This document shows positions 1 to 64,000 of a DNA stretch of 64,000 nucleotides, piece by piece. A model generated the notes under the pieces. It saw nothing but the letters and a program-made list of their open reading frames with translations. It searched no databases and was not told the origin of the DNA. Within the stretch, counting starts at the first letter, position 1. Every line of letters begins with the position of its first letter. The position numbers and the translations under genes were made by a program. Origin of the DNA: Minisyncoccota bacterium (GTDB taxonomy: Bacteria; Patescibacteriota; Minisyncoccia; Phycocordibacterales; UBA6899); assembly GCA_035583355.1 (NCBI GenBank), contig DATEZQ010000011.1:19648-83647 (forward strand), in the 5' to 3' direction.

Positions 1-194
1 AGTGAGTACGAATACGGAAATGAAGAATGCGATGACTGTGCGCATGTTGTTCTCCGGGGACAGTGTAGGGGGGAGTTAAGGAACAGATTACATAAGTGAT
101 ACAGTGGAAATAGCGCCCTGTCAATCGTCCTATATAGCCTTTACTTGGGCCCTCTCTTGCCTTTTTGTGGTCATTATGTTAAAGTAGCCACACT

Positions 195-434
195 ATGAAG
201 ACGGATATCCACCCAAAGTACTTCGAGCAGGCAAAGGTAACTTGTGCTTGTGGCGCAGAGTTTACTGTTGGTTCAGCGCAAAAGGAGCTCAACATTGAAA
301 TCTGTTCTCAGTGCCATCCACTTTTCACCGGCCAGGAGAAGGTGATGGATACTGCAGGCCGCATGGAGAAGTTCAAGGCTCGCGTTGCAGCAACTGCAGC
401 GAAGACAGCCGCTAAGAAGGCAACAAAGAAATAA
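195..434 (+). CDS. rpmE: 50S ribosomal protein L31
   Basis: 79 aa. N-terminal MKTDIHPKY...CxC...CSQCHPLFTG Zn-ribbon pattern typical of L31. Lys/Ala-rich C-terminal tail. Confidence 0.85.
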   Translation: MKTDIHPKYFEQAKVTCACGAEFTVGSAQKELNIEICSQCHPLFTGQEKVMDTAGRMEKFKARVAATAAKTAAKKATKK

Positions 435-438
435 AACT

Positions 439-553
439 GCATATTTGGGCGCATCTGGCCCCGCTTCGGCTTGCGACTCGCTCACCGTACCAACGTACGG
501 CTCGCTAGAGTTCGCAACCCTCCAGCGGGACCATCTGCATCCCAAATCTGCAG
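439..553. repeat. Structured intergenic hairpin element, copy 1 (subfamily 1)
   Basis: Begins 5 nt after the rpmE stop. Outer stem atttggg...cccaaat, nested stems tggcccgc/gcgggacca and ttgcgactc/gagttcgcaa, tip hairpin ccgtac-caa-gtacgg. Followed by a T-run (tttttgtttt), so it can serve as the rpmE terminator. Homologous to the other six copies. Confidence 0.6.
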
Positions 554-600
554 TTTTTGTTTTATACTTGTATTGTGCTCACGGCTCATGACTGCTTAAT

Positions 601-1581
601 ATGGACTACGATCTCACAAAATTCAAAGACGACTATCGCACGAAATATCTCGCTGAGGATTTCGAGCGCATGCAAAAAGAACGCGCCGAGCTTGACGCGC
701 TGCTTTCTGATCCTGATATGGCAGAAATGGCCCGAGATGACGCTACTGCGCTTGATGCTGCAATGGCAGAGCAGTACGCTCGCCTCGAGAAGATCTTGAA
801 GGATGCCGAAGAAGAAGAGGAGAAGCCACGCGAGATTGTGCTCGAAGTACGAGCCGGAGTGGGTGGTGAAGAGGCTGCAATCTTTGCGGAGGATCTTGCG
901 CTCATGTACCAGGCATTCGCAAAAGCACGAAGCTGGCGATTTGAAGTTGTCGATGAGAGCCGTGCAGAAATGGGTGGCTACAAGGAGGCGAGCTTCGAAA
1001 TCACGGGAACTGATGCCTTTGATCTACTTCGTTATGAGACTGGTGTTCATCGCGTACAGCGTATCCCTGCAACAGAGAAGCAAGGGCGTGTGCATACATC
1101 AACGGCTTCGGTATCGGTCCTTCCTATTCGCAAGAAGTCGAAGGTGGTCATCAATCCTGCTGATGTGGAAATGCAATTTACCCGTGCAGGTGGTGCGGGT
1201 GGACAGAATGTGAACAAGGTTGAGACCGCAGTGCACCTTTTCCATAAGCCAACAGGTATTCACGTCCACTGTGCCGTGGAGCGTTCACAGCTCAAGAACC
1301 GTGAGAAGGCATTTACCATTCTCGCCGCAAAGGTGGAGCAGCTTGAGGATGAGAAGAACGCTGCGAAGAATGCAGAGATTCGCGCGATGGGGGGAACAGG
1401 CGATCGCTCTGAAAAGATCCGTACGTATAACGTGCTTCAGGATCGTGTGACGGATCACCGTATCAAGGAGTCGTGGCACGGTATTGAAGCCATTCTCGCA
1501 GGTGATATTTCTCGAATCGTTGAGACAGTACGAGACCGCGCACAGGCGGGGACCTTGGGTTCTGGTGATGACGAAGACTAA
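601..1581 (+). CDS. prfA: Peptide chain release factor 1
   Basis: GGQ motif ([19 protein letters not shown]), RF1-type PAT tripeptide ([16 protein letters not shown]), 326 aa. Confidence 0.85.
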
Positions 1582-1587
1582 AATGGA

Positions 1588-1706
1588 CGCGCATATTTTG
1601 GCGAATTTACCCCTACTTCGTCGAACGACTCAGTCAATGGGCACGAGCCCATCTCCTTCGAGTTCGTTCGACTCCAGCAGGGGGTAACTGCGCACAAAAT
1701 CTGCGG
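1588..1706. repeat. Structured intergenic hairpin element, copy 2
   Basis: Starts 7 nt after the prfA stop. Same architecture: catattttgg...caaaatctg outer stem, tttacccct/agggggtaa, gtcgaacgactc/gagttcgttcgac. The tip hairpin differs in sequence (atgggc-acga-gcccat) but keeps the stem. Confidence 0.55.
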
Positions 1707-1716
1707 TCCAGGTAAT

Positions 1717-2001
1717 GTGTTAATTTTTCCTTACATGCGAACTAACCATAACGAAATCTTCCATGGCGTGACCCTCCAGATGATTCTGGAGTTCTTGGTT
1801 GCACGCTACGGCTGGGAAGAGCTCGACAAGCGCATGCGTATCAACTGTTTTGCAATCAATCCAAGCATCAAATCGAGCCTTGTATTCCTCCGTCGTACCC
1901 CTTGGGCGCGAGCAAAAGTCGAGGATCTCTATGAAGAGACTGTTGTCATGGATGCACGCGACAAGAAGCAGGGGATCGAGCCTGGAGCAAAGCGATTCTA
2001 G
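1717..2001 (+). CDS. Small conserved protein resembling the DUF2132 / VF530 family
   Basis: HGVTLQMILEFLVARYGWEELDKRMRINCF...PSIKSSLVFLRRTPWARAKVEDLY matches my recollection of the VF530 consensus. The start may be the second ATG at 1735. Confidence 0.5.
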   Translation: MLIFPYMRTNHNEIFHGVTLQMILEFLVARYGWEELDKRMRINCFAINPSIKSSLVFLRRTPWARAKVEDLYEETVVMDARDKKQGIEPGAKRF

Positions 2002-2030
2002 AAAACACCATTCTTGTGGTGTTTTTTTGT
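2002..2030 (+). terminator. Rho-independent terminator
   Basis: aaacaccattcttgtggtgttt hairpin followed by a T7 run. Confidence 0.65.
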
Positions 2031-2167
2031 TGAAAACACAAAACTATACAATGAAATAGGAGAATTTCAATGTTTTTGCAGACTTATTTTGGGCGAAAAA
2101 ATGTTGCAAAACCTCAATAAACGTGTTAGTGTTACTCCATTATTAAGAAAACAATAGAGGAAAGAAT

Positions 2168-2860
2168 ATGTCAGAAAATACCGTAATTGATGCTTTGTTT
2201 AATGCCGGTGCGCACATTGGATATGGGCGCCCTCGCCGCCATGCCTCTGTGCGCTCACAATTGTTTGGCGCAAAGAATGGCGTAGACATCATCGATCTTA
2301 CAAAGACCGCAAAGCAGCTCGAGGCTGCAAGCTCAGCAGTCCGTGAACTCGGAAAGCAGGGCAAGATGGTGCTTTTTGTTGGTGCAAAGAAGGAGATCGC
2401 AGATCTCGTCGTTGATGCCGCAACAGCCGTTACTATGCCTTTTGTTGCAAGCCGCTGGCTTGGAGGTACACTCACGAACTTCATTGAGATTAAGAAGCGT
2501 ATCGCACGCATGAAGAGTCTTACTGAGCAGTTTGCAAAGGGTGATCTTGTACAGAAGTACACAAAGAAGGAGCGTCTTATGCTTGAGCGCGAGCTTACTC
2601 GTCTCAAGGCAGATTTCGGCGGTATCGCCGCACTTGAGCAGCTTCCTGCAGCACTCATCGTCGTTGACGCACGTGCTGAGGAGATCGCAGTAACCGAGGC
2701 AATCAAGCTTCGTATTCCTGTTATCGCACTTGCAAACACAGACAACAACATCTCAAAGATCACGTTCCCTGTGCTCGCAAATGATTCAGCTCGTGAGAGC
2801 GTGAAGTACTTCCTTGATACGGTGGCTACATCGTTGAAAGCCGGCATCGCCCAGAAGTAA
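2168..2860 (+). CDS. rpsB: 30S ribosomal protein S2
   Basis: 230 aa. AGAHIGY...RR motif region and overall S2-like pattern. Immediately upstream of tsf, the conserved rpsB-tsf order. AGAGGAAAG Shine-Dalgarno-like sequence upstream. Confidence 0.8.
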   Translation: MSENTVIDALFNAGAHIGYGRPRRHASVRSQLFGAKNGVDIIDLTKTAKQLEAASSAVRELGKQGKMVLFVGAKKEIADLVVDAATAVTMPFVASRWLGGTLTNFIEIKKRIARMKSLTEQFAKGDLVQKYTKKERLMLERELTRLKADFGGIAALEQLPAALIVVDARAEEIAVTEAIKLRIPVIALANTDNNISKITFPVLANDSARESVKYFLDTVATSLKAGIAQK

Positions 2861-3026
2861 GAACGCCCCTTCGGGGACCAGGCGTTCTTGCCCGTAGATG
2901 TCGCGCCACCGCGCGTCACATCAACTCGAGGAACTGCTTCGCATTTCCTCTTTCGGGTAGCTTTGAACGTCACATTAATTAGATCTTTTGAAGTGACTTT
3001 GTCATTTCTTGATAAAATATATTCCT

Positions 3027-3626
3027 ATGGAAATCAGCATGGACATGGTGAAGCAGTTGCGTGATGAGACGAATGTCGCAATCATGCAGTGCAAGAAGGC
3101 GCTCGAGGATGCGGGCGGTGATATGGAGAAGGCACGTATTGCGCTCCGTAAGAAGTCAGCAGAGATTGCAACGAAGAAGGCAGACCGTACCCTCGGTTCT
3201 GGTGTCGTCGCTGCATACATTCACGGCAATTCAACAGTCGGCGCAATGGTAGAGCTTAACTGTGAGACAGACTTCGTTGCAAAGAACGAGGACTTCAAGC
3301 AGCTTGCTTACGATATCGCGATGCACATCGCAGCTGTCGCTCCAAAGTACCGTGTTGAGGAGGATATCCCAGAGTCTGACCGCGCAAAGGCTATCGAGTT
3401 CTTCAAAGAGGAAGTTGATAAGCAGATGGCGGGAAAGCCAGAGGAGATCAAGCAGAAAGCGCTTGATGGAAAGATCTCAGCATTCTTCGCAGAGCAGGTT
3501 GTCATGAAGCAGCCATACGTCAAGAACCCAGACATTACGATTGCACAACTCATCGAGGGTGCGGTTCAGAAGTTTGGAGAGAAGACGGAGTTGGCACGCT
3601 TCTCACGTTTCGTAGTCGGTAAGTAA
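3027..3626 (+). CDS. tsf: Elongation factor Ts (short form)
   Basis: MEISMDMVKQLRDETNVAIMQCKKALEDAGGDMEKA aligns to the EF-Ts N-terminus (E. coli [27 protein letters not shown]). TDFVAKNEDF motif present. The ORF track's start at 3009 is a TTG; I prefer the ATG at 3027. Confidence 0.85.
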   Translation: MEISMDMVKQLRDETNVAIMQCKKALEDAGGDMEKARIALRKKSAEIATKKADRTLGSGVVAAYIHGNSTVGAMVELNCETDFVAKNEDFKQLAYDIAMHIAAVAPKYRVEEDIPESDRAKAIEFFKEEVDKQMAGKPEEIKQKALDGKISAFFAEQVVMKQPYVKNPDITIAQLIEGAVQKFGEKTELARFSRFVVGK

Positions 3627-3653
3627 TTTCCCAAAGGGAAATTACTTCCGCGG

Positions 3654-4139
3654 ATGTCTCGCTTGTCGAGTCAACATATGATACTTCTTATCACAATTTG
3701 GGGGCTAGCACTGCTTGTTGTGCTTGGCGCACTTGGCGCTGCATTTTTCGGAGTGCAATCGCAGGCAGGGCAACGCTCGCGCGGTATACCTGCAACTTGG
3801 TGGGATATGTACATTTTGACCTACCAAGATTTCATGCGTGCACTTGTAGACCTATGGCACGATTTCATGCCATATGTACATAATGCAACGACGCATGTAC
3901 TCTCACGAGTACTTGCATGGCGTGATCGCACCTATGCGAAGCTCTTCGGGTATCCTGCAGTGCCTCATGGTGGTGTCGTGTCATTTTTCTTGAAGAGAAT
4001 AGTGGAGCATAAAGAAGAGTTTCGTCAGAAGGTCGCTCATCGTAGGGCAGTGTATGAACCCCTCCTCGACAGAAAGCCAAGATCATCGTTTGCTGATATG
4101 CGACCCGATCATAAGGCTGATGAGCATTCGACAAAATAA
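3654..4139 (+). CDS. Hypothetical membrane-anchored protein
   Basis: 161 aa with an N-terminal TM segment (ILLITIWGLALLVVLGALGAAFF). No family recognised. Confidence 0.4.
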   Translation: MSRLSSQHMILLITIWGLALLVVLGALGAAFFGVQSQAGQRSRGIPATWWDMYILTYQDFMRALVDLWHDFMPYVHNATTHVLSRVLAWRDRTYAKLFGYPAVPHGGVVSFFLKRIVEHKEEFRQKVAHRRAVYEPLLDRKPRSSFADMRPDHKADEHSTK

Positions 4140-4188
4140 ACTTTTTCGGTTATATTGTATCGGCATTCAACTGAATGTCGATACCACT

Positions 4189-4264
4189 GCCACCTTAGCT
4201 CAGTTGGTAGAGCAACGGTTTTGTAAACCGTAGGTCGTCAGTTCAAGCCTGACAGGTGGCTCCA
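4189..4264 (+). tRNA. tRNA-Thr (anticodon UGU)
   Basis: Canonical cloverleaf. Acceptor GCCACCT/AGGTGGC, D-stem GCTC/GAGC, anticodon stem ACGGT/ACCGT with loop TTTGTAA (anticodon TGT), T-arm GTCAG-TTCAAGC-CTGAC. Encoded discriminator T plus CCA. Confidence 0.9.
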
Positions 4265-4267
4265 AAA

Positions 4268-4300
4268 ACATAAAACCCCCCAATGCGGGGGTTTTTGTTT
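4268..4300 (+). terminator. Rho-independent terminator after tRNA-Thr
   Basis: aaaacccccc-aatgc-gggggtttt followed by tgtttttgg. Confidence 0.7.
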
Positions 4301-4302
4301 TT

Positions 4303-4323
4303 GGGCCACCTGTCAGGCTTGAA
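4303..4323. repeat. Inverted copy of the tRNA-Thr 3' end
   Basis: gggccacctgtcaggcttgaac is the reverse complement of tRNA positions gttcaagcctgacaggtggc. With the terminator at the centre this makes a ~30-bp-arm inverted repeat. Confidence 0.6.
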
Positions 4324-4324
4324 C

Positions 4325-4498
4325 GCGGAGGGGTCGGGAGGGGACTCCCTCTCCCGCGAAGGAGAGCAGGAATTCCCTTTGTTGCGGCAACAAAAGGAAT
4401 TCCGTCGAGAACCGTGGGTTCTCGAGGAGCAGGGCCGTGCGGGGCCCCTCTGGGGTGCGCGGCATCGCGACGTGAAAGTCCTGCAGCTGTATTAAAAA
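4325..4498. other. GC-rich multi-hairpin island (candidate structured ncRNA or remnant)
   Basis: About 65% GC against ~47% background. Consecutive near-perfect palindromes: gaggg-gact-ccctc; ctctcc-cgcgaa-ggagag; ggaattccctttgttgc/gcaacaaaaggaattcc (15 bp, 1 mismatch); cgagaacc-gt-gggttctcg; ggggcccc. The overlapping ORFs on both strands look spurious. Confidence 0.3.
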
Positions 4499-4527
4499 GC
4501 ACCCCTCCTGGGGTGCTGTATTTTTTT
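4499..4527. terminator. Bidirectional rho-independent terminator
   Basis: gcacccctcctggggtgc hairpin flanked by an A-run on one side and a T-run on the other. It ends the minus-strand gene 4529..5107 and any plus-strand transcript of the GC-rich island. Confidence 0.6.
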
Positions 4528-4528
4528 C

Positions 4529-5107
4529 CTACACCGGTATCGCATCCTTATGCTCCGGCTCGAACTCTACCCATTCTCCATGCTTCTTCACGAGCATCTC
4601 CTTGATTTCCTTTCGGAATTCGAGTCCATGCATCTTGAATGCATCGAGGCACATGAGGCTTGCGACTTCGCTGAACTGGCTGCTCGAGACGTGAAGCAGA
4701 TCGACTGCTTCCTTTATCTCGAATTGCGAAAGTGAGCGGTCGTGGAGCTTTTGCACTGCTGACCGCAGGATGTTGTAGTCCCTGAACCGGCGGGCAACGA
4801 GAATGACCTCATCCTTCGTTGCTTTATCGAGATGTTCTCCGCACATCATGATGAGCCTGAAGAAATCCCTTGCCTGAGCTTGGATGATCCAATTGCTGTT
4901 GAGCTCGGGGAGCATCAAGAAGCAATCCTTGACGAGTTGTTGATAGGCCCAACTTGGGGCTTCCATTTCGTTGAGGCGTTGTACGGTGTGCTTCGCGAGT
5001 GAGAGGGCGTACGGGCTGCTCAGCCCAAGTATTCCCTTGATATCGAAAGCAAGATGCGTCGCGAGTGGCATGAGTCCACTACTGTTTGCGCGAAGAGGGC
5101 TACTCAT
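4529..5107 (-). CDS. Hypothetical protein
   Basis: 192-aa ORF, helical-looking, several His residues. No confident family assignment. An HD-like fold is possible but the motifs are not clear. Confidence 0.45.
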   Translation of the reverse strand: MSSPLRANSSGLMPLATHLAFDIKGILGLSSPYALSLAKHTVQRLNEMEAPSWAYQQLVKDCFLMLPELNSNWIIQAQARDFFRLIMMCGEHLDKATKDEVILVARRFRDYNILRSAVQKLHDRSLSQFEIKEAVDLLHVSSSQFSEVASLMCLDAFKMHGLEFRKEIKEMLVKKHGEWVEFEPEHKDAIPV

Positions 5108-5211
5108 GAGGGCTCCTTATGGTGTGGGGTTGATGAAAGAGCAAGTTGTTTCGGAGAAATACCTTAACACATATTGTGTATTATGGCAATTCAAGAAAGA
5201 CGCTGAAATAA

Positions 5212-5243
5212 AAAAGTAGCGCGAATTTCTCGCGCCACTTATT
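5212..5243 (-). terminator. Rho-independent terminator for gene 5255..5713
   Basis: gcgcgaatttctcgcgc palindrome with a T6 run on the minus strand. Confidence 0.5.
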
Positions 5244-5254
5244 GGTGAAAATTA

Positions 5255-5713
5255 TTAGCGTTTTTTCAGCGGCACAACTGACTTGATGTGTGCTCGTCCG
5301 GAGATTCTCCCAATGACATACACAACTCGAATCTGCTTGCCGGGTGACAAGAAACGAAAGTCGTTGATGTCCGTCGTGAAAGTGAATTCATTTTCCCCCA
5401 TATTGAAAGCAAGGAAGCATTCCTCACTTGAATACATGAAGGGGAAGAATCCAAATTTCTCTGTGCGTTTCTCTCGGTGGGTCACCTTGGACTCAACGTT
5501 CACTTTTGCGCAGAACCATGAGTCGAGTGCCTCGTAGACCCAATTCACGAATGCCGCGACTGCAGCCAGTGCGAGGAAAACGACGCAGAGCATCACTGCG
5601 AGAATGCAGATGGCACCGATGCGGTGGGGGATATCAAGACCCGGGGTGAAGATTTCCTTGATGAGAAACCAGATAAAGCCAAAGAATGCAACGAGGCTGT
5701 TTCCGCTGTCCAT
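5255..5713 (-). CDS. Hypothetical membrane protein
   Basis: 152 aa. Two N-terminal TM helices followed by a soluble ~90-aa domain, an architecture like bacterial PH-domain membrane proteins. Inference only. Confidence 0.45.
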   Translation of the reverse strand: MDSGNSLVAFFGFIWFLIKEIFTPGLDIPHRIGAICILAVMLCVVFLALAAVAAFVNWVYEALDSWFCAKVNVESKVTHREKRTEKFGFFPFMYSSEECFLAFNMGENEFTFTTDINDFRFLSPGKQIRVVYVIGRISGRAHIKSVVPLKKR

Positions 5714-5840
5714 GATGGACTCCTTTTTGGTGGCAATTTGCCAACAAATATAATACCATATAAATTAGTTTTGTCAATGTAAAAATATACAAAAACCCTC
5801 ATTTTACGCATGTTTCTCCGTGTGATATGATGGATTCACT

Positions 5841-6614
5841 ATGTATTCACGAGAGCAAATCGGCCTTGACGCTACGCTCCCTGGGAAGGGGAATGAGCGC
5901 GGGCACATGCATCCAGTATCGATCATGATGCGTGATATCAACAGCATCTTCGGTTCAATGGGTTTTACCATTGCTGATGGTCCAGAAATAGAAACTGAGC
6001 ACTACAACTTCGACACACTGAATATTCCAAAGGATCATCCTGCGCGCGATATGTGGGATACTTTTTGGCTTTCGGATAGTCGCGGACTCGAGCGCTTGCT
6101 CTTACGTACGCATACGTCGCCCGTGCAGATTCGTCACATGGAAAAGCAAGGTGCGCCAATTCGTATTATTGCTCCCGGAAAGGTCTTTCGTTACGAGGCA
6201 ACCGACGCAACACATGAAGCACAATTCCATCAGTTTGAAGGATTGATGATAGGTAAAGAAGTATCGCTTGCAAACCTCAAGGGTATGCTCGAGCTCTTTT
6301 TCGCACGCCTCTTTGGTCGTCCGATGATGGTGCGTTTCCGCCCATCGTACTTTCCATTTACTGAGCCATCAGTGGAGATTGATATCGGTTGGACAGACAG
6401 TAAGGGCAAGGTAGAGAAGTGGATCGAGGTGATGGGTGCAGGCATGGTCCATCCTGAGGTGCTCCGTGCAGGCGGCATCGATCCAAATAAGTACCAAGGC
6501 TTCGCATTTGGTGGCGGTGTCGATCGTTTCGTTATGCTTAAGTGGGGAATCCCTGATATCCGTACGCTCTACAATGGTGATCTCCGCCTCGTTGATCAGT
6601 TCGATACCATCTAA
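5841..6614 (+). CDS. pheS: Phenylalanine--tRNA ligase alpha subunit (N-terminally short form)
   Basis: GHMHPVSIMMRDINSIFGSMGF, FDTLNIPKDHPARDMWDTFW, FRPSYFPFTEPSVEID and GFAFGGGVDRFVMLKWGIPDIRTLYNGDLR class-II aaRS motifs. Only 257 aa. Confidence 0.85.
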   Translation: MYSREQIGLDATLPGKGNERGHMHPVSIMMRDINSIFGSMGFTIADGPEIETEHYNFDTLNIPKDHPARDMWDTFWLSDSRGLERLLLRTHTSPVQIRHMEKQGAPIRIIAPGKVFRYEATDATHEAQFHQFEGLMIGKEVSLANLKGMLELFFARLFGRPMMVRFRPSYFPFTEPSVEIDIGWTDSKGKVEKWIEVMGAGMVHPEVLRAGGIDPNKYQGFAFGGGVDRFVMLKWGIPDIRTLYNGDLRLVDQFDTI

Positions 6615-6625
6615 TTTTTCTTGTT

Positions 6626-8587
6626 ATGATTATCTCTCGAAAATTACTCCAATCCTATTTCGATAAACCACTGCCAAAGGCAGATGTCATCGCGGCGAAA
6701 TTGACCGCGCATAGTTTTGAGATTGAAGGAATGGAAGCAAAAGGTGGTGATACGTTGATCGATGTGAAAGTGCTTCCAAATCGTGCACACGACTGTCTTT
6801 CACATCGTGGTGTTGCACGTGAAGTTTCTGCGGTGCTCGATTTGCCAATGCGTAAAGAGGTAGTTGTGAAACTCCCAAAGGGTAGTGCGAAGGCACCCAA
6901 GATCGATGTACAGATAAGTGATAAGCGCGCATTTCGTTACGCTGCGCTTGTATTGGATAACATTACGGTTGGTCCATCACCAAAGTGGCTCAAGGAGGCG
7001 CTGGAGACACTTGGCGCGCGCTCTATCAACAACGTTGTTGATGCAACAAATTATGTACTCTATATGATGGGGCAACCACTCCATGCTTTCGACTACGCAA
7101 AGCTCGCAGGCGCAAAGATTGTCGTACGCGGTTCAAAGGAGGGTGAGCAGATCACAACCCTTGATGGGAAGCAGCTCATGCTTGATGTGGGGACGCTCGT
7201 CATCGCAGATAAGAACGTTCCACTCGCTATCGCAGGGGTAAAGGGTGGTATGGTGGCAGAGGTGACCAGTGAGACGAAAACTATTGTACTCGAGTCGGCA
7301 AACTTTGATGGAGCAACGGTGCGACGTGCGGCGCAGCGCTATAATTTACGCACTGATGCTGCGAAGCGTTTTGAGCAGGGCATGACGCCACACTTTGTTG
7401 ACGAGGCGCTTGCTATGGTTGCAGGCATTATCATCGATATTGCAGGAGGAAAACAGGTTATTGTCGGTAACCCAGTCATAAAGGGTGCAGCACTCCCAAA
7501 GCAGCGCAGTGTGACGGTTTCACTTCTCCAAATCGAGCGTATCGTCGGTGCAAAATACAATGCAGCAGATGTTGCACGTATTTGGAAGCGACTTGGTTTT
7601 ACTACGAAGGTAAAGGGGAAGGGTACAGAGAGTGTATGGACAATCACTGTCCCACATGAGCGTCTCGACATCACAATGAAGGAAGATCTCGCAGAAGAGG
7701 TCTGTCGTCTCGTAGGTCTTGAGGATCTTATTGGAACACTTCCGCTCGAGCCAATGGTCGCTCCGATGCCAAATCCATTTTGGATACTTCGAGATAAGGC
7801 ACGAGAGGTGATGCTTGCTGCAGGATTCTCAGAAGTATACACCTATTCATTCAATAATCTTGGTGAAGTAGAGTTGCGTAATCCGATGGCTTCTGATCGC
7901 AAGACCCTCCGTAATAATTTGTCGCATGGTCTCCGCGAGGCACTTACCGAAAACCTCAAATATCGTGAAGCGGTGCGTATTTTCGAGTTCGGCTCCGTCT
8001 TTGGCAAGAATGCTGGTAAAGTAGCCGAGAATCGCTCATTTGCGGCCGCTATAGGCTTCCAGAAGCGCAAGCAGGGCCAGGTAAAGGATGACTTCGTACA
8101 ACTTAAGGGTCTGCTCGACGCAGTGGCACAGGCCTGTGGATTCTCCGGATTTCGTTATGTTGAAGCGGGTGGAGATGTTGCTGCAGAAATCTATGTCGGG
8201 AAGACACTTGTCGGCGTATTCCATGTACAAGGCTTTGAACTTGATTTCGATATGCTCGTTGAGCTCGCAGGTAAGGAGAAGCAGATGCGCTACCGTGCAC
8301 CAAGCAAGTTCCCATCAATGATCCGTGATGTCGCGCTCTGGGTACCCCAAGAGGTACGTGCAGGGGATATCGATGCAATCATCCGCGGTGCGATGGGTCC
8401 ACTCGTTACGAACGTTGCACTCTTCGATGTCTTCGAAAAACCCGAAGAGAAGAAAAAGAGTTTTGCATTTCGCATGACACTGCAAAGTGATGAGCGTACG
8501 CTCTCTGATGAAGAGGCGAACGTCGTCGCCGAGAAGGTGGTCGCAGCACTTCGTGCTGCGGATGCGCGCTTCGATGTCCGCTCATAG
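6626..8587 (+). CDS. pheT: Phenylalanine--tRNA ligase beta subunit (lacks N-terminal tRNA-binding domain)
   Basis: 653 aa. B3/B4 and B5-like regions. C-terminal ferredoxin-fold anticodon-binding region (FDVFEKPEEKKKSFAFRMTLQSDERTLSDEE). Immediately downstream of pheS. Confidence 0.85.
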   Translation: MIISRKLLQSYFDKPLPKADVIAAKLTAHSFEIEGMEAKGGDTLIDVKVLPNRAHDCLSHRGVAREVSAVLDLPMRKEVVVKLPKGSAKAPKIDVQISDKRAFRYAALVLDNITVGPSPKWLKEALETLGARSINNVVDATNYVLYMMGQPLHAFDYAKLAGAKIVVRGSKEGEQITTLDGKQLMLDVGTLVIADKNVPLAIAGVKGGMVAEVTSETKTIVLESANFDGATVRRAAQRYNLRTDAAKRFEQGMTPHFVDEALAMVAGIIIDIAGGKQVIVGNPVIKGAALPKQRSVTVSLLQIERIVGAKYNAADVARIWKRLGFTTKVKGKGTESVWTITVPHERLDITMKEDLAEEVCRLVGLEDLIGTLPLEPMVAPMPNPFWILRDKAREVMLAAGFSEVYTYSFNNLGEVELRNPMASDRKTLRNNLSHGLREALTENLKYREAVRIFEFGSVFGKNAGKVAENRSFAAAIGFQKRKQGQVKDDFVQLKGLLDAVAQACGFSGFRYVEAGGDVAAEIYVGKTLVGVFHVQGFELDFDMLVELAGKEKQMRYRAPSKFPSMIRDVALWVPQEVRAGDIDAIIRGAMGPLVTNVALFDVFEKPEEKKKSFAFRMTLQSDERTLSDEEANVVAEKVVAALRAADARFDVRS

Positions 8588-8594
8588 TAATGAT

Positions 8595-8624
8595 AAAAAC
8601 CAGCTCGCTTGAGCTGGTTTTTTG
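8595..8624. terminator. Bidirectional rho-independent terminator
   Basis: aaaaaccagctc-gctt-gagctggtttttt. Sits between convergent genes pheT (+) and 8631..9005 (-). Confidence 0.7.
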
Positions 8625-8630
8625 TCGATG

Positions 8631-9005
8631 TTAATCGACGAGCACGAATTCGCCCGCGAAGCATTCGTTGCCCGCGACGCGGCACGAGTCGAAGTAGAGG
8701 TAGGGCTTCCGGCCTTTCTCGATGGTAATGACCTGCTTGACGATGGGGAAGGCGCGACCATGCAGGTAGATGTACCTTGTATTGATCTCGAGGAAGGTTG
8801 CTCCGGATTTTTCATCTTGAACAGCACTAGTTATTTCCCCCTTTATCTTGATCGGGGGAATATCTTTCGCATTCTGCCCGGGTGGAGTGTGCGTCATGGC
8901 GGCAAAGAGAAACTTTTTGCCTACCCATGTCATGTAGTCTTTGGTGTCCATAAGACCCCCGTTTTGTGTCTTTGACCACTCTAAACTATTCTTTACATTC
9001 GTCAA
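8631..9005 (-). CDS. Hypothetical protein
   Basis: 124-aa ORF ending DSCRVAGNECFAGEFVLVD. No family recognised. Confidence 0.45.
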   Translation of the reverse strand: MTNVKNSLEWSKTQNGGLMDTKDYMTWVGKKFLFAAMTHTPPGQNAKDIPPIKIKGEITSAVQDEKSGATFLEINTRYIYLHGRAFPIVKQVITIEKGRKPYLYFDSCRVAGNECFAGEFVLVD

Positions 9006-9091
9006 GTGTTATGGTGCAAAAATAATGTAATTTTGTGGCCTCATTAAGCCACAGATTTAGTTTCGTTGTCCCCATTTTTACATTGTGGTGA

Positions 9092-11220
<2,129 letters not shown>

Positions 11221-11221
<1 letters not shown>

Positions 11222-11252
11222 AAAAAGAAGAAGCTTTGCTTCTTCTTTTTTT
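11221..11252 (+). terminator. Rho-independent terminator after gyrB
   Basis: aaaaaagaagaagc-tttg-cttcttcttttttt. Confidence 0.7.
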
Positions 11253-11650
11253 ATGCATCAATATTTGCTTACTTTGTGCTGATGATTACAGCGTCGGTCT
11301 TTTTGTCGGGATTATGCTCTTTTCATTCCGCTTCGCGCTCAATGTATTTTTATACACCTCGCTTGCGATGCTCATTCCAAAGAGCATGCTGCCGACAAAA
11401 ATCCTCGACGTTTCATTGAGTGAAAATATATTTTCCGAAAAAACTAAGTACATTTTTTGTTTTCTCTGGTGACTACTCGAAATAAAATTTGTGAAAAATT
11501 TAAGAGAGAAATTTCAAATCATAAGTTGGAAAAGTTGCAAGGGTTATATTAAAAAATGCAGATGGGAATGAGGGTGATCGGGGAGAAGGAAAAGAAGGAA
11601 AGAGTTAATACAAAAATCGTAATAAAACAAAATATCAAGTACGTCAAGTG

Positions 11651-11847
11651 TGTGGAGTACATTACTAACGTCAGTGATAGAAATGGCCGTTAAGCCATCT
11701 TTTTTGTTAGTGGGGAATACAAGGGGTTTCGGGGAAAAACTGTGGATAACTTTTGCATTTGCAAATGAATAACATGTGGATAAGAAACAAAATAGCGCTC
11801 TGTTCCGCGGTAAAATATAGATATAACACTTGCAGGAGTTATCCACA
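11651..11847. promoter_or_regulatory. DnaA-box cluster in an AT-rich 690-bp intergenic region (candidate oriC or DnaA-regulated promoter)
   Basis: Perfect TTATCCACA boxes at 11741-11749 (rc), 11776-11784 (rc) and 11839-11847. One imperfect box tgtggagta at 11651-11659. A 12-bp perfect palindrome catttgcaaatg at 11756-11767 lies between boxes 1 and 2. A very AT-rich stretch at 11441-11560 could act as a DUE. Confidence 0.5.
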
Positions 11848-12120
11848 CCCACTTGCAACTCGTTATGGAATACACATGGAGGAGTGGCTGCTCCTTTGTG
11901 TAAAATTTAATGAAGCACGAACCGGAAAACAGTGTTGTGCATCTTCCTCGGAGTGGCATAAAACCGCCACCAACAAGGATTATGCAACATGTCTCCTCAC
12001 CGAATGCGAGTGGGGCTGTTCTGCTATCTCAGAGGAAAGCTACTGTATCTGTTGCAGTTCCTCGCACTGCAAACATCCCTGTTTCGCTGCGACCTGCTGA
12101 TTTGACGCTCCAGAGTTTTT

Positions 12121-12165
12121 CTGTTACGCGCGCGCGTACGCACGCGCACGCACACGCGCGAAAAG
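12121..12165. repeat. (CG/CA)n alternating purine-pyrimidine tract
   Basis: ctgttacgcgcgcgcgtacgcacgcgcacgcacacgcgcg. Potential Z-DNA and slipped-strand tract just upstream of the probable start of the secreted-protein gene. Confidence 0.7.
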
Positions 12166-12176
12166 ATGAAGGGGCA

Positions 12177-13877
12177 TTGAGGAGGGTACTTGATGCTGCG
12201 CTTACTGGTGGTGATGTTCGCATTGCTGCGCTCAAGCCTTCGTCTACGCTTACGCGTTTCTTTGCTTGGCTTCTCATTCCTGCGATGCTCATCACTCCAC
12301 TTGTTCCTGCGTACGCGAATGAGGCGCCGCTTGCAGACCGTGTTGCAAGTGATGTTGCTGCAATCGTTGCTGATTCAGCAATCGCAGAAAGTGTTACTGA
12401 GCCTGCTGGGGCTGTTGCTGCTGTCGCTGAGGTCGCTGAAGCAGATGCGCCAAGTGCGACTACTGGCGAAGTGCAAGTTGATACTCCTCCATCTATCCCA
12501 GGTAATGAAACTCCCCTAAGCGAAGAAACAACTGGCGAGAGTTCGGGGACTTCTGGTGACGTAGTCTCTCCTTCAACTCCTGACACCCCGGCAACTGGGG
12601 AAGTGGTGACTGTTGGAGAAGATCAGGTGCCTTCTTCGGGTGGCGCAAGTGCAGATGCTGGTGCGCCTGCTGCTACAAACACGCCGAGCGAAGTTATACC
12701 CGCAGATAGCGATTCGTCAGTAAACACGCCGAGTGAAGTAATCGTTTCGGATAATGATTCTTCTGCAACAACTTCGACGACAACGATTCCTGTGGATGAT
12801 TCTACGCAGACTGATTCGATGGCTTCGACCACTGAGGATGGGGTTACGCCGATCTTTGACATTGCACCTGATGAGGTGATGAGCAATGTTGATGCTATTC
12901 GTGCACGCTTGCGCAATGAAATGCGCGGACAGCTTCGTGATGAGGTTCGTAATGAGGTGAAGCAGGAGGTGCGACGTGAAGTTGAGGAAGAGGTCTATCG
13001 CGGATGTAAAAATCTTGATGGTACTGGCTACTACTGTATTCCTGATGCGAAGAGTTTTGGATCACCGGTTATTGAGAATGAGCGATCGATCGAAGTTGTC
13101 GTGCAGCCTGATCCGATTACTGGAAATAAACAGATCTTCTTGGTGCGCGGAGCTAGTACGATACAGCTCACGCATGGAACAGATGATAATGTTTTCCCTG
13201 TACTTGATCCACTTTCAGATACGCTTGTATGGCAGTCACTGCAAAGTGGTCGTTGGCAAGTTGCCTTTGCACACTTGAGTGATGTTGGTGTGCCGAAGGT
13301 GCAGTATCTCACGAGTGGTGAAAATAATTTTAATCCAAAGATTTATGCGGGCCGCATTGTATGGCAAGCATGGGTTGATGGTAACTGGGAGATATTCACT
13401 GCAATGCCGTCGAAAGATAAAATTCCTGATGAAGCACTTTCGGCTGAACATCGCGCCGCAGGTGTGGGTGGTGATTGGCAGGTGAAACGTATCACCGCAA
13501 ATAGCGCTCCCGACATGTTCCCAACTATTACGGGCGAGACAATCACGTGGCAGGCAGTCGATGGTGGTGTCTGGCAGGTCTTTGCCTATGACATCGCAAC
13601 GAGTGTTGCGCATCGTGTTTCGAAGCCAGGAGTGAAGAGTGATTCACCGAAGGTTGCGCTTGTTTGGAATGAAGAAGATGCAAATGGTCAGATGCGCATG
13701 GTGGGTACGAGTGTCGATGGCTCTGAGTCATTCGATTTCACTGCACTTGCAAGACGTATCGTTGATAATACTAAGGGAGAACCAAAATCTCCTGTTTCGA
13801 ATACGGAAATCGTTGTGGTTACTCCAGTTGCAGTACGCACGGAGTCTGAGGCTTCATCGACACCTCCCGTGAACTAA
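12177..13877 (+). CDS. Secreted protein: signal peptide, acidic Ser/Thr/Asp-rich linker, TolB/PD40-like beta-propeller repeats
   Basis: Signal peptide FFAWLLIPAMLITPLVPAYA|NE. Low-complexity linker. Repeated W-Q motifs (TLVWQSLQSGRWQVAF, GRIVWQAWVDGNWEIFTA, TITWQAVDGGVWQVFAYD) typical of PD40 propeller blades. The ORF-track start at 11910 would put 90 aa ahead of the signal peptide, so I propose the TTG at 12177. The start is uncertain. Confidence 0.5.
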   Translation: MRRVLDAALTGGDVRIAALKPSSTLTRFFAWLLIPAMLITPLVPAYANEAPLADRVASDVAAIVADSAIAESVTEPAGAVAAVAEVAEADAPSATTGEVQVDTPPSIPGNETPLSEETTGESSGTSGDVVSPSTPDTPATGEVVTVGEDQVPSSGGASADAGAPAATNTPSEVIPADSDSSVNTPSEVIVSDNDSSATTSTTTIPVDDSTQTDSMASTTEDGVTPIFDIAPDEVMSNVDAIRARLRNEMRGQLRDEVRNEVKQEVRREVEEEVYRGCKNLDGTGYYCIPDAKSFGSPVIENERSIEVVVQPDPITGNKQIFLVRGASTIQLTHGTDDNVFPVLDPLSDTLVWQSLQSGRWQVAFAHLSDVGVPKVQYLTSGENNFNPKIYAGRIVWQAWVDGNWEIFTAMPSKDKIPDEALSAEHRAAGVGGDWQVKRITANSAPDMFPTITGETITWQAVDGGVWQVFAYDIATSVAHRVSKPGVKSDSPKVALVWNEEDANGQMRMVGTSVDGSESFDFTALARRIVDNTKGEPKSPVSNTEIVVVTPVAVRTESEASSTPPVN

Positions 13878-13879
13878 AC

Positions 13880-16800
13880 ATGATAAGAAATAACGCCTAC
13901 AATCTTTTCGAAAAGACATGCACAATGATGCTCATCATGGCGTTGTTTTTGGTCAGCAGTGGTGGTCCAGAAAGCATGCGGTTTTTTGTTCATCCACTGG
14001 GAGTAAAATCGGCTGAAGCGGCGCAGACGAGCTATGGCAAGGAGTTGCGTACTGCCGAGTTTGTGCTTGGTGGTGGAAGTGATAATGCGTTGCGCGCGAG
14101 TGGAGTTATAGGGTATGCGGGGGCGAGCACCTGGGCAACTACAAAGCCCGCACTGCTTACTGGTGGTGATGTGGTAAAACTTTTGGGTACGGGAATTTCT
14201 GTCATCAACGCACAGCTTGATGTGTCATATGAATTTCCATCCGCGGCTGCCGCGACAGTTTCTGAGAATAAGATTTATCTTGACGTTGAAGGTGCTGCAA
14301 CGCAGGGGAGTAACACTCCTGTCAATGAAGCGAATGGCGCATCTCCACTTGCGGTTATGGCTGGAGGAACAGGATACCTACGTACAATACATGATGTAAC
14401 CAGTTTTTTTGATCGACAGTCTGACGCTACTTGGAATAGTGGTGTGCACGTGATAGCTGCGGTTGCTCCGACGCTTACTGCTGGTAATCGTGCGCTCACG
14501 ACTGCAAAGCTGCTTGTTACGTATGAGGTTGATATCGATCCGGCGATTACACAGCTCGTGAAGACAGTGCGTATTCCGCTTGCATCGAGTGGGGTTGCAG
14601 GAAATACAGGCTCTCGCACTACGGTTTGTGCAGCAGGGGCGACATGTCCTTTCACTTTTGATACTACAGTTATTCGTGATCTTGCTGCTGATGCAGATAT
14701 TCTTGATGCGCATATTGAATTTTTTGCGCAACAAGCAAGTAATGTAAATTCAACATACAGACTTCAGTTCGCAGGCGGCACTGCATCGCCGCTCTATGCT
14801 TGGAATGAGGCAGTTGCAGATACACACAATACACGTGTGCTTTGGGGAGCATTGCCGATCGGCGGGGCGAATCTGCGTGCGCAAACTGCACACACATTGA
14901 ATCTCGTGAACACTGCGGGTGGCGCGCCGCTTTATGCAACGGGTGGTGAGGTAGTGATTACCTATGTATTCAATCCGACTGCTGCAACACAAACAGAGAC
15001 GATTCGTTACTTTGTTGATCAGGAAACAGCATCACCTGGATCGGGAGTGAATGCTGCTATTGCGGGAACGAATGTGGTCATTGCAAATGATGCTCCTGTT
15101 GTGGAAAAGGCATGGTATCGTATGCAGCTTGCCCCAGTGTTCGCTGCGGCAACAACGATGACCGTCACCCATAGTGTGGGTGGGGTAAATGGTACTGCAC
15201 AAGTGTACCAGTTTCCTGCTCCTTCAACAGCGCGAAGAGCTGCAAACACACCCGTGGTGATTCATAGCCTTACTCCCGAAACGCTTTCATTCTCCGCGTC
15301 TACTCCAGTCGGTGGGACGTTTCGCTTTAGCGCAGCGGGTGGATCTCCTGTCGCTATCGAGGTAGTGACGACATTTTCTTGGAGTTATTCAATTTCGAGT
15401 AGTCAGACGAAGACTGCATTGTTTGGTGCATCACTCCCATCGATTGGCCGAAATGTTGGAACTGTCGATAAGGTGCGTCATACGATGCTGTATCTTCCTG
15501 AACGTGCAGCAAAAACATTTGAAGATGGATTTCTTGAGGCGCACTATACACATCATGATGCGTCAGCAATTTCAATTTCAAGTGGTATTCATATAGGTTT
15601 TGGGACTTCGACGACTGCAAATGCCTTGACTGTGACAGAGCTAGGCGGAACAGGGGGAACATATTCATATAGCGCTCGGTTGTATGCGAAGTTTACTTCT
15701 TCAGCTATTGGGTCATCAGTAAATTTGACCAAGCAACGTTATCCGTTTGCGGTTGAAGAGAGCGTTGATGTTGCTGCTGACTTCACCTACTTCGCGAACA
15801 CTGTTGTACTTACTTATACGGTTGCGGCACCACTTGCATATAGTCCACATCCAAAACAGTTGCGTACTGCTGAGTTTTTACTTGGTGGGGGATCTGAACA
15901 GGCGACGCGCGCAACGGGAGTGTATTCGTATGCAGGTGCATCTTGGAATACAACAAAACCTGCAGGAGAATTGATTAAGTTGCTTGGAGATGATGCGGAG
16001 GTCGTGAGTGCGTACGTGGATTTATCTTTCTCTACTACGAACATTGTGGCAGTCACCGGACTCACTGTATTGGGGGATATTACGGGTTCTATAGATAGCG
16101 ATGCAACAAACGTTACGCTTTATACTGCACCGATGAATCAAATTGTGGGTGGAGGAAGTACGGTAACGGGTTATTACCATGCTCAGATTGATGCAACAAG
16201 AATGTTTATTGGACAGTCGAGTGCATCGCTCAATGCGGGAGTGAATTTTGGGATTGGTGTTGCTGCGACAGGTCCAACTCGTGCACTCACTTCTGCAAAA
16301 CTTGTGGTGACCTATGAGAGCACGTACTCACTCAATCCAATGGTAGGAACGAAGACCGTACGTTTCCCACTCGATTCGACAACAGGAACAGATGTCGGCT
16401 CCAAGACTACAACATGCACCACCACAGCTTGCGGATTTACCTATAACGCCGCAATTGGAGATTTGCTCAACAGTGATACTGCGAATATTCTTTCGGTGCA
16501 TGCAGAGATTTCTGCACTTGCGAACTCGGCGGGTGCGGCAGCAGCACGTGCATATACAATTACTATTGCACATTCTCCTGGTTCAAGTGCAACATATAAT
16601 CCCGTTGAGACCGCACTGGACTCAACAGGCCTTCGTCTTATGTGGGGGATGCCTATCGGGGGAAATGACTTTGTAGTGAATACTCCAAGAACGCTTAATA
16701 TCGGTGCGAACACGACAAATGTTCCCCTTGCGCATCTTGGTGGAGAGATCGTCGTGACTTATGCATATTCAAGTCGCTCGACAAATCAATCGGAGACACT

Positions 16801-19249
16801 CGTGTATCCACTTGGGCAACTTGCCGTTGCTCCAGCAGTGGGTGCAACAACAACGATAGGTACTTTTACTCCCGTACTTCCCATGCAGGATGCACAAGTG
16901 CAGCAGATGTGGCTCCGAGTGCGCTATTCACCGCATAGTTCACTTTCTGCAATTATTGAGGGAAGTGTCGGTGCGTCATTACTTGGACGCACTTATGCAG
17001 CAGGGACAATGACTAATCGTGGAGGTGGTGAAACTTATATTCTCCATGATATGACTTCATTGATAGGAGCATATGCCACTTCAGGGACTGCAATTGGTGC
17101 AAAGATAAAATTCGTGACCGCAGCAGTTCCCGCAACTGCAGAATTATTTATCACATATGTTTGGGACGGGAGTCATGGTGGTACGCAAGCGCGTAGCGTT
17201 TCATATGTAGCGCCACAGCAATATGCTCCAAGCACGGCTGTTGCGTCAACAACATATCCTTTTGCAATTGATTTTGCGCGTGATGTGGGGAAGATATTCC
17301 GAGCTGCTCAGCTTGAAACATTTATTGCTCATGGAAACAGTACCACCATTACACGTGGAGGAATTGAAACATCGCTAAACGGAGTTACTACAACACTGAC
17401 CGAAGCAGGCGCAGCAACCTCGTATCCATATAATACCGTGATGGTTGATGGATTTACTGCAACCGATTTGTGGGGTAGCGCGAGCATGCCGAGTAGTACG
17501 GTTGCACTGCAAGTTCGAAATGCGAAGACCACCACAGTGAATTATCTGAACTTTAGTAACGTGCTCACGGTTACTTACGAGGAAATGCAAGCGGTACGAA
17601 GGGCAACATTTATTCAGGCGGGTTTCCGTATATATGCGGACAATGGAGCACTTACGCCTCTTGATTCTTGGTACCCGGGGTATCCGAATCAAATCGGAGA
17701 TGATCAGGAGATGACCGTAGCTAATAGACCGGTCAGAAAGAGTGACAGTGTACGTTTGCGTATCGCACTTGCCGTGAGTACCTCGACAATGCCTATAGAT
17801 GATCGCGCATTTCAATTGCAGTCCGCATTGAAGCCGATTGGTACATCTTGTAGTGCGATTGCGCCTGCATCATGGACTGCGGTAAGTAGTACGGGAGACT
17901 GGTCGGGATACAACAATACAGGTCTTGCAGCGTCAGCGATTATACCGACTCCACTTGTTGCGGTGAGTATTGGACATGTTCCACAACTCTATTCCGAAGA
18001 TGGAATAACGGGCACAAATCCAAATGCTGCGAATGTTAGCGAGACAGGAGATGTCATTGAGTATGATTGGGCATTAAAACGCAATAATGCAGTTAAAGAT
18101 GCTGACTATTGTTTCCGTGTCACTGAAAGTGATGGTACTCCAATTTTTGGATATGACTTCTACCCAGTTATGCGTACTGCGGGGTATACACCAGAAATCG
18201 CGTCTTGGCGTTGGGTGGACAACTATGCAAATGAAGCAGGTTGGCAGTCGTTGCTCGGTGCTGGATTGAATATTGCACCATCGGGGCTTCCAAATAGAAC
18301 TATTATAAAGCTACGTGTTGCTTTGCAGGATGTTGCGAATGAATCCGGAAGTAATGAGCGTTACGCAGTGCAGTGGTCTGAAGATCCAACATTTACAACA
18401 GGGGTATTCTTTGCAGACTTAGAAGGGAATTGTGTTGCAACAAGTACGTTTTGCTATGCAATAGGAATTGGTGCTGATGATACGAGCCTCAGTGTACAGA
18501 CCATAGGTGGTACGGTGCTCGGGAGGCATAATGAAGCAACGAGTTCTTCAACATTCTCTCCTGCAGCAAATAGTCTGACTGAGATGGAATATACACTGAC
18601 TTCACAAAGGCAGCGTACTGGACAGGCATATTACTTCAGGCTTTTTGACGTGAATAGGGGAATACCGTTACTCAAGAGCGCCTCTGTATACCCATCACTT
18701 ACTGCTGAGGGTGCGACGGTCAATGGTCTTGTTAGTGGTGTAAATGCTGGTGTTACTATAGATGGCTTAGTAACAACAGGCACGACAACTGCAACAACTA
18801 CTCCATTCGGAATGTTGACGATGGATACAATTGCAATACTTGCGCACCGCATCAGTATCTCCACAAATGCGATGATGGGTTATCAGGTGAATATGCAAGC
18901 AGAGGGTGATCTTAAGAATTTGTACGGTGAGATCGTTCCGTCAATTGCGGGCGCTCCTAATGCAGCACCGGTCAGTTGGAGTGTTGGTTGTCCAGCGCTG
19001 AGCGTAGGATGTATTGGCTACCATACTTCTGATCATACATTGAGTCCTGACGGTGTACCTGATCGTTTCGCTGCGAGCGATACGTGGGCAGAATTCGCGA
19101 CTTCAACGCCTTCAGAGGTTGGCTATTCTGATCTACCAACTGTAGGGACGGAGCAGTTCGATGTTGTGTATAAAATCGAACCCCATGCAGCTACTCCTCC
19201 AGGGTCTTATCGTACAAATATTTTGTATATAATTACCCCTGTCTATTAA
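13880..19249 (+). CDS. Giant (1789 aa) secreted/surface protein with an internal ~600-aa tandem duplication
   Basis: ATG 2 nt after the upstream stop, suggesting translational coupling. N-terminal hydrophobic segment. Repeat unit KELRTAEFVLGGGSDNALRASGVIGYAGASTW...KLLVTYEVDIDP recurs as KQLRTAEFLLGGGSEQATRATGVYSYAGASWN...KLVVTYESTYSLNP. Thr/Ala/Gly/Val-rich, very few charged residues. Confidence 0.6.
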   Translation: MIRNNAYNLFEKTCTMMLIMALFLVSSGGPESMRFFVHPLGVKSAEAAQTSYGKELRTAEFVLGGGSDNALRASGVIGYAGASTWATTKPALLTGGDVVKLLGTGISVINAQLDVSYEFPSAAAATVSENKIYLDVEGAATQGSNTPVNEANGASPLAVMAGGTGYLRTIHDVTSFFDRQSDATWNSGVHVIAAVAPTLTAGNRALTTAKLLVTYEVDIDPAITQLVKTVRIPLASSGVAGNTGSRTTVCAAGATCPFTFDTTVIRDLAADADILDAHIEFFAQQASNVNSTYRLQFAGGTASPLYAWNEAVADTHNTRVLWGALPIGGANLRAQTAHTLNLVNTAGGAPLYATGGEVVITYVFNPTAATQTETIRYFVDQETASPGSGVNAAIAGTNVVIANDAPVVEKAWYRMQLAPVFAAATTMTVTHSVGGVNGTAQVYQFPAPSTARRAANTPVVIHSLTPETLSFSASTPVGGTFRFSAAGGSPVAIEVVTTFSWSYSISSSQTKTALFGASLPSIGRNVGTVDKVRHTMLYLPERAAKTFEDGFLEAHYTHHDASAISISSGIHIGFGTSTTANALTVTELGGTGGTYSYSARLYAKFTSSAIGSSVNLTKQRYPFAVEESVDVAADFTYFANTVVLTYTVAAPLAYSPHPKQLRTAEFLLGGGSEQATRATGVYSYAGASWNTTKPAGELIKLLGDDAEVVSAYVDLSFSTTNIVAVTGLTVLGDITGSIDSDATNVTLYTAPMNQIVGGGSTVTGYYHAQIDATRMFIGQSSASLNAGVNFGIGVAATGPTRALTSAKLVVTYESTYSLNPMVGTKTVRFPLDSTTGTDVGSKTTTCTTTACGFTYNAAIGDLLNSDTANILSVHAEISALANSAGAAAARAYTITIAHSPGSSATYNPVETALDSTGLRLMWGMPIGGNDFVVNTPRTLNIGANTTNVPLAHLGGEIVVTYAYSSRSTNQSETLVYPLGQLAVAPAVGATTTIGTFTPVLPMQDAQVQQMWLRVRYSPHSSLSAIIEGSVGASLLGRTYAAGTMTNRGGGETYILHDMTSLIGAYATSGTAIGAKIKFVTAAVPATAELFITYVWDGSHGGTQARSVSYVAPQQYAPSTAVASTTYPFAIDFARDVGKIFRAAQLETFIAHGNSTTITRGGIETSLNGVTTTLTEAGAATSYPYNTVMVDGFTATDLWGSASMPSSTVALQVRNAKTTTVNYLNFSNVLTVTYEEMQAVRRATFIQAGFRIYADNGALTPLDSWYPGYPNQIGDDQEMTVANRPVRKSDSVRLRIALAVSTSTMPIDDRAFQLQSALKPIGTSCSAIAPASWTAVSSTGDWSGYNNTGLAASAIIPTPLVAVSIGHVPQLYSEDGITGTNPNAANVSETGDVIEYDWALKRNNAVKDADYCFRVTESDGTPIFGYDFYPVMRTAGYTPEIASWRWVDNYANEAGWQSLLGAGLNIAPSGLPNRTIIKLRVALQDVANESGSNERYAVQWSEDPTFTTGVFFADLEGNCVATSTFCYAIGIGADDTSLSVQTIGGTVLGRHNEATSSSTFSPAANSLTEMEYTLTSQRQRTGQAYYFRLFDVNRGIPLLKSASVYPSLTAEGATVNGLVSGVNAGVTIDGLVTTGTTTATTTPFGMLTMDTIAILAHRISISTNAMMGYQVNMQAEGDLKNLYGEIVPSIAGAPNAAPVSWSVGCPALSVGCIGYHTSDHTLSPDGVPDRFAASDTWAEFATSTPSEVGYSDLPTVGTEQFDVVYKIEPHAATPPGSYRTNILYIITPVY

Positions 19250-19298
19250 TAGAGTAGAGAGAGCGAAAAACGGGGTATAAAAGTTCAAAAATGAAGAA

Positions 19299-19330
19299 AG
19301 AAGCATGACGAATGCCATGCTTCTTTTTTG
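19299..19330 (+). terminator. Rho-independent terminator after the giant gene
   Basis: gaagcatg...catgcttc hairpin followed by a T6 run. Confidence 0.5.
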
Positions 19331-19424
19331 ATTTCTTAGTCATGGTGGGCAGGCAATAAAATATGAGCGCAATTTCTGTGGAAAAGTAAAAAATATCCAG
19401 TATTTTCAGTGTATAATATAAGTA

Positions 19425-20615
19425 GTGAACACACATTCGCACAAAGCGACGCAGCAACTCTTCGCCCTGTTTTTTGGGTTTTTGATGCTGCCGATTTTCG
19501 CTTTTGCAGCCTCCTTTGAAGTGACTCCAAAGGTTATTGATGTGAAAGGAAAAGTACGCGAGATCAGCCATCATAATTTGACGCTGAAAGCGACTGGCGC
19601 AGGCGTCTCTACACTGTATGTTTGGGTTGTTGATGTTGATCAGGTGAAGGGTGATCTCGCAAAGAGTGATATGAGTGGCATCAATGCAAACTCACTTGAC
19701 GCAAGCCCCTCACGCTGGATCGAAATACCCCGTTCAATCAACTTGCTTCCTAAGGAAGAACAGACGGTACCATTTCAAATGCAAATACCTGCGCGTGCAA
19801 GACCAGGCAATTATCATGTGGCGCTAAAATTCGCATCGGGTCAAACGCAATTTGATGCACAGAAGTGCGAAAGTTGTACTGAACAAGTATTGATGAATAT
19901 CGAAGTCACTGAAGATATTCGAGAGAAGTTACAACTGTTTTCATTTACTGCTGCGAAGAATATTTTTGTTCGACCGAGTGCTGAATTTAGTTTTGCAGTT
20001 GAGAATACAGGTAACCGTGCGCTTGTCCCTAATGGCAAGATACGAATTTTTGATAATACGGGAAAAGAAGTCGGGCTTGTTGATGTAAATGCAGACGGGA
20101 AACAAGTGGAACCAAAAGGCAAAGAGTTATTAGCTGCATCGTGGGCGGCAGGGGGACACTTCGGAAAATATAAAGCCATGCTTGATATGAGTTATGGTCA
20201 ACGTGGTACGATGCAAGACGTCGTATATTTCTGGGTTATTCCTTGGTCAAAGATGCTTGGTTTCGGTTTCACGCTCATTGTGCTCATGGTGCTCTTTATG
20301 TTATTTGCGCGTGGACGAGATCTTGCTCGCCCACAGTATGCATATGCAGAAGCAGTAGAACCTACACCTGCGCAAGAAGCAGAAAGTCAGGTTGAAGAAA
20401 ATGAAATACGCGAGGGCATGCTCAGTCGCATTGCGCGACGCTTTAGGAGGAATGGAAATCGACTCGAGGATGTCATTAACGAGAGCGAATTGAGCAGTCT
20501 CACTGAAGTTAATATCCCTGTGCGTACACGTACTGTTCCTCCTGCACACTATTCCGTGCAGCTCGAACAGAAGGTTCGCGTGGTTCCTGAGAATCATATC
20601 GTGCGCCTCCGCTAG
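19425..20615 (+). CDS. Cell-surface protein, signal peptide plus C-terminal TM anchor (paralog 1 of 3)
   Basis: Signal peptide LMLPIFAFAASFEV. W..IP....L.P...TVPF.MQIPARARPGNYHVALKF block. C-terminal TM GFGFTLIVLMVLFMLFARGR followed by a basic stretch. Architecture resembles the Firmicute DUF916/DUF3324 WxL-locus anchored proteins. That link is hypothesis only. Confidence 0.55.
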   Translation: MNTHSHKATQQLFALFFGFLMLPIFAFAASFEVTPKVIDVKGKVREISHHNLTLKATGAGVSTLYVWVVDVDQVKGDLAKSDMSGINANSLDASPSRWIEIPRSINLLPKEEQTVPFQMQIPARARPGNYHVALKFASGQTQFDAQKCESCTEQVLMNIEVTEDIREKLQLFSFTAAKNIFVRPSAEFSFAVENTGNRALVPNGKIRIFDNTGKEVGLVDVNADGKQVEPKGKELLAASWAAGGHFGKYKAMLDMSYGQRGTMQDVVYFWVIPWSKMLGFGFTLIVLMVLFMLFARGRDLARPQYAYAEAVEPTPAQEAESQVEENEIREGMLSRIARRFRRNGNRLEDVINESELSSLTEVNIPVRTRTVPPAHYSVQLEQKVRVVPENHIVRLR

Positions 20616-20620
20616 TCAAT

Positions 20621-21739
20621 ATGATAGAGAGGCATATTCACAAAAAAATCAGTAAAAAGGCCATACTTTTCGGTATGGTCTTTTGCCTTTTGCTTCCCAG
20701 TACATTGTATGCACAGGAGGAGTTCCATCCGGAAGGTTTTTCGGCTGAACCTGCGATACTTCGTGTCTCCGTGGAAAGAGGAGGGCAGTTTCGCTCGTTC
20801 TTTAGTCTTCTAAATTCAGGTGATACGGCACTTACGCTCGATATTCTTGTCGCTGATTTCGTACCAATAAACAGTACGGGGGGAGTGCAAAAGATGGAAG
20901 GTATCCCTGAGAAGGATGATCCTGTGCGCGCATCGGGTTGGTTTTCAATTCCTGAGGGTCCGCTTATAGTTCCTCCAAGGCAGAAGTTGCGCGTCCCATT
21001 CTCTATTTCGGTCCCTTCAGATGCAAATCCTGGTGGGCGCTCCGTCGTTATTGAGCTTGAAACCAGGGGTGGATCTGCGCGTGAGCGTATGAATATGCTC
21101 AACTTCGTGACTGTGCCAGGAGAAGCGAAGGAGCAGCTCACTATTCTTTCATTTGGACGAGATGCCATAATGACCGCTACTGCACATGGTACCTTTAGTC
21201 TTTTGCTCAAGAATGACGGCGAGACACATTTGCGACCGGAGGGGGAAGTGGTGGTACGTAATATGTTCGGAGTTGAACGTGGCCGTTATTCACTCGAAGG
21301 TCTACTTGCTCCGGGTACTATCATACCCAATGCAAAGCGCAGTGTTGAGTATAAGTGGGTTGGCTCACTGAGTGCATTTGATTTTGGCCTATGGAATGCA
21401 CGCGTTGCGCTGCGTTACGGTGAGGGTGGAGCAAACTCTGTGGGAGACCGTACCTTTTTCCTCGTACTTCCATGGAGGGCATTTCTGCTTATTGTATTTA
21501 TCTTGGGTGGTTCGGTGCGATTCTTTATGTATGCGGTGGCGCGTTTACGAAAAGACCTTGCGCATATTTCCATAGACAATGATGGTGCTGCCGTTGAGAG
21601 AACCGTAAGCGTTCAGTTGCTCATCATTCCGTTTATCGCAGGCCTGTTGTTGCTTGTTGTGGTGACAGGAACAATGTTTTCTCTTCTTTCGGGGAAAAAT
21701 GAGGGGTCATTTGAGCGAGTACAAAAAGTAAATCGATAG
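20621..21739 (+). CDS. Cell-surface protein, signal peptide plus C-terminal TM anchor (paralog 2 of 3)
   Basis: Signal peptide. WFSIPEGPLIVPPRQKLRVPFSISVPSDANPGGRSVVIELE block aligns with paralog 1. C-terminal TM AFLLIVFILGGSVRFFMYAVARLRKD. Confidence 0.55.
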   Translation: MIERHIHKKISKKAILFGMVFCLLLPSTLYAQEEFHPEGFSAEPAILRVSVERGGQFRSFFSLLNSGDTALTLDILVADFVPINSTGGVQKMEGIPEKDDPVRASGWFSIPEGPLIVPPRQKLRVPFSISVPSDANPGGRSVVIELETRGGSARERMNMLNFVTVPGEAKEQLTILSFGRDAIMTATAHGTFSLLLKNDGETHLRPEGEVVVRNMFGVERGRYSLEGLLAPGTIIPNAKRSVEYKWVGSLSAFDFGLWNARVALRYGEGGANSVGDRTFFLVLPWRAFLLIVFILGGSVRFFMYAVARLRKDLAHISIDNDGAAVERTVSVQLLIIPFIAGLLLLVVVTGTMFSLLSGKNEGSFERVQKVNR

Positions 21740-21780
21740 ACGCACAAACTTTCCACAGGTTGTGCGTTTTTTATACAGAG

Positions 21781-22010
21781 TTGTCCACAGTTTTATGCAC
21801 AGTTTATTAACAAATGTAGTATAATTACAGTTAGGAGGCCGTCCTCCACGAGTAAAGATATTCGATGATCTTCTCGTGCGCATAAGAAGCGGGTTTTCCA
21901 CTTTCGGCGTTATTTATAACGCTTATAGCAGCTGTACCACTCGGTACAACTTTTGCGCCCCACTTATACGTTTAAATAGCGTCCCATAACGCTGTTTAGC
22001 AGGTTTTAAA
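21781..22010 (+). promoter_or_regulatory. Conserved promoter plus long 5' leader of surface-protein gene A
   Basis: Shares ordered blocks with the leader of gene B: ttgtccacag, tgtagtataattaca (TATAAT -10-like), taggagg...cctcc hairpin, gcgcataag, gcgggttttccactttc, gtcccataac. Confidence 0.5.
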
Positions 22011-23195
22011 ATGACATATTCACAATCCCTTGCTTTCTTTAGGGAGCAGAAGGCGTTTTCCGCCTTTCTGTCTGTCATTGTGATTATCAGTTCGGTAGGA
22101 GCAGTTTTTGCAACGCAAGTTGCCTCAGCTGCAAACCTTGCTTTTGGAAATGTGACCGATACGATGAGTAACGCTCGCCTTTCAACTGCAGGGACAACGT
22201 ATTACTCAGCACATACATTCAAGTTCACTCCGAAAGTGGACATCACTGGCGGACAAGCGGTGACGTTTACTTTCCGCGCAGACGATGCAAGTATGGGCAG
22301 AGGGAATACAGGTACAAATTTCGATGCAGCATTGATTGATAACCAGGACGTTTCCATTCCAGGAAAGGTCATCGGTTCAAGCTGTGGAGGTGGTGAGAAT
22401 TTCTCATTCACTACTACAGCTACAGTGTTGACGCTGAGTACGTGCCCAGGTAATACCATTGCCTCTACATCACCTTTTGTTGTTACTTTTGGTAGCAGTA
22501 CGAGGAATATGATAAAGACTCCGGCACCTGGTCCAACGTATGATGCGTATAGCTATCAGATCGATATTGCTGGTCCAGCAAGTCAGTTCTCGTCAACGCT
22601 TGTTGCGCTCGTCAGTAATGTACTGGTTTCTGCTTCAGTGGATCCAGTGTTCAACTTCACTATTTCGGGTCTTGCAAGTAGCACTACACGTGATGGAAAG
22701 TTGATCGATATTGATACCTCTACTTCAAGTATCGCTTATGGAGCACTTCCTGTGGGGACACCGGTCACCGCAGCACAAGAGCTTCAGGTGACAACAAATG
22801 CAAAAACGGGCTTCAATGTTACGGTAGTCGCTGATCAACCATTCCAGTCATCAAATGGCTCGGTGATCGATGGCTTCAGTGCAACAGCGGGAGCACCACA
22901 GGCATTTGTTGCGCCTACGGGCATACTTGCAGATGATACGACATGGGGTCACATTGCGTTGTCTACGGATGATGCGAATATTCCCGGCGCTGCAACATTG
23001 AGTGGTGATAAGTGGACGGGAGACTTTGTGCGCGGTATTCCTGTTTCTGTCTTTGGTAATGCTTCGTCAACCGCAGGTGTTGGCGTAGGCTTGGGTACGA
23101 CTACGGTCTTTTATAGAACGCAGATCAGCCCACTTCAAGAGGCGGCAACAGATTACTTCACCAATCTCATCTACGTCGCAACTCCAACGTTCTAG
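22011..23195 (+). CDS. Thr/Ser/Gly/Val-rich secreted surface protein A (S-layer-like or WxL-like)
   Basis: 394 aa. N-terminus MTYSQSLAFFREQKAFSAFLSVIVIISSVGAVFATQVASA (signal). Almost no charged residues. C-terminus FVRGIPVSVFGNASSTAGVGVGLGTTTVFYRTQISPLQEAATDYFTNLIYVATPTF is shared with B. Confidence 0.6.
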   Translation: MTYSQSLAFFREQKAFSAFLSVIVIISSVGAVFATQVASAANLAFGNVTDTMSNARLSTAGTTYYSAHTFKFTPKVDITGGQAVTFTFRADDASMGRGNTGTNFDAALIDNQDVSIPGKVIGSSCGGGENFSFTTTATVLTLSTCPGNTIASTSPFVVTFGSSTRNMIKTPAPGPTYDAYSYQIDIAGPASQFSSTLVALVSNVLVSASVDPVFNFTISGLASSTTRDGKLIDIDTSTSSIAYGALPVGTPVTAAQELQVTTNAKTGFNVTVVADQPFQSSNGSVIDGFSATAGAPQAFVAPTGILADDTTWGHIALSTDDANIPGAATLSGDKWTGDFVRGIPVSVFGNASSTAGVGVGLGTTTVFYRTQISPLQEAATDYFTNLIYVATPTF

Positions 23196-23369
23196 CGATA
23201 ACACCTAAAGAAAGCAAAACGGAGAAAACGCACCATTTATGGAGGCGTATTTTCCGTATTAGGAAAGAATTTGCATTTGCTATTCGGTTATGAAAGGGGG
23301 TATGGGGATAACTTTTTACTGTCAACGAGGTTGTGAGAAGCTTATGCACATCTTGTGCATACTTTTTTA

Positions 23370-23609
23370 TTAGTTGTCCACAGGTTTATCAGCAGGTTGT
23401 TCACATCTGTAGTATAATTACATGTAGGAGGTAATCCTCCGCCAGCTGGTGAAAAAGCCATCTGGGGCGCATAAGTTTGCGGGTTTTCCACTTTCCATAG
23501 CGTCGTCGAAAAACGCTACAGCACTTATGTATTTACGCTTGTAATTACATTTTTGCACCCACGCTTATTCGTCTAAGCGGTGTCCCATAACACTGCTTGT
23601 ATAGTTCTT
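23370..23609 (+). promoter_or_regulatory. Conserved promoter plus long 5' leader of surface-protein gene B
   Basis: Same ordered conserved blocks as the leader of gene A, see 21781-22010. The two proteins' N-termini and C-termini are also conserved. Confidence 0.5.
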
Positions 23610-24785
23610 ATGAATTACACAAAATTGTTTGCTTACTTCAGGGAACAGAAGGCATTTACTGCTTTCCTTAGTGCCTTGATGGTTATTAGTACCGTCTCAG
23701 CAGTATTTGCAGGTCGCTATGCGTCCGCAGCTACTATCGCAATCAGAAATGTAAGCGATACGCTGGACAATGCGCGTATTAGTACGGGTGCAGTCACACA
23801 GTACTCAATACATAAGTTTGTATTTCAGCCAAAGGTTGATATTGCTGAGGGTTCACCCCTTAGTTTCAAGTTCTACCCTAATGCTGATGTTACAAATTTC
23901 GATCTTAGCCTCCTTTCTCTGGGTTCCGATATCGCAGTTGCGGGAAAGACCGTCAACGCCACACTCGGAGCTTGTGGAGCAGCTGACTTTATGGCTACGG
24001 TTGCGGCAGATCAGCTTGATCTGACGCCATGTGTTGGTCATGGAGTAATGTCATCGTCAACTGTATATACAGTTACGATTGGTAGCGCTGCGGGTAATAA
24101 GATCGTGAATCCTCAGCCAACTTCAGCTACAGCAGCGAACTACATGATTGAGCTCTTCAACACTGCAACAACGCAGTCAACACGTATTCGTGTTGCACTC
24201 GTTGAGAATGTTGACGTGACCGCTCAGGTTGATCCAATCTTTGACTTCACTGTTTCTGGTATCGCAAGTACGACGGTTACGTCATACGGTGCTATCACGA
24301 CAGACTCAAGCACATCGACGATCAACTACGGAATTCTCCCAGTAAACGTTGCGCAGACCGCTGCACAAATGCTCCAGGTGAAGACCAATGCACGTCAGGG
24401 CTTCAATGTCACAGTCGTTTCAGACCAGCCATTCCAGTCTCAAAACGGTGCAATCATCGATGGTCTTGCAGCATCGGCTCCGGCAGCGTGGTCAGTTCCA
24501 ACAGCAAATGTAAATGATGACATTACGTGGGGTCATATCGGTGTCTCTTCGGATGATACTGCTATCCCAAATGGTGGCATCTATGCATATGCAGGACAGG
24601 CATATACTGGTGATTTCGTTCGCGGAACAGCAGTATCTATCTTTGGAAATGCATCATCGACCGCAGGTGTTGGTTCAGGAACAGGTACGACAACCGTCTA
24701 CTACAAGACTGAAATCAGCCCACTCCAGGAAGCAGCAACGGATTACCACATGAATCTCATTTACGTGGCAACCCCAACCTTCTAA
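23610..24785 (+). CDS. Paralogous surface protein B
   Basis: Start ATG at 23610 (MNYTKLFAYFREQKAFTAFLSALMVISTVSAVFA) by alignment to A (MTYSQSLAFFREQKAFSAF...). The ORF-track start at 23580 is an upstream TTG. C-terminus ...TTTVYYKTEISPLQEAATDYHMNLIYVATPTF. Confidence 0.6.
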   Translation: MNYTKLFAYFREQKAFTAFLSALMVISTVSAVFAGRYASAATIAIRNVSDTLDNARISTGAVTQYSIHKFVFQPKVDIAEGSPLSFKFYPNADVTNFDLSLLSLGSDIAVAGKTVNATLGACGAADFMATVAADQLDLTPCVGHGVMSSSTVYTVTIGSAAGNKIVNPQPTSATAANYMIELFNTATTQSTRIRVALVENVDVTAQVDPIFDFTVSGIASTTVTSYGAITTDSSTSTINYGILPVNVAQTAAQMLQVKTNARQGFNVTVVSDQPFQSQNGAIIDGLAASAPAAWSVPTANVNDDITWGHIGVSSDDTAIPNGGIYAYAGQAYTGDFVRGTAVSIFGNASSTAGVGSGTGTTTVYYKTEISPLQEAATDYHMNLIYVATPTF

Positions 24786-24802
24786 TACTGAAGAAAGCAA
24801 AA

Positions 24803-24837
24803 GAAATACACTCCTTTATGGGGGGTGTATTTTTTTC
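24803..24837 (+). terminator. Rho-independent terminator after gene B
   Basis: aaatacactcc-tttatgg-ggggtgtattttttt. Overlaps the ORF-track start of sufB at 24818, so I moved the sufB start to 24863. Confidence 0.55.
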
Positions 24838-24862
24838 TGCTTCTGCTATATTGCGTAGAACG

Positions 24863-26191
24863 ATGCTAAATAGCGCAGTACAATTTGGTCCAACCGAGGA
24901 GTTGGTGCGACATATTTCTGCGGTGAAAGATGAACCAGCTTGGATGCTCGATCTTCGTCTTAACGCACTACGTCTGTGGCAAGAGACTCCAATGCCCACA
25001 TGGGGGCCTGATCTTTCAGGGCTCGATTTTAGTGGTATGTCGTATTTTGCCGATCCTCTTGTTGATGAGCAGTACTCATGGAGTGGGGTACCTAAGGAGA
25101 TCAAACAAACATTCATTGACCTCGGTATACCTGAAGCAGAGCGCGAGTACTTGGGTGGTGTTGGGGCGCAGTTCGACTCGGGGTCAGTGTATCACCACTT
25201 GAAAGCAACACTTGAGGCAAAGGGGGTGCTATTTGAAAACATGGATACTGCGGTGGAAAAGTATCCAGAACTTGTGCGCGAGTATTTTATGACTTCTTGT
25301 GTGGCAATTGGGGAACATAAGTTTGCCATGTTGCATGCCGCTTGCTGGAGTGGTGGGACGTTTATCTACGTCCCCAAAGGAGTCACTGTGGAGTTGCCAC
25401 TTCAAGCGTATTTCCGCATGAATAAAATGCACTCCGCACAGTTCGAACACACACTCATTATCGCGGATGAGGAGTCGAGTATTACCTATATCGAAGGGTG
25501 CTCGGCGCCGCAGTACACCGCATCATCATTGCATGCAGGTTGCGTGGAAATATTTGTGAAGAGGAATGCGGCAGTGCGCTATATCTCTGTGGAGAATTGG
25601 TCGAAGAATACGTTTAACCTCAATACGAAGAAAGCGATTATCGGTGCTGATGCCAGGATGACATGGGTAGGCGGGAATATGGGAAGCAAGGTAAGTATGC
25701 TCTATCCCTCATCCGTACTCCTCGGCGATCGCGGGAAGAGTGAAGCGCTTAGTGTTGTTGTTGCGGGAGCGGGGCAAGTACAAGATGTGGGCGCAAAGGT
25801 GATTCATATTGGTAAGGATACTTCGTCAATGATACGCTCGAAGTCAATTTCCAAAGATGGTGGAATTTCTCATTACCGAGGCTTAGTGAAAATTCTTCCA
25901 ATGGCAATTGGCGCAACCACTCATGTGCAATGTGATGGGTTACTGCTTGATAACAATTCTATTTCAAGCGCACTTCCTGTGTACAAGATAGAGAACGCAC
26001 ATACCCACGCTGCACACGAGGCGCGCGTTGGTCGTGTTGATATGGAGGCACTTTTTTATGCAAAAAGTAGGGGGCTTAGTGAGGCTGAGGCAATACGTAT
26101 GCTCGTGGGTGGTTTCGTTGCGCCGATTGCTGCCGCACTCCCTTTGGAGTATGCAATTGAATTCAATAGACTTCTTGATCTGGAGTTTTAA
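24863..26191 (+). CDS. sufB: Fe-S cluster assembly protein SufB
   Basis: SufB/SufD family C-terminal beta-helix region. Conserved EHTLIIADEESSITYIEGCSAP and HAAHEARVGRVDMEALFY blocks. Start taken at the first ATG after the terminator. Confidence 0.85.
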   Translation: MLNSAVQFGPTEELVRHISAVKDEPAWMLDLRLNALRLWQETPMPTWGPDLSGLDFSGMSYFADPLVDEQYSWSGVPKEIKQTFIDLGIPEAEREYLGGVGAQFDSGSVYHHLKATLEAKGVLFENMDTAVEKYPELVREYFMTSCVAIGEHKFAMLHAACWSGGTFIYVPKGVTVELPLQAYFRMNKMHSAQFEHTLIIADEESSITYIEGCSAPQYTASSLHAGCVEIFVKRNAAVRYISVENWSKNTFNLNTKKAIIGADARMTWVGGNMGSKVSMLYPSSVLLGDRGKSEALSVVVAGAGQVQDVGAKVIHIGKDTSSMIRSKSISKDGGISHYRGLVKILPMAIGATTHVQCDGLLLDNNSISSALPVYKIENAHTHAAHEARVGRVDMEALFYAKSRGLSEAEAIRMLVGGFVAPIAAALPLEYAIEFNRLLDLEF

Positions 26192-26240
26192 TGCTCCTCG
26201 ACACGAAACGTATAAGCCATTATGATTAGATAAATAGCGT

Positions 26241-27374
26241 ATGGAACAACGAACACAAGAGCCAGCATGGCTGACTACATGGAGGAACGAGGCAAGGAGT
26301 GCTGCAGAGCATCTGCCTGAATCGGTGACGTACGAAGGGGGTATTAAAGGGGTTTTTTCTCATACTCCGAGCTTTGATGGAGAAGCGCCAACCTATCGCG
26401 TAGTGAGTATTGAAAAGGAACTTGAGCTCTATACGCTCAAGGAGGCATATGAAACACTCGGAATAAATGATTTGCTTAAGGGCCTTTTGGGAAGCTCGCT
26501 GGTTCCATTACCACTTATACAAGCAGAAGCGATGGCGCGCGCGAAGATTGTGAGTGGTCTTTTCTGCTATGTGCAACCGAAGATTGATGAAGTCGGTACT
26601 TTTGTGGAGCAAAAGATTTCGCTCGAGACGACGCTCGGTGCAAAAAGCGCAGCAGATATTCTTGTTGTTATTGCAAAGACCGGCGCGCGCGTCGTTATTG
26701 AACACAGCTTTGCTGGTGCGTCGGATTCAAGTACGCTTTGGAGGACATGTATCGTGGTATGCGAAGAAGGTGCCGAAGTTCGATTTATCGATGAAGTAGA
26801 TCAAGTATCGGGTGCAATTGCAGTCGACCGTTTTGGACTTATTGGCGATCGTGCGAAGGTGGATTGGATTGAGAATATATCAGCTCCAATACTTTATCGC
26901 TCTCATATGACGAATATGCTTGCAGGTGCTGACGCGAGCGCAAAAGTTGAGCATGTGCTCCTTGCGCAAGCTGAGGCACAATATGATATCAGTGCACAAT
27001 CATTACTTCGCGCAGAAGGTACAAGAAGTAATATTGTTGCGATTGGGGCAGTGTATCAAAGAGGACATATTATCTATCAAAGTAATAGTGATACGGGCAA
27101 TGCCGCAGCACATGCAAAGGGGGAGGAGCATGCAAAGTTCCTGCTTCTTGATGATGCTGCGCGTGTTGACGTGGTGCCATTGCTTACGGTAGGGAATAGT
27201 TCAGCACAGGCGGAGCATCGTGTGGTGGTAACGCATGTTCGTGATGAGGAAATGTTTTATGCATCAGCAAAAGGTCTTGGTGTAGAAAATGCCCGCCTAC
27301 TTGCACTCGAGGGATTCTTTGCGGAGGCAAAGCATTCAGATCGATTACGGGCAAAATTAATAAGCCTCGCGTAA
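26241..27374 (+). CDS. sufD: Fe-S cluster assembly protein SufD
   Basis: 377 aa. SufBD-family C-terminal region (HRVVVTHVRDEEMFYASAKGL). Placed between sufB and sufC. Confidence 0.75.
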   Translation: MEQRTQEPAWLTTWRNEARSAAEHLPESVTYEGGIKGVFSHTPSFDGEAPTYRVVSIEKELELYTLKEAYETLGINDLLKGLLGSSLVPLPLIQAEAMARAKIVSGLFCYVQPKIDEVGTFVEQKISLETTLGAKSAADILVVIAKTGARVVIEHSFAGASDSSTLWRTCIVVCEEGAEVRFIDEVDQVSGAIAVDRFGLIGDRAKVDWIENISAPILYRSHMTNMLAGADASAKVEHVLLAQAEAQYDISAQSLLRAEGTRSNIVAIGAVYQRGHIIYQSNSDTGNAAAHAKGEEHAKFLLLDDAARVDVVPLLTVGNSSAQAEHRVVVTHVRDEEMFYASAKGLGVENARLLALEGFFAEAKHSDRLRAKLISLA

Positions 27375-27387
27375 TAAAATAACACAT

Positions 27388-28122
27388 ATGTCTACGTTGC
27401 AGCTTTCAAAAGTTTCGGTGAGCGCTCATGAGAAGGTGGTGGTCAAAGATTTTGATCTTACGCTCCATCTTGGAGAACTCTATGTGCTGATGGGTGCAAA
27501 TGGGTCCGGGAAGTCTTCACTTGTGAACGGCATCTTCGGTCACCCTAAATACACTCTAACGGGCGGAACTATTTTGCTTGACAATGAAGACATAACGCAG
27601 TTTGTTACTGAGGAAAAAGCACGCAAGGGTTTGTTTCTTTCGATGCAACACCTCCCAAATATTGCAGGTGTAACTCTTGTAAATTTCCTTCACCGTATTG
27701 CGAAAGAAGTGTATGGAAATACAGATTCTCCGATTGCGTTTTATGATGACCTCGTGAAGTCCGCAGATGAATTTGGTCTTGATAAGGGGTTATTGCTACG
27801 GGAAGTGAATAACGGTCTTTCGGGTGGAGAGAAGAAGCAAGCAGAATTGCTCCAGCTTATTGCACTGCGCCCCCAGTTCGCATTCCTTGATGAGATCGAT
27901 GCAGGCATGGATCTTGATGTGCAGAAGAAGCTACACAGGGTTATTGATCACTTACGTAAGAGTGGGATGGGTATTGTGCTCGTCTCCCATCACTTGCACA
28001 TACTCAAGGAACTCGCACCAGAATCCGTACTTGTGATGAAGGAAGGACGTATCGTCGAGTCTGGTGGTGCTGAGCTCGTCGATCGCATCCTGTCCGAAGG
28101 TTTTGCGGGGCTTGTCGAGTAA
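27388..28122 (+). CDS. sufC: Fe-S cluster assembly ATPase SufC
   Basis: Walker A GANGSGKSSL, ABC signature LSGGEKKQAELLQL, Walker B FAFLDEIDAGMD, H-loop. SufC-like N-terminus (LQLSKVSVSAHEKVVVKDFDL). Confidence 0.85.
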   Translation: MSTLQLSKVSVSAHEKVVVKDFDLTLHLGELYVLMGANGSGKSSLVNGIFGHPKYTLTGGTILLDNEDITQFVTEEKARKGLFLSMQHLPNIAGVTLVNFLHRIAKEVYGNTDSPIAFYDDLVKSADEFGLDKGLLLREVNNGLSGGEKKQAELLQLIALRPQFAFLDEIDAGMDLDVQKKLHRVIDHLRKSGMGIVLVSHHLHILKELAPESVLVMKEGRIVESGGAELVDRILSEGFAGLVE

Positions 28123-28123
28123 T

Positions 28124-28414
28124 ATGACGAAAGATATTAAAATAGAAGACATCGTGCGTGTGCTGAAACGCGTCATCGACCCTGAGATGCATATCGACAT
28201 TTATTCACTGGGGCTTGTTTATGACATCAAGCAGAGTAGCGCTGGTGCACTCGTCACAATGACGCTCACGACGCCACTTTGTCCCTATGCAGATGAAATT
28301 GTTGCCGATGTAAAGAAAGCAGTTGAATCCCTTGGCATGCATGTGGAGGTCAAGGTAACCTTCACTCCTCCTTGGGTGCCGCCCGCAAACCTACGCGCAA
28401 TTTTTGGCGTATAA
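28124..28414 (+). CDS. DUF59 / SufT-like Fe-S assembly accessory protein
   Basis: MTKDIKIEDIVRVLKRVIDPEMHIDIYSLGLVYDI...LTTPLCPYADEI is the MIP18/DUF59 pattern. ATG at 28124 immediately after the sufC stop. Confidence 0.6.
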   Translation: MTKDIKIEDIVRVLKRVIDPEMHIDIYSLGLVYDIKQSSAGALVTMTLTTPLCPYADEIVADVKKAVESLGMHVEVKVTFTPPWVPPANLRAIFGV

Positions 28415-28440
28415 AAAATGGACTTACGTCCATTTTTTAT
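28414..28440. terminator. Bidirectional rho-independent terminator
   Basis: aaaaaatggac-ttac-gtccatttttt. Sits between the convergent suf operon and the dsbA-like gene. Confidence 0.65.
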
Positions 28441-28457
28441 TTTCGGCTTTATTAAGA

Positions 28458-29225
28458 TTAGAGGCCAACCTGAGCGAGCTGTGCCTTGATTGCCTGAAGT
28501 GGAAGAGCTCCATTGATGACGGTCTGCTTTCCTGTCTTCTTATTGAAAGCGACGGTGAATGGTGTTCCCTGAACGCCTGCACGTGCTCCGCTCTCAATGT
28601 CCTTCTGTACACGTCCTGCCATCTTTCCGCTATCAAGACATGCAGAGAACTTTGCTGCGTCGATTCCTGCGGTCTTTGCAATCGGATCAAGCTTTGCGCG
28701 ATCGAGGGCATTGTTTCCAGGGCTGACGGAAAATACAGTGTCTACGAACTTCCAGAATCCTTCTGCTCCTGCAATCTCATTTGCACACTCTGCTGCTTCT
28801 GACTCCTTCTTTGAGTAGGTGTGGAAGTCGAGAGGGTACGAACGGTAGACCCACTGTACCTTGCCCTCGTAATCCTTCATGAGCTGATTCATGCTGTCAT
28901 GATGTCGCTTACAGAATGGGCACTCAAGGTCGGACCATTCAAGGAGGACGACATCTGCGTTTGCATTGCCACGAATGTGGTCATCGCTGCGTATTGCGAG
29001 TTCTGCTTTATCTACAACTACTGCAGGTGGTTGTTGCTGGCCCGCGCCTGCATTTACAACTGCGGCTGGGCTTCCATCACGTGATCCTCCGAGGATGACT
29101 GCTGCGGCGATAAGGCCACCTGCGATGATGATTGCTACAGGAATCGCCATTGGATTTGCCTGTGGTGCTGCGTGAGCAACTGGCTGTGTGTGTTCTTCGT
29201 TGTTCATATTGGATGAGTATAACAT
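28458..29225 (-). CDS. DsbA-like thiol:disulfide oxidoreductase, membrane-anchored
   Basis: N-terminal TM (IPVAIIIAGGLIAAAVILGG). Thioredoxin fold with CPFC active site (LLEWSDLECPFCKRHH). Confidence 0.65.
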   Translation of the reverse strand: MLYSSNMNNEEHTQPVAHAAPQANPMAIPVAIIIAGGLIAAAVILGGSRDGSPAAVVNAGAGQQQPPAVVVDKAELAIRSDDHIRGNANADVVLLEWSDLECPFCKRHHDSMNQLMKDYEGKVQWVYRSYPLDFHTYSKKESEAAECANEIAGAEGFWKFVDTVFSVSPGNNALDRAKLDPIAKTAGIDAAKFSACLDSGKMAGRVQKDIESGARAGVQGTPFTVAFNKKTGKQTVINGALPLQAIKAQLAQVGL

Positions 29226-29233
29226 GATTTTTA

Positions 29234-30598
29234 TTAAGCAAGCATTGATTGAATGGTTTCTATAAGTGCTCGTTCGTGGACTTCGATTTGATCGCCGGAA
29301 ATAAGGTTACGGACAATAATTGTTTCCTTTGTAAGTTCCTGTTCTCCGGTAATGAGTGCGACTTGAAATCCGCGTTTATTTGCATATTCAAGCTCCTTTC
29401 CGAGTGCACGGTCAGTGAGATAGACTTCGGTCGGAATATTCGCCGCACGCAGGAGCGCTGCTTGCTTCAAATATATGTTTCCATGGGTCGCAAGTGGCAT
29501 TGCCGTGGTGATGATGACCGGTGCTATCGCTGAAGTATCTGCCTTGATGAGTCCAGTTTTGATGAGGCGAGGAAGGAGTCGTGAGACACCGATAGAGACA
29601 CCAACTCCGGGGAGCTGTCGATCAATGAAGCTACCGGCGAGGTTGTCGTAACGACCACCTGAGGCAATGCTTCCGATGTCTGCATGATTATCAAGTCTTG
29701 TTTCAAAAACATTTCCTGTGTAATAGGCGAGTCCTCGAGCGATTGACAGATCGATACAGAAATGACGCTCGGAGACTCCCAGTGCGCGGAGTCCGATAAT
29801 CATTTGTTCAATTTCCTCAAGTCCTTTCGTGAATTGAGTTCCTAGTTGCTGTGCCCTTAAACTGAGGAGTTGCTCATCAGTACTTCGCGTGTCTGTAAGC
29901 AGGGAAAGTGTGCGCTCTGCTACAGTGATGTTCATCCCACAGTTTTTGAGTGCGTGGATTGAGTCTTCATGAGACACCTTTTCAATGCGATCGATTACAA
30001 GCAGAGCTTCGGTGATTTTTGAATCATCGAGTCCTGCACCCGCAAGAATGCCCTGAAGAATTTTACGATTACCGATACGTATCGTGAAGTCTCCGATTGA
30101 AAGTTCGGTAAGAATATTCGCTATTACCGAAAGCACCTCTGCGTCATGGAGCGTGTCGAGAGTGCCATCTCCAATGACATCGATATCTGCTTGGATGAAT
30201 TGACGATAACGTCCTTCACGAGGTCGCTCGCCACGGAAGACTGGTCCAATAGCATAGCGACGGAAAGGAAATGCAATCTCTCGTTGGTGTGCTGCAACAT
30301 AGCGTGCCATAGGTACGGTATGGTCGAAGCGTAAGACAAGATCTTTGCTATCAGTAGGGGAATCTTTTGCCGGATTCATAAGGCGGAGTCCATACATCTG
30401 TGTACTGATCTCACCTTCTGATTTCGCAGTCATTACTTCCTCTCTTTCGACAAGCGGAGTTTCAATAGGGACAAAGCCTGCGCGCTCGTAGTGCTTGCGA
30501 ATTACATCGAGCACTTTTTGTTGCGCGATTGCTTCGTTGGGGAGCAGTTCAGGAAAACCACTTGGGCTTTGCAGAAGATTCTTTGGAAAATCTGACAT
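29234..30598 (-). CDS. hisS: Histidine--tRNA ligase
   Basis: 454 aa. Class-II aaRS motifs (FRGERPREGRYRQFIQADIDVIG; GGRYDNLAGSF) and a C-terminal anticodon-binding domain. Confidence 0.85.
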   Translation of the reverse strand: MSDFPKNLLQSPSGFPELLPNEAIAQQKVLDVIRKHYERAGFVPIETPLVEREEVMTAKSEGEISTQMYGLRLMNPAKDSPTDSKDLVLRFDHTVPMARYVAAHQREIAFPFRRYAIGPVFRGERPREGRYRQFIQADIDVIGDGTLDTLHDAEVLSVIANILTELSIGDFTIRIGNRKILQGILAGAGLDDSKITEALLVIDRIEKVSHEDSIHALKNCGMNITVAERTLSLLTDTRSTDEQLLSLRAQQLGTQFTKGLEEIEQMIIGLRALGVSERHFCIDLSIARGLAYYTGNVFETRLDNHADIGSIASGGRYDNLAGSFIDRQLPGVGVSIGVSRLLPRLIKTGLIKADTSAIAPVIITTAMPLATHGNIYLKQAALLRAANIPTEVYLTDRALGKELEYANKRGFQVALITGEQELTKETIIVRNLISGDQIEVHERALIETIQSMLA

Positions 30599-30725
30599 GT
30601 AGTTATAATAGCGTAAATACTGAGAATGGGGAATGGGAAAAAGCGTTGTTGCAGCAGTCTAAATTTCGCTTCAGAGGCTCTCTTAATGTCTTCCCATAAG
30701 CGCTTTTTTATGTTATGGTGCATGG

Positions 30726-31397
30726 ATGAAAACTCCTCCCAAGCAAGATAAGCCACACGTGCCTTATCATCTACGCAATTACGGAAAAGTTGGTCCATCA
30801 GGCTCAATGAAGCAGGGTGATGGTCGTGAGGGTGTCCGCGTACGATTCACTCGTGGTATTCACGGTACTGATGATATTTTGAGCATGCCCTATCCACAGA
30901 TAGCTTTTGTTGGCCGCTCAAATGTCGGAAAGTCTTCAATCATTAATGCTCTGCTTGGGGGCGTCTTTGCACGCGTTTCTGCGACACCAGGAAAGACTCA
31001 GGAGATCAACTTCTACACAGTAGATGACCGCCTCTTCGTTGTAGACCTTCCAGGCTATGGATATGCAAAACTTCCAATCCCGATTGCTGAGAAAATTCGT
31101 AAGCATATTCTTTGGTACCTAGGGAGCGATGAAGTCCGTCCAAAGGTCGTCTTGCTCATTCTCGATGCGCGTGTTGGGGTGACTGATGCGGACCGCGAGC
31201 TTATCAAGGTCGTTGAGGCAGAAAAGCATCCATTGCTTGTCGTGCTCAATAAGTGGGACAAACTCAATCAGTCTGAGGCGGTGCACGCAATGCGTAATTT
31301 TAAAGCTGAATTTCCACATCTCGAGGTGATGCCTGTTTCTGCGGAAAAGAAGTATAATGTTCCCGCACTTTTCGAGCGTCTCGAGCTCAAGAAATAG
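30726..31397 (+). CDS. engB: Ribosome biogenesis GTPase EngB/YihA
   Basis: G1 FVGRSNVGKSSIINAL, G3 DLPGYGYAK, G4 NKWDK. The N-terminus is longer than typical; an alternative start at 30807 (MKQGDG...) is possible. Confidence 0.8.
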   Translation: MKTPPKQDKPHVPYHLRNYGKVGPSGSMKQGDGREGVRVRFTRGIHGTDDILSMPYPQIAFVGRSNVGKSSIINALLGGVFARVSATPGKTQEINFYTVDDRLFVVDLPGYGYAKLPIPIAEKIRKHILWYLGSDEVRPKVVLLILDARVGVTDADRELIKVVEAEKHPLLVVLNKWDKLNQSEAVHAMRNFKAEFPHLEVMPVSAEKKYNVPALFERLELKK

Positions 31398-31406
31398 TAC
31401 TAACCA

Positions 31407-31434
31407 AAACACCACTTGCGATGTGGTGTTTTTG
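31407..31434 (+). terminator. Rho-independent terminator after engB
   Basis: aaacaccac-ttgcgat-gtggtgttttt. Confidence 0.65.
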
Positions 31435-31531
31435 TGTGTTCACATGCAAAATACCACTACTATAAACATGACGTACAGGAAAGTGGAGAGTATGCTGTAT
31501 ATAGAGCAGTTCATTGTATAGGGAGGCCAAT

Positions 31532-34321
31532 ATGGCCACGCAAAAAAGCAAATCCCCGAAGAGCCCCTGGAACTCGCAGAAGCTGCATACGTTCATTCAG
31601 AAGGTCATCGATAGTGGTGGCCTCAATGTGACGGATGAAATTCCGACGAATCTCTTGCATGCCGCGATTGCGGAACGCGAGGATCTTGTTCGGCTTTTCA
31701 CGAAGCAGTTTCCGTTTACGAAAACAGCGATTCAGGAACACCTCGGCAATCTTGTCTGGACGAAACAGCGGACGAAGTTGATCGAGGCGTATTACAAGAA
31801 TGGTGAAACTGACGAAAAGATCGCCAAGCACTTCAGCTATCTTCCGCTTTCCATCCTCCGCGCGCGTATGCGCTGGATTCGAGGGAAGGGGATGCCAAAG
31901 ACTCCGCCCCCGCGCGTGCACGGCTTGTTCCGTGTCATTCCCGATGGGCAGGTCGTCGAGGAGGTGAAGGTCGAAGCTTCGACGCTCGAAGAGCCGATCA
32001 TCCTTTCTGACAAGGTCGAGGGCATCGTTCCTCTCCAGTCATTGATGTTCGGTTTGCCCTATGATCCGTGCATGACGCATCTTGTCCCTCGCTGTGCGAT
32101 GGAAGTTGCGGAGCGCACGAATCATGCGGTCGTCATCGCAGGAGGACTCCTGCATCTTGATGTTCGCCAGGCGAGTGCCGCAACAGCGAATCGTATCGCG
32201 CGCATGAGTGCGCTCGATATCGATCCTGCGGTCTTCCCGACCGCGTACAAGAAGCGCGTCGAGCTCATTATGAAAGACGAGCCTGACACGCCGATCTTCA
32301 CGACGTTCGCGGAAGACCTCGAGAATCTGCTTTCGGGCATTCGCAAGGTATTCCAGGATACGAGCAAGAAGGGTGCGGTTCCGCGCTTTACGGTGCCACT
32401 CTTCCTGATGCTCACTTCGGGTGAACGCGATCTCATCGATCGCTGTGCGCATTACGAAATTCGTTACAATGTGCTTCGCGAAGCGAAGCGCTTGAATGAC
32501 GAACGTGCGCGCCTCAGTGCGCTCATGCGTGCTGACCCTGAGAACGAATCCTTTAAGGAGTCGCTCGAGGCCATCGACGACGAGATCAAGCGGACGCTGC
32601 AGACTTACGTGTCGAAAGACAACCGACGTCGTGCGTATGATCGCCTCTATAACTACATCGTGCAGGAATTGCTTTCGGCGATTCCAGGTTCGCGCTTTGT
32701 GGGGATGAATCAGGTCACGTTTTTCCACAAAGGGAAGACCTGGCGCATCAGCGAGGCTGGTCGTGACAAGAAGAGCGCGAAGTTGCTCGATCACGAAATG
32801 CGTAATCATCTGAACGGGCTCACCCTTACGGGCGGGCTTGCCGACGTGGAGATCATCGTCAATCGGTGGTCGCTGTATGGGGCGATGTCGCTCCTCAATG
32901 ACACGAAGGCTGAACAGAAGCGTTTCGTGCAAGTGGTGGTGCCTCCTCCGACTTGTGATGTCGCGCACGTGCGCGCACATATGTTGAGGGAAGGGCTATT
33001 CGAAAATCGTACTCAGGCGGAGCGCTTCTTCAATGAGTCGCTCTTGGAGCCGGGTATGTTCACGCTCAGTTCTCGTGAGGGTCTCGTGCGCGTCGGCTGC
33101 TACAAGATTGCTGCGTTGCAGTATCAGGGCGGCATGCTTGCGTCGAGGCGCAAAGAGATTGAGGCGCGTAGGGAGCAGTACTTCACGTTCATGCTGACGA
33201 GCGATTTGCACGTCGGACATGCGTGGGAATGGCATGCGCGTTCACCGAAGAAGGGTTTGCTTGATATGACGAGTGCGATCTTTACTCTCCTTAGGGAGCA
33301 TAACGGGATCGGTCGTATTCACTCGTATCTCATTCCTGACGATCTGGTGCATGGCGCGAATCATCCGTACCATCTGCAGCCACACGAGCAACGCTTGAGT
33401 GTGCATGCACTGGAAGCGATGCGCGCGAAGGAATTGGAAGAGGTGAAGACCACGCAGAGCACCAAAGAGCTTCGCAAGAAGCTCAAGGAGCGGTGGGACT
33501 TCTCGATTGACCAAGTGGTGAAGGGTGCGAGCTATCGTCCGGAAGAACAGTTCAGAAAGTTCATCTACATGACGCTCGTTCCCAATGCCGACATGCTTGG
33601 GAATATCGTGGCCACCTACTGCCAGTCGTCGGCGCGTTTCGTGCCGGCGAGTGAAGTCCTCAAGGTGCCAAAAGATTCTCGCGATCTTACCGTCATTGCC
33701 TTTGGCAACGGTAATCACTGGATGAATTCTGGTATCCGTGGTGAGAGCTTCATTTCGGAAAGTTTCATCGCCGCCGAAGTCCTCAAACCGCATCTGATGC
33801 AGTATGTCCCTCGGGACTACCATCATAAGTTGCTTGAGGAGTATTCTCCGCTCGTTGGAGCACCGCTCCATGGGCAGGATGCGCTCGGTTTGGCCCGGCT
33901 TAATCTGGGTCATAATGTCGAATATGGCGTCGCCTTGCGGGGGAGCCCTGCACGCTATGGTGCTGCGAATGGTTTCGGCCTTGCCGAGACTGCGCACAAT
34001 GCCATCGAGCGTGGCAATTACAATGGTATCTTCCGCGGAGTGCAAATGACCGTCGAATTTTACGGTGATAAGCACAAGGCTGCCGCTATCTTCGCTCCGG
34101 GTTATCTCGGTGTGATGTCCGGCACTGCTGCGACTGAGGATCCCTTCAGTATTCATGGGTTCTCTCGTGTACACAATGCAGGCGTCTTCGCTTCGCTCTG
34201 CGCCGCAGGAAATGAATTTGGTCCCACCTTCGTCACGTATTGCCCCGCGCCGTGGCTGAAGGACTGCATCGAAAAAGAACGCGTGGTGGATTTCCGGAAT
34301 ATCCTTCCGAATCCTATGTAA
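31532..34321 (+). CDS. Large orphan protein (929 aa) in a compositionally distinct segment, likely horizontally acquired
   Basis: ATG at 31532 with a canonical GGGAGG Shine-Dalgarno 6 nt upstream. GC noticeably higher than its neighbours, with heavy use of CCG/GCG/ACG/TCG/CGC codons. The reverse strand is also open over long stretches, a high-GC artefact. Possible weak metallophosphoesterase-like motifs in the C-terminal half (SDLHVGH..., DDLVHGANH, GNGNHW). No confident family. Confidence 0.6.
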   Translation: MATQKSKSPKSPWNSQKLHTFIQKVIDSGGLNVTDEIPTNLLHAAIAEREDLVRLFTKQFPFTKTAIQEHLGNLVWTKQRTKLIEAYYKNGETDEKIAKHFSYLPLSILRARMRWIRGKGMPKTPPPRVHGLFRVIPDGQVVEEVKVEASTLEEPIILSDKVEGIVPLQSLMFGLPYDPCMTHLVPRCAMEVAERTNHAVVIAGGLLHLDVRQASAATANRIARMSALDIDPAVFPTAYKKRVELIMKDEPDTPIFTTFAEDLENLLSGIRKVFQDTSKKGAVPRFTVPLFLMLTSGERDLIDRCAHYEIRYNVLREAKRLNDERARLSALMRADPENESFKESLEAIDDEIKRTLQTYVSKDNRRRAYDRLYNYIVQELLSAIPGSRFVGMNQVTFFHKGKTWRISEAGRDKKSAKLLDHEMRNHLNGLTLTGGLADVEIIVNRWSLYGAMSLLNDTKAEQKRFVQVVVPPPTCDVAHVRAHMLREGLFENRTQAERFFNESLLEPGMFTLSSREGLVRVGCYKIAALQYQGGMLASRRKEIEARREQYFTFMLTSDLHVGHAWEWHARSPKKGLLDMTSAIFTLLREHNGIGRIHSYLIPDDLVHGANHPYHLQPHEQRLSVHALEAMRAKELEEVKTTQSTKELRKKLKERWDFSIDQVVKGASYRPEEQFRKFIYMTLVPNADMLGNIVATYCQSSARFVPASEVLKVPKDSRDLTVIAFGNGNHWMNSGIRGESFISESFIAAEVLKPHLMQYVPRDYHHKLLEEYSPLVGAPLHGQDALGLARLNLGHNVEYGVALRGSPARYGAANGFGLAETAHNAIERGNYNGIFRGVQMTVEFYGDKHKAAAIFAPGYLGVMSGTAATEDPFSIHGFSRVHNAGVFASLCAAGNEFGPTFVTYCPAPWLKDCIEKERVVDFRNILPNPM

Positions 34322-34323
34322 AC

Positions 34324-34352
34324 AATGCCCCCCCAAGTGGGGGCATTTTTTT
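34324..34352 (+). terminator. Rho-independent terminator
   Basis: aatgccccc-ccaagt-gggggcatttttttt. Confidence 0.7.
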
Positions 34353-34385
34353 GAGCAGTTTTGCTCATCGTGTTATACTATACTC

Positions 34386-34910
34386 ATGGCAACTATAGCA
34401 CTCATCATTGCAGAGGAAGGTTTTCAGACAAAGGAATATAATGATACGAAGCATATGCTCGAAAGCGCAGGGCATAAGGTTATCACTGTATCCGTGCATG
34501 GGGGAGTGGCAATCTCAAATATCAACGAGCACATTGCGGTCGATATGAGTCTTTCAGAGCTTCAGCTCGAAAGCATTGATGGTGTGTATTTGATTGGGGG
34601 TCCAGGTGCATTACGTGCTCTCGATAATCCTGAGATGTATAAATTCCTTGCATCGGTACGCGACCTTCCTGGGATGGCATATGGTTCTATCTGTGTATCG
34701 ACGAGAGTGCTCGCAAAAGCACATGTACTTGAAGGTCAGAAGGCCACAGGATGGAATGGTGACCGACAACTCGGAGATATTCTTTCTGCAGGAGGTGCCA
34801 CCTACATCCCACAACCAGTTGTCGAAGATGGCCGTGTTATCACCGCCGATGGTCCTATCTCTGCCGCAGGCTTCGGCACCGCTATAGCGAAGCGTTTCAA
34901 GACTTCATAA
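34386..34910 (+). CDS. DJ-1/PfpI family protein
   Basis: 174 aa. Nucleophile-elbow Cys in AYGSICVS. Type 1 glutamine amidotransferase-like fold pattern (IDGVYLIGGPGA...). Confidence 0.8.
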   Translation: MATIALIIAEEGFQTKEYNDTKHMLESAGHKVITVSVHGGVAISNINEHIAVDMSLSELQLESIDGVYLIGGPGALRALDNPEMYKFLASVRDLPGMAYGSICVSTRVLAKAHVLEGQKATGWNGDRQLGDILSAGGATYIPQPVVEDGRVITADGPISAAGFGTAIAKRFKTS

Positions 34911-35020
34911 TTTGGCGAACTTTATCTTGTTTCATCATGTGATTCGCTCACCGTATAACCCATACGCCTCGCTAGAATTCACATGACTCCAACAAGACAA
35001 ATTTCATCCAAATTCTGAAG
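34906..35020. repeat. Structured intergenic hairpin element, copy 3
   Basis: cataatttggcg...catccaaattctg outer stem overlapping the DJ-1 stop codon. catgtga/tcacatg stem. Core gattcgctcaccgtataacccatacgcctcgctagaattc. Confidence 0.55.
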
Positions 35021-35108
35021 TCTCTCGTTTGAGATATGATGCTTTATGCTAATTTATTGTTTCAACAAAATTTAGGTAATAAAAATTCCCCTAGCGGGGA
35101 AATTTTTA

Positions 35109-35399
35109 TTACCACTGCTGACGTGGGCGGAACTCGCGCTGTGGGCGATCCTCCTTTGGGCGAGCGATGTTCACCGTAAGACGGCGACCACCGAACTCCT
35201 TGTCATGAAACATGTCGATAGCTGCATTTGCCATCTCCTCAGTGTCCATCTCTACGAAACCGAATCCGCGTGAGCGGCGAGTTTCGCGATCTGTCACTAT
35301 AGAAGCTGACGTTACAGTACCAGCAGCAGCGAACGCGTCCTTGAGCTCCGTATCTGTTGTAGAATATGGGAGACCACCGACGTAAAGCTTTATTGCCAT
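35109..35399 (-). CDS. RNA-binding protein with RRM domain
   Basis: RNP2 KLYVGGL, RNP1 RGFGFVEM, 96 aa. Confidence 0.8.
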   Translation of the reverse strand: MAIKLYVGGLPYSTTDTELKDAFAAAGTVTSASIVTDRETRRSRGFGFVEMDTEEMANAAIDMFHDKEFGGRRLTVNIARPKEDRPQREFRPRQQW

Positions 35400-35557
35400 A
35401 ATACTCGGGAATTTACATTAAAAATCGTGACGACCTTCCCGAGATACTTAGGGCAGTTAGCCCTAGACGCACGAGAATCACACGAACTTCATTATAGTAC
35501 ACTATTCCTGGGGAATAGCAAGGATAGTAAATAACAGTGGAATATCCCATAAAAACA

Positions 35558-35584
35558 AAACAAGACCTTGCGGTCTTGTTTTTT
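35558..35584. terminator. Bidirectional rho-independent terminator
   Basis: aacaagacc-ttgc-ggtcttgtttttt with an A-run upstream. Terminates the minus-strand helicase gene. Confidence 0.65.
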
Positions 35585-37115
35585 AACGCCACTGCTTCCT
35601 CTCGGGGACGAAGGTGAGCGCATGTCCACTCTTGCTTGCACGACCAGTACGACCGATGCGGTGCACATAAGTGTCATAGTCATTTGGAAGGTCGTAGTTT
35701 ACGACCATGGTGATATCGGCGATATCGATACCGCGAGCCGCAACATCAGTTGCAATGACCGCCTGCACTGTACCTGAGGCGAGTGCCTGCACAGCACGCT
35801 CACGCTCACGATTACGCATGTCTCCATGGAGTGCGAGTACACGGAATCCACGCTTATTGAGTGTCTCTGCAAGGCCATCAACGTGACGCTTCATTTCGCG
35901 GAAGATAAGTACCTTATTCGCATTGTCTCCATTCAAGATATCCGAGAGCTTCTCGATTTTGTCCGCTTCGTCACGTACGCGCACGATGTTCTGTTCCACT
36001 GCGCTTGCAGTGTCACGAGACTTGATTGCGATCGTTGTAGGATCCTTGAGGAACTTACGGCAAAGTGCACGAATCTCATCAGAGAATGTCGCTGAGAAGA
36101 AAAGACTCTGGCGATCCTCCGGCATTTCGCCGAGGATGAAGCGCATATCATCAATGAAACCCATGTCGAGCATACGGTCTGCCTCATCGAGGACGACCGA
36201 CGTATAACCCTTCATGTTGATCTTTCCCTGGAGCATAAGGTCTTTGACACGACCTGGCGTACCGATGACCGCATGTACTCCTTGGCGAAGTTCACGGATC
36301 TGACGATAGATAGGAGCGCCGCCGACACACGTCACTGAGAAAAGATTCATTCCCTTTGTGAAGTCTTGGAAAGCATCCTCGATCTGCGTCGCGAGTTCGC
36401 GTGTAGGAGAGAGGACAAGGATTTTCTGATTAGGATTTGCAACGAGCTTGTTGATGAGGGGGATGAGGAATGCTGCGGTCTTTCCTGTTCCTGTTGCAGC
36501 AATACCGATGATGTCTTTGCCGGTAAGAACTACAGGGATAGCCTGGTCTTGAATTGCAGATGGCTTTACAAAACCCTTTGCCGCTAGATTTGCGGCAAGC
36601 TTCTCGTGAATTCCAAAGTCATTGAAGACATGCTTTGCATCATATGATTCCTGTTCGCTCTTCGTTGCCTTGTTGATGAAGCGTGCCTCATCGATGATAT
36701 TCTTATTGAAGCCACGTCCGCGACCACCACCATTTCGCGATCCGCCGGAGCGAGAACCAAATGATGGACGCCCGAATGAGCGTGCGGGTGCACGGCTTGG
36801 TGCAGCTGATGCACCACGGTAACCACCACGAGTACTGTGCTCTGCGTGTGGCGTACGACCTGATGCTGGTGCTGCGGAGTGACCACGGTAACCACCGCGA
36901 GACTCATCACGTCCAAAAGAGCGCTCGCGCGTTGCGGGTGCTGCTGCATGACCACGATAGCCCCCTGTTTTTGGTGCTGTGCTGCGTGCGCGGCTGCGAG
37001 GAGATTCCTCTTGTGCGCGTTCGCTACGATTGCGATTACGTGAAGACTTTGGTGCCGAAGGATGCAGTGGGCGACCACTGCGCGGAGACTTTGCTCCGAA
37101 TTTTTTGATACGCAT
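35583..37115 (-). CDS. DEAD-box ATP-dependent RNA helicase with N-terminal Arg/Gly-rich (RGG-like) extension
   Basis: Q-motif ...FVKPSAIQDQAIP. Motif I AATGTGKTAAF. DEAD in VLDEADRMLDMGF. SAT in FSATFS. HRIGRTGR motif VI. N-terminal 150 aa is a low-complexity GGYRGH/RG repeat region. Confidence 0.85.
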   Translation of the reverse strand: MRIKKFGAKSPRSGRPLHPSAPKSSRNRNRSERAQEESPRSRARSTAPKTGGYRGHAAAPATRERSFGRDESRGGYRGHSAAPASGRTPHAEHSTRGGYRGASAAPSRAPARSFGRPSFGSRSGGSRNGGGRGRGFNKNIIDEARFINKATKSEQESYDAKHVFNDFGIHEKLAANLAAKGFVKPSAIQDQAIPVVLTGKDIIGIAATGTGKTAAFLIPLINKLVANPNQKILVLSPTRELATQIEDAFQDFTKGMNLFSVTCVGGAPIYRQIRELRQGVHAVIGTPGRVKDLMLQGKINMKGYTSVVLDEADRMLDMGFIDDMRFILGEMPEDRQSLFFSATFSDEIRALCRKFLKDPTTIAIKSRDTASAVEQNIVRVRDEADKIEKLSDILNGDNANKVLIFREMKRHVDGLAETLNKRGFRVLALHGDMRNRERERAVQALASGTVQAVIATDVAARGIDIADITMVVNYDLPNDYDTYVHRIGRTGRASKSGHALTFVPERKQWR

Positions 37116-37265
37116 TATGTATGTGATTTAATTCAATGTAAATCACGTTTTAAGCCCACTAAAGAGAATGGCTATGTAATGACGTACAGAGATGTTGGAA
37201 AGTTGCACTATATCATGTTCGTTCGTTCGTGTCAAGATAATCCATGCATCTGCTATAATGAACCA

Positions 37266-37493
37266 ATGGAAATTCGCGTGAAGATAACTCCAAACGTAAA
37301 AAAGGAATCGGTGGAAGTGCTTCCTGACGGGCGTTATCATGTTGCTGTGAAAGCTGACCGCAAAGACGGGCTTGCAAACGATCGCATGAGAAGTTTATTG
37401 GCGGTACATTTCAATGTTCCCATCTCCTCCGTCAATCTTATTGCAGGACATACGAGCCCCACAAAGACTGTGAGGATTAATGGCATTAAATAG
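37266..37493 (+). CDS. DUF167/YggU-family small protein
   Basis: MEIRVKITPNVKKESVEVLPDGRYHVAVKADRKDGLANDRMRSLLAVHFNVPISSVNLIAGHTSPTKTVRING matches the YggU pattern. tgctataat -10-like sequence upstream. The ORF track extends upstream to 37062, but that region overlaps the helicase end. Confidence 0.6.
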   Translation: MEIRVKITPNVKKESVEVLPDGRYHVAVKADRKDGLANDRMRSLLAVHFNVPISSVNLIAGHTSPTKTVRINGIK

Positions 37494-37543
37494 CATTGGG
37501 GACATAACCGCGCATGGCCTTTTTCTAATGCTATAATGGTCAC

Positions 37544-37807
37544 ATGAGTAAAATTGAAATGCAGGTACTTACCGCATCGGGTTGTACGCATTGTCATCAT
37601 TTTTTGAAATTCTGGAATGCTGAGTCTGCATCCTGGGAAAACATAACGCTTCGTGAAATCGACATACTTGATAGAGAAGGGCAGCAGATGGTGGCGAAGC
37701 ATCATATTTTTTCTCTTCCTGGTGTGGTGATACAGAATAGATTAATTTCGACGGGAGAAGTTGATGTTCCTCGTTTTCGTGAAGCATTGAGTGCGATCGC
37801 TGCTTAG
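37544..37807 (+). CDS. Small thioredoxin/glutaredoxin-like protein
   Basis: 87 aa. CTHC redox motif near the N-terminus (VLTASGCTHCHHF), typical of glutaredoxin-like small redox proteins. Confidence 0.55.
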   Translation: MSKIEMQVLTASGCTHCHHFLKFWNAESASWENITLREIDILDREGQQMVAKHHIFSLPGVVIQNRLISTGEVDVPRFREALSAIAA

Positions 37808-37823
37808 AACTTTTTTACATACC

Positions 37824-39050
37824 ATGCAACCTTTATACAGAATGCGCATCATCCCAGCGCTCAGCGTTATCCTGGTTTTCATTGCAGTACTTGCAATGAT
37901 TTCTTGGGGTCTTTTTTCGCAGACAATATTTGGGGGTGGTATTTCGGTGACTAGTTTTGGATGGTATGTATATGCATTTGCTTCGGGCATATTTCTTCTT
38001 GGGTCTCCTGCGGTCTTTCCCTTTACGCTTACCGTGATTCCGATGGCGACGAAGCGCCGCCTCGGCAATGCCGTTGTGCTTTCATTTGCTTTTAGCATAG
38101 GTGTGCTGCTTATGCTTGTGGCTGTTGGTTTCTTCTCGGGGCTATTTGGATTGATTGGGTTCGATATGTTCTCACTAACGGTCCCCGTCACCTTGCGCGT
38201 AGGGATGCTTGTGCTCGGGGTTATAGCATACGTACTCGCACTTCCCGAAGTCGATCTTATGCACATTGTTCGTGGTCGGGTGGGGGACAAGGTGACCGCT
38301 ATGCTCTCGGGTGAGCATCGGACGTTCAGTGCGTTTATTCTCGGAGTATTTCTCTCTATTGTTAATATTCATCCTGCGACTTTGTTGTTGCTTGGTGCAG
38401 TAATGCTTTCTGGTGATCCATTGCACGGCGCAGGGTTGCTACTCATGCATGCGATTGGAAGGATTATCCCACTGCTCATTGCGCTCACGATTGCAGCACT
38501 TGGGATTGATGTTTCTGAATGGATAAGCGAGCGCAAAGAACGAATGCGTATACTGCTGGGATGGGTCATCATTGGTGTTGCGGGTCTACTTATTGATGGT
38601 GCACTCACTGGATGGACAGAGTGGCTTAGGCTCGGATCCCCGATGCAACAATTTTTCCACGATCGTTTTGCCCTCGCGATCCTTTGGCTTGTTCCACTCT
38701 GGGTGCTCTATTTCATGGAATCGCGCCGCATCTATGGAAGCCCTCTCCTTGAATTAAAAGTGTACGAGCGAGCAATAGACCGTATGGAATATGAGCGTCG
38801 AGCGCTCATCCACACATTGCATTTTAGGGAGAGTGCAAATGAATTGTATATTGCAAAGATAGAGCGTCAGATGGATGTGCTCTTAAAGAAGCGTCGTATT
38901 ATAGAGAGCGGGCTTCGACATTCCACAGAGGAGAGTTTGCGAGGAAAGGTGACCGAGCGTCTTGAGGAGCGCTTGCTCGTCATGCGTTTCGCGTTTACCG
39001 TGGCTGCCTCTTTGCTCGTGGTGACTGTACTTTCATTGTTTTCTATTTAA
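37824..39050 (+). CDS. Polytopic membrane protein with cytoplasmic coiled-coil tail
   Basis: At least 8 predicted TM segments, then a charged helical C-terminus. No Cys pairs, so not a CcdA/DsbD homologue despite its neighbourhood. Start taken at MQPLYRM. Confidence 0.45.
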   Translation: MQPLYRMRIIPALSVILVFIAVLAMISWGLFSQTIFGGGISVTSFGWYVYAFASGIFLLGSPAVFPFTLTVIPMATKRRLGNAVVLSFAFSIGVLLMLVAVGFFSGLFGLIGFDMFSLTVPVTLRVGMLVLGVIAYVLALPEVDLMHIVRGRVGDKVTAMLSGEHRTFSAFILGVFLSIVNIHPATLLLLGAVMLSGDPLHGAGLLLMHAIGRIIPLLIALTIAALGIDVSEWISERKERMRILLGWVIIGVAGLLIDGALTGWTEWLRLGSPMQQFFHDRFALAILWLVPLWVLYFMESRRIYGSPLLELKVYERAIDRMEYERRALIHTLHFRESANELYIAKIERQMDVLLKKRRIIESGLRHSTEESLRGKVTERLEERLLVMRFAFTVAASLLVVTVLSLFSI

Positions 39051-39072
39051 AAATCCCCGGGTGGGGATTTTT
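39050..39072. terminator. Bidirectional rho-independent terminator
   Basis: aaaatcccc-gggt-ggggatttt. Confidence 0.65.
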
Positions 39073-39493
39073 AAATGTATTGCGCATCAAGCTCATCATC
39101 GATAACTGCAGAATTCGCAAGTTCTTTTTTCTTGTAGAAGTCATGAACGATTTGACTTGCCGCATAAAGGTCGCCCATGGCAACACTTTCAATAAAGTCA
39201 CTGTAGAGGTCAGGATTGCTCTGTGCAAGTTCGCTCTCAAACGCATCGCGAAATTCGTGATAATGCGTCGTGAGGGAAAGCATCGCATCTTTGTCACCCT
39301 GTATTGCGCGTTCGCGTTCTGCTTGTTGTGCCTCGGGTAGAGAGTCGACAAAATATGCAAAGCAGGCATCATTCTCTGCTCTAAACATTGCAGTATGTTC
39401 CGGGGGCAGGCTTGCTAGTTCGTCTCCAAAGATTGCCTGCGCAAGCAGTTCATGGTGCTCATTATTGATTGTCGGTGTTTGCTCTTGCTGCAT
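39071..39493 (-). CDS. Hypothetical acidic protein
   Basis: 140-aa Asp/Glu-rich ORF. Overlaps the NUDIX gene's 3' end by 32 nt. Confidence 0.4.
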   Translation of the reverse strand: MQQEQTPTINNEHHELLAQAIFGDELASLPPEHTAMFRAENDACFAYFVDSLPEAQQAERERAIQGDKDAMLSLTTHYHEFRDAFESELAQSNPDLYSDFIESVAMGDLYAASQIVHDFYKKKELANSAVIDDELDAQYI

Positions 39494-40004
39494 ACTTCAG
39501 AATAAGGGGAGCGCTCTTTTCAAAGAACTCCTTGTCTTTCGGGTGAGTAAGAAGCGCCGCTACATCATGTAGAGGGACCCAGCGCGCTTCTGGATTGGCA
39601 GGATCGTGAGGATTCAGTTTCTCAGCGTCAGTGCGGAAGAGATACATAGTGATCGTACGCAATTCATCAGGATCATCACTATTTAGCTTTGTGCGCATAC
39701 GTTCATAGAAACCTAGTGGTGCCAGGAAATGCAGCTTCTCTGTAGGAATGCCTGTTTCTTCCCAAATCTCGCGGATAGCAGCATCTTTCGGCTCCTCTCC
39801 ACGCTCAACATGCCCTTTGGGGAGTGACCAAGAGTTATTGTTTTGATTGACCACGACAACGCCAAAATTTGGGTTGTAAATTATACCTCCAGCAATGTGA
39901 ATCATACGATTATAGTAGCATAGCTCAGCTATTCTGCATCCCCCGTGTGGGGTTAGCGTGCAGTGCAAGAAGTGGTGTAATACTTGTTCAATATTAAGCC
40001 CCAC
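39462..40004 (-). CDS. NUDIX hydrolase
   Basis: Nudix box GHVERGEEPKDAAIREIWEETGI. Confidence 0.75.
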   Translation of the reverse strand: MGLNIEQVLHHFLHCTLTPHGGCRIAELCYYNRMIHIAGGIIYNPNFGVVVVNQNNNSWSLPKGHVERGEEPKDAAIREIWEETGIPTEKLHFLAPLGFYERMRTKLNSDDPDELRTITMYLFRTDAEKLNPHDPANPEARWVPLHDVAALLTHPKDKEFFEKSAPLILKYAARANTDNQ

Positions 40005-40031
40005 CTACATTTCATATGATATAATATCTTC

Positions 40032-41504
40032 GTGAACGCACACGTCACACACCACAAGCTCTTTTTTGTTGTGGGTGCTTTGGCACTCTTTTTTGGAATG
40101 CGTGCATTCGCTCAAGACGCAAATCCTCCACAGATTTCGAATATTCAAATTGGGGGTCTGACTGCAACAAGTGCGGTCATTACGTGGGATACAGACAAGC
40201 CTGCAGATTCACAGATTAATTATTGTCTTACAAAAGATTACGGTATTGCGCGAGATCCTGGTGCAGACAAAACGAAGCATACAGTTACACTGATGGAGCT
40301 TGATCCATCAACACTCTACCACTTACGCGTGGGTTCTCAGGACTCTAGCGGCAACCAAGCACTTTCCGGTGACTACACACTTATTACTAAGGGTGCGCTT
40401 ACACTCAAGACCGAGCAACGGCTTTCACCTCAGGAAACTGCACATGTTGAGAAGGTGGTGCAGGAGATTCAGCAGATACAGACAACAGAGGCCTTAGAGA
40501 TTGTTCAGAAAGAATTAACGAAGGTTACAAAGCAGGTGGCGAAGCCCCCGTATATTATGGGTCCTCCACGTATCGCGGAGATTGGTATGGATTATGCCAT
40601 TGTTGCATGGGAGACGGACGATCCCGCATCTTCGATCATTGAGTATTCAAGAGAGAGTGAATATGACGTCGCTCGTCCTGATGCGTATAGTGCGCAGACT
40701 GAAGAGGGTGGTATGACGAAAGAGCACTCGGTGCGTATCGTTGGACTTGTCTCAGGTACAAACTATCACCTCCGTGCAGGATCGAAGAATTCTCTTAACC
40801 TTGTTGGATATTCGCGCGACGTTTCGTTTATGACGAAGTCACCGATTCCGACAGTGCAGAGCTTCCGTGTGATTAAGGCAGAAGCAGATAGTGCAACACT
40901 TGGTTGGAAGACGACTGTGCCTGCAGCGGGAATCGTTGAGTATACTGATATCAAAACGAAACAAGTACGCTCCGCTGGTTCGCCGGTGTTCGCATCGACG
41001 CAGGCAGTGAAGATCGCTGGTCTCAAGCTTGGCGCGCGCTATATGGCAGTCGTCAAAGCAGAAAATGCAGCAGGGGAGAAGGTGACGAGTGATCCGCTCT
41101 ACTTCTCTACCGTGAAAGATACGACTCCACCAATCATCAGTAAGGTGACGAATGAATCGACGTTGTATCCTACCGCAGAGGCAAAGGTGCAGACTATCGT
41201 CTCATGGGCGACTGATGAACCGGCATATTGTACCTATCACTATCGTGCAGGTCTCAATCCAAGCGTAGAAGCAACGAACTTCGAGGAAGAGAAGGAGCCT
41301 CGAACGAATCATGTTGAGGTTATTATCGAGTTCATGCCTTCAACGGTCTACCAGTTTTGGATGACCTGTCGCGATCCTTCGAGAAATGCGTCTGAATCTG
41401 AGAAATTCGTTTTGTTCACTCCAAATAAGGAGAAGAGCATTATTGATATTATTCTCGAGAACTTCCAAGGTGCGTTCGGTTGGGTCAAGAATATCGGTAA
41501 GTAA
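40032..41504 (+). CDS. Secreted protein with four fibronectin-III / purple-acid-phosphatase-N-like repeats
   Basis: Signal peptide. Four ~95-aa repeats, each with P-P-x-I..., a W..D motif (ITWDTD, VAWETDD, LGWKTT, VSWATDE) and Y-H-L/Y-x-V strands. Confidence 0.6.
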   Translation: MNAHVTHHKLFFVVGALALFFGMRAFAQDANPPQISNIQIGGLTATSAVITWDTDKPADSQINYCLTKDYGIARDPGADKTKHTVTLMELDPSTLYHLRVGSQDSSGNQALSGDYTLITKGALTLKTEQRLSPQETAHVEKVVQEIQQIQTTEALEIVQKELTKVTKQVAKPPYIMGPPRIAEIGMDYAIVAWETDDPASSIIEYSRESEYDVARPDAYSAQTEEGGMTKEHSVRIVGLVSGTNYHLRAGSKNSLNLVGYSRDVSFMTKSPIPTVQSFRVIKAEADSATLGWKTTVPAAGIVEYTDIKTKQVRSAGSPVFASTQAVKIAGLKLGARYMAVVKAENAAGEKVTSDPLYFSTVKDTTPPIISKVTNESTLYPTAEAKVQTIVSWATDEPAYCTYHYRAGLNPSVEATNFEEEKEPRTNHVEVIIEFMPSTVYQFWMTCRDPSRNASESEKFVLFTPNKEKSIIDIILENFQGAFGWVKNIGK

Positions 41505-41510
41505 TAAAAA

Positions 41511-41540
41511 GAAAACCGCTCCGGCGGTTTCTTTTTATTA
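41511..41540 (+). terminator. Rho-independent terminator
   Basis: gaaaaccgc-tccg-gcggtttctttttatt. Confidence 0.65.
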
Positions 41541-41576
41541 CTTACCGATTTCTTGCCCACTACTAGCGGCCGCGGC

Positions 41577-41676
41577 CTTTTTGCTCGGACCAGTCTCACG
41601 CTTCGCTCTCGTCGTACCACATGTACGTCGTCGAGCTCCAGCGAGGCTGTTGCGAGCAAAAATTCGCGCGGTTTCA
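41577..41676. repeat. Structured intergenic hairpin element, copy 4 (subfamily 2)
   Basis: ttttgctcgg...cgagcaaaa outer stem. Tip cgtac-cacat-gtacg. Conserved ctccagcgagg. 3' tail aaaattcgcgcggtttcat shared with copy 5. Preceded by the ggccgcggcc palindrome. Confidence 0.55.
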
Positions 41677-41790
41677 TGGTGTTGGTTATATGTAAATGCA
41701 TAATGCACAATTACAAAGTCAATTCACTTGCACGATATTTTGGGAGGAGTAATCTTATGTATAGAGAACCACTTTCCTAAGGAGGGAATC

Positions 41791-42222
41791 ATGTTCAGTC
41801 GAATGTTCTTCCGCACGCTTTTCGTCACGCTCCTTGTACTCGTGCTGCTCCCTTTGGTGGGATGCAGGGAGCCCGTGTACTATGCGGACACTGGTCCGCC
41901 ACCTGTCGTGTACACCGAGTATAATTATTTCGGTGTGCCGTATTACTACTGGTACTGGGGTGGCGTGCGCTATCATAGCTACCGTCATCCACATCGTCAT
42001 CATCACAGACATTACCCGATACTGCCACCGCCACATGTGCGTAGGCCTGCTCCGCATCGTTCCGTCGTGACCGATCCTCCAACAAGGGGAAGAGAGCTGC
42101 GTCGGCCAGAACGTCAGCAGTCTGCACCTCCTCCTCGTCTGCAGCAACAGCGGCCAGCATCTCCGCCGGCGGGAAGACCACAGGGGCGCGATGTGCAGCG
42201 TCCACGCGAGAGACCGCGCTAG
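41791..42222 (+). CDS. His/Tyr/Pro/Arg-rich putative lipoprotein
   Basis: AAGGAGGG Shine-Dalgarno 6 nt upstream of the ATG at 41791. Lipobox LLPLVGC. Low-complexity YYYWYWGGVRYHSYRHPHRHHHRHYPILPPPH followed by a Pro/Arg/Gln-rich tail. Confidence 0.5.
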   Translation: MFSRMFFRTLFVTLLVLVLLPLVGCREPVYYADTGPPPVVYTEYNYFGVPYYYWYWGGVRYHSYRHPHRHHHRHYPILPPPHVRRPAPHRSVVTDPPTRGRELRRPERQQSAPPPRLQQQRPASPPAGRPQGRDVQRPRERPR

Positions 42223-42230
42223 CTTTCTAA

Positions 42231-42284
42231 GGCACGCTACGCGTGCCTTTTTGTTGCAACAATAAAACCGCTTTCGCGGTTTTA
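42231..42284. terminator. Pair of terminator hairpins between convergent genes
   Basis: ggcacgc-tacgc-gtgccttttt and aaaaccgc-tttc-gcggtttt. Confidence 0.5.
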
Positions 42285-43265
42285 TTTCTTTGAAGATGCA
42301 TCGGGGGTGAACGTGATCGAGAACGAAGTTTGTTCGTCTGTTGTTGTTGCAACAAGTTCTACTCCAAGAAGATCAGCAAGTGCGCGTGCGACATGTGGTC
42401 CGAGTGATGAGCTCGTCATTTCTCCGGTTGTCGGATTCTTGCTTACTCGCTCAAAAATGTCTTTGCGCATGTGCTCAGGCACTGGTGGTGCATTGTCAGC
42501 AATAATAATACGTGCCATTACTGCTTCTCCAGTGTTAAGAGTGAATGCGCGTAGGCTGATTGCATCTGAGGCACCACGTGTACGCTCGAGTGAGTAGGTG
42601 TAGAGTGACTGCAAGATATCAGCGAGGATGATGTGATCAGTGCTGATAATGATTGGCTCAGGGGGTGGGACGTACACAACTTGTGTTCCATGCGCCTTAG
42701 TGCGGCGTGCGGTGATTGTGAGTAGATTGTTGATGACCGCATTGATATCAGTTTGTGCGCGAGAGATGACAATCTCTTTGCGTTCAATACGCGCAAGGAG
42801 GGTCAGGTTGCGCACGACATCAAGGACATGGTCATTGCGATCTCGTATACGCATCAACGTTTGTTGCTCGAGCTTGCCAAGCAAGTCAAGAGAGGGTTCA
42901 AGTGTGCGAATGCCCCATTTGATCGCTGTGCTTGCCTCGGCGATATCTCTTGATGCGATATGGGTGTACTCGTTGCGTAATTCCTCCATTTCGTGCTGAT
43001 GCTCACGGCCCTCCTCGATGCGTTCAATGTTTCGCTGTAGACGATTGATAATAAGGAAGAAAAGGAGGAGTAATGTTGCAGCAAGGCTTATCTCTACAAC
43101 GAGAGCAAGATACGCATCATGCATGCGGTCAGTGAATCGGTGGACAATAAGGATGATCGCGACAGTGAGCGCGCCCAAAAATACACTCGCAAATGATGGA
43201 CAGCGATAGAAGGGAATATTCAAGCGTTTACAGGACGAAAAAGCAGAAAGCTTAGAGGACTTCAT
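42282..43265 (-). CDS. Membrane sensor histidine kinase
   Basis: Two N-terminal TM segments. H-box region (LARIERKEI...). HATPase_c motifs (ARIIIADNAPPVPEHMRKDIFERV; GLGPHVARALADLLGVELVA). Confidence 0.7.
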   Translation of the reverse strand: MKSSKLSAFSSCKRLNIPFYRCPSFASVFLGALTVAIILIVHRFTDRMHDAYLALVVEISLAATLLLLFFLIINRLQRNIERIEEGREHQHEMEELRNEYTHIASRDIAEASTAIKWGIRTLEPSLDLLGKLEQQTLMRIRDRNDHVLDVVRNLTLLARIERKEIVISRAQTDINAVINNLLTITARRTKAHGTQVVYVPPPEPIIISTDHIILADILQSLYTYSLERTRGASDAISLRAFTLNTGEAVMARIIIADNAPPVPEHMRKDIFERVSKNPTTGEMTSSSLGPHVARALADLLGVELVATTTDEQTSFSITFTPDASSKK

Positions 43266-43368
43266 TGGATATATTATACGTCTTCATATGCCCTCGGGCA
43301 AGTGGAAGAACAATTGGTTAGTTACTTCATGCTGGTACTGTAAAGGGAAGCCTTGGTACAATGTCACT

Positions 43369-44697
43369 ATGGCAAAACCGATCGTATATATCGATCATGT
43401 TGAGATCACTTACAACCTCGGTCAAGAGAACGAGTTCAAGGCGAATAAAGGAACGACGCTCGAGGTGTTTGATCAAGAGTACATTATTTTATTTGGTCCC
43501 TCAGGATGTGGAAAGTCGACGCTGCTCTACTCTATTTTTGGCGTGCTCGCTCCGAGCGCGGGAAAGATGTATGTGAATGGTGAATCGATATACGACTACG
43601 CTCCAATGGACATGGTGTACTTCCAGCGCAAGACGATGGGAATCATGTACCAACAGTTTAATCTTATTCCATCAATTACTGTGCTCGATAATGTCGCACT
43701 CCCGTTGATCTTTGATGGTGTTGGTCCGCGCGAACGTGAAATCCGAGCAATGGAATTGTGTAAGCGTTTTACTGTAGATAAGGTTGTAGACAAGTTGCCG
43801 ACTCACCTTTCGGGAGGTCAGCAGCAGCGTGTTTCTGCTGCACGTTCCCTAGTGAATGATCCGCAGATTCTTATCGCCGATGAGCCGGTTGGAAATCTCG
43901 ACTCAGTGACCGCAGCAGCAGTCATGGCTACGCTCGATGAGATCAACCAACGCGACAAGAAGACAATTTTCCTTGTTACGCACGATGCAAAGCTGCTTCC
44001 TCGCGCACATCGCGTGGTCTATCTTGATGATGGAAGGGTGCTCAGGGTGGTGCCTAATCCCGAGAAGGAACAGATTGTGAAACTTGAGGCGGGATCCACA
44101 ATCATAACGGAGATTGAGCAGGTGGCACGCATTTATCCTTATGATAGCCCAAGGGAGTTGCAGGCGAAGAGTTTGATCAACTTTCTTACCGAAGAGCTTT
44201 CATTCGATCAGATATTGAAGTTACAGAAATTGACGGAGCAGGTTATTGAGGGTCGTTTGGATTATCCACAGTACATGCAAATCTTGATGCGCAGCGAGCA
44301 TGATGGAGGAATCGGTATTCCTGTTGCGCGCGCAGGCATTATGGTTGATCGACTAAAGCTCATCATTGAGCATGCACATGACGTCGAGCGCTATCGTCGA
44401 GCAACATCAAAAGATGGTTCGGAGACATATGTACGCAATACTGAATACGTCAATCGTATCGCTGAGTTTCTTGCCACACAGGCTGCACTCGCGCTCGATG
44501 ATAAGGCGAAATTGATGTTTGAGGATATCATCAAGCAGCGTATAGGAGGATTTACGCGTAAGGAGGATTTCCTCGCACAAATTCAGATGAAAGTAGAAGA
44601 TGGCGGTGTCGGAATGCATGCGAAGCAAGCATTTGACGTTACTCGATTGATAGAGAAATTGATTGCACTCGGTATTCAGCGTACTGCTCACCATTAA
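43369..44697 (+). CDS. ABC transporter ATP-binding protein (MacB/FtsE-like) with ~240-aa C-terminal extension
   Basis: Walker A GPSGCGKSTL, signature LSGGQQQRVSAARSL, Walker B ILIADEPVGNLD. ATG at 43369 (MAKPIVYIDHVEITY). The C-terminal half has no recognisable domain. Confidence 0.8.
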   Translation: MAKPIVYIDHVEITYNLGQENEFKANKGTTLEVFDQEYIILFGPSGCGKSTLLYSIFGVLAPSAGKMYVNGESIYDYAPMDMVYFQRKTMGIMYQQFNLIPSITVLDNVALPLIFDGVGPREREIRAMELCKRFTVDKVVDKLPTHLSGGQQQRVSAARSLVNDPQILIADEPVGNLDSVTAAAVMATLDEINQRDKKTIFLVTHDAKLLPRAHRVVYLDDGRVLRVVPNPEKEQIVKLEAGSTIITEIEQVARIYPYDSPRELQAKSLINFLTEELSFDQILKLQKLTEQVIEGRLDYPQYMQILMRSEHDGGIGIPVARAGIMVDRLKLIIEHAHDVERYRRATSKDGSETYVRNTEYVNRIAEFLATQAALALDDKAKLMFEDIIKQRIGGFTRKEDFLAQIQMKVEDGGVGMHAKQAFDVTRLIEKLIALGIQRTAHH

Positions 44698-44708
44698 AAT
44701 ACATACTT

Positions 44709-45917
44709 ATGAGATTACATGATATCGGAAAACTTTCGACGCGTATGTTCAAGACGAACCCTGCGCGTACATGGCTGACCATCGCGGGTATGGGCATCGG
44801 TACGGGGGCAGTCGTGACACTCGTTGCGCTTGGTTTTGGTATGCAGAATATCATTCTTGAGCAGATCGTCTTTGGTGAGACATTGCTCTCGCTCTCTGTG
44901 TCTGCGCCGCTGACGAGAGGTGTTCCGCTCAATGATGCGGCACTTGCAAGCTTCCGCTCCATGCCACACGTCAAAGATGTTGCAGGAATGGCGCAATTCC
45001 CAACACTCATTTCAATGAAGGGACTTACGGGAAATGCATTCGTCCAAGGTGTTGATCCTGCATACTATCGTTATACGGGAGCAAGTGCTGTTGCAGGAGA
45101 ATTGCATACTGATAAGAACAAGAACGCGACGAGTGACGGCGTAGTGCTTACGAAAGCATTGCTCAAGCTATTTGAGATAAAGGAGCCGAAGGATGCAATT
45201 GGTCAAATTGTGACGTTCCGTGTACTTGTGCCTGTTGATGAGACAGGTGATATGCAGGAGGTACCTATCGAGCGTAACTATCGTGTCGTTGGCGTGTCTA
45301 ATGACGATGCGTTCATATCAGCATTTATGCAGCTTACTGAGCTCCGCAACTATGTGCAGATTGCACAATATGAAAAGGCTCAGGTACGCGTAGTATCGAG
45401 CGAGTTTCTTCCAGCAACCACCGCGCTTGTTATTGCAAAAGGATTTATGGTGACCGCACTCAGCAAGACCGTCGATCAAGCAAACAAGATCTTTAGTGGT
45501 ATCCAGGTCGTCCTTGCGGTCTTTGGTAGTATCGCGCTTGCGGTTTCTGCGATTGGTATGTTCAATACGATGACCGTTACATTGCTTGAGCGCACAAAAG
45601 AGATTGGTATCATGCGTACGCTTGGAGCTTCTGCTCAAGACATTAAGATTCTCTTCCTGTCTGAATCAGTCATCGTGGGCTTCCTTGGGGGTATCATGGG
45701 AATTGTCTTCGGACTAGTGATTGGAGGGACACTGAATGGGCTCGTTAATCTTGCGGCAGCAAGTTTCGGTGGGAAATCGATGTCACTATTTTCTTTTCCA
45801 ATCCCATTCCTTGTATTCATTGCGACATTCTCAGCATTGGTGGGATTCATGACAGGAGTCTTCCCAGCAGTGCGTGCATCGAAGCTCTCTCCGCTTGATG
45901 CTATGAGGTACGGATAA
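44709..45917 (+). CDS. ABC transporter permease, FtsX/MacB family
   Basis: N-terminal TM, a large extracytoplasmic domain, and a C-terminal FtsX 3-TM bundle (IGIMRTLGASAQDIKILFLSESVIVGFLGGIMGIV). Confidence 0.7.
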   Translation: MRLHDIGKLSTRMFKTNPARTWLTIAGMGIGTGAVVTLVALGFGMQNIILEQIVFGETLLSLSVSAPLTRGVPLNDAALASFRSMPHVKDVAGMAQFPTLISMKGLTGNAFVQGVDPAYYRYTGASAVAGELHTDKNKNATSDGVVLTKALLKLFEIKEPKDAIGQIVTFRVLVPVDETGDMQEVPIERNYRVVGVSNDDAFISAFMQLTELRNYVQIAQYEKAQVRVVSSEFLPATTALVIAKGFMVTALSKTVDQANKIFSGIQVVLAVFGSIALAVSAIGMFNTMTVTLLERTKEIGIMRTLGASAQDIKILFLSESVIVGFLGGIMGIVFGLVIGGTLNGLVNLAAASFGGKSMSLFSFPIPFLVFIATFSALVGFMTGVFPAVRASKLSPLDAMRYG

Positions 45918-45918
45918 T

Positions 45919-45945
45919 TAAAAATACGGCTCTGCCGTATTTTTA
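45919..45945 (+). terminator. Rho-independent terminator
   Basis: aaaaatacggc-tct-gccgtattttt. Confidence 0.65.
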
Positions 45946-45975
45946 ATTATTCCTTAGCGTATTGTGAGCCGCGGT

Positions 45976-46074
45976 TATTTTGTCAGGATCGCTCGCTTTT
46001 CGCCCTCGCCGTACCATCGTACGTCGTCGGGCTCCAAAGCTGAGCGCTGCTGACAAAATTCCGCGCGGTTTCAT
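45976..46074. repeat. Structured intergenic hairpin element, copy 5 (subfamily 2)
   Basis: attttgtcagg...ctgacaaaat outer stem, which covaries with copy 4's ttttgctcgg/cgagcaaaa. Tip ccgtac-catc-gtacg. 3' tail aaaattccgcgcggtttcat. Confidence 0.55.
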
Positions 46075-46259
46075 ATATCGAGGGTGAGTGGCTTCGAAGC
46101 TAATGCAAAATTCACATTCGAAGACTCATAAAATGCATGGCGGGGGAGTCATGGTTGGGAAATAGCAAGTAAGAAAAGACTTTTTGAGGAGTCGACTGTG
46201 GATAAGATGCAAGCTAATTGCACTTGTATGGTGTATAATAATGTTAATAATCTGCATAT

Positions 46260-48158
46260 ATGGACGGGAAATTATTTCATTGGGGGACAGCAGGTAAGAT
46301 TACGGTAGCAACCGGAATTTTTGCTTTGCTCACACTTATCGCGGTGTCGACCGTTGGTGTATTTAGTATGCAAGCTTCAGCGGGTGGCACTGGTGCAGCA
46401 ACCTCAACAGTGAAGGTGCTCAACACTCCTCCTCGTTTTAATGCAGCTCCTCGCGAAGTTGTTATTTCAGCAACGACAACACCAACGCTTAACGGCTCAG
46501 TTGTTGTCTGGTCAGCAGATGCATATGACAGCTCAAGCAATAACATTTATTTGCTCATCTGTAGGACAAATGGAGCTCCAACTGCAACTACCTCTGCACA
46601 GCCTGTTTGTGCTGGCGGCGCAGGCAATAACCTTGCAGTCACAAGCGGTACTCCTCCAGCGCCAGTCTATCCAGCAACTGCAATAGTGTATGCGACTTCA
46701 AGTCCAATTACAGATAATGTAAATGAGACGATACAATGGTATGCATTCGTTTGCGATGATGTCGTAGGCTTGCCTAAGTGCTCAAAGGTAACTGATCCAT
46801 TGATTCAGGGTGCTCTCCCAAATCCTGAGGCCTCACCACTTGTTATCAATCATCCTCATACATTTAGCTTAATAACAAATAACGGACCAAGAGATCCAGG
46901 TCAGGCAATTACCTTCACTGCTTCGTCAACTGAGGTTACGCATCAGGACACCATCAATGGCCCTGACCTTGCAACGCTCTTTCTCTGTAAGGCACCTGAC
47001 TTCACCGGAAGTGATTGTGGGCCAGGAGGTAAATGGGCTTCATCGACCGTAGCCGTACAGACTAATCCGACTGCAGGGTGGACATTTACTATTCCAATGG
47101 TAAATGGTGCGACGACAACCTATCCATATATTCTCGACAGTCGCCAGCAGCAGGCAATAGGTGCAGCGCAGGGTTCCTCGACGACCTTTACGGTCAATAA
47201 TGTTGCGCCAACAATCGTTCCTGGTACTATCGCGCTTATCGATCAATTCGCAAGTACATCGCTCAAGCTCGTCGTTGAGAAGGGTGAGACACCAAACTTC
47301 AAGCTCTCATTCCAGGTTCAGGATAATAACTCCTGCAAGACCGCAGCGGGTGGCAATCAAGCATCTAGCACAGCGATTACGGTCTACCGTAGTGGTTATG
47401 CAGATGCGTCATGTAATGGGCTCGCAAATGGCCAGCACAACTACAACAGCTGCTATTCAAGCGCCGATGCAAGTGCAACATGGAATGTAACTTGTGCACC
47501 TGATCCAACATATATGTCAGACACTTGTGCAGGAACTGGTGACACAACAGTGGCTTGGTCTTGTTCTTTCCCACTATGGTACACAACGGATCCTACAGAC
47601 TTTGGTTCACCATGGTCAGGAGAGCAGATGAAGGTAAATATCATTCCTATGGATAGCTCAGGAGCTACAACCTCAAACTTGAGATTGACTGGTTCTGAGA
47701 TGAATATTCTTTCTGCGCTCGGTCTCACTGCAAATACCTTTAGTTTCGGTGGTTGGGAGCCTGGTCAAGGAAATACGAATCTCGGTGTTGACGATTTAGG
47801 CGCAACGACTTCGTTGCTCCAAATTCAAGCAACGGGTAACGCATCCCTTGATACGAATATTTCGGGTACAGACATGTGTGTAGGCTATCCAGCATGTTCA
47901 GGATTGCCTGGTGACACGATTCCTGCGGGTCAGGAGCGTTATGCGACGAGCACCGTGCTTTATGCAAGTGGTATTACGCTCGCAACAACAACACCAAAAT
48001 TCTTTGATTTCAATATTCTTAAGTCAACTTCAACCTCAACGCCAAGTATGGGTACACTCTACTGGGGTATAACCGTGCCTGCAGCAATTACCGTTTCGGG
48101 TGACTATAAGGGTCAAAATGCAATTGATGCAGTGGTGAATGCCTCTGCCATCTGGTAA
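46260..48158 (+). CDS. Large secreted Thr/Ser/Gly/Ala-rich surface protein
   Basis: N-terminal signal-anchor ITVATGIFALLTLIAVSTVGVFSMQASA. 632 aa, low in charged residues, several Cys pairs. No recognised domain. Confidence 0.5.
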   Translation: MDGKLFHWGTAGKITVATGIFALLTLIAVSTVGVFSMQASAGGTGAATSTVKVLNTPPRFNAAPREVVISATTTPTLNGSVVVWSADAYDSSSNNIYLLICRTNGAPTATTSAQPVCAGGAGNNLAVTSGTPPAPVYPATAIVYATSSPITDNVNETIQWYAFVCDDVVGLPKCSKVTDPLIQGALPNPEASPLVINHPHTFSLITNNGPRDPGQAITFTASSTEVTHQDTINGPDLATLFLCKAPDFTGSDCGPGGKWASSTVAVQTNPTAGWTFTIPMVNGATTTYPYILDSRQQQAIGAAQGSSTTFTVNNVAPTIVPGTIALIDQFASTSLKLVVEKGETPNFKLSFQVQDNNSCKTAAGGNQASSTAITVYRSGYADASCNGLANGQHNYNSCYSSADASATWNVTCAPDPTYMSDTCAGTGDTTVAWSCSFPLWYTTDPTDFGSPWSGEQMKVNIIPMDSSGATTSNLRLTGSEMNILSALGLTANTFSFGGWEPGQGNTNLGVDDLGATTSLLQIQATGNASLDTNISGTDMCVGYPACSGLPGDTIPAGQERYATSTVLYASGITLATTTPKFFDFNILKSTSTSTPSMGTLYWGITVPAAITVSGDYKGQNAIDAVVNASAIW

Positions 48159-48159
48159 C

Positions 48160-48188
48160 AAAAAACCGCTTCGGCGGTTTTTTTGTTC
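48160..48188 (+). terminator. Rho-independent terminator
   Basis: aaaaaaccgc-ttcg-gcggtttttttg. Confidence 0.7.
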
Positions 48189-48294
48189 CATGGCTTGGTT
48201 GCAGGTGTAATTGCAATTTTGTAATCACATCTTATACACATTCTGTGAGTAGCGTTGTCTGTTAAAGGATGATAAAATACACACAAGCACACAC

Positions 48295-49386
48295 ATGCAA
48301 CGCCGAGCAATCTTTTTTATTGCGGGAGCTTTGTTATCTTGGCTGATGCAGACGAATGTCGCGTTAGCTGGTTTTGGTATTACACCTCCATATGTCCATA
48401 ATGAAACACTTCGTCCGGGAAGTGATTTCACACAGGAGATCATCGTCGTTCGCTCGGATCCAACTGAGGATCTCAATGCAGAGCTTACGGTGAATACACC
48501 TGGTTTTGAATCTTGGATCTCAAGCGATCGCGGCATGAAGTTCTTGCTGCCAAAGGGTGAGAGTCAGGTACGTCTGAAGATCGCGGTACATGTTCCTGAT
48601 AATGCAAAGTTGGGTGACTATCGTGGAAGCATTCGCATACGCACTGCAGGAACCGGAGAACCTGGGTCAGGTATCTCTCTGGTGCTTGGTGCGCAGATTG
48701 ATGTCTTGCTCAAAGTCCGCGATCAGATTTTCGACTTTGAAGTGAGGCGTGTTGAAATCTTCGATGCCGAGGAGGGTCACAAAGTCTTGTGGTTGAACTA
48801 TCCAGGTAAGGTGACCTTCGCGATGCAGCTTGAAAACACGGGTAATATTCCCGCTGCTCCATATAAGATTCGTTTTGAAATCTACGATATTACCGGAAGG
48901 CAACTCTTGGAGACTACAGAGAATACCAATAATATTAAAGAAATCCTCCCGTTTGCTTCTCAGCGCGTCGAAGCCTACCTTCCTACATTCCTTCCTACGG
49001 GGTCTTACCGTGTGAAGTACAATGTTATGAAGGAAAAGGATTCTTCTGCACAGGTGGGGGAACTGACGCTTTCGGTGTTTCCAAATGGAACCATTGCAGG
49101 GTATAAGCCATATGGCTTTGAAGGACTTTCTATTGCAGATAAATTGACCCTCATTCTTCCTGTTGTTACAGTCAGTCTTGCAATTATTGCACCAGTACTT
49201 GGACGTAAGAAGCGCCGCGCACGCCGCGCACGTGAGGAAGCTAAGGCAGGAGCTGCGCCAGTGCGGGGTGGTATGGGTGTCACCTCATCAACAGCGCGTA
49301 TGCGCTCACAGGCCCCTGCAGCACCCGCACGCCGTGTTGCAGCACCTTCCTCTGGTGGCGATGTGGTGAATCTCAAAAAACGATAA
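48295..49386 (+). CDS. Cell-surface protein, signal peptide plus C-terminal TM anchor (paralog 3 of 3)
   Basis: Signal peptide ALAGFGITP. WISSDRGMKFLLPKGESQVRLKIAVHVPDNAKLGDYRGSIRIR aligns with the W..IP...VPF...P.A.PG.Y blocks of 19425 and 20621. C-terminal TM then KKRRARRAREE. Confidence 0.55.
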   Translation: MQRRAIFFIAGALLSWLMQTNVALAGFGITPPYVHNETLRPGSDFTQEIIVVRSDPTEDLNAELTVNTPGFESWISSDRGMKFLLPKGESQVRLKIAVHVPDNAKLGDYRGSIRIRTAGTGEPGSGISLVLGAQIDVLLKVRDQIFDFEVRRVEIFDAEEGHKVLWLNYPGKVTFAMQLENTGNIPAAPYKIRFEIYDITGRQLLETTENTNNIKEILPFASQRVEAYLPTFLPTGSYRVKYNVMKEKDSSAQVGELTLSVFPNGTIAGYKPYGFEGLSIADKLTLILPVVTVSLAIIAPVLGRKKRRARRAREEAKAGAAPVRGGMGVTSSTARMRSQAPAAPARRVAAPSSGGDVVNLKKR

Positions 49387-49388
49387 TC

Positions 49389-50582
49389 ATGAACGGATGG
49401 AATACTAAAATGCGTTATGCTCCTTTCTCGGTACGTAATATGGAGCGTATCGCATTTTTAGTTGCCGGACTTGTGTTTGTGTTAATAACAAATACGCATA
49501 ACGTAGCAGCGGAAGTCGGCAGTGTAGTTGCAACATCCACGGTAGCGATTTCGATTTGTAATAATGGAATTGTCGATAGTGGTGAGACCTGTGATTTCGG
49601 GCTCGGGCTAAATGATGGAGAATATTCTTCGACCACTGCGGGTCGTCACTGTGCAACAAACTGTCGTTCTTGGGGCCCATATTGCGGTGACGGTATTCTT
49701 AAGGCATTTTATGGTGAAGAGTGTGTCCCTGATGGAAATAATTTTTGCACAGATCAGTGTAAGCAGAAGGAGCCACCCGTGTCTTCAACTACTCCTCCCG
49801 CTCCGCCTCCTACTCCGTCGGGAAACGGTGGTGGGTCCGGTGCAGTGCCTATGCGCGCACAGACACAAGTTGTGTTTGCAGGGAAGGCATACCCCAATAC
49901 TCGTGTGCAGATTCTTAAAGATGGAGTGTTGCTCGGCATCGCTCAGGCTGATGGTAATGCGGACTTTTCCTATAACGTAACGAATGCAACTCCTGGCCCA
50001 ACGACGTTTGGCTTCTGGGCTGAGGACAACAAGAAGATACGATCAATTACATACACGACGACATTTCAGGTGACTCAAAATGCAGTGACAAACGTTGGTA
50101 ATGTATTTCTCCCTCCAACGATTCGCGCACTCATCGCGAAGGTATCTCCGGGTACGAATATAATTCTTGACGGCACTACTGCTCCAAGAGCACGTGTACA
50201 ACTACTCCTAGATAAATCAAGTGCACCGGTACATACTGCAAATTCAAAAGATAATGGTGAGTGGGATGCAAGTTTGCCAACAGGGGGTATGTCTCCCGAA
50301 AACTATCATCAAATATTGCCTTTCCTTGAGCTGATTGGCGCAAGTGGTACTGTTCCGCAAAAGAGTGGCAATGGTACTTCACTCAATGTGTTTGTCGGTA
50401 ATAGTAACGTGTCAGACCGTACAGGCAATGGTGACATCAATGGTGATGGTAAGGTGAACATTCTCGATTTCTCTATGCTCTTGTTTCGTTTTGGTGGTGC
50501 CGATCCAGCGGGTGATCTCAATCATGATGGTAAAGTAAATATCGCCGATCTTTCTATTATGCTCTTTAATTGGACTGCATAA
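49389..50582 (+). CDS. Secreted protein with Myxococcus-type Cys-rich repeats and a C-terminal dockerin module
   Basis: Signal peptide. CNNGIVDSGETCDFG and CGDGILKAFYGEECVPDGNNFC fit the CGDG...GEECDDGN repeat. C-terminus GNGDINGDGKVNILDFSMLLF...GDLNHDGKVNIADLSIMLFNW is a duplicated dockerin Ca-binding segment. Confidence 0.65.
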   Translation: MNGWNTKMRYAPFSVRNMERIAFLVAGLVFVLITNTHNVAAEVGSVVATSTVAISICNNGIVDSGETCDFGLGLNDGEYSSTTAGRHCATNCRSWGPYCGDGILKAFYGEECVPDGNNFCTDQCKQKEPPVSSTTPPAPPPTPSGNGGGSGAVPMRAQTQVVFAGKAYPNTRVQILKDGVLLGIAQADGNADFSYNVTNATPGPTTFGFWAEDNKKIRSITYTTTFQVTQNAVTNVGNVFLPPTIRALIAKVSPGTNIILDGTTAPRARVQLLLDKSSAPVHTANSKDNGEWDASLPTGGMSPENYHQILPFLELIGASGTVPQKSGNGTSLNVFVGNSNVSDRTGNGDINGDGKVNILDFSMLLFRFGGADPAGDLNHDGKVNIADLSIMLFNWTA

Positions 50583-50585
50583 ACT

Positions 50586-51581
50586 ATGAAAAAAATAATC
50601 CTAACCCTACTTCTTGGTTTTCTTCCTGTGGTCGCAAGTGCAGCTACGCTGCGCTTTGACCCAGTGGTCCGTCCTTCCGCACCAGGGGATGTGTTCATTG
50701 CGACCATGCGCGTTGATGTGAATGGAGGGGAGTGTGTGAATGCCGCCACTGTTGGTGTCGCATATCCTACACATTTGCTCACACTCAATGCAGTTTCTCG
50801 AGGTGAGTCAATCTTCTCACTTTGGCTCGAGCAAAAAATTGACAAAGAAAAAGGCGAAGTACATTTTGTTGCAGGAATTCCTGGTGGGTATTGCGGTCGC
50901 GCAGTAGGTGATCCTGGACAATCAAACGTTGTTGCAAAAATTGTATTTCAATACAAGGGGCAATCCTCTGCTGATGTCGCCGCGATTACTTTTCTCCCCG
51001 AGACTGAAGTAGATCTCAATGACGGTCGCGGAACCCGTGCTGAGCTTGCAACAATACCTTTATCGGTGCAATATGCATCGGAATCTACATCACATAATGA
51101 ATGGCTCAGTGTTGTTCGTGAGGATACGTTTCCACCAGAGGAATTCATTCCTCAGATTTACAGAGATAATGAGGCTCAAAAGTCCCCATTCTATCTGATG
51201 TTTGATGCAACAGATAAGCAGAGTGGTATTGAGCATTATGAAGTGACTGAAGAGGATCCAAATAGTTTTGGATTCCGTTTGGGAAGTCGAGTAAAGGCTA
51301 AGCCAGCCCCCGTAACAAGCCCATATCTCTTGCAGGACCAGACATTAAGTAGTCGTATTGTAGTTCGCGCTTATGATCATGCAGGGAATATGCAGGAGTC
51401 TATCGTTCCACCAAAGAATTATCGTTCCCTCCTTGATTCATTTGCGCTAAATGACTACCTTATACCATTCCTACTTGTGATTGCATGTGGCGTTGCCGTG
51501 TTCATGAGTTTTTATCACTACCGAAAGAGTAGTGATGAAGCTCCTACAGATGATGAACATGACGATCCCCAGGTCCCATAG
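50586..51581 (+). CDS. Cohesin-domain protein with C-terminal TM anchor
   Basis: Signal peptide. Cohesin-like beta-sandwich pattern (ATLRFDPVVRPSAPGDVFIATMRVDV...VGVAYPTHLLTL...GEVHFVAGIPGG...VAKIVFQYKG). C-terminal TM YLIPFLLVIACGVAVFMSFYHY. Confidence 0.6.
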   Translation: MKKIILTLLLGFLPVVASAATLRFDPVVRPSAPGDVFIATMRVDVNGGECVNAATVGVAYPTHLLTLNAVSRGESIFSLWLEQKIDKEKGEVHFVAGIPGGYCGRAVGDPGQSNVVAKIVFQYKGQSSADVAAITFLPETEVDLNDGRGTRAELATIPLSVQYASESTSHNEWLSVVREDTFPPEEFIPQIYRDNEAQKSPFYLMFDATDKQSGIEHYEVTEEDPNSFGFRLGSRVKAKPAPVTSPYLLQDQTLSSRIVVRAYDHAGNMQESIVPPKNYRSLLDSFALNDYLIPFLLVIACGVAVFMSFYHYRKSSDEAPTDDEHDDPQVP

Positions 51582-51666
51582 AACCACTAATTATAGTGGT
51601 TTTTTAATTTGCAAATTGGGGGAACTATTCACACTTGTTCTGTGCATGTCGTGCTATAATATATGC

Positions 51667-53319
51667 ATGTACACACGTGCACGGAAAACTGTAATTGCAG
51701 CGCTCTTTTCGGTTGCGCTTTTTCCGTGTGTTGTCTTCGCCTCGAGTACGCTCTCGCTTTCTCCTGCTTCAGGGAGTTATCCTGTTGACGAGGTAATTCC
51801 AGTGCGTGTTTTGGTGCAGTCACCTGAGAAGCTTGCTGCGGTGGAGGCGACGCTTGAGTTTGATCCAAAATTGCTCGGCCTAGAAATTATTTCAACATCT
51901 CAGGACGTATCATGGGTAGTTACACCGAATGTTGATGGTGGTGTATTGCGCTACTCAGGGATGGTCAAGAAAGATGCACCAACTACACTAGAGCTGATGA
52001 CACTCAACGTGCATGCATTGCGCCCGGGAAAGCCAGAGCTTAGATTCACTTCAGGCGCCTCTACCGTTGCCGCTGATGGTTCTGGAGGGAATACGCTTGG
52101 GCATATCACTCAAGCAAGTTTTGATATTGCGCCAAAAGAAGGTTTTGCTCCCGGAGTAACTTCTGCAGATGGGGCAGGTGAAGTTCTTGGTGCAAGCGAT
52201 GGGTCTACTCTTACCGTGACTGCAAAGGAGATTACTGATGAATCCTTATGGTATCCACTACATGATATCACTATGTCTTGGACGTTGCCCCGTGAGGTTA
52301 AAGACGTGCGCATTGGACTTTCGCGAAAGGCAGAAGATACAGGATATAAGAGTGTTACGTCGGGTACGACAACGCGCTTCGTGACGGATCTTGAAGAAGG
52401 TGAATGGTATTTCCATCTGACACCTGAAGGTGGCGAACTTAAAGATTCTGTACACTTCCGAATTGCGATTGATCATTCTGCTCCAATACTGAGCACGACG
52501 ACTGAAGTCGTGCGCGATGACAGTCATGATCCAAATATTGCGTATAGTGTAAGTGCAAGTGACGTGGTCTCGGGAGTCGCATACTACGAGTTCACGATCG
52601 ATGCAGGCCGCGGAGAGCGCTGGACTGATGATGGGTCAGGGATATATCGTTTCCGCTCACCTGTATTCGGAGCACACGACCTTACTATTGCCGCTGTTGA
52701 TAAGGCGGGAAATCGTAGTGAGTCAAAGGTGCGTTATGAGGTAACACCACTTGATAAGCCAGTTGTGCGTGCAAAGAGTGATAAGTTCGCAGAAGCTAGT
52801 CCCGTTGTCGCAGAGCTACAGGGTCTTCCTGGAGCGAGCGCACATGTGGTTTTCGAGGGTGGTGCTGTACATCATGAAGATACAATAGCGCTTGATTCCT
52901 CTGGAAAGGGTACCTATACACTCAAGGAGAGTATTCTTCCTGGCAACTATATGCTTTCGGTTGTACAGACGCTTGAGAATGGTGCTTCATCAGATGTTCC
53001 TGTGCGTGTTGACATTGAAATCACGACTTCAGTGATTGGTTACCTGGGAAGGAATCCTGCATTATCAATCGCTCTCATTCCACTCTTGCTTATTGCGCTT
53101 GTTATTGGAGGCTGGCGCATAGGGAAGATATTCCTTGCTTATCAGCAAAAGGGCTATGGAGGAAATGTTCCGCAACTCGCTCTTCCTGCTCCGCGCGCTG
53201 ATCGAGATGTACAACGATCGAATGTGGTTCGTCCCGTGCAGACTGCTCCACTTGAGTTACGCAGAGTGGTTCGCGTGCAAGCGCCGGGTGCAGTAATTGA
53301 TTTGCGAAGGAGAGAATAA
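51667..53319 (+). CDS. Cohesin-domain protein with Ig-like middle domains and C-terminal TM anchor
   Basis: In-frame ATG at 51667 preceded by TATAAT. Signal peptide KTVIAALFSVALFPCVVFASS. Cohesin-like N-domain (LSLSPASGSYPVDEVIPVRVLVQSPEKLAAVEATLEFDPKLLGLEII). C-terminal TM LSIALIPLLLIALVIGGW. The ORF-track start at 51532 overlaps the previous gene. Confidence 0.6.
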   Translation: MYTRARKTVIAALFSVALFPCVVFASSTLSLSPASGSYPVDEVIPVRVLVQSPEKLAAVEATLEFDPKLLGLEIISTSQDVSWVVTPNVDGGVLRYSGMVKKDAPTTLELMTLNVHALRPGKPELRFTSGASTVAADGSGGNTLGHITQASFDIAPKEGFAPGVTSADGAGEVLGASDGSTLTVTAKEITDESLWYPLHDITMSWTLPREVKDVRIGLSRKAEDTGYKSVTSGTTTRFVTDLEEGEWYFHLTPEGGELKDSVHFRIAIDHSAPILSTTTEVVRDDSHDPNIAYSVSASDVVSGVAYYEFTIDAGRGERWTDDGSGIYRFRSPVFGAHDLTIAAVDKAGNRSESKVRYEVTPLDKPVVRAKSDKFAEASPVVAELQGLPGASAHVVFEGGAVHHEDTIALDSSGKGTYTLKESILPGNYMLSVVQTLENGASSDVPVRVDIEITTSVIGYLGRNPALSIALIPLLLIALVIGGWRIGKIFLAYQQKGYGGNVPQLALPAPRADRDVQRSNVVRPVQTAPLELRRVVRVQAPGAVIDLRRRE

Positions 53320-53347
53320 AAACACTTCACTAATGTGAAGTGTTTTT
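53317..53347. terminator. Bidirectional rho-independent terminator
   Basis: aaaaacacttcac-taat-gtgaagtgttttt. Confidence 0.65.
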
Positions 53348-53348
53348 C

Positions 53349-54287
53349 TTAATTTTCTGATTTATGAACCTCTGCTTCAATTTCTCGCGCATCGACTACC
53401 TCTTCCTTGGGATGTGCTTTGTCGAATGCCATGTAGTTCTGATATATGACATACATATAAGCGAGCATCATTGGGGAAAGAACAATCTTTGCAATAATTG
53501 CTCCTAGGCCGGGAAGAATCGATGAGGCAACGACCGATACGCAATAGGCGAGCACTCCTCCTGAGAGAATGCGCCAGAAAGTCTTCCACCAGCGACCGTG
53601 CACAAGTGTGAGGCTCGAGAGGAGCGCAGCTTTGCCTCGTGACCCATGCACAACATAAGCAAGTGATGCAAATGAGAGATAGACCGAGAAGATCAGTCCG
53701 GGGATGAAGAATACGATAAATCCTGCCAAAGTGATAAGAGTTGTAAGTATACCAATCAGGAAGAATCCAGGAAGTCGCTCCCACGCGCGCTTAAATGCAT
53801 GACGCACGGTCATTTCTCCTTCATGCGCTACGATCGTATAGAGCGCAAGCGTTCCCCAGAGTGAAACGATGATAAGCGAGAGGAGGCCGATCGTCGAGTG
53901 AAGTATGAGAATCGGGAGGACCGAACTACTTGTGAAATCATTGAAGGTGAAACGCAGTACGAATACGTCGTAGATGATTGGAGCCACGAATAACGCAATC
54001 GTGAGCAACACTGCAAGCATCGTTGCGAATGAGCAAAGCATGTATGCCTTTGCGTTTTTCATGAAGAGATTCCAAGCCGCAGGAACGAGCTCTCCAACAG
54101 TGAGTAACTTTGTGCTCAGATCGAGCTCACTCGAAGTGGGTCTTGGCGGATTTACTTCTTCTTCGAATGATTTCGCAATCAAGTCTTCGCGCCAGTGCTT
54201 CTCGCGCAATGCTATTTTTATGTTCTCATCAGACACACCGCTGAGTCGCTGGGTGGTAACAAAGTTTTTGAGTTGATCAAATGACAT
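53349..54287 (-). CDS. Polytopic membrane protein, unknown function
   Basis: 312 aa. Cytoplasmic N-terminal ~60 aa then at least 6 TM helices. No family recognised. Confidence 0.45.
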   Translation of the reverse strand: MSFDQLKNFVTTQRLSGVSDENIKIALREKHWREDLIAKSFEEEVNPPRPTSSELDLSTKLLTVGELVPAAWNLFMKNAKAYMLCSFATMLAVLLTIALFVAPIIYDVFVLRFTFNDFTSSSVLPILILHSTIGLLSLIIVSLWGTLALYTIVAHEGEMTVRHAFKRAWERLPGFFLIGILTTLITLAGFIVFFIPGLIFSVYLSFASLAYVVHGSRGKAALLSSLTLVHGRWWKTFWRILSGGVLAYCVSVVASSILPGLGAIIAKIVLSPMMLAYMYVIYQNYMAFDKAHPKEEVVDAREIEAEVHKSEN

Positions 54288-54322
54288 ATGATTATGAAGA
54301 TGAATTGATAAGTGGTCAGAGT

Positions 54323-55003
54323 TTACTTAAGCTGATCATAGTAATCGAGAATCATGGAAACGTCTTTGAAATCGATGTTTTTGTCACCATTGATATCATA
54401 GATCGTATTATACCGCTTGCCCATTGCCATGACGACTTGTGCGACATCGCGGGCAGTGACATGACGATCATTATCTATGTCAGGGCTCGCGAAACCTTTT
54501 TGTCTTGGGAAGATGCGTATTCCGCCAGTGATTTCAAGTACGTTATCTCCTCTACCGTTATTCGCGAGGAGTGTTGCGTCGTCGATGGTGAGTTGGATGG
54601 GGATAGCTTTGTTCGCGTAGAAAATCGCTCGCAAAATATTTCCTTCTTGTTTGCCGCTTACCAATGAGGGTTTAATGATGCCTCCACTCCATGTGATCGC
54701 ACCATTACTATTACTCCATTCGGGAGTAGCTCCCCAAAGGTCAATTACACTCCTCGATGTATCAATACGATCGACGGTGAGGTATTGCGCGGGGAAGTGG
54801 ATGGTTCCATCAGTTGCATTGACTGCAACATTACTCCGTAAGTTTAATTCGATGGAGAAAGGACTTCCGATCTCAGGGAAATAGGAGACCGGTTTCAGGA
54901 AAAGTACGTTGCCGGGCGGAACCTCTCCTCGCGAGATAAGCAAAAAAAGTATCGGTACCGATAGGATAGCCTTTCTATGATGCTTTTTTATGACGCTAAA
55001 CAT
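54323..55003 (-). CDS. Small secreted protein carrying both a cohesin-like domain and a dockerin module
   Basis: Signal peptide. Cohesin-like region (GNVLFLKPVSYFPEIGSPFSIELNL...DGTIHFPAQYLTV). C-terminal dockerin repeats DIDNDRHVTARDVAQVV and YDINGDKNIDFKDVSMILDYY. Confidence 0.6.
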   Translation of the reverse strand: MFSVIKKHHRKAILSVPILFLLISRGEVPPGNVLFLKPVSYFPEIGSPFSIELNLRSNVAVNATDGTIHFPAQYLTVDRIDTSRSVIDLWGATPEWSNSNGAITWSGGIIKPSLVSGKQEGNILRAIFYANKAIPIQLTIDDATLLANNGRGDNVLEITGGIRIFPRQKGFASPDIDNDRHVTARDVAQVVMAMGKRYNTIYDINGDKNIDFKDVSMILDYYDQLK

Positions 55004-55026
55004 TATTGCTATGAAGTCAGGTGATA

Positions 55027-55410
55027 CTACTTCTTGAGGTGAGTTTTGATGCGCGCGATAATATCCTCGAGGCCCCAGTCACTCTTGATTAAAAATTCGG
55101 TTGCTCCGAATCCTGCGATAGTGGCGATAGTGGTTGCATCCGCAGAGTTGGTAACTGCCATTACGAAAACGTTCTTACCCCATTCGTCTGCTTGGCGCAT
55201 TTTGCCGAGCATTGTGATGCCATCCATGCGCGGCATGAATATATCGAGTAGGATGAGTGCGGGGTGATGGAGTTGTGCGAGGCTCAACCCCTTTTCTCCA
55301 TCCTCTGCAGCAAGTACATCAAAACCTTCTTCTGTAAGCCGGTCGGTGAGTACTTGGCGTAACGCATGATCGTCTTCAACGACGAGTATTTTTGGTTTTC
55401 GTGTTTCCAT
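55027..55410 (-). CDS. Single-domain response regulator (CheY-like receiver)
   Basis: 127 aa. Acidic pocket VVEDD. Phospho-acceptor in LILLDIFMPRMDG. Conserved T and K positions. Confidence 0.75.
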   Translation of the reverse strand: METRKPKILVVEDDHALRQVLTDRLTEEGFDVLAAEDGEKGLSLAQLHHPALILLDIFMPRMDGITMLGKMRQADEWGKNVFVMAVTNSADATTIATIAGFGATEFLIKSDWGLEDIIARIKTHLKK

Positions 55411-55419
55411 GTTGGTAAG

Positions 55420-55797
55420 TTATTTTTTGAGGGATCCTTTGATCTTTTCAGCCACTGCATCGATCGGTGTCTCTGCTTTGTTGATATAGTCAGTGGCCCC
55501 GATTGTTCTCAGTTGGGTGATAAGTTCAGGGTCTCGTTGATTTGAGAGTACATAGCAGGGTACTCGTGCTCCCCAAGGACCACTTTCGCGGAGTCTTTTA
55601 ATAAAAGTCGTGCCGTCCATTGGGTACATGACAATGTCAGTAGTAATTACATCGGGCTTTTCTTTTTGTGCGATGAGGAGCGCTTCCTCTCCTGTTCCTG
55701 CTTCAAAAACGGTGAATCCAATCAAGGAGAATTTCTGTGCAAGCATACCGCGAATCGGACCTTCGTCCTCAAGAATGAGTATTTTAGGAGACTCCAT
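55420..55797 (-). CDS. Single-domain response regulator (CheY-like receiver)
   Basis: 125 aa. ILILEDE. Phospho-acceptor VITTDIVMYPMDG. Confidence 0.75.
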   Translation of the reverse strand: MESPKILILEDEGPIRGMLAQKFSLIGFTVFEAGTGEEALLIAQKEKPDVITTDIVMYPMDGTTFIKRLRESGPWGARVPCYVLSNQRDPELITQLRTIGATDYINKAETPIDAVAEKIKGSLKK

Positions 55798-55895
55798 AAT
55801 TGCTTATATTATAGCACATTTTGCTGAATGGTGGCTTTGTGGATGTCTTTGGGCTTTACTCTATTTATGCTATGCTATGCAAATACAAGCATAAA

Positions 55896-56318
55896 ATGCA
55901 TACGGATATGAAAGAACAAAAATGGATTATAGGTATTGTTGTCGGACTGCTTGCTGCAGCTGGAATATTTTTCTCACTCTCACGTAGCGTGACTCCTCCT
56001 ACAGAGGCACAGCTTGCTGCCACCGCAGAGGATGCAGCTTTTGGTCAATTTCTTAAGGAGAGCGGTGTTATTTTCTATGGCGCATTTTGGTGCCCACACT
56101 GCCAGCGCATGAAGAAGGACCTGGGTGAGGCAATTTGGAAGCCTATCTATGTCGAATGTTCTACACCAGATGGCAAGGATGAAACGCAGCAGTGTAAGGA
56201 TGCAAAGATCGACTCATTTCCGACGGTTGTTTTTAAGGATGGCACTCGTCAGTCAGGGGAGATGACTCGCGAAGAGTTGGTAAAGCGTTCGGGCTATATA
56301 GCTCCCGCGGTGAAATAA
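55896..56318 (+). CDS. Membrane-anchored thioredoxin-like protein (VKOR partner)
   Basis: TM IIGIVVGLLAAAGIFF then a Trx fold with a WCPHC active site (VIFYGAFWCPHCQRMK). Immediately upstream of the VKOR gene. Confidence 0.65.
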   Translation: MHTDMKEQKWIIGIVVGLLAAAGIFFSLSRSVTPPTEAQLAATAEDAAFGQFLKESGVIFYGAFWCPHCQRMKKDLGEAIWKPIYVECSTPDGKDETQQCKDAKIDSFPTVVFKDGTRQSGEMTREELVKRSGYIAPAVK

Positions 56319-56320
56319 TT

Positions 56321-56884
56321 ATGGATTGGGGCAATTTCATGACGGTTGCATTTGCGATCGCCACCTTGTTTGGCAATATCTTCATCGTGGCAGTCGTGGT
56401 GCTTTTTGTGGTACGCCGTCCAATGCTCCCGAGGGTCACAGCATTTTTGGTAGAGAATGCACTCCTCTTTGCATTCGGACTTGCTGCAGCGTCTATGGTC
56501 GGGAGTCTTGTGTATTCAGAAGTCGTTGGGTATCCCGCATGTATTCTTTGTTGGATCCAGCGAGGGTTTATGTACCCACTCGTTCCTATCCTCGCTCTCG
56601 GGATGTGGGCAAGGAAGCGTATATTCATATGGATGACGCTTGCATTATCTGTCCTAGGGGGTTCGGTTGCACTCTATCAATGGATAAAGGATATGATTGC
56701 GCTGTATGCTCCGAATTTCGTAAAGCTCGGATGTCCATACGTTGCAGGATTGCCGTCATGCGACCGCATCTATACTCTTGAGTTTGGTTATGTCACAATT
56801 GCGATGCTTTCTTTGAATGCATTTCTTCTCATCGTTATCGCTTGTGTGGTATCGCTCAAGAAGAAGTCTGAGGGTGTAGTATAA
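56321..56884 (+). CDS. Vitamin K epoxide reductase (VKOR) family protein
   Basis: Multi-TM. Active-site CxxC in a TM helix (YPACILCWIQRGF). Second Cys pair region (LGCPYVAGLPSCD). Confidence 0.7.
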   Translation: MDWGNFMTVAFAIATLFGNIFIVAVVVLFVVRRPMLPRVTAFLVENALLFAFGLAAASMVGSLVYSEVVGYPACILCWIQRGFMYPLVPILALGMWARKRIFIWMTLALSVLGGSVALYQWIKDMIALYAPNFVKLGCPYVAGLPSCDRIYTLEFGYVTIAMLSLNAFLLIVIACVVSLKKKSEGVV

Positions 56885-56909
56885 AAACAGGCCTATGCCT
56901 GTTTTTTTG
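56884..56909 (+). terminator. Rho-independent terminator
   Basis: aaaaacaggc-ctat-gcctgttttttt. Confidence 0.7.
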
Positions 56910-56940
56910 TTTTTATGTGAGTTTTTGCTATACTGCACCC

Positions 56941-57717
56941 ATGAACAATATAACTGAAAAGATCGTCTTACCGCCGGTGGGGAGGGTCTGGTTCGGAGAT
57001 GTTTTGGCTGAGTTTTGGGGCCCCGTCAAACCTTCTGGGAAAGTAATCATCCTTTGCGATGGTTGCCCATCAGTGCCAAGCAAGAAACGTACTGCAGAGA
57101 CGCTCGCAAAGAAAGGCTATTGGGTGTTCCATATGCGCTACCGGGGTTCATGGGAGTCAAAAGGGCAGTTCCTTAAATACCCTCCTTCTGAGGACGTACG
57201 TCTTGTTGCACGAGGGGTTAGGGAAGGTTTTATCAATATCTATGATGGCACACGCTATGTGCTCGATGTGCGAGAATGTATCGTGATTGGCGCATCATTC
57301 GGTGGGGCAGCGGCAGTGATTGCTTCTACGTATCCCGAGATTGATAAGGCTATCGCGCTCGCTCCGGTCATTGACTGGAGGGCAGAGACGAAGTCAGAGC
57401 CCTTTCATCACTTTGTGAATTTGCTTGCACATGGTTTTGGTAGTGCGTATCGTCCTGCAAAAGATGCATATAGCAAATTACAGAGCGGGATGTTTTACCA
57501 GCCACTTATTGGGGCTGAGCGCATGGATCCAGGAAAGTTATTGATTGTGCATGCACGTGATGATAAAGTGATTCCGCTTGCACCACTGCGTACTTTCGCA
57601 AAGTTGGCAAAGCTGAAACCGGTCTACCTTGATGAGGGAGGGCATTTCAGTGCAAGTAGTATCCTTGATAAGGAGATTTGGAAATACGCTAAAGCGTTCC
57701 TGGGAAAGAAAGCGTAA
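56941..57717 (+). CDS. Alpha/beta hydrolase (dienelactone hydrolase / S9-like)
   Basis: Nucleophile elbow GASFGG. HG-like oxyanion region. C-terminal H in EGGHFSAS. ATG at 56941 preceded by tgctatact. Confidence 0.55.
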   Translation: MNNITEKIVLPPVGRVWFGDVLAEFWGPVKPSGKVIILCDGCPSVPSKKRTAETLAKKGYWVFHMRYRGSWESKGQFLKYPPSEDVRLVARGVREGFINIYDGTRYVLDVRECIVIGASFGGAAAVIASTYPEIDKAIALAPVIDWRAETKSEPFHHFVNLLAHGFGSAYRPAKDAYSKLQSGMFYQPLIGAERMDPGKLLIVHARDDKVIPLAPLRTFAKLAKLKPVYLDEGGHFSASSILDKEIWKYAKAFLGKKA

Positions 57718-57744
57718 TACACGCCATTAATTCTTTACTGTAAA

Positions 57745-58383
57745 TTGAATATGGATAAACAGACATTGTGGATTATTGGTGGCGGCATGCTTGTCGTCGC
57801 CGTGGCACTTACATTATTTTATATCGGAGAGCCGAAGAAAGCAGCAAAAACAATAAAAACAACAACTATGGCAGCACCAACTACAACAGCGACAGGAGAA
57901 GTTACAAATACAGTTACTCTGAAGACGTCCATGGGGGACATTGCACTGGAACTCTATGGAAAAGATGCTCCAAAGACGGTAGCAAACTTCGTAAAGCTTG
58001 CAAGTGAGGGATTCTATACAGGAACCCGTTTCCATCGCGTCATAAAAGATTTTATGATTCAAGGAGGAGATCCGCTCTCAAAAGATGACACCAAGGGTAA
58101 TCTCTGGGGTACTGGGGATCCAGGATATAAGTTTGAGGATGAGATTAATGGTCACAAGCTTATTGCAGGCGTGATTGCAATGGCAAACGCAGGTCCGAAT
58201 ACAAATGGAAGTCAGTTTTTCATTGTGACCGCACCTTCTACTCCATGGCTTGATGGGAAGCATACTGTTTTTGGTAGGGTGATAAGTGGGATGGATAATG
58301 TTGTTGCTATAAACAGTGTCCAGACTGCAGCAGGTGATCGACCAATCACCCCAGTCACTATTACGGGCGTGGAGGTGAAATAA
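57745..58383 (+). CDS. ppiB: Cyclophilin-type peptidyl-prolyl cis-trans isomerase, membrane-anchored
   Basis: N-terminal TM then [39 protein letters not shown] and [16 protein letters not shown] cyclophilin motifs. Confidence 0.85.
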
Positions 58384-58430
58384 TCAACATGCAAAGCGGG
58401 CAATGGCCCGCTTTGTGTTATAATAATGAT

Positions 58431-58646
58431 ATGAGAAAACTCTACAGGCATACAAAAGGTGAGCGCCATGTTGCGGGTGGTGTCTTTGCAGGTCTTGGTG
58501 ACTGGCTTGAAGTGAGTCCAGGAATTTTGCGTGCAGGATATATTGCGCTTGCTATCTTTAGCGGAGTGATTCCGGGGATATTGCTGTACTTGGCGGCTAT
58601 GCTTTTGATGAAAAAGAATCCTGCGCACGAAGTGCACGATATATAG
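58431..58646 (+). CDS. PspC-domain membrane protein
   Basis: MRKLYRHTKGERHVAGGVFAGLGDWLEVSPGILRAGYIALAIFSGVIPGILLYLAAMLLM is the PspC-domain pattern. The ORF-track start at 58389 overlaps an upstream hairpin, so I chose the ATG at 58431. Confidence 0.6.
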   Translation: MRKLYRHTKGERHVAGGVFAGLGDWLEVSPGILRAGYIALAIFSGVIPGILLYLAAMLLMKKNPAHEVHDI

Positions 58647-58647
58647 T

Positions 58648-58775
58648 AAACCGCTGATTCGGGCGACCTTGCCCTCACGCTTCAGCACGTGACTCGTTCA
58701 CCGTATAACCCATACGGCTCACTAGAGTTCACGTGCCTCCAGCGAGGGCAATCTCATTCCGAATAAGCGGTTTTT
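58648..58775. repeat. Structured intergenic hairpin element, copy 6
   Basis: 15-bp outer stem aaaccgctgattcgg/ccgaataagcggttt then a T-run. ttgccctc/gagggcaa, gcacgtga/tcacgtgc, tip ccgtat-aaccc-atacgg. Core gactcgttcaccgta...ctcactagagttc. Confidence 0.6.
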
Positions 58776-58913
58776 CGTTGCGTGATATTTAGAAAATGCA
58801 AAATTCAAAATCTGAGGTTTTTGTTGTGTGGAGTTTGTGGGAATACAAAATACGAAATACTAAAAATTTAACCGCACCTTGTGGGGTGCGGTTGGTGGTG
58901 TGCTCTTTGAGCA

Positions 58914-59213
58914 CTAGTTGATGAAGTTCGCGGCACAGACGGTGCCATGATCGACGGGGAGACTGATGCGACGCGTGCGAGATACGTCGCCCTGCTTGAA
59001 GGTCACGTCGTAGTAGTGTCGCACGACCTTTCCGGTCAGGGTGGGTTCGCTCTTCACGAACTCGGCGCCCACAATCTTGGCTTCAGCGTGCTTGGCAAAC
59101 TTCACGGCGACTTCCTGCACCTGCGAAGGGCAGGTGTCGATTGGGTTGGTGGTGAAGAGGTAGCCGACGGTGAGGATGGCGATGGCGACGAAGGCGAAGA
59201 TGTACTTACGCAT
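58914..59213 (-). CDS. Small secreted protein
   Basis: 99 aa. Signal peptide FAFVAIAILTVGYLF. Two Cys. Confidence 0.4.
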   Translation of the reverse strand: MRKYIFAFVAIAILTVGYLFTTNPIDTCPSQVQEVAVKFAKHAEAKIVGAEFVKSEPTLTGKVVRHYYDVTFKQGDVSRTRRISLPVDHGTVCAANFIN

Positions 59214-59334
59214 GTGTCCTCCTGGGACGGGAAGGGGGATGAAAAGAGCTAACCTTTGAGGATTACATTATAGCATAATTATGATATTTGTCAAGTATAC
59301 GGGGGTATAAGAAAAACCGCACGTTTGTGCGGTT

Positions 59335-59895
59335 TTAGCCAAGCGTCTCCATGATGAATCGTATGAGGAGGCGGGTAGAACGGTCATATTTATGATTTGC
59401 GTTGTTGATGATGCAGTCATACTGCGGATGCATCGCAGCGAGCGTCTCGTTGCGCACATCTTGCATGCGTTCGGTGAGCTCCGCGAGTGTGCGGCAGCGT
59501 TTGTGCAGGCGCTCTCTGATCTCGGGTTCGGGCGCGAGGATGAATGCGAAATGTGCCTCAGGCACGAGTGCGACGATCTTGTCCGCACCCTCAGGGTCGC
59601 GAATGATGATCGCTGGTCCTGCCTCGAGCGTACCAAAGAGATTTTCTTTGAACGTTCCGTGGTAGTGCCCATGAGCAAGTGAGTATTCTGCAATGAGACC
59701 CTTCTGTCTACTGTCCATAAAGTCCTGCTCATTGATGTACGTGTATGCCCGGTCAGGTGATTCCCCATGTCTGGGCTTTCTGGTCGTATGTGTCGTGATT
59801 TGGGTGAGCTCGGGAAAGATCTGGAGGATGCGTCCTACCAGCTCGATCTTTCCACAAGCAGCAGGTCCAGAAATCACAAACAGAGGATAGCGCAT
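59335..59895 (-). CDS. Guanylate kinase-like paralog with degenerate P-loop
   Basis: Aligns along its length with the adjacent gmk (TTRKPRHGE, AEYSLAHGHYHGT, IIRDPEGADKI, FAFILAPEPEIRERL, YDCIINNAN). Its Walker A reads GPAACGKIE, with Ile replacing the Ser/Thr after Lys. Confidence 0.6.
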   Translation of the reverse strand: MRYPLFVISGPAACGKIELVGRILQIFPELTQITTHTTRKPRHGESPDRAYTYINEQDFMDSRQKGLIAEYSLAHGHYHGTFKENLFGTLEAGPAIIIRDPEGADKIVALVPEAHFAFILAPEPEIRERLHKRCRTLAELTERMQDVRNETLAAMHPQYDCIINNANHKYDRSTRLLIRFIMETLG

Positions 59896-59982
59896 GATGA
59901 CCTCCGTAATGTGCGTCTATCTTAATAGTATCGTGGATTACATTCTGCGCAATAGAAAAGCGCACCCGAAGGTGCGCTGTAG

Positions 59983-60561
59983 TTAATCGAGGTTTTCCCG
60001 AATGAATGCGTAGAGCTGGCGGAGCGACCGGTCGAGGTACCCATTGGCGTTGTTGATCACACAGCCATAGTACCAGCGATTGGCGTGGCGCATCTCCTCT
60101 TCCGAGTCCTTCATCCTTCGTGCGAAGTCGGCATGGTCCGTACTCCGCTCGGTGAGTCGGGCACGGAGGTCATCGTCGGGGGCCATGATGAAGATACAAT
60201 GCGCATCGGGGAAGAGTTCAGAGATTTTCTCGGCACCCTGGGGGTCCAGGATGATGATCGCAGGACCCTTCGTTCGTGCCTTGCGCACGTCCTCGACACG
60301 GGGGCCGTAGAGATTCCCATGCACTTCGGCGTGCTCGATGAATTCCTTGTGTTTGATGCCGGATTTGAATTGCGCGACGGTAAGGAAGTGGTAGGCGACG
60401 CCATTTTTTTCACCAGGCCGCTTCTTGCGCGTGGTGCAGGTGATAATGCGGTTCAGTTTCGGGAAGTCGGCAATGACTCTATCGGCCATCTTCGACTTGC
60501 CCGCAGCGGCTGGGCCCGAAATGACGAACAACGGGTAGAGTTGCTTTCCTGTCTTTTCCAC
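59983..60561 (-). CDS. gmk: Guanylate kinase
   Basis: P-loop SGPAAAGKSK. TTRKKRPGEKNGVAYHF. EHAEVHGNLYG. ILDPQGA. IFIMAPDDDLRARLTERS. Full-length match to the Gmk pattern. Confidence 0.8.
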   Translation of the reverse strand: MEKTGKQLYPLFVISGPAAAGKSKMADRVIADFPKLNRIITCTTRKKRPGEKNGVAYHFLTVAQFKSGIKHKEFIEHAEVHGNLYGPRVEDVRKARTKGPAIIILDPQGAEKISELFPDAHCIFIMAPDDDLRARLTERSTDHADFARRMKDSEEEMRHANRWYYGCVINNANGYLDRSLRQLYAFIRENLD

Positions 60562-60642
60562 GAGTGCTCCTTGTAGTGTGAACTTCTATCCGAGATACTA
60601 AAGGATTTTGACGATAACGCAAGGGTGTTGTGTGTTTATAAA

Positions 60643-60668
60643 GAAAAGACTCCCTTAAGGGAGTCTTT
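60643..60668. terminator. Bidirectional terminator hairpin
   Basis: aaagactccc-ttaa-gggagtcttt with a T-rich run on the minus strand. Confidence 0.55.
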
Positions 60669-60671
60669 ATC

Positions 60672-60752
60672 TTAACGCATACGCGTACTTGGTGTCTTGC
60701 CTGCACGCTTTGCCTTCTGCTTTTGGGCTTGCTTTTCCTTCTTATTTGCCAT
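60672..60752 (-). CDS. Possible 26-aa highly basic small protein
   Basis: ATG...TAA on the minus strand encodes MANKKEKQAQKQKAKRAGKTPSTRMR. It is bracketed by a terminator and by repeat copy 7. Composition is ribosomal-protein-like but I recognise no family. Could be spurious. Confidence 0.25.
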   Translation of the reverse strand: MANKKEKQAQKQKAKRAGKTPSTRMR

Positions 60753-60767
60753 ATTTGTTTGTGGCCC

Positions 60768-60883
60768 CCATATTTGGGCGCACTTGGTGTCACTTCGCCT
60801 TGCGACTCACTCAACGTACTCCGAGTACGTCTCGTTTGAGTTCGCAAGACTCCAGTAACACCAATTGCATCCCAAATCTGTGG
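60768..60883. repeat. Structured intergenic hairpin element, copy 7
   Basis: About 85% identical to copy 1 over ~115 nt (ccatatttgggcgca...cttgcgactcactcaacgtactccgagtacgtctcgtttgagttcgcaagactccag...gcatcccaaatctg). The tip stem acgtact/agtacgt covaries with copy 1's ccgtac/gtacgg. Confidence 0.6.
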
Positions 60884-60924
60884 TCCTGTTTATGTAATTA
60901 ATTAAGTACAACCTTAGCACGATT

Positions 60925-62220
60925 CTATCTCTTTTTCAAGACAAGGAGCGATTCGCAGTGTGGAGTCTGGGGGTAGAAGTCAAAACCCTCGATATGGACG
61001 ATACTGTACATATCCTTCATATCTGCATAATCGCGCGCCTGCGTTTCGGGATTACAGGAGAGATATATGATCGTCTCCGGTGCCGCCGCCTTGATCGAGT
61101 TGATGAGCTTTGGATGTAGTCCTACGCGCGGTGGGTCGAGCAAGAGTACTTCAAAGTCCTCAATGAGTTCTTTGTTTATTTTTTCTGCAGGCAAGCACTG
61201 TGCGGTGTAGTTGCTGATATTATTTTGTGCTGCGTTTGCTGCCGCGAGCGCGACGGATGACGGATTGATTTCTACACCATGTACTGACTTCGCATCCTTC
61301 GCGAGTAGGAGTCCGATTGTGCCCACACCAGAGTAGAGTTCAAGGAGCGTCTTGTCTTTCGGAAGGAATTCGCGCATTCGCTCAACTGCCTTTTTGAACA
61401 CGGGGATATTATTCTGGAAAAATCCATCCGAAGGGTAGGTCAGTTCAATGCCGTCGATATCCTCGGTGAGCGTGTGAATACCTTTCTCCCAAAGCAATTC
61501 GGTTTGCACTGCTGCGGGAGACTTATGTGTCGAATACCATACTTCTATGCCAGCGAGATTAGGAATAGTATCGATCGAAAATTCAGGGATTGTCTTCTCT
61601 TTCGCGTACAGTGTTGCAATACAAATCTTATTCGATTTGCTCTCACGCACGGTGAGTGCCTTGAGCTCGAATGCGGTGAGTCCGAGATCGCGCAGTTTTG
61701 CGCAGAGTGCGAGCGCTACACTATTCATGTTCTCTGAGAGGAGTTCACAGCCTGAAGGGAGGGCAGTGCGTGCTTTTCCTGCATTACGAATATGATATGC
61801 CAGTGCAAGGGGGAGATCACCGCCTACGCCGTCTCTATCCGTGAATGAGAATTCCGCCTTAGTGCGATAGCCATAATACTGTTCTGCGGGAGTGAATGAT
61901 GGCTTTGGTGCATCATCATAGTACCCATAAAGATCTGTGATGATCTCGTGCTTGAGTGCAGCTTGGGTGGGGTATTGAATGACTTGCCATGGACTGCAGG
62001 AAAGGTAATGCAATTCTTCTGGTGCTTTGCGTGCAGGGGAAATACTGATGAACTCCTTTATGTCACCAAGAAGCACTCCATGTTTACGCATCGTATCAAC
62101 AACCGCAGTTTCTCCGGGGAGCATGCCGTGTACAAAGACGGTCATTCCTCCCACGTCACAACGAGCCGCGCCATTATGCGCGATGCTCGTACTGGTTACA
62201 GTCATTACTTTATTATCCAT
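60925..62220 (-). CDS. TRAM-domain class I SAM-dependent RNA (uracil-5-)methyltransferase, RlmD/TrmA family
   Basis: N-terminal TRAM-like beta barrel. MTase motif I LELYSGVGTIGLLLA. LLLDPPRVGL. Catalytic-Cys region near the C-terminus (YLSCNPETQARD). Confidence 0.75.
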   Translation of the reverse strand: MDNKVMTVTSTSIAHNGAARCDVGGMTVFVHGMLPGETAVVDTMRKHGVLLGDIKEFISISPARKAPEELHYLSCSPWQVIQYPTQAALKHEIITDLYGYYDDAPKPSFTPAEQYYGYRTKAEFSFTDRDGVGGDLPLALAYHIRNAGKARTALPSGCELLSENMNSVALALCAKLRDLGLTAFELKALTVRESKSNKICIATLYAKEKTIPEFSIDTIPNLAGIEVWYSTHKSPAAVQTELLWEKGIHTLTEDIDGIELTYPSDGFFQNNIPVFKKAVERMREFLPKDKTLLELYSGVGTIGLLLAKDAKSVHGVEINPSSVALAAANAAQNNISNYTAQCLPAEKINKELIEDFEVLLLDPPRVGLHPKLINSIKAAAPETIIYLSCNPETQARDYADMKDMYSIVHIEGFDFYPQTPHCESLLVLKKR

Positions 62221-62223
62221 AAT

Positions 62224-62979
62224 TTAGGTATTAGGAAATGCGCGAAACCATCGGGTGACGCCATACTGATCAGGATGAAATTCGATGCGCCAGCTACTCG
62301 CCTCAGGGAGTGCTGCGATAGCAGATTCTTGACCTTTCCCGAATTCACAGAAAAGGCTTCCTCCACTTGCAAGGTGTCCGTGCGCACAAGCGAGGAGCTT
62401 TTTTATTTCGAGCAAACCATGTTCATCCGCATAGAGTGCACGGTAGGGTTCCCATACCTTAACACTCTCATCGACATCAGTCGCATGTGGGTCGATGTAA
62501 GGAGGATTTGCAAAGAGTGCATCGTATGGGCCAACAAGTGTTGCGCACACATCACCTTGAAGGACACTTGCGCGTTCTTTGTGGGTGATATTCGAGCGTA
62601 TGTTTTCCTCAATCTGGGCACACTCCTCCCCTCCAATATCGATGAACGTACAGCGCGCTTTAGGGAAGTGGAGTAGGGCAGCAATGCCGATACACCCACT
62701 CCCGGCGTAGCAATCTGCGAATGAAAGGTTGGCTATATGTGTCCTTTCTCGAGCGAGCATACGGAATGCCTCATCTGCCCAATATTCAGTTTCAGGGCGA
62801 GGGATGAGTGGCCGCTGTTCAAGTTTAATACGAGCACGAAGAAAGGGAATCCAGCCAATGACGTAGGCGATAGGTTCTCCTTTACGGAGGCGCTCGAGAT
62901 CGGCGAAATAGTGCGGTGATTTCACTCCAAGGTATTTTTCGGTGAGTAGCCAGTGTGCGTCACGAGGGGAGATTTCCAT
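62224..62979 (-). CDS. prmC: Release factor glutamine N5-methyltransferase PrmC/HemK
   Basis: Motif I FADCYAGSGCIGIA. NPPY motif LFANPPYIDPH. 251 aa. 3 nt downstream of the preceding MTase gene. Confidence 0.75.
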   Translation of the reverse strand: MEISPRDAHWLLTEKYLGVKSPHYFADLERLRKGEPIAYVIGWIPFLRARIKLEQRPLIPRPETEYWADEAFRMLARERTHIANLSFADCYAGSGCIGIAALLHFPKARCTFIDIGGEECAQIEENIRSNITHKERASVLQGDVCATLVGPYDALFANPPYIDPHATDVDESVKVWEPYRALYADEHGLLEIKKLLACAHGHLASGGSLFCEFGKGQESAIAALPEASSWRIEFHPDQYGVTRWFRAFPNT

Positions 62980-63018
62980 GGTTCGTAGTATAACATAAAC
63001 TCGATTTCGGCGGGTATG

Positions 63019-63042
63019 AAAAAGCCCGCATGCGGGCTTTTG
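63019..63042. terminator. Rho-independent terminator
   Basis: aaaagcccgca-tgcgggctttt. Confidence 0.65.
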
Positions 63043-63044
63043 TC

Positions 63045-63569
63045 TTAGCTGATGATGAACTGCTTTTCCGGTTCCACGGGGTGCTTTGTTTCCGTAATCG
63101 CTGCTTTGATGAGGAGCAGCATTTGCGTGAGCGAAGTTTGTTTTGTGGAATATTTCTTCCCGTCGTAATGCAGGCTGAGTTCGGGGGCGTGGTAGATGAC
63201 TTCGTGCGGTACTTTATTCTCGACGAGCGCAGCGTACAATGCACGCGCCGCATCACTGTCATCAAAGTGGAGCCGGAAGAAGTGAACCTTTATTCCCCAA
63301 AGCTTGATAGGTGCACTGCTCTCGCGCGGCGGAAGTCCAAGCATGCTCGCGAGTTGCCTCGCAGTTTCAGGATGCACGTTCGTTGCGGTAAGCAGGATTT
63401 CAGTGGGGCCTCCATCATTTCCATAGAGCGTCATTTTCCCGCCGAGTCTTTCGAATGTGAGGCAGTATGTCGCTTTTTTGAGGAAGCCGAGAATATTCGG
63501 CGTAATCGTGACTTCGCCAAGCGTGAGGATCTCAAGCATTGTGAACTCCTGTGCTGTTTCTATCCGCAT
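63045..63569 (-). CDS. Hypothetical protein
   Basis: 174-aa ORF, no family recognised. Confidence 0.4.
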   Translation of the reverse strand: MRIETAQEFTMLEILTLGEVTITPNILGFLKKATYCLTFERLGGKMTLYGNDGGPTEILLTATNVHPETARQLASMLGLPPRESSAPIKLWGIKVHFFRLHFDDSDAARALYAALVENKVPHEVIYHAPELSLHYDGKKYSTKQTSLTQMLLLIKAAITETKHPVEPEKQFIIS

Positions 63570-63618
63570 AATGCATAAAATTCATTAAGATGTCAATTGG
63601 TACCTACGCTGGGTAAAT

Positions 63619-63646
63619 AAAAAGAACACCCCAGTGTTCTTTTTAT
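63619..63646. terminator. Rho-independent terminator
   Basis: aaaagaacac-ccca-gtgttctttttatt. Confidence 0.65.
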
Positions 63647-63984
63647 TTGGTTTCATAGAGCACAGTAATTGTATCCCCAGGCCTCGGGTAGAACCTGCCG
63701 ATAGGAGTTGGGAGAAGGGCATTGTTGATGTATGTCTTCCATGTACGATCGCCAGCCTCTTTTCCAGCAAGACTACTGATCTGTCGATCTCTGCCGCTTC
63801 CTGTCCAAGAGAGGCTAATACGTTCTATTTCCATAACCCGCTCGATGATATTCGCGACAGAATCTCCCTCAGGTATGGAGACCCCATTCCATGAGTGGGA
63901 GGATGATTCTCCGTCATAAATAAGGACTGTTACTGTGTTTGGGGTACGCGTATCCTCGGCACTCTTTTGGGAAGCTAATTTCAT
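63643..63984 (-). CDS. Hypothetical protein
   Basis: 113-aa ORF whose start lies 16 nt from the window edge. No family recognised. Confidence 0.35.
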   Translation of the reverse strand: MKLASQKSAEDTRTPNTVTVLIYDGESSSHSWNGVSIPEGDSVANIIERVMEIERISLSWTGSGRDRQISSLAGKEAGDRTWKTYINNALLPTPIGRFYPRPGDTITVLYETK

Positions 63985-64000
63985 AAAGCCTGCACCAATC

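Follow-up and report, generated by a model that had tools for sequence, protein, structure and literature searches.

A covarying, strand-asymmetric family of hairpin repeats at stop codons in a Minisyncoccota bacterium

Hairpin repeats in the 64-kb window

The window analysed here, a 64-kb stretch of a Minisyncoccota genome, carries eight copies of a hairpin-repeat family, five long and three short, which are in a single orientation throughout and take up ~1.6% of the sequence. The element is ~130 nt in size, with ~115 nt of conserved hairpin and a site-specific outer stem of 5–10 bp. The five full-length copies were recovered with nhmmer E values of 1e-34 to 1e-40 and covariance model scores of 106–138 bits. 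All seven copies listed by the initial annotation were found where it had placed them; the total is eight, as the copy at 11288–11418 had been missed.

Four of the copies abut a stop codon. Copy c1 (433..557, minus strand; 138.3 bits on that strand) lies between rpmE (195–434) and prfA (601–1581), and its outer stem, AAAACTGCA/TGCAGTTTT, overlaps the rpmE stop TAA (432–434); a T-run follows the copy 3' on the plus strand. Copy c2 (1584..1710, minus strand; 106.1 bits), with the tip ATGGGC..GCCCAT and loop-5 pairs AG/CT, is directly 3' of the prfA stop (1579–1581). In c3 (34900..35023, minus strand; 131.8 bits; outer stem AGACTTCA/TGAAGTCT), the TAA of the DJ-1 open reading frame (34386–34910) arises within the conserved left end of the element (CA-TAA-TTTGG). 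Copy c6 (58648..58773, minus strand; 118.9 bits) is immediately 3' of a PspC-domain open reading frame (58389–58646), the one stop-abutting case that the initial annotation, which had rightly named rpmE, prfA and DJ-1, left uncounted. The outer stem of c6, AAACCGCT/AGCGGTTT, together with its T-run resembles the genome's own terminators (AAAACCGC..GCGGTTTT), and a right-arm remnant (GCAAAATTCAAAATCTGAGGTTTTTG) lies 30 nt downstream (58803..58835, minus strand; nhmmer E 0.19). The fifth long copy, c7 (60763..60886, minus strand; 127.8 bits), is located between a trmA-like gene (60925–62220, minus strand) and gmk (59983–60561, minus strand). It is the sole window copy in which the mRNA-sense strand folds better; it has no abutting stop codon and the weakest outer stem.

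The remaining copies score lower. Copy c8 (11288..11418, minus strand; nhmmer E 1.4e-7, 47.8 bits), of an intermediate or short type, lies ~65 nt past gyrB (9095–11221) and past gyrB's own palindromic terminator. The short copies c4 (41567..41678, minus strand; 30.2 bits) and c5 (45965..46076, minus strand; 28.3 bits) lack helix P3 and the CTCGCT motifs. Copy c4 has the family's CTTCG/CTCCAG loop, CGTAC tip, TTTTTG/CAAAAA helix and the right flank GGTTTCAT, and the right flank of c5 (to ~46100) is conserved in a copy from contig L007.

The covariance model suggested by the initial annotation scored the window copies at 28–138 bits. In related metagenome genomes the family is present in ~35 copies; its hosts are uncultured, Patescibacteria-like bacteria of the candidate phyla. 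Covariation was assessed on 31 distinct copies, taken from the window and from related contigs. The comparison with Rfam, also proposed there, returned no known family: with Rfam 15 no match was seen at any copy, either at gathering thresholds or at E≤10. Rfam and blastn likewise gave no sequence similarity to repeats of the REP/BIME, ERIC, Correia or RUP type. The hairpin-repeat family is previously undescribed.

A covarying fold with a preferred strand

Every window copy folds as a single long interrupted hairpin, with z scores of −4 to −9 on the plus strand and −4 to −12 on the minus strand, and the compensatory changes quoted by the initial annotation for helices P1, P3 and P4 are correct. 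Among the 31 copies, compensatory double changes were observed at 45 of 51 base pairs. Paired cells amounted to 94.4%, versus 72.5% in shuffled controls (0 of 500 shuffles reached the observed value) and 33–41% when the partner was slid, and copies unseen by the covariance model scored 104–110 bits. This massive covariation, validated on unseen copies, means that the hairpin fold is maintained by selection, as had been proposed. Nor are the copies recent identical duplicates.

The CTCGCT motifs, described by the initial annotation as unpaired, in fact hold two covarying base pairs (GC/GC, GT/AC, AC/GT, AG/CT, AT/AT). Invariant mismatches at these motifs are limited to the flanking TC.TC, which reads GA.GA on the opposite strand, and to a single A.C (G.U). 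Columns without variation lie inside the element (TGGAG/GAA and GAACTC.A..GAG/TGA..GAGTC), with three internal loops invariant, and the columns of the outer stem are the least conserved, 41 of its 279 cells being mismatched. In the 31-copy alignment, C-G is found at columns 11/131 in 19 copies, and A-U at column 9 in 19 and at column 10 in 23; GAC/GTC and further variants are common at the AAC/GTT positions of the outer stem. The bulges (A24, G42 and U58-A59 of alignment A1) all fall on the gene-distal arm, the 5' one of the folding strand.

The two strands of the element are not equivalent. The strand antisense to the upstream gene was the more stable in all 31 copies (mean −68.3 versus −54.2 kcal/mol; difference 10–20 kcal/mol), and the same advantage was seen with DNA parameters. 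Copies c7 and L010 are reversed relative to genes and show identical asymmetry. Two conserved wobbles and three platforms of tandem G.A lie on the antisense strand, which also carries variable G.U pairs, and the sense strand bears A.C and U.C/C.U mismatches. In the inner stems we counted 52 G.U cells over 18 pairs against 8 A.C cells over 5 pairs, these cells being phylogenetically non-independent; the outer stem, with 10 G.U and 12 A.C cells, is without strand asymmetry. Because the G.U and tandem G.A signature is on the antisense strand, the mRNA strand is the non-optimised one. The asymmetry is not explained by mutation bias, as the GC skew of the elements (−0.19 on the gene-sense strand) is opposite to that of the window (+0.03 to +0.15). 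The selected strand is thus the one antisense to the neighbouring gene and, judged by GC skew, this better-folding strand is the leading-strand template in the window.

Position at stop codons and turnover among relatives

In 27 of the 31 copies, the stop codon of a co-oriented open reading frame lies 1–20 nt before the inner helix. A native hairpin begins at or in the stop codon of 28 of the 55 window genes, and the copies occupy sites where the genome normally has such a stop-codon-embedding hairpin. On the sense strand, 9 of 31 hairpins are followed by a T-run of at least 4; on the antisense strand, 8 of 31 are. In the window, as the initial annotation noted, T-runs follow only c1 and c6. 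Only individual copies such as these two have the layout of an intrinsic terminator; with a T-run in only 9 of 31 copies, the elements are not terminators in general. The proposal that they serve generally as elaborate terminators or 3' stabilisers is also not supported by the copies inside operons or by the pairing signature of the antisense strand. Intra-operon copies are seen in the S10 operon (tuf-[E]-rpsJ-[E]-rplC...rplW-[E]-rplB, where E is the element), at positions conserved between two genomes, and in the spc operon (rplN-[E]). The flanking genes include rpmE, prfA, rpsB, tsf, tuf, rpsJ, rplW and rplN, and their synteny is kept with or without the element. In L010, the element ends 4 nt before the tmRNA gene, in sense.

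Four syntenic sites were occupied in some relatives and empty in others. At the rpmE–prfA site of c1, no copy is present in L025, a close relative, or in L027, L028 and L030. In L025 the empty site is a stop-codon terminator that has TAAAAC.G...C.GTTTTT in common with the outer stem of c1; the filled and empty rpmE–prfA sites differ by replacement, not simple insertion. After prfA, the site of c2, L025 has a different subtype (70% identity versus 87% for prfA itself) and L028 the same subtype with 17 double changes; this site is empty in L027 and L030. The spacers of L027 and L030 measure 3 and 11 nt at places that hold a copy in other genomes. The tsf site has been filled twice, by different subtypes with different outer stems. 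The site orthologous to that of c3 holds two tandem copies and an inverted one in L024, and c3 is 93% identical to L024a, whereas the adjoining DJ-1 coding sequence is only 78% identical. Solo right arms follow full copies at c6 and in L025, L009 and L002, and L004 has a half copy; in L024, and likewise at the solo right arms, newer copies lie gene-proximal to older ones. Close relatives thus differ by gains, losses and replacements of copies, and by duplicated and truncated ones.

No target-site duplication was detected in four filled/empty comparisons, a test weakened by the AT-rich palindromic flanks, which are inverted and not direct repeats; among the sites compared, none gave a clean empty/filled pair. 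We found no transposase or integrase near ~25 loci, and no transposase, HUH enzyme, recombinase or reverse transcriptase among ~60 proteins adjoining copies. These proteins, from the window and ~15 loci, also included no RAYT (Y1 HUH), the cognate enzyme of REPINs, whose gene usually has the repeats on its flanks, and neither TnpA nor TnpB was found among copy-adjoining proteins.

Interpretation and comparison with known systems

We tentatively favour, at somewhat less than an even chance, a non-autonomous palindromic element that is maintained as a single-stranded, probably DNA, hairpin nested in stop-codon hairpins, with any effect on mRNA being secondary. The closest analogue would be REPINs, hairpin-forming doublets of REP sequences that RAYT transposases mobilise (Bertels & Rainey 2011, PMC3116915). 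The family would spread by mobility or recombination. A single-stranded hairpin, most probably of ssDNA, would be the form in which it is propagated or recognised, and a trans-acting enzyme, presumably encoded elsewhere in the genome, may recognise the invariant internal loops. A single-strand-specific mechanism like that of REPINs would explain the strand asymmetry. Elements may insert into native stop-codon or terminator hairpins or take the place of their upper part. This would account for the presence of the host stop codon in the outer stem, which differs at every site and is without asymmetry. Uniform orientation could reflect replication-coupled insertion, or purging of copies that put the stronger hairpin in mRNA. 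In mRNA, the element would form a weaker, loop-interrupted hairpin that, with a remaining T-tract, could replace a terminator as a side effect. Against this reading, the internal loops and not the ends are the most conserved part, the reverse of REPINs and MITEs. Against mobility, copies are found at the same operon positions in genomes 10–20% apart in ribosomal proteins, with mostly compensatory differences; this persistence looks like in-situ constraint, that is, some host-level function. The folding strand is also on the leading-strand template, where single-stranded DNA would be scarce.

As a rival, a host cis-acting RNA in the gene-sense transcript, an intercistronic or 3'-terminal hairpin, would spread by recombination and work as a stabiliser of the upstream cistron, a processing site or, with a U-tract, a terminator. 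The copies are transcribed in sense, with 27 of the 31 starting at a stop codon, and still form sense hairpins of −42 to −66 kcal/mol. Their S10-operon positions are conserved in two genomes, same-site copies differ almost solely by compensatory changes, and c1 seems to have replaced a native terminator with its T-run retained. However, selection on the sense strand predicts the reverse of the observed distribution of A.C and U.C/C.U mismatches (sense) and G.U and G.A (antisense). Together with the scarcity of sense T-runs, the dispensability of copies in L027 and L030 and the opposite orientation of c7 and L010, this makes a cis-acting RNA rather unlikely. A functional RNA from the antisense strand, whether a family of small RNAs or a polar terminator preventing antisense transcription from entering highly expressed operons, would place the conserved wobbles and tandem G.A loops, typical of structured RNA, on the correct strand; 8 of 31 copies have a U-run of at least 4 after the hairpin there, and the L010 element stands in sense just before the tmRNA gene. 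Such a U-run, though, occurs in just a quarter of the copies, conservation ends at the hairpin with no conserved promoter upstream on the antisense strand, and the operons to which most copies are antisense encode ribosomal proteins and translation factors, so that we regard such an RNA as quite improbable. Unlikely, too, is a new structure-specific system for single-stranded nucleic acid in candidate-phyla bacteria, in which an enzyme or RNP would act on the three tandem-G.A loops of one strand and bring the hairpin into the tips of stop-codon hairpins, or else use by a host protein: hairpins on the antisense strand, where highly expressed genes end, may serve, for example, in handling replication–transcription conflicts or in DNA uptake. 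If either were true, this would be a new kind of element and no variant of REP, attC or MITE.

The multicopy, intergenic distribution, presence/absence polymorphism and truncated copies, and the fact that the entire element is an inverted repeat, would also suit a classical cut-and-paste MITE, moved in double-stranded form by a DDE transposase, with the hairpin a by-product of long TIRs. The initial annotation had set a MITE with TIRs, target-site duplications and no conserved fold against its own reading; mobile-DNA behaviour is indeed seen, but the fold is conserved and no duplication was found in filled/empty comparisons. Since the interior covaries throughout to differing sequences, which TIR recognition does not need, since the strands are asymmetric and since the ends are the least conserved part, we consider a MITE very improbable. 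Integron-type attC sites, recombination hairpins of the bottom strand behind cassette ORFs, are largely refuted. As in attC, especially the ~125-bp Vibrio cholerae repeats, which the elements resemble in length, a single-strand hairpin is conserved in structure, the bottom strand is the active one (PMC2727003, PMC5371416), and copies lie directly after co-oriented ORFs. The folded strand is on the leading-strand template, as is the bottom strand in 25 of 30 sedentary chromosomal integrons (PMC5371416), and AAC...GTT is frequent in the outer stem. In attC, by definition, an unpaired central spacer separates the R and L boxes (PMC2727003); the 4–5 nt at this place in the elements (TGCA/TGCA) pair with each other, one G.A mismatch excepted. 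The two or three extrahelical bases that attC has on the R''-L'' (gene-proximal) arm are absent, the extra bases here being on the wrong, gene-distal arm. R-box triplets are not invariant (AAC/GTT in only ~60–75% of copies), and the interior, variable in attC, is conserved here. In place of cassettes, the copies adjoin essential genes whose synteny is conserved; neither cassette arrays nor an intI/attI platform lies beside them, and no integrase was found among copy-adjoining proteins.

Repeats are considered rare in the tiny, streamlined genomes of candidate-phyla bacteria, and a 130-nt structured repeat in ribosomal-protein operons contrasts with this expectation. With ~35 copies, near-total pair covariation, three invariant loops and a clear strand signature, the family is a clean study case and a good handle for finding a new single-strand-specific enzyme of mobilisation or recognition. 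It also bears on the evolution of terminator and stop-codon hairpins, and such repeats likely break assemblies and mislead terminator and ncRNA prediction in MAGs of this kind.

REP/BIME, ERIC, Correia and RUP repeats of proteobacteria and firmicutes are imperfect palindromes of 100–150 bp in transcribed intergenic regions. They fold within the mRNA, where they can have a stabilising, terminating or processing role. The hairpin repeat is likewise an intergenic imperfect palindrome of similar size. Families of these types insert at TA with target-site duplications, or occur in both orientations, and to our knowledge none has been reported with an antisense-optimised fold or a fixed stop-codon position. 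PATE, derived from IS200/IS605, have subterminal hairpins at both ends, a fixed 4–5-nt target 5' of the left end and their active strand on the lagging-strand template; here there is one hairpin, not two, and the better-folding strand is on the leading-strand template. The elements share with the genome's native bidirectional intrinsic terminators a stop codon in the 5' arm and an A-tract/T-tract outer stem. Unlike these 10–20-bp hairpins, which have no common interior, they add a conserved 115-nt interior and also occur without a T-tract and inside operons.

REPINs form a long hairpin in single-stranded form, with frequent compensatory changes between the arms (PMC3116915). Our elements are similarly extragenic and multicopy, with compensatory changes and a long hairpin predicted in ssDNA or mRNA; they too leave singlet remnants and form clusters, and would be non-autonomous, relying on an enzyme that is presumably encoded by one gene copy at another place in the genome. 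They differ in having neither a REP-like short palindrome nor a conserved 5' tetranucleotide and, whereas REPINs have invariant REP ends and a variable middle, three invariant internal loops are here combined with variable ends, a strict stop-codon position, uniform orientation and a candidate-phyla host.

Copies of the element and its covarying fold

The seven intergenic hairpins reported in the initial annotation are all present where it had placed them: five long copies, c1 (433-557, after rpmE), c2 (1584-1710, after prfA), c3 (34900-35023, after DJ-1), c6 (58648-58773, after a PspC ORF) and c7 (60763-60886), and two of a shorter subtype, c4 (41567-41678) and c5 (45965-46076). When the window was scanned with a profile of the five long copies, these were recovered at E values of 1e-34 to 1e-40, with no other full-length match. 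A profile of c4 and c5 revealed an eighth copy, c8 (11288-11418), downstream of gyrB, which is intermediate between the long and short types. In the covariance-model search that the annotation had proposed, run with filters off, the eight copies outranked everything else in the window (long copies 138, 132, 128, 119 and 106 bits; short ones 48, 30 and 28). All eight are on the − strand; matches ranked below them are ordinary hairpins of terminators. Each copy forms a single interrupted hairpin, with a stability far above that of shuffled sequence.

The right flank GGTTTCAT is conserved among short-type copies (41679-41690, 46077-46105 and 11419-11425 in the window, and 5955-6028 of the related contig L007). 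c5 and the L007 copy have about 30 nt more in common (ATATATCGAGGGTGAGTGGCTT.GAAG) despite non-homologous neighbour genes, and L007 carries an additional solo right arm.

We aligned 31 distinct long copies, each oriented on its better-folding strand. RNAalifold predicted 51 pairs in this alignment; compensatory double changes occur at 45. Paired cells amounted to 94.4% on the named structure versus 72.5% after shuffling (0 of 500 shuffles reached the observed value), and to 33-41% when partners were slid in the same 31 copies; 340 double-change cells were observed versus 91 expected. Three copies new to the model, from syntenic contigs fetched later, scored 104-110 bits. The covariation first claimed from seven copies is thus upheld by the double changes, by both controls and by copies the model had not seen. 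The CTCGCT motifs, originally described as unpaired, proved otherwise, as their central dinucleotides pair together and covary (GC/GC, GT/AC, AC/GT, AG/CT, AT/AT and GG/CC).

Four parts of the better-folding strand are invariant: a UA bulge; a tandem G.A/A.G followed by G.U, beside the tip helix; a second loop with U-G-GA-G facing C-GA-A; and a U.G wobble with a bulged A close to the base. On inspection, these loops do not look like kink-turn, loop E or sarcin-ricin motifs, since the bulges are of 1-2 nt and do not adjoin G.A pairs as a K-turn needs. The TGGAG motif is not the Shine-Dalgarno sequence of a small ORF, because its spacing to the ATG is too short and the ATG covaries within a stem. 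Discrete types of tip hairpin recur on different stems, a pattern that suggests exchange between copies.

Several other genes of the window deserve mention. Two tandem paralogous genes (22011-23195 and 23580-24785), with no candidate function assigned, are each preceded by a repeated promoter-like region (21754-21852 and 23347-23445), and two guanylate-kinase paralogues are adjacent at 59335-60561. A protein with dockerin type I repeats (GDINGDGKVN) and Ig-like domains (49389-50582) and, near it, several large ORFs without a Pfam match (11910-19249, 46260-48158) are probably cell-surface proteins.

The strand that folds

All 31 copies are more stable on the complement of the window + strand (means −68.3 versus −54.2 kcal/mol), and DNA folding parameters gave the same preference. 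In the inner stems, with the two conserved wobbles excluded, G.U occupies 52 cells in 18 pairs and A.C 8 cells in 5 pairs; these cells are not independent of one another, but several pairs have wobbles in both orientations, indicating repeated events. The outer stem, the site-specific base helix of 5-10 bp, has no such bias (G.U 10, A.C 12) and contains many plain mismatches.

Mutation bias is not the source of the G.U excess. Measured on the gene-sense strand, GC skew within the elements is −0.19, contrary in sign to the skew of the window, whose + strand is G-rich throughout, so a bias tied to replication or transcription would act in the other direction. By our own reasoning, the bias expected from deamination of the non-template or lagging-template strand has the opposite sign too. 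We conclude that selection targets the single-stranded form of the antisense strand. The eight window copies share one orientation, and judging by GC skew their folding strand is the leading-strand template; sedentary integrons likewise have their active strand on the leading-strand template (PMC5371416).

Stop codons, native hairpins and turnover

For 27 of the 31 copies, the end of a long co-oriented ORF lies 1-20 nt ahead of the inner helix, and so falls within the outer stem or immediately ahead of it. These upstream genes are housekeeping ones: rpmE, prfA, DJ-1, PspC and gyrB in the window, and tuf, rpsJ, rplW, rplB, rplN, rpsB, tsf, ndk, prepilin peptidase, LemA, RNR and rlmH elsewhere. 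Two genomes with 80-91% identity in their ribosomal proteins carry elements in the same two S10-operon spacers, rpsJ>rplC and rplW>rplB. Elements there are transcribed in the gene sense and cannot act as terminators. Across the 31 copies, a T-run of at least four is present on the sense strand in just 9 and on the opposite strand in 8; the terminator role suggested at first does not, therefore, hold in general. c7, in a minus-strand operon, and the copy on the related contig L010 lie the other way round with no stop codon adjoining, and have the same strand asymmetry as the rest. The 70 nt upstream on the antisense side hold nothing common to the 31 copies, hence no conserved promoter.

In L010 (region 7029-7551) the copy lies in reverse orientation between smpB and the tmRNA gene, and its end is 4 nt away from the predicted 5′ end of the tmRNA. 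In the rpsJ>rplC spacer, of about 450 nt (L008 reverse strand; L013:1705-1977), a second block in addition to the element is conserved across both genomes; it includes a hairpin GGCCACATGCTC...GAGCATGTGGCC and may be a ribosomal-protein leader or other structured RNA. TGA terminates none of the 55 called window genes (TAA 42, TAG 13), while being frequent out of frame (1163 occurrences), and all 29 ORFs upstream of elements at loci L002-L025 end in TAA or TAG. The sole release-factor gene seen in the window is that of RF1 (prfA). The prfA of the relative L027 does terminate with TGA; if UGA stops have been lost, the loss would thus be confined to particular lineages.

A hairpin beginning at or within the stop codon follows 28 of the 55 window genes, and most of these native hairpins are A-tract/T-tract bidirectional terminators (families D12 and D14). 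Examples are at 41502-41545, 45915-45955, 39048-39080, 35080-35112 and 11213-11259; many are perfect A-tract/T-tract palindromes, expected to terminate in both directions, and a perfect palindrome of 22 bp follows gyrB. In the close relative L025 (rpmE 100% and prfA 96% identical in amino acids), the rpmE-prfA spacer is without the element and has a plain terminator, TAAAACAGCGCGGCGC-GTTA-GCGCTCGCTGTTTTT, the window counterpart of which is TAAAACTGCA-[element]-TGCAGTTTTT. Outer stems such as AAACCGCT/AGCGGTTT resemble the genome's own terminators, AAAACCGC..GCGGTTTT. These comparisons fit, but do not prove, an element that occupies, or supplants the top of, a native stop-codon hairpin. Such nesting would account for the site-specific outer stem, the host stop codon within it and its lack of strand bias. 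What distinguishes a filled site from an empty one is replaced sequence, not a clean insertion. The tsf site was filled twice independently with unrelated outer stems, which favours a host or site origin of the outer stem over its being the element's own.

Occupancy changes between relatives. The rpmE>prfA site is filled in the window and empty in L025, L027, L028 and L030; prfA>VF530 is filled in the window, L025 and L028, and empty in L027 (3-nt spacer) and L030 (11-nt spacer); rpsB>tsf is filled in L027 and empty in the window and L028; and the site between tsf and the next gene is filled in L020 and L027 and empty in the window and L028. In pairwise comparisons copy identity does not follow host identity: c2 and the L025 copy are 70% identical (adjoining prfA 87%), c3 and one of the L024 copies 93% (adjoining DJ-1 78%), and the S10-operon pairs 86% and 72% (coding sequences 83% and 79%). 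L024 has two tandem copies and one inverted at a site holding one in the window, in L004 a half copy comes after a full one, and solo right arms are present 10-40 nt downstream of complete elements in the window (58803-58835), L025, L009 and L002. c2 and the L028 copy occupy the same site, have similar outer stems and both belong to the rare AG/CT subtype; 17 double changes and a single broken pair distinguish them, together with differences at 4 of 23 loop positions. Either the element has long been constrained in place, or one copy was replaced by a sister copy. No target-site duplications were found at the copies; what looks like a direct repeat in the rplW-rplB spacer, seen in both L008 and L013, goes back to one shared event.

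At the place of c1, the rpmE>prfA spacers of relatives (L027:9837-10000, L028:5340-5468, L030:1976-2028) contain a G-quadruplex-like motif made of G-rich heptad repeats, (GGGAATA)n or (TAGGGNN)n. Tandem (CTTCTCA)n repeats come after them in L027, right before the prfA start, and the L008 rpsJ>rplC spacer has similar inverted arrays, (GTAAGAA)n...(CTTCTCA)n.

An exact-pattern scan with the conserved core covered GTDB (one genome per species), JGI metagenome contigs and IMG/VR. In GTDB it found at least 10 copies in JAJZQJ01, an unclassified 'bacterium' MAG, and others in two further MAGs, one of Paceibacterota and one labelled Saccharibacteria; two matches in Verrucomicrobiales were by chance. 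JGI contigs gave 12 additional loci, the pattern was absent from IMG/VR, and blastn found no similar DNA in plasmids or phages. The genome collection scanned does not contain the window, and a Logan contig is identical to its first 2.9 kb. The nearest named RF1 homologues (66% identity) come from Ca. Lloydbacteria and Ca. Paceibacterota, which makes the host a member of the Patescibacteria/CPR. The elements form a real, well-defined family of structured repeats in CPR bacteria, one that is apparently undescribed.

Possible mechanism and known families

Building on the observed fold, strand, position and turnover, we tentatively favour a REPIN-like non-autonomous element, propagated or recognised as a single-stranded hairpin of the antisense strand and nested in stop-codon hairpins. 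The hairpin would most simply be ssDNA, an enzyme encoded elsewhere might read it via the invariant G.A loops, and insertion would be into the tips of stop-codon hairpins. Uniform orientation could stem from coupling to replication or, alternatively, from purging of copies that place the stronger, nearly continuous duplex in mRNA. The main rival is that the element serves the host as a cis-acting RNA within the sense transcript. The conserved operon positions speak for this reading and the strand signature against it, and we consider it rather unlikely, although the two readings are not exclusive.

The comparison with Rfam that the initial annotation had suggested matched no known RNA family, either at gathering thresholds or at E ≤ 10. 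A Pfam scan of about 60 proteins neighbouring the copies found no transposase, integrase or reverse transcriptase, all being housekeeping or without assigned function. A DDE-type MITE leaves the interior covariation and strand bias unexplained, and no target-site duplication was found. The elements are not attC sites as defined in PMC2727003, from which they differ in four features: they lack the unpaired central spacer, the AAC/GTT invariance and the cassette/integrase context, and extrahelical bases are on the other arm. With REPINs (PMC3116915) they share a long compensated hairpin, remnants and clusters; in REPINs, however, it is the ends that are conserved and the middle that varies, whereas this family shows the opposite, and no RAYT was seen among the proteins neighbouring its copies. 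We thus place the family broadly with REP/REPIN-type elements, among which its conservation pattern, strict stop-codon position and antisense-strand signature are unusual.

Follow-up and report, generated by a model that had tools for sequence, protein, structure and literature searches.

Genes and sequence features at the locus

The window, by which we mean the whole 64-kb stretch of DNA analysed here, carries prfA, rpsB, tsf, pheS, pheT and gyrB to the left of the locus, which confirmed the preliminary description with respect to gyrB, pheST, rpsB and tsf. Several of these genes show the shortening typical of reduced genomes. MAGs of Patescibacteria/Paceibacteria gave the best matches of the GyrB protein (up to 74% identity), and two proteins encoded in the window have identical counterparts in a 'Candidatus Paceibacterota' MAG at NCBI (locus tags VJ579_). 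The source organism is a member of the Paceibacteria (CPR), an ultra-small and probably host-dependent organism.

The gap that follows runs from the gyrB stop codon (11221) to the next ATG (11910). It measures 688 bp (earlier given as 690) and is 63.5% AT, so that its description as AT-rich holds. It had also been described as gene-free, and indeed it contains no conserved small ORF, but it does hold a terminator hairpin, a 120-nt hairpin, a -10-like element and a leader hairpin. A 45-aa ORF at 11556-11693 and other small ORFs in the gap were dropped, the equivalent place in the related locus L087 being without an ATG. The 3' end of gyrB and the terminator hairpin occupy 11200-11272 on the plus strand; the hairpin has 35-nt arms that are 97% complementary and closes the upstream transcription unit. 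Beyond it lie a conserved 120-nt hairpin at about 11290-11412 and an AT-rich tract at 11438-11557 (75.8% AT), which is the most AT-rich 120 bp of the window; the stretch named earlier, 11441-11560, is 74% AT. The 3' half of the tract, at approximately 11511-11545 (AAATTTCAAATCA.AAGTTGGAAAAGTTGCAAGG), is kept in the two closest relatives, and the tract is possibly upstream promoter DNA. A search for known RNA families returned nothing significant in the gap, and within the window only a tRNA at 4189 reached threshold. A plasmid or phage origin was considered and dropped, no similarity being found.

Three perfect DnaA boxes (TTATCCACA) fit within 107 bp of the gap, at 11741-11749 and 11775-11783 on the minus strand and at 11839-11847 on the plus strand, with spacings of 34 and 64 bp. 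The preliminary description had noted these boxes and their mixed orientation, and only the position of the second needed correction, from 11776 to 11775. The consensus applied is the near-universal DnaA 9-mer, which was assumed for this organism and may not be its own preference. Five perfect copies are found in the whole 64 kb against 0.52 expected, and none of 100 shuffles gave five or more.

The boxes surround a -10-like hexamer, TAAAAT, at 11811-11816 on the plus strand, which lies within GGTAAAATATA and may serve as the core of a promoter with a predicted transcription start near 11823. Box 1, the distal box (TGTGGATAA on the plus strand), starts 70 nt 5' of the hexamer, the proximal box 2 starts 36 nt 5' of it, and box 3, which lies downstream in the opposite orientation, starts 28 nt after the start of the hexamer. 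Relative to the predicted transcription start, the box centres are at about -78, -44 and +20. Box 3 is flanked by an inverted repeat, TTGCA (11830-11834) and TGCAA (11854-11858). No -35 hexamer was recognisable at the expected spacing from 11811-11816, and because of this a scan with the sigma-70 consensus did not call a promoter there.

A conserved motif, GTT(A/G)AGCCAT, occupies 11689-11698, approximately 43 bp 5' of box 1; five loci agree at nine of its ten columns, and the motif can also be made out in L085 and L083. On the other side of the triad, a hairpin with a conserved loop region (GUGGCUGC) lies at 11871-11902 on the plus strand, 3' of box 3 and directly before the start codon. This hairpin forms in all five close loci (z-scores of -2.3 to -3.7 in four, and -0.3 in L091), and its stem differs in sequence among them while pairing is kept. 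Such covariation fits a transcribed leader, which is how we would read the region between box 3 and the ATG. Two further elements reported earlier are both present in the sequence, namely a 2-mismatch box (TGTGGAGTA, 11651-11659) and a 12-bp palindrome (CATTTGCAAATG, 11756-11767) between boxes 1 and 2. Neither is conserved in relatives, the palindrome being perfect in the window genome only (L087 reads CATTTGCAACTG and L089 CAGTTGTAATTG), and both are therefore probably incidental.

The operon downstream comprises six genes, and none of their products reached any Pfam gathering threshold. The first gene, p655 (11910-13877, plus strand, as are all six), codes for a membrane-anchored protein that contains a Ser/Thr/Pro-rich linker and ends in a beta-propeller-like domain. 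The second (13880-19249) encodes a 1789-aa protein with an N-terminal hydrophobic segment and no family match, which is probably secreted; a protein of approximately 1760-1790 aa also follows the first gene in related operons. Two chaperone-like genes, p396 and p372, lie at 19425-21739. The model of p396 (pLDDT 76) showed a signal helix, two beta-sandwich domains, a C-terminal transmembrane helix (274-300) and a disordered tail, and its Foldseek matches include a WxL-interacting protein, the fimbrial chaperone CfaA and RbmA; p372 shares this layout, as judged from its sequence. The last two genes are pilin-like paralogues, p394 (22011-23195) and p401 (23610-24785; 391-aa form, identical to P0025). 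In the model of p401 (pLDDT 82), two beta-sandwich domains accompany a signal helix, and its structural matches were to adhesins and pilins; the p401 sequence matched the NCBIfam model NF058581 CPR_Pam_pilin_C at E=7e-5 with 22.9 bits, below the 55-bit cut-off. No Pam structure was found among the PDB matches of the p401 model. The distant versions of the operon (L084-L086) open with a small membrane-anchored protein that shows a weak match to an excisionase-type helix-turn-helix (Pfam HTH_17, E=0.004).

Provisionally, and judging from sequences and structural models, the operon resembles the Pam-type pilus systems of CPR bacteria. The Pam pilus system of CPR bacteria combines membrane-anchored PapD-like chaperones with Ig-like pilins, and has been reported mostly in Saccharimonadia and Microgenomatia (bioRxiv 10.64898/2026.03.03.709456). 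The models of p396 and p401 match this plan of a membrane-anchored chaperone and an Ig-like pilin, and the two PapD/FimC-like chaperones with a retained C-terminal transmembrane helix that membership calls for are seen in the p396 model and the p372 sequence. However, the lineage here is Paceibacteria, the match to the pilin model is sub-threshold (22.9 against 55 bits), and the operon adds a beta-propeller membrane protein and the 1789-aa protein, which are unmatched to described Pam components.

The box triad travels with the downstream operon rather than with gyrB

We searched for related loci with the first protein of the operon, p655, by a metagenome scan followed by a profile search. The scan yielded only four distant homologues (29-33% identity), all four of which had DnaA-type boxes just upstream; in one of them, L084, the boxes follow the same minus, minus, plus pattern as in the window, with spacings of 34 and 60 bp. 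The profile search gave closer relatives on contigs L087/88, L089/90, L091 and L092, all of which have the triad, its boxes spaced by 34 and 64 bp. The triad was thus present 5' of the orthologous first gene in every related locus whose sequence reaches the upstream region (L084, L087/88, L089/90, L091 and L092). The sequence of L098 ends about 140 nt short of the main promoter, and L093/L094 (24% identity, a different gene cluster, with a single 1-mismatch box) were left out of the count.

Geometry is conserved along with the boxes. In nine loci that span a GC content of 38-55%, and in which the identity of the first protein falls to about 30%, a -10-like hexamer reading TAAAAT, TATAAT or TAGAAT was present in every case. 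Relative to this hexamer, the start of the proximal box is at -35 or -36 in all nine loci, that of the distal box at -68 to -70 in eight and that of the downstream box at +25 to +29 in six, so that the offsets of -70, -36 and +28 seen in the window recur to within 1-4 nt at orthologous promoters. A five-way alignment showed 26 of the 27 box columns to be invariant, compared with 22% of the unassigned columns, and 10 of the 11 columns of the GGTAAAATATA block were also invariant. Between the window and L092, whose GC content is 38%, identity was 94% in the features described above and 41% elsewhere.

We then compared the two sides of the element. A composite pattern of the triad, searched in 98 loci, matched operon-bearing loci only. 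The box cluster was found in none of 80 related gyrB loci (about 1.3 Mb), all of which are missing the operon's downstream genes and among which the upstream synteny pheS-pheT-gyrB is common. gyrB lies upstream in L087 and L089, as it does in the window, but the upstream neighbours in L084-L086 are peptidoglycan-binding proteins and an RRM protein, with no gyrB. Since the boxes stay while the upstream genes differ, the element belongs to the operon and not to gyrB, and the triad travels with the former.

Similar boxes are found inside the operon. At the putative internal promoter of p394 (21781-21825, plus strand), tandem boxes TTGTCCACA, TTATGCACA and TTATTAACA abut TAGTATAAT; they start at 21781, 21793 and 21805, with a 12-nt period, and the TATAAT is at 21820. 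The corresponding region of p401 (23303-23418, plus strand) contains TGGGGATAACTTT at 23303 and TTATGCACA at 23342, followed by a tandem of TTGTCCACA, TTATCAGCA and TGTTCACA that again abuts TAGTATAAT, with starts at 23374, 23386 and 23398, the same 12-nt period and a TATAAT at 23413-23418. This tandem layout at the pilin-like promoters is kept in L087, L089 and L091 and is looser in L098 and L085. A 1-mismatch box (19377) and a TATAAT are also present 5' of the chaperone-like genes p396 and p372. Taken together, the four intergenic regions of the operon (1,518 bp) hold nine boxes with at most one mismatch against 0.44 expected, a number reached in none of 5,000 simulations, and the remaining 9,161 bp of intergenic DNA in the window hold two. 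Single perfect boxes lie 27-28 nt 5' of a TATAAT at position 46197 of the window and at position 3099 of L082, a Logan contig that overlaps the left of the window. Boxes at predicted promoters appear, on this evidence, to recur in this organism.

Strand composition and alternative explanations

The preliminary description had put forward the locus as a candidate oriC and had proposed that GC skew and gene orientation be analysed. Contig L082 extends the window 7.8 kb leftwards, and the two together cover about 72 kb of the genome. Over the 19 kb to the left of the locus (window and L082), all but three of about 20 genes are on the plus strand, and in the 16 kb to the right every gene is. The plus-strand genes on the left include rpsB, tsf, pheST, alaS, prfA and gyrB, which would be head-on to any fork leaving the locus. 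Searches of the window with Pfam and NCBIfam (nearly all ORFs of at least 150 aa outside larger ORFs) and a six-frame search for DnaA signature motifs found no dnaA or dnaN. The evidence that the preliminary description had itself entered against an origin, namely the absence of dnaA and dnaN and the plus-strand orientation of the translation genes to the left, was therefore borne out.

Plain GC skew was positive across the whole window with no inflection. As the sole test it is uninformative, however, since the plus-strand coding bias inflates the values; skew was therefore measured at four-fold degenerate sites, separately for the genes of each strand. On the right-hand side of the locus, and read on the plus strand, the skew at these sites was +0.14 in plus-strand genes and +0.34 in minus-strand genes, which implies a replication component of about +0.24. 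On the left, minus-strand genes read on the plus strand gave +0.23 in the window and +0.34 in L082, and the eight genes furthest left ranged from 0.00 to +0.26. The translation genes directly left of the locus (rpsB, tsf, pheST) showed negative values. A skew flip, which these genes would suggest, was rejected, as the sign does not change, relative to the right-hand side, either in the genes further left in L082 or in the minus-strand genes, and we attribute the negative values to codon usage. Four-fold AT skew was negative on both sides (T>A on the plus strand). The plus strand thus behaves as the leading strand throughout. No change of skew sign across the element was seen at four-fold sites in L084, L085 or L086, the last of which has three minus-strand genes on the left.

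These results bear directly on the proposal that DnaA, bound at the three boxes, opens the AT-rich tract and that forks leave in both directions. The locus shares with bacterial origins a cluster of perfect boxes in mixed orientation and AT-rich DNA nearby, gyrB is often found near origins, and in L084 and L085 the element is directly bordered, on its other side, by a divergently oriented neighbour. The AT-rich tract had been named as a possible unwinding element, and it is the most AT-rich 120 bp of the window and does lie 5' of the boxes; it ends 184 bp from box 1, however, and no box adjoins it. Most related loci likewise have AT-rich DNA 5' of the boxes, no more than 12-33 bp away in six of the nine, a superficially origin-like arrangement. 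In known unwinding modules, at least three DnaA-trios come after a DnaA box at a distance of up to 16 bp, and AT-rich DNA is adjacent (PMC8287927). Beside the boxes here, runs of three to four NAN triplets were seen, and under the published loose rule 68% of random positions in the window reach three or more, so that these runs could not be told from background. Unlike a bacterial oriC, the locus has only three strong boxes, no skew switch in the window and L082 or in L084-L086, and no linkage to dnaA or dnaN; genes do not diverge from it, different genomes have different left flanks beside a constant operon, the cluster is lacking from the related gyrB loci, and the box motif is found again at internal promoters 10-12 kb away. 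An origin is accordingly highly improbable. The further suggestion of a relic origin, or of a chance cluster without function, draws on the absence of dnaA nearby and on nothing else. Conservation in the region is highest in the columns of the boxes, across genomes of 38-55% GC, which makes decay unlikely, and the shuffles described above speak against chance clustering; this explanation is refuted by conservation and its probability is close to nil.

Two other explanations grant the boxes a function but not the one that we favour. The cluster could be a dedicated locus for titrating or modulating DnaA, of the datA, DARS or B. subtilis type, which would control the timing of initiation and have no role in transcription of the operon. 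Such loci are defined by clustered high-affinity boxes in non-coding DNA outside oriC, and the gene cluster holds at least nine near-consensus sites; intergenic clusters in B. subtilis delay initiation (PMC3245932), and the cores of E. coli DARS hold three boxes, two of which interact head-to-head (PMC5742627). Titration, however, does not require boxes that straddle a conserved -10 and are fixed relative to it. Box arrays also overlap the core promoters of the pilin genes directly, and the element co-migrates with one specific operon across genomes. The essential boxes of datA, moreover, point in one direction and need an IHF site, whereas the orientation here is minus, minus, plus. We consider a purely titrating role unlikely. 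Alternatively, the 9-mers could be operators for another DNA-binding protein, such as an operon-specific regulator, their identity to DnaA boxes being coincidental or convergent. The gene with the weak HTH_17 match at the start of the L084-L086 operons would be a candidate, and flanks outside the 9-mer are also conserved (GGATAACTTT). However, that gene is absent from the window and from its closest relatives, which keep the most perfect boxes, and all three sites match the DnaA consensus at nine of nine positions. The variants in the clusters, TTGTCCACA, TTATGCACA, TTATACACA and TTATCCCCA, are of kinds that we take to be typical functional DnaA-box variants, which also counts against a different protein, as does the spacing of the tandem boxes, since boxes no more than 3 bp apart are a known DnaA arrangement (PMC8287927). 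We regard this explanation, too, as improbable.

A proposed DnaA-regulated promoter and comparison with known systems

A DnaA-regulated promoter for the surface operon had been offered earlier as a fallback to the origin, and it is this reading that the comparative evidence (conservation of the triad, its fixed geometry and its linkage to the operon) supports. We propose, with a probability of about 0.7, that a conserved surface-filament operon of six genes has its promoter and leader at 11689-11902, that the boxes are DnaA operators and that the sites also sequester DnaA. What we infer from sequence is that DnaA binds, where transcription starts and in which direction control acts. DnaA would bind the triad as well as the tandem arrays, as putative sites, at the two internal pilin promoters, and expression of the filament would then follow the level or activity of DnaA, that is, the replication and growth state of the cell. 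The box at -44 would occupy an activator-like position at a promoter without a -35 element, whereas repressor-like positions would be taken by the +20 box and by the arrays that cover the pilin core promoters, so that control could plausibly be mixed or depend on concentration. A side effect may be that the nine or more sites sequester DnaA, by analogy with the non-origin clusters of B. subtilis.

To our knowledge, very few recognisable transcription factors exist in CPR/Patescibacteria, and almost nothing is known about the regulation of their surface filaments, which are thought to mediate host contact. In a broader form of the proposal, DnaA would serve as the principal transcriptional switch for a Pam-like pilus system of host contact, with operators at the operon promoter and at both pilin promoters and with reciprocal buffering of DnaA; we consider this possible and advance it only tentatively. 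The preprint on the Pam pilus makes no mention of DnaA or promoters and leaves regulation unaddressed (bioRxiv 10.64898/2026.03.03.709456). If control by DnaA is true, filament production would be locked to the replication and growth state, and this would provide a direct molecular link of the cell cycle to host attachment in CPR bacteria. Origin finders that count boxes could also mis-call such loci as oriC.

DnaA boxes lie in or beside the core promoter of dnaA and nrdAB in E. coli and of gcrA, ftsZ and podJ in Caulobacter. Promoters controlled by DnaA tie expression to the potential for replication initiation, and in Caulobacter DnaA also controls a gene for polar development. Three perfect consensus boxes at a single promoter, as seen here, are unusually strong. 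The control of gene expression by DnaA has been discussed in general terms (PMC5742627), and in both B. subtilis (PMC3245932) and E. coli (PMC5742627) DnaA is established to act as a transcription factor at clusters of boxes away from oriC.

Comparison with datA and DARS shows that these are likewise non-coding clusters of DnaA boxes. In datA an IHF site lies between essential boxes of the same direction, and in the DARS cores, which like the present element hold three boxes, two are opposed (PMC5742627). The boxes described here, however, are spaced by 34 and 64 bp and lie on both sides of a conserved -10-like hexamer, and the DARS cores are not built around a -10.

The B. subtilis clusters (among them yqeG-sda, ywlC-ywlB and yydA-yycS) lie 5' of genes under DnaA control, with sda activated and ywlC and yydA repressed, and they jointly restrain initiation (PMC3245932). 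Like the locus described here, which the origin tests above place outside oriC, they consist of several high-affinity boxes in intergenic DNA away from the origin and 5' of genes. The present locus differs in that the genes form a predicted surface-filament operon in a CPR bacterium, and in having a fixed triad at about -78, -44 and +20 and arrays at internal promoters. A search of the literature found no paper that apparently describes control of a pilus or adhesin operon by DnaA. Promoters and clusters with DnaA boxes outside oriC were already known, and it is the class of target and the lineage that are new here.

Candidate leader RNA of the pilin-like genes

Each of the two pilin-like genes of the surface operon, p394 (22011..23195) and p401 (23610..24785), is preceded by a conserved leader of ∼180 nt, at 21831-22010 and 23424-23609 in the window. 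The leader is found in four related loci as well (L087:16163-16342, L089:20095-20265, L091:10777-10957 and L098:9825-10003). It opens with a hairpin, AGGAGG-N4-CCTCC, and contains an invariant GCGGGTTTTCCA(C/T)TTTC segment. RNAalifold analysis of six sequences predicted 41 base pairs, of which 13 show compensatory changes, and no match of the leader to any Rfam family was obtained. We consider the leader to be a candidate new cis-regulatory RNA.

Sequence elements between gyrB and the pilin-like genes

A hairpin of ∼120 nt (11290-11412) follows the gyrB terminator and precedes the AT-rich tract. On either strand, its free energy is -48 to -53 kcal/mol, with z-scores of -6.6 to -7.5. The hairpin is kept in the closer relative L087 with compensatory changes (ATGCTCTTT/AAAGAGCAT versus GCCCTCTTT/AAAGAGGGC), and is partially conserved in L091; it could represent a small RNA, or the remnant of a repeat or mobile element.

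A GTT(A/G)AGCCAT motif (11689-11698) lies some 43 bp upstream from box 1, the distal perfect DnaA box of the predicted promoter region of p655 (the first gene of the operon). The motif is invariant among five loci and can be recognised in L085, a distant version of the operon, and in the further locus L083. A weak terminator-like hairpin overlaps the motif in the window, and this structure is not conserved. Additionally, a 16-nt direct repeat, TTTGTG(A/T)AAAATTTAA, occurs at 11488-11503 and 11895-11910, where the last base of the second copy is the A of the p655 ATG. Conservation of the repeat was seen in neither L087 nor L089.

Within p655 itself, at about codons 72-84, an alternating purine-pyrimidine tract of 36 nt (TACGCGCGCGCGTACGCACGCGCACGCACACGCGCG, 12125-12160) is Z-DNA-prone and encodes RARTHAHAHAR. 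In L087, L089, L091, L092, L095 and L098, the tract occupies the same position and is conserved in its nucleotide sequence; genomes of 35-38% GC are among those that keep it. Possible explanations are an element that responds to supercoiling, one prone to slippage, or constraint on the encoded peptide.

DnaA boxes at other genes

Single perfect DnaA boxes (TGTGGATAA) were present at 46197-46205, with a TATAAT hexamer 28 nt downstream, and at L082:3099-3107, on the leftward extension of the window, with the hexamer 27 nt downstream. The former precedes a gene at 46260 that encodes a 632-aa protein without a family match, and the latter precedes a gene of the amino-acid-kinase family, possibly pyrH. 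DnaA boxes beside predicted promoters recur in this organism. Another perfect box (44262-44270) is intragenic, lying in the coding region for an ABC-transporter ATPase (43288-44697), and has no obvious partner site.

Gene content of the operon and its neighbourhood

The distant versions of the operon open with an extra gene (L084:5719-6186, L085:6282-6743 and L086:9361-9810), which is lacking in the clade of the window. Its product, of ∼150 aa, carries an N-terminal excisionase-type helix-turn-helix (weak match to Pfam HTH_17, E=0.004) and, after it, a transmembrane segment; this protein may be a membrane-tethered co-regulator.

Several housekeeping proteins encoded at 601-8587 are shorter than their family models. 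The match of PheT begins at profile position 158 of 798, those of PheS and RF1 begin at positions 57 and 44, respectively, and EF-Ts is only 205 aa long. This shortening is consistent with a reduced CPR genome.

Follow-up and report, generated by a model that had tools for sequence, protein, structure and literature searches.

What surface structure is encoded by six consecutive genes in the genome of an uncultured ultrasmall CPR bacterium, a MAG labelled 'Candidatus Paceibacterota bacterium' (class Paceibacteria)? The genes lie in a 13-kb block at positions 11910-24785 of the stretch of 64,000 nucleotides analysed here (the window), flanked by gyrB and sufBCD. We recovered all six open reading frames, P1 to P6, on the + strand, in agreement with the initial annotation, whose three suggestions were a locus resembling WxL/Csc clusters, an S-layer and an envelope appendage of a novel kind. 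The last of these came closest to the truth; an appendage is probably encoded, and such a system, the Pam pilus, has since been described.

Pam pili were first described in 2026 in Candidatus Mycosynbacter amalyticus; their parts are the pilins PamA and PamB, the anchored chaperones PamC and PamD, the tip PamT and the anchor PamR, and the pilins are reported for the most part from Saccharimonadia and Microgenomatia and not from Paceibacteria (bioRxiv 10.64898/2026.03.03.709456). We consider it likely that the block encodes a Pam-type pilus in Paceibacteria, a thin surface filament that would be put together through donor-strand exchange, with neither usher nor sortase. The locus is most likely a distant, so far unannotated variant of Pam pili, and on the best reading its giant adhesin and beta-propeller partner are new accessories relative to Pam. 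The comparison with M. amalyticus PamA-D was made through the NCBI model NF058581 (CPR_Pam_pilin_C) and the descriptions in the preprint.

The candidate pilins P5 and P6

P5 (22011..23195, + strand) and P6 (23580..24785, + strand; NCBI start 23610, 391 aa) are, as had been noted, paralogs with a common C-terminal motif. They share 52% identity over 403 aa (E = 1e-120), and both end in DYxxNLIYVATPTF, with the invariant YVATPTF end free. P5, a member of family A1, consists of a signal peptide (..VASA/AN), an N-terminal beta-sandwich, a linker or donor strand carrying the linker motif (about nt 22608-22670, + strand; LVSNVLVSASVDPVFNFTISG) and a putative C-terminal acceptor domain. The corresponding strand of P6 lies at about nt 24198-24260 on the + strand (VENVDVTAQVDPIFDFTVSG) and its C-terminal domain spans aa 245-401. 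The pilin family numbers ~2,900 representatives at 50% identity, and the source names in the family hit tables are all 'hypothetical protein'.

The extreme C-terminus of P6 matches NF058581 from model position 3 to 148 of 148 (E = 7e-5, 22.9 bits); P5 by itself gave no match to this model. NF058581 was also matched by 20 of 42 close pilin-family members and by 32 of 45 more divergent members, which scored better (best E = 1.5e-10); all scores here, at 23-41 bits, are significant and yet fall below the curated NCBI cut-off of 55 bits, which by the NCBI criterion sets the family apart as a more distant one. The linker, RVAIxxxVxVTAxVDxxFxFTV, is kept in all pilins aligned, and positions conserved at 90% or more make up 47 of 192 in the linker and C-terminal domain versus 9 of 158 in the N-terminal domain. 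Conservation in PamA/B is likewise concentrated in the linker and C-terminal domain (bioRxiv 10.64898/2026.03.03.709456).

An AF2 model of P6 (pLDDT 81.8) predicts two beta domains, with a drop in confidence exactly at the linker; Foldseek matched it to generic tandem Ig-like proteins only, with low TM-scores. The sole PDB sequence matches of the pilin profile were to donor-strand-complemented CfaE (E = 0.21, not statistically significant), and they sit on the engineered CfaB donor strand VEKNITVTASVDPVID, whose identity is supported by PMC7075575. This is a hint that the pilin linker may resemble a donor strand. No Pam pilus entries were found in the copy of the PDB searched.

The giant protein P2 and the beta-propeller protein P1

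P2 (13880..19249, + strand) is a 1789-aa candidate tip adhesin. Its ATG lies 2 nt past the P1 stop (TAA-AC-ATG), with an alternative start at 13928 favoured by one gene caller, and since the two open reading frames abut or overlap in orthologous loci, the tight coupling proposed for this pair is conserved. The reported duplication was also evident: after the signal peptide come two ~590-aa modules (nt 14045-15817 and 15860-17578, + strand), with residues 56-646 aligning to 661-1233 at 29% identity over 607 aa (E = 4e-49). These are followed by a conserved pre-domain of ~370 aa (about nt 17570-18676, + strand) and a C-terminal domain of the Pam pilin type (aa 1600-1789; 18677..19246, + strand) that holds a conserved Cys pair. 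No match was found for the N-terminal 1600 aa in Pfam, NCBIfam or PDB; the N-terminal parts of P2 orthologues vary, some being short forms of ~440 aa, and the C-terminus is conserved.

Residues 1600-1789 are homologous to the P5/P6 family (hhalign probability 97.5%, E = 5e-12) and match NF058581 at model positions 3-148 of 148 (E = 4e-6, 26.9 bits, again below the cut-off). In the subfamily alignment, P2 and 10 orthologues, the ~440-aa short forms included, carry an unrelated segment in place of the pilin linker. An acceptor domain that lacks a donor linker would confine P2 to the distal end of a fibre, and the missing VxVTAxVD inter-domain strand is thus as expected for a tip adhesin.

P1 (11910..13877, + strand) is a membrane-anchored or secreted beta-propeller protein. 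A hydrophobic segment (aa 114-135) leads into a Ser/Thr/Pro-rich, acidic linker of ~190 aa (D+E 13%), a charged helix and a PD40/TolB-like propeller whose repeats match NCBIfam TIGR04275 (E = 2e-14) and, weakly, TolB, bearing out the propeller and acidic linker described previously. Signal peptides had been assigned to all six proteins, which was borne out for P2, P3, P4 and P5 and is uncertain for P1. By hydropathy, the hydrophobic segment begins 114 residues into the frame as delimited, and ~50 residues N-terminal to it are kept in one orthologue, so that the start at 11910 is uncertain; the true start may lie anywhere from 11910 to about 12102, and P1 may be signal-anchored instead of carrying a plain signal peptide. 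Orthologues of P1 lie directly upstream of the giant gene, abutting or overlapping it, in loci L001, L003, L025, L026 and L070. P1 is a conserved partner of the giant adhesin and may act as an envelope-spanning scaffold.

The membrane-anchored family

P3 (19425..20615, + strand) is predicted by AF2, Foldseek and hydropathy to be a membrane-anchored chaperone-like protein, with a signal peptide, Ig-like beta-sandwiches at aa 31-162 and 169-271, a TM helix at aa 274-301 and a cytoplasmic tail of ~100 aa whose end is conserved. P4 (20621..21739, + strand) has an ectodomain built like that of P3, with two TM segments (aa 279-306 and 331-349) at its C-terminal end. The two align at 25% identity over 332 aa (E = 1e-17), and P4 is matched at 2e-20 by an HMM of P3 orthologues. 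Both begin with a signal sequence and carry basic residues after a C-terminal TM, so that they are indeed C-terminally anchored paralogs. Orthologues of P3 directly follow the giant gene, with those of P4 in second position in type A loci; P4 could be either a second chaperone or the anchor or terminator of the filament.

The AF2 model of P3 has a pLDDT of 77 (mostly 80-94 in the ectodomain). Its top Foldseek match in the PDB was the E. faecium WxLIP (DUF916/DUF3324; 9i25_C, E = 5e-12), followed by RbmA (1e-10) and the fimbrial chaperones CfaA (9e-10) and CsuC (4e-8); the E-values are similar and the TM-scores are 0.2-0.47, and on these matches a chaperone is not distinguishable from an RbmA-like anchor or any other tandem Ig-like protein. 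The anchored-family profile had EfmWxLIP1 as its sole PDB sequence match (E = 0.17). In the Pfam scan, WxLIP_PGBD (DUF916) gave sub-threshold matches in 8 of 23 anchored-family members and WxLIP_HBD (DUF3324) gave none. PamC/PamD and PamR have two Ig-like domains and a TM helix, as does P3 (bioRxiv 10.64898/2026.03.03.709456).

Conserved gene neighbourhoods

Of 79 related CPR loci, 73 have an anchored-family gene next to a pilin gene, an arrangement of co-occurring families that is far beyond chance. All 79 carry CPR or unclassified-MAG names, among them Kaiser-, Nomura-, Sung-, Harrison- and Lloydbacteria. At least six genomes (L001, L003, L025, L026, L037, L070) share the order P1-P2-anchored-anchored-pilin.

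A third anchored paralog, P7 (48295..49386, + strand), lies in a separate conserved cluster at 40032-53319, together with an fn3 protein, a MacB-type ABC ATPase and permease, a 632-aa protein, a dockerin protein and two cohesin-like/Ig proteins. P7 is a distant member of the family (pairwise E = 8e-6 against P3; E = 5e-9 with an HMM of P3 orthologues only). The orthologous cluster of about 17 other genomes includes a pilin of the P5/P6 family, which has the dockerin gene on one side and the 50586 orthologue on the other and is absent from the P7 cluster of the window; the link that had been drawn between the two regions is strongly supported. Dockerin and cohesin-like genes, which occupy 49389-53319 in the window, lie beside pilin and anchored genes in the majority of related loci, and ~640-aa dockerin proteins of other genomes bear a pilin-like N-terminal domain. 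Neither dockerin nor cohesin was found within the 11.9-24.8 kb block.

Proposed assembly and comparison with known systems

The homologies, the predicted folds, the occurrence of the linker motif and the conserved neighbourhoods are the observations set out above; polymerisation, polarity, chaperone function and anchoring are what we infer for this system. All components would be exported by Sec. P5 and P6 would be the major pilins, each with an N-terminal beta-sandwich, the linker VxVTAxVD...FxFTV and an incomplete C-terminal Ig-like domain. Both P3 and P4 would remain attached to the cytoplasmic membrane through the C-terminal TM helix and, like PapD, CfaA and WxLIP, would cover the open groove of subunits fresh from export with a strand of their own. 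The linker strand of the next pilin would then displace the chaperone by donor-strand exchange, so that the fibre would grow from its base. P2 would sit at the distal end and offer a host cell a variable adhesin of ~1600 residues, and the final subunit would probably remain bound to an anchored protein of the P3/P4 type, tethering the fibre.

The likeness to Pam extends to a CPR host with Sec-exported components, two paralogous pilins with beta-sandwich, linker and incomplete Ig-like domain matching NF058581 along the whole model, a pair of chaperone-like proteins with two Ig-like domains and a C-terminal TM helix apiece, a tip with an acceptor domain lacking the donor linker, and a cluster in which no usher, sortase or retraction ATPase was found. 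The differences are that the MAG is labelled Paceibacterota, whereas the described Pam lineages are Saccharimonadia and Microgenomatia, the tip is a 1789-aa duplicated adhesin instead of the single-domain PamT, the unit includes a translationally coupled beta-propeller protein, sister loci have dockerin and cohesin-like partners (neither a beta-propeller partner nor dockerin modules belong to the described pam operon), no separate RbmA-like PamR was recognised, and gyrB and sufBCD replace the ATP synthase or CorB context.

Chaperone-usher pili of class 5, the alternate pathway, as in CFA/I (chaperone CfaA, major pilin CfaB, two-domain tip adhesin CfaE), share the inferred incomplete Ig-like pilin, its capping and donor-strand exchange, a tip in which a pilin domain without donor strand comes after the adhesin region, pilins with an invariant C-terminal strand, a linker similar to the donor strand of CfaB (VTAxVDP; sequence homology not significant, E = 0.2), and the structural matches of P3 to CfaA and CsuC. 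Here, however, there is no outer membrane or usher, the proposed chaperones are anchored in the membrane, each pilin has two domains and the putative donor strand is an internal inter-domain linker, not an N-terminal extension. Sortase-assembled Gram-positive pili are likewise monoderm fibres of Ig-like pilins with a large tip adhesin in the same operon, but no LPxTG signal, C-terminal sorting TM or plausible sortase was found in the block, and the pilins end in the free YVATPTF.

It is unlikely, in our view, that the block encodes instead a non-filamentous complex of the WxL/Csc kind (Lactobacillales, Listeria; PDB 9i25, 9i1y), in which P3 and P4 would hold P2, P5 and P6 permanently by strand insertion without polymerisation. 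The WxLIP matches of P3 and of the anchored family favour it, as does a similar cluster logic of an anchored two-Ig protein (with signal peptide and TM, as in P3/P4), small proteins and one large protein sharing a C-terminal domain (PMC10599100, PMC9772566), and the WxLIP strand, too, is predicted to complete the sandwich of its WxL partner. The likeness nevertheless stops at the P3/P4 fold, which matches WxLIP no better than other tandem Ig-like proteins, and in Pfam the first domain matches WxLIP below threshold and the second not at all. A Pfam-A scan of 42 family members, taken up to E = 10, gave no match to a WxL model, the W-x-L tripeptide is absent from P5, P6 and the P2 C-terminal domain, there is no LPxTG partner, and the host is a CPR bacterium and not a member of the Firmicutes. 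The common C-terminal domain matches the Pam pilin model instead, and the strongly conserved donor-type linker, which the pilins have and the tip protein lacks, is required of a subunit that polymerises and would serve no purpose in a static complex.

S-layers have been observed on cells of CPR bacteria, and the low charge and Thr/Ser/Gly/Ala/Val-rich composition of P5 and P6 (52-54%), together with upstream elements suggestive of high expression, would suit subunits of a two-dimensional lattice with the other genes as unrelated surface-protein neighbours. We regard this as very improbable, given that no SLH or other S-layer domain was matched in a Pfam scan of the block proteins and 42 family members, the C-terminal domain has its homologue in a domain of a filament subunit and is common to the giant P2, the donor-type linker is conserved, and the chaperone-like family is linked to the pilin gene at the frequency given above. 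Equally improbable is a cellulosome-like or multi-protein adhesion scaffold built through cohesin and dockerin, with the C-terminal domain a mere wall or envelope attachment module. The frequent dockerin and cohesin-like neighbours and the ~640-aa dockerin proteins speak for it, but the block itself has neither module, a pilus could equally be decorated by dockerin modules, and both the linker difference between pilins and tip and the matches to the Pam pilin model are left unexplained.

Non-coding elements

A pattern scan located a terminator-like hairpin with a 14-bp stem and T-run between P2 and P3 (19294..19329, + strand). Upstream of P5, a unit at 21754..22010 (+ strand) contains a promoter-like site, TGCACA-N18-TATAAT (21796-21825, + strand), and a structured leader of ~180 nt that starts with the hairpin TAGGAGG-N4-CCTCC (21832-21847, + strand). 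The P6 upstream unit (23343..23579, + strand) is duplicated from it, with a terminator-like hairpin at 23343-23361, a TATAAT box and a leader hairpin at 23425-23440, all on the + strand. The strong promoter-like site and structured leader suggest that P5 and P6 may be highly expressed.

Organization of the block

Six consecutive ORFs lie on the + strand at 11910-24785, as the initial annotation had it, and the opposite strand holds short overlapping ORFs only. The block is flanked upstream by gyrB (9095-11221) and downstream by sufB/D/C (24818-28122). P1 (11910-13877) encodes propeller repeats (TIGR04275, 2e-14; weak TolB) behind an acidic Ser/Thr-rich linker and is followed by P2 (13880-19249), a giant protein of two ~590-aa modules. 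The tight coupling proposed for these two genes is borne out by the 2 nt between the P1 stop and the P2 start and by ORFs that abut or overlap in five orthologous loci. P3 (19425-20615) and P4 (20621-21739) encode proteins with a signal peptide and a C-terminal TM, with a second TM in P4, while P5 (22011-23195) and P6 (23580-24785) encode proteins with the common C-terminal end ...NLIYVATPTF. NCBI places the start of P6 at 23610, and one gene caller places that of P2 at 13928. The MAG is named 'Candidatus Paceibacterota bacterium', and its P3, P5 and P6 are VJ579_04310, VJ579_04320 and VJ579_04325, each a 'hypothetical protein'. Rfam and tRNA scans of the block gave no matches. Further downstream, a TTG-initiated ORF at 31514-34321 encodes 935 aa and lies where the window is richest in GC (55% versus about 48%); its Pfam search was without a match, and the related locus L001 of another genome encodes a highly similar orthologue (E reported as 0).

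P5 and P6 resemble pilins of the Pam system

P5 and P6 are paralogs, as had been suggested (52% identical, E = 1e-120), and a Pfam search matched neither. The NCBIfam scan of P6 gave one match, to NF058581 ('CPR_Pam_pilin_C, Pam pilus system pilin subunit'; E 7e-5), which scores 22.9 bits against a curated cut-off of 55, spans model positions 3-148 of 148 and lies exactly at the C-terminus; P5 did not match this model. NF058581 originates from a study in which two filaments of Ca. Mycosynbacter amalyticus were solved by cryo-EM, and in which the system was described as having the pilins PamA and PamB, the predicted PapD/FimC-like chaperones PamC and PamD that retain a C-terminal TM helix, the tip subunit PamT, which is without a linker, the RbmA-like anchor PamR and no usher (bioRxiv 10.64898/2026.03.03.709456). 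The model is matched by 20 of 42 P6 homologues, which are close family members, and by 32 of 45 more divergent members taken from an exhaustive profile search (best 1.5e-10; P0280, 32.8 bits). All family scores lie below 55 bits, though they are statistically significant, and thus the P6 family grades toward the curated Pam pilins below the NCBI naming threshold. This kind of system is already known from the 2026 preprint and one NCBIfam model, and by that model's cut-off the P5/P6 locus falls into a separate family, further removed and from a different CPR class. The exhaustive search returned 2,939 representatives at 50% identity (E <= 1e-3; 1,978 with E <= 1e-10), and the source names in the family match tables, wherever displayed, are all 'hypothetical protein'. 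Searching a 5.8-billion-protein set with the family alignment gave close 'hypothetical' relatives only, with no named protein linking them to M. amalyticus.

Structure prediction with AF2 gave P6 (pLDDT 81.8) a pair of all-beta domains separated by a stretch of lower confidence at residues 200-210, and for the N-terminal one (residues 45-198) pLDDT is >90 over most of its length. In this predicted fold P6 fits the Pam two-domain plan of an N-terminal beta-sandwich, a single conserved linker (the putative donor strand) and a C-terminal domain that would be an incomplete Ig-like fold. Positions conserved at >=90% in the pilin family number 47/192 in the linker and C-terminal domain versus 9/158 in the N-terminal domain, and conservation in PamA/B is also concentrated in the linker and C-terminal domain (bioRxiv 10.64898/2026.03.03.709456). 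The linker peptide of P6 is VENVDVTAQVDPIFDF, and RVAIxxxVxVTAxVDxxFxFTV is found in every pilin aligned (P5, P6 and 11 from other genomes). When the pilin profile was compared with the PDB, the sole sequence matches were to donor-strand-complemented CfaE (2hb0, 3vac; E = 0.21), a construct that terminates in the CfaB donor strand (...DLLQ) (PMC7075575). The centre of the alignment is that engineered donor strand (VEKNITVTASVDPVID versus the family's vdnvdVTAsVDtvfd); at E = 0.21 the resemblance of the pilin linker to it is suggestive only. A search of the P6 sequence itself against the PDB gave no relevant match. Foldseek with the pilin model was rejected as a family identifier, as it returned only generic tandem Ig-like matches (MSCRAMMs, integrin legs, BslA) from a PDB set without Pam structures.

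A complete pilin unit also forms the C-terminal end of the 570-1022-aa proteins P0208, P0231, P0245, P0261, P0277 and P0278, and P0254 (3077 aa) matches in 11 stretches. With pilin units ending these longer proteins, N-terminal fusions onto the unit appear to be common in the family. In the scanned family subset, one member matches the NCBIfam TafC family fimbrial protein (4e-11) and two match choice-of-anchor B (1e-18).

The giant protein P2 and its propeller partner P1

The internal duplication reported for P2 holds, its ~590-aa modules being 29% identical (E = 4e-49). A Pfam search of P2 up to E = 1 gave no match, and neither did Pfam and PDB searches of its N-terminal 1600 residues. Comparison of the pilin family with P2 by hhalign placed the pilin C-terminal domain on residues 1600-1789 (E = 5e-12 at a probability of 97.5%), and this part of P2 alone matches NF058581 end to end (4e-6, 26.9 bits; cut-off 55). 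The new point is that, judged by these profile alignments, the giant protein carries the same C-terminal domain as the pilins. In an alignment of P5, P6 and 11 pilins of other genomes with P2 and 10 of its orthologues, the pilins and the tip-type proteins split cleanly at the linker. The VxVTAxVD linker is replaced in P2 and all 10 orthologues by an unrelated segment, sYPSlxtEGAtl, with a conserved Cys pair downstream, and the remaining domain, including the C-terminal strand, is shared with the pilins. An acceptor domain with no donor linker, the hallmark of the Pam tip subunit, is thus what the C-terminal domain of P2 and its orthologues present. In some genomes the 'giant' orthologue is only ~440 aa, made up of a pre-domain and the C-terminal domain, and that of locus L070 reaches 2076 aa and differs in its N-terminal modules. 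Fimbrial tip adhesins such as FimH, PapG and CfaE likewise have a conserved acceptor domain, without a donor strand, behind an N-terminal region that is variable. Since P2 has this same arrangement, we infer by analogy that it is a pilus tip adhesin.

PDB and Pfam searches of P1 gave propeller repeats and nothing beyond them. The hydrophobic segment of P1 lies 114 residues into the ORF as drawn, and the L003 orthologue conserves the AYA|N site as well as about 50 residues before the segment (within 11910-12290; FSVTRA..ARKDEG.L.RVLDA.L.GGD). The deep position of the segment and the conserved residues before it make the start of P1 uncertain and a signal-anchor topology possible, and P1 may have a short cytoplasmic domain and a signal-anchor, not an ordinary signal peptide. 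The C-terminus of P1 was ruled out as a donor strand or terminator; it is weakly conserved and unlike the pilin linker.

The anchored proteins P3, P4 and P7

The paralogy proposed for P3 and P4 (25% identical, E = 1e-17), both with a signal peptide and C-terminal TM, was upheld, and the protein encoded at 48295 (P7) is a distant third member of this family (8e-6 pairwise; 5e-9 against an HMM built without it). The AF2 model of P3 (pLDDT 77) has a signal peptide, beta-sandwiches at residues 31-162 and 169-271, a TM helix at 274-301 and a disordered tail of ~100 aa. The cytoplasmic tail (20256-20612, residues ~278-396) ends in a conserved motif, LTEVNIP.R.RTVPP...HIVRL, in which R369, H391 and L395 hardly vary among the orthologues; this conservation hints that the tail interacts with a cytoplasmic partner.

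The top Foldseek match of P3 in the PDB was the E. faecium WxLIP bound to long WxL (9i25_C, 5e-12), followed by E. faecium WxLIP (9i1y_A, 7e-11), RbmA (4kkp_B, 1e-10), the class 5 fimbrial chaperone CfaA (4y2o_A, 9e-10; also 4ncd, 6k73), the CsuC chaperone (6fqa_B, 4e-8) and many PapD-like ASH/SPD-2 domains. Identity to the WxLIP structures 9i25_C and 9i1y is 15-16%. TM-scores are low (0.2-0.47), so the search places P3 among tandem Ig-like proteins of the WxLIP/PapD/RbmA kind but goes no further. The sole sequence match of the anchored-family profile in the PDB was EfmWxLIP1 (E = 0.17). Pfam WxLIP_PGBD (DUF916) matched 8 of 23 family members below threshold (best 0.0056; 13.2 bits against a cut-off of 27.3), over a stretch where CARDB, NPCBM_assoc and DUF4832 match just as well, and WxLIP_HBD (DUF3324) gave no Pfam match in the family. 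In predicted architecture P3 has the two Ig-like domains and TM helix of a Pam chaperone, and its paralog P4 lies in the same block. No separate candidate was found for the RbmA-like anchor PamR, which has an N-terminal donor strand and a C-terminal TM. That part could be played by P3 or P4, given the high rank of RbmA among the fold matches of P3; a fold search is unable to separate chaperone from anchor.

Conserved neighbourhood and the second cluster

Scanning one genome per species gave 227 pilin relatives, of which 79 loci were retrieved for neighbourhood analysis. All carry CPR or unclassified-MAG names, including Paceibacteria/Parcubacteria and Kaiser-, Nomura-, Sung-, Harrison- and Lloydbacteria, and several bear, as deposited, the generic label 'uncultured Candidatus Saccharibacteria'. 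The proposed check of co-occurrence came out positive: in 73 of the 79 loci, HMM searches of all ORFs found a member of the anchored family next to the pilin. Three arrangements recur. Type A, that of this block, has a P1-like propeller, a giant or tip protein, P3-type and P4-type proteins and one or more pilins (L001, L003, L025, L026, L037 and L070; partial in eight more). Type B consists of a pilin, an anchored protein and a ~640-aa protein whose N-terminal domain is pilin-like and whose C-terminus holds dockerin repeats. Type C, in about 17 genomes, runs from an fn3 protein through a MacB-type ABC ATPase and permease, a 632-aa protein, a P7-type protein, a dockerin protein, a pilin and two cohesin-like/Ig proteins to a P1-like propeller.

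The second cluster of the window (40032-53319) comprises an fn3/purple-acid-phosphatase-N protein, a MacB-type ABC ATPase (43288), an FtsX permease (44709), a 632-aa Cys-rich protein (46260), P7 (48295-49386), a dockerin protein (49389) and cohesin-like/Ig proteins (50586 and 51532). It is a type C locus without its pilin gene. The gene at 49389 ends at 50582 and the next starts at 50586, leaving the pilin position empty. In about 17 genomes the dockerin gene and the 50586 orthologue have a pilin gene between them, and a P1-like propeller gene follows; both are absent here. The anchored protein at 48295 had been taken to link the two clusters. They do belong together, since the pilin is missing from the type C cluster and two are present in the type A block.

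The ~640-aa proteins (L002 12775-14670, with 36 ORFs like it elsewhere; alignment A3) have a pilin-type N-terminal domain with the same ...DTISDS...SNHT..F motif behind the signal peptide as the pilins, then a Gly-rich spacer, Ig-like repeats and two dockerin repeats; the protein at 49389 matches only their C-terminal half (E = 6e-58). This suggests that the dockerin-bearing proteins mimic or dock onto the pilus shaft. Their matches to the pilin HMM were considered as larger PamA-like pilins and rejected, the common domain being N-terminal, not C-terminal, with dockerin repeats at the end. The 632-aa protein at 46260, whose C-terminus by eye resembled a divergent pilin C-terminal domain, was likewise discarded (hhalign probability 0.1%, no NF058581 match).

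Relation to known systems and a possible assembly mechanism

Judged by its genes and predicted folds, the block shares with Pam two pilins, two anchored chaperone-like proteins and the lack of usher or sortase. Unlike PamT, P2 would have its acceptor domain fused to about 1600 extra residues, and the described pam operon contains neither a giant duplicated tip adhesin bearing a pilin domain nor a coupled beta-propeller protein. Sister loci here also go beyond it, in that they have a MacB-type transporter and dockerin/cohesin-like genes. The cell envelope of CPR bacteria is generally considered monoderm. No usher-like protein was found among the window ORFs scanned, and the chaperone-like P3 and P4 are TM-anchored, in contrast to the soluble periplasmic chaperones of chaperone-usher pili with their outer-membrane usher. 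Sortase-dependent pili also differ, as P5 and P6 end in ...ATPTF without a C-terminal TM or LPxTG. No LPxTG sorting signal occurs in P1-P7, the sole loose regex match being LPRSG at P1 residue 12, and no plausible sortase was found, the sole TLxTC string in the window ORFs being inside the pilin P5.

The initial annotation likened the block to Firmicute WxL/csc loci, a resemblance that stands for the predicted fold of P3, with WxLIP as its top match, and falls for the pilin family, which is without a WxL domain. A static WxL-like complex is possible for the anchored proteins. However, a WxL/Csc cluster has at least two WxL-domain proteins with dual W-x-L motifs on adjacent strands, and none were found: WxL models matched 0 of 42 pilin-family members in a Pfam-A scan up to E = 10, and there is no W-x-L tripeptide in P5, P6 or the C-terminal domain of P2, whose single one (residue 1397) is upstream of the domain. 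Such a complex would also leave the linker dichotomy unexplained. Since a strand of WxLIP is predicted to enter the sandwich of the WxL partner and complete it (PMC10599100), WxLIP, PapD-type chaperones and PamC/D would, by analogy, have the same kind of function. The suggestion of an S-layer finds no domain support, with SLH or other known S-layer domains absent from P5/P6 and their family in Pfam and NCBIfam, and is contradicted by the homology to filament subunits. A cohesin-dockerin scaffold may exist side by side with the pilus and decorate it, but no such genes lie within 11910-24785.

From the homologies, predicted folds, linker dichotomy, synteny and absence of LPxTG, plausible sortase and WxL motifs, we propose that a pilus could be assembled as follows. 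After Sec export, TM-anchored P3 and P4 would cap the open C-terminal domain of P2, P5 and P6, and the chaperone would then be displaced by the linker of an incoming pilin in donor-strand exchange. As P2 is without a linker, it would nucleate the fibre and end at its tip, and P5 and P6 would form the shaft, with the basal subunit remaining bound to an anchored protein of the P3/P4 type. One anchored paralog may serve the tip and the other the shaft subunits, or one of the pair may be a PamR-like anchor. P1 is a conserved partner gene with tight coupling to P2.

For CPR/Patescibacteria, which live as obligate epibionts, the means of locating a host and staying attached to it are still a central question. 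It was not until 2026 that Pam pili were recognised, in a single cultured species of Saccharimonadia and in a preprint that nowhere mentions WxL (bioRxiv 10.64898/2026.03.03.709456). Our results suggest a related Pam-like system in Paceibacteria, where nearly all such genes remain 'hypothetical'. With a variable N-terminal region and a tip-type pilin domain at its end, the putative giant adhesin P2 is a candidate host-recognition molecule, and presence or absence of the VxVTAxVD linker offers a simple sequence rule for telling polymerising from tip subunits. The WxL surface clusters of lactic acid bacteria and Listeria are poorly understood, and the fold match of the anchored protein to Enterococcus WxLIP provides a testable evolutionary link between them and CPR pili. 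A wider proposal, which we hold to be speculative and rather unlikely, is that CPR Pam-type pili and Firmicute WxL/WxLIP clusters are branches of an ancient monoderm system of anchored chaperones and strand-complemented subunits, the Paceibacteria branch being a modular host-attachment apparatus with three locus types. If so, that branch would combine pilins and giant variable tip adhesins with propeller partners, dockerin/cohesin-like decorations and a MacB-type ABC transporter, and would be a widespread appendage in this class, with about 2,900 representatives at 50% identity, unannotated wherever the source name is displayed.

Expression signals

Promoters and terminators in the block were called at the pattern level only. 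Terminator-like hairpins follow gyrB, P2 and P5, and the best promoter-like site of the block lies before P5. Directly after gyrB, A/T runs border a near-perfect inverted repeat of 35 nt (11200-11272), 97% complementary around a 3-nt loop, which looks like a bidirectional terminator. A duplicated unit lies upstream of P5 and P6 (21754-22010 and 23343-23609), and also in L001 (8170-8450 and 9620-10010). Its 74% DNA identity between P5 and P6 is above the 52% protein identity of the coding sequences. The unit consists of a terminator-like hairpin, TGTAGTATAAT and a leader of ~180 nt, which opens with the hairpin TAGGAGG-N4-CCTCC (2 matches against a chance expectation of 0) and continues with the invariant GCGGGTTTTCCACTTTC and then the hairpin CAGCGTCCCATAACGCTG directly 5' of the start codon. 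The leader has no match in Rfam and folds at -53 kcal/mol (z = -3.5), with compensatory changes at 4 of 39 pairs in four sequences. It was found only in this organism and its 81% relative, and may stabilise the mRNA of a highly expressed structural gene or regulate that gene.
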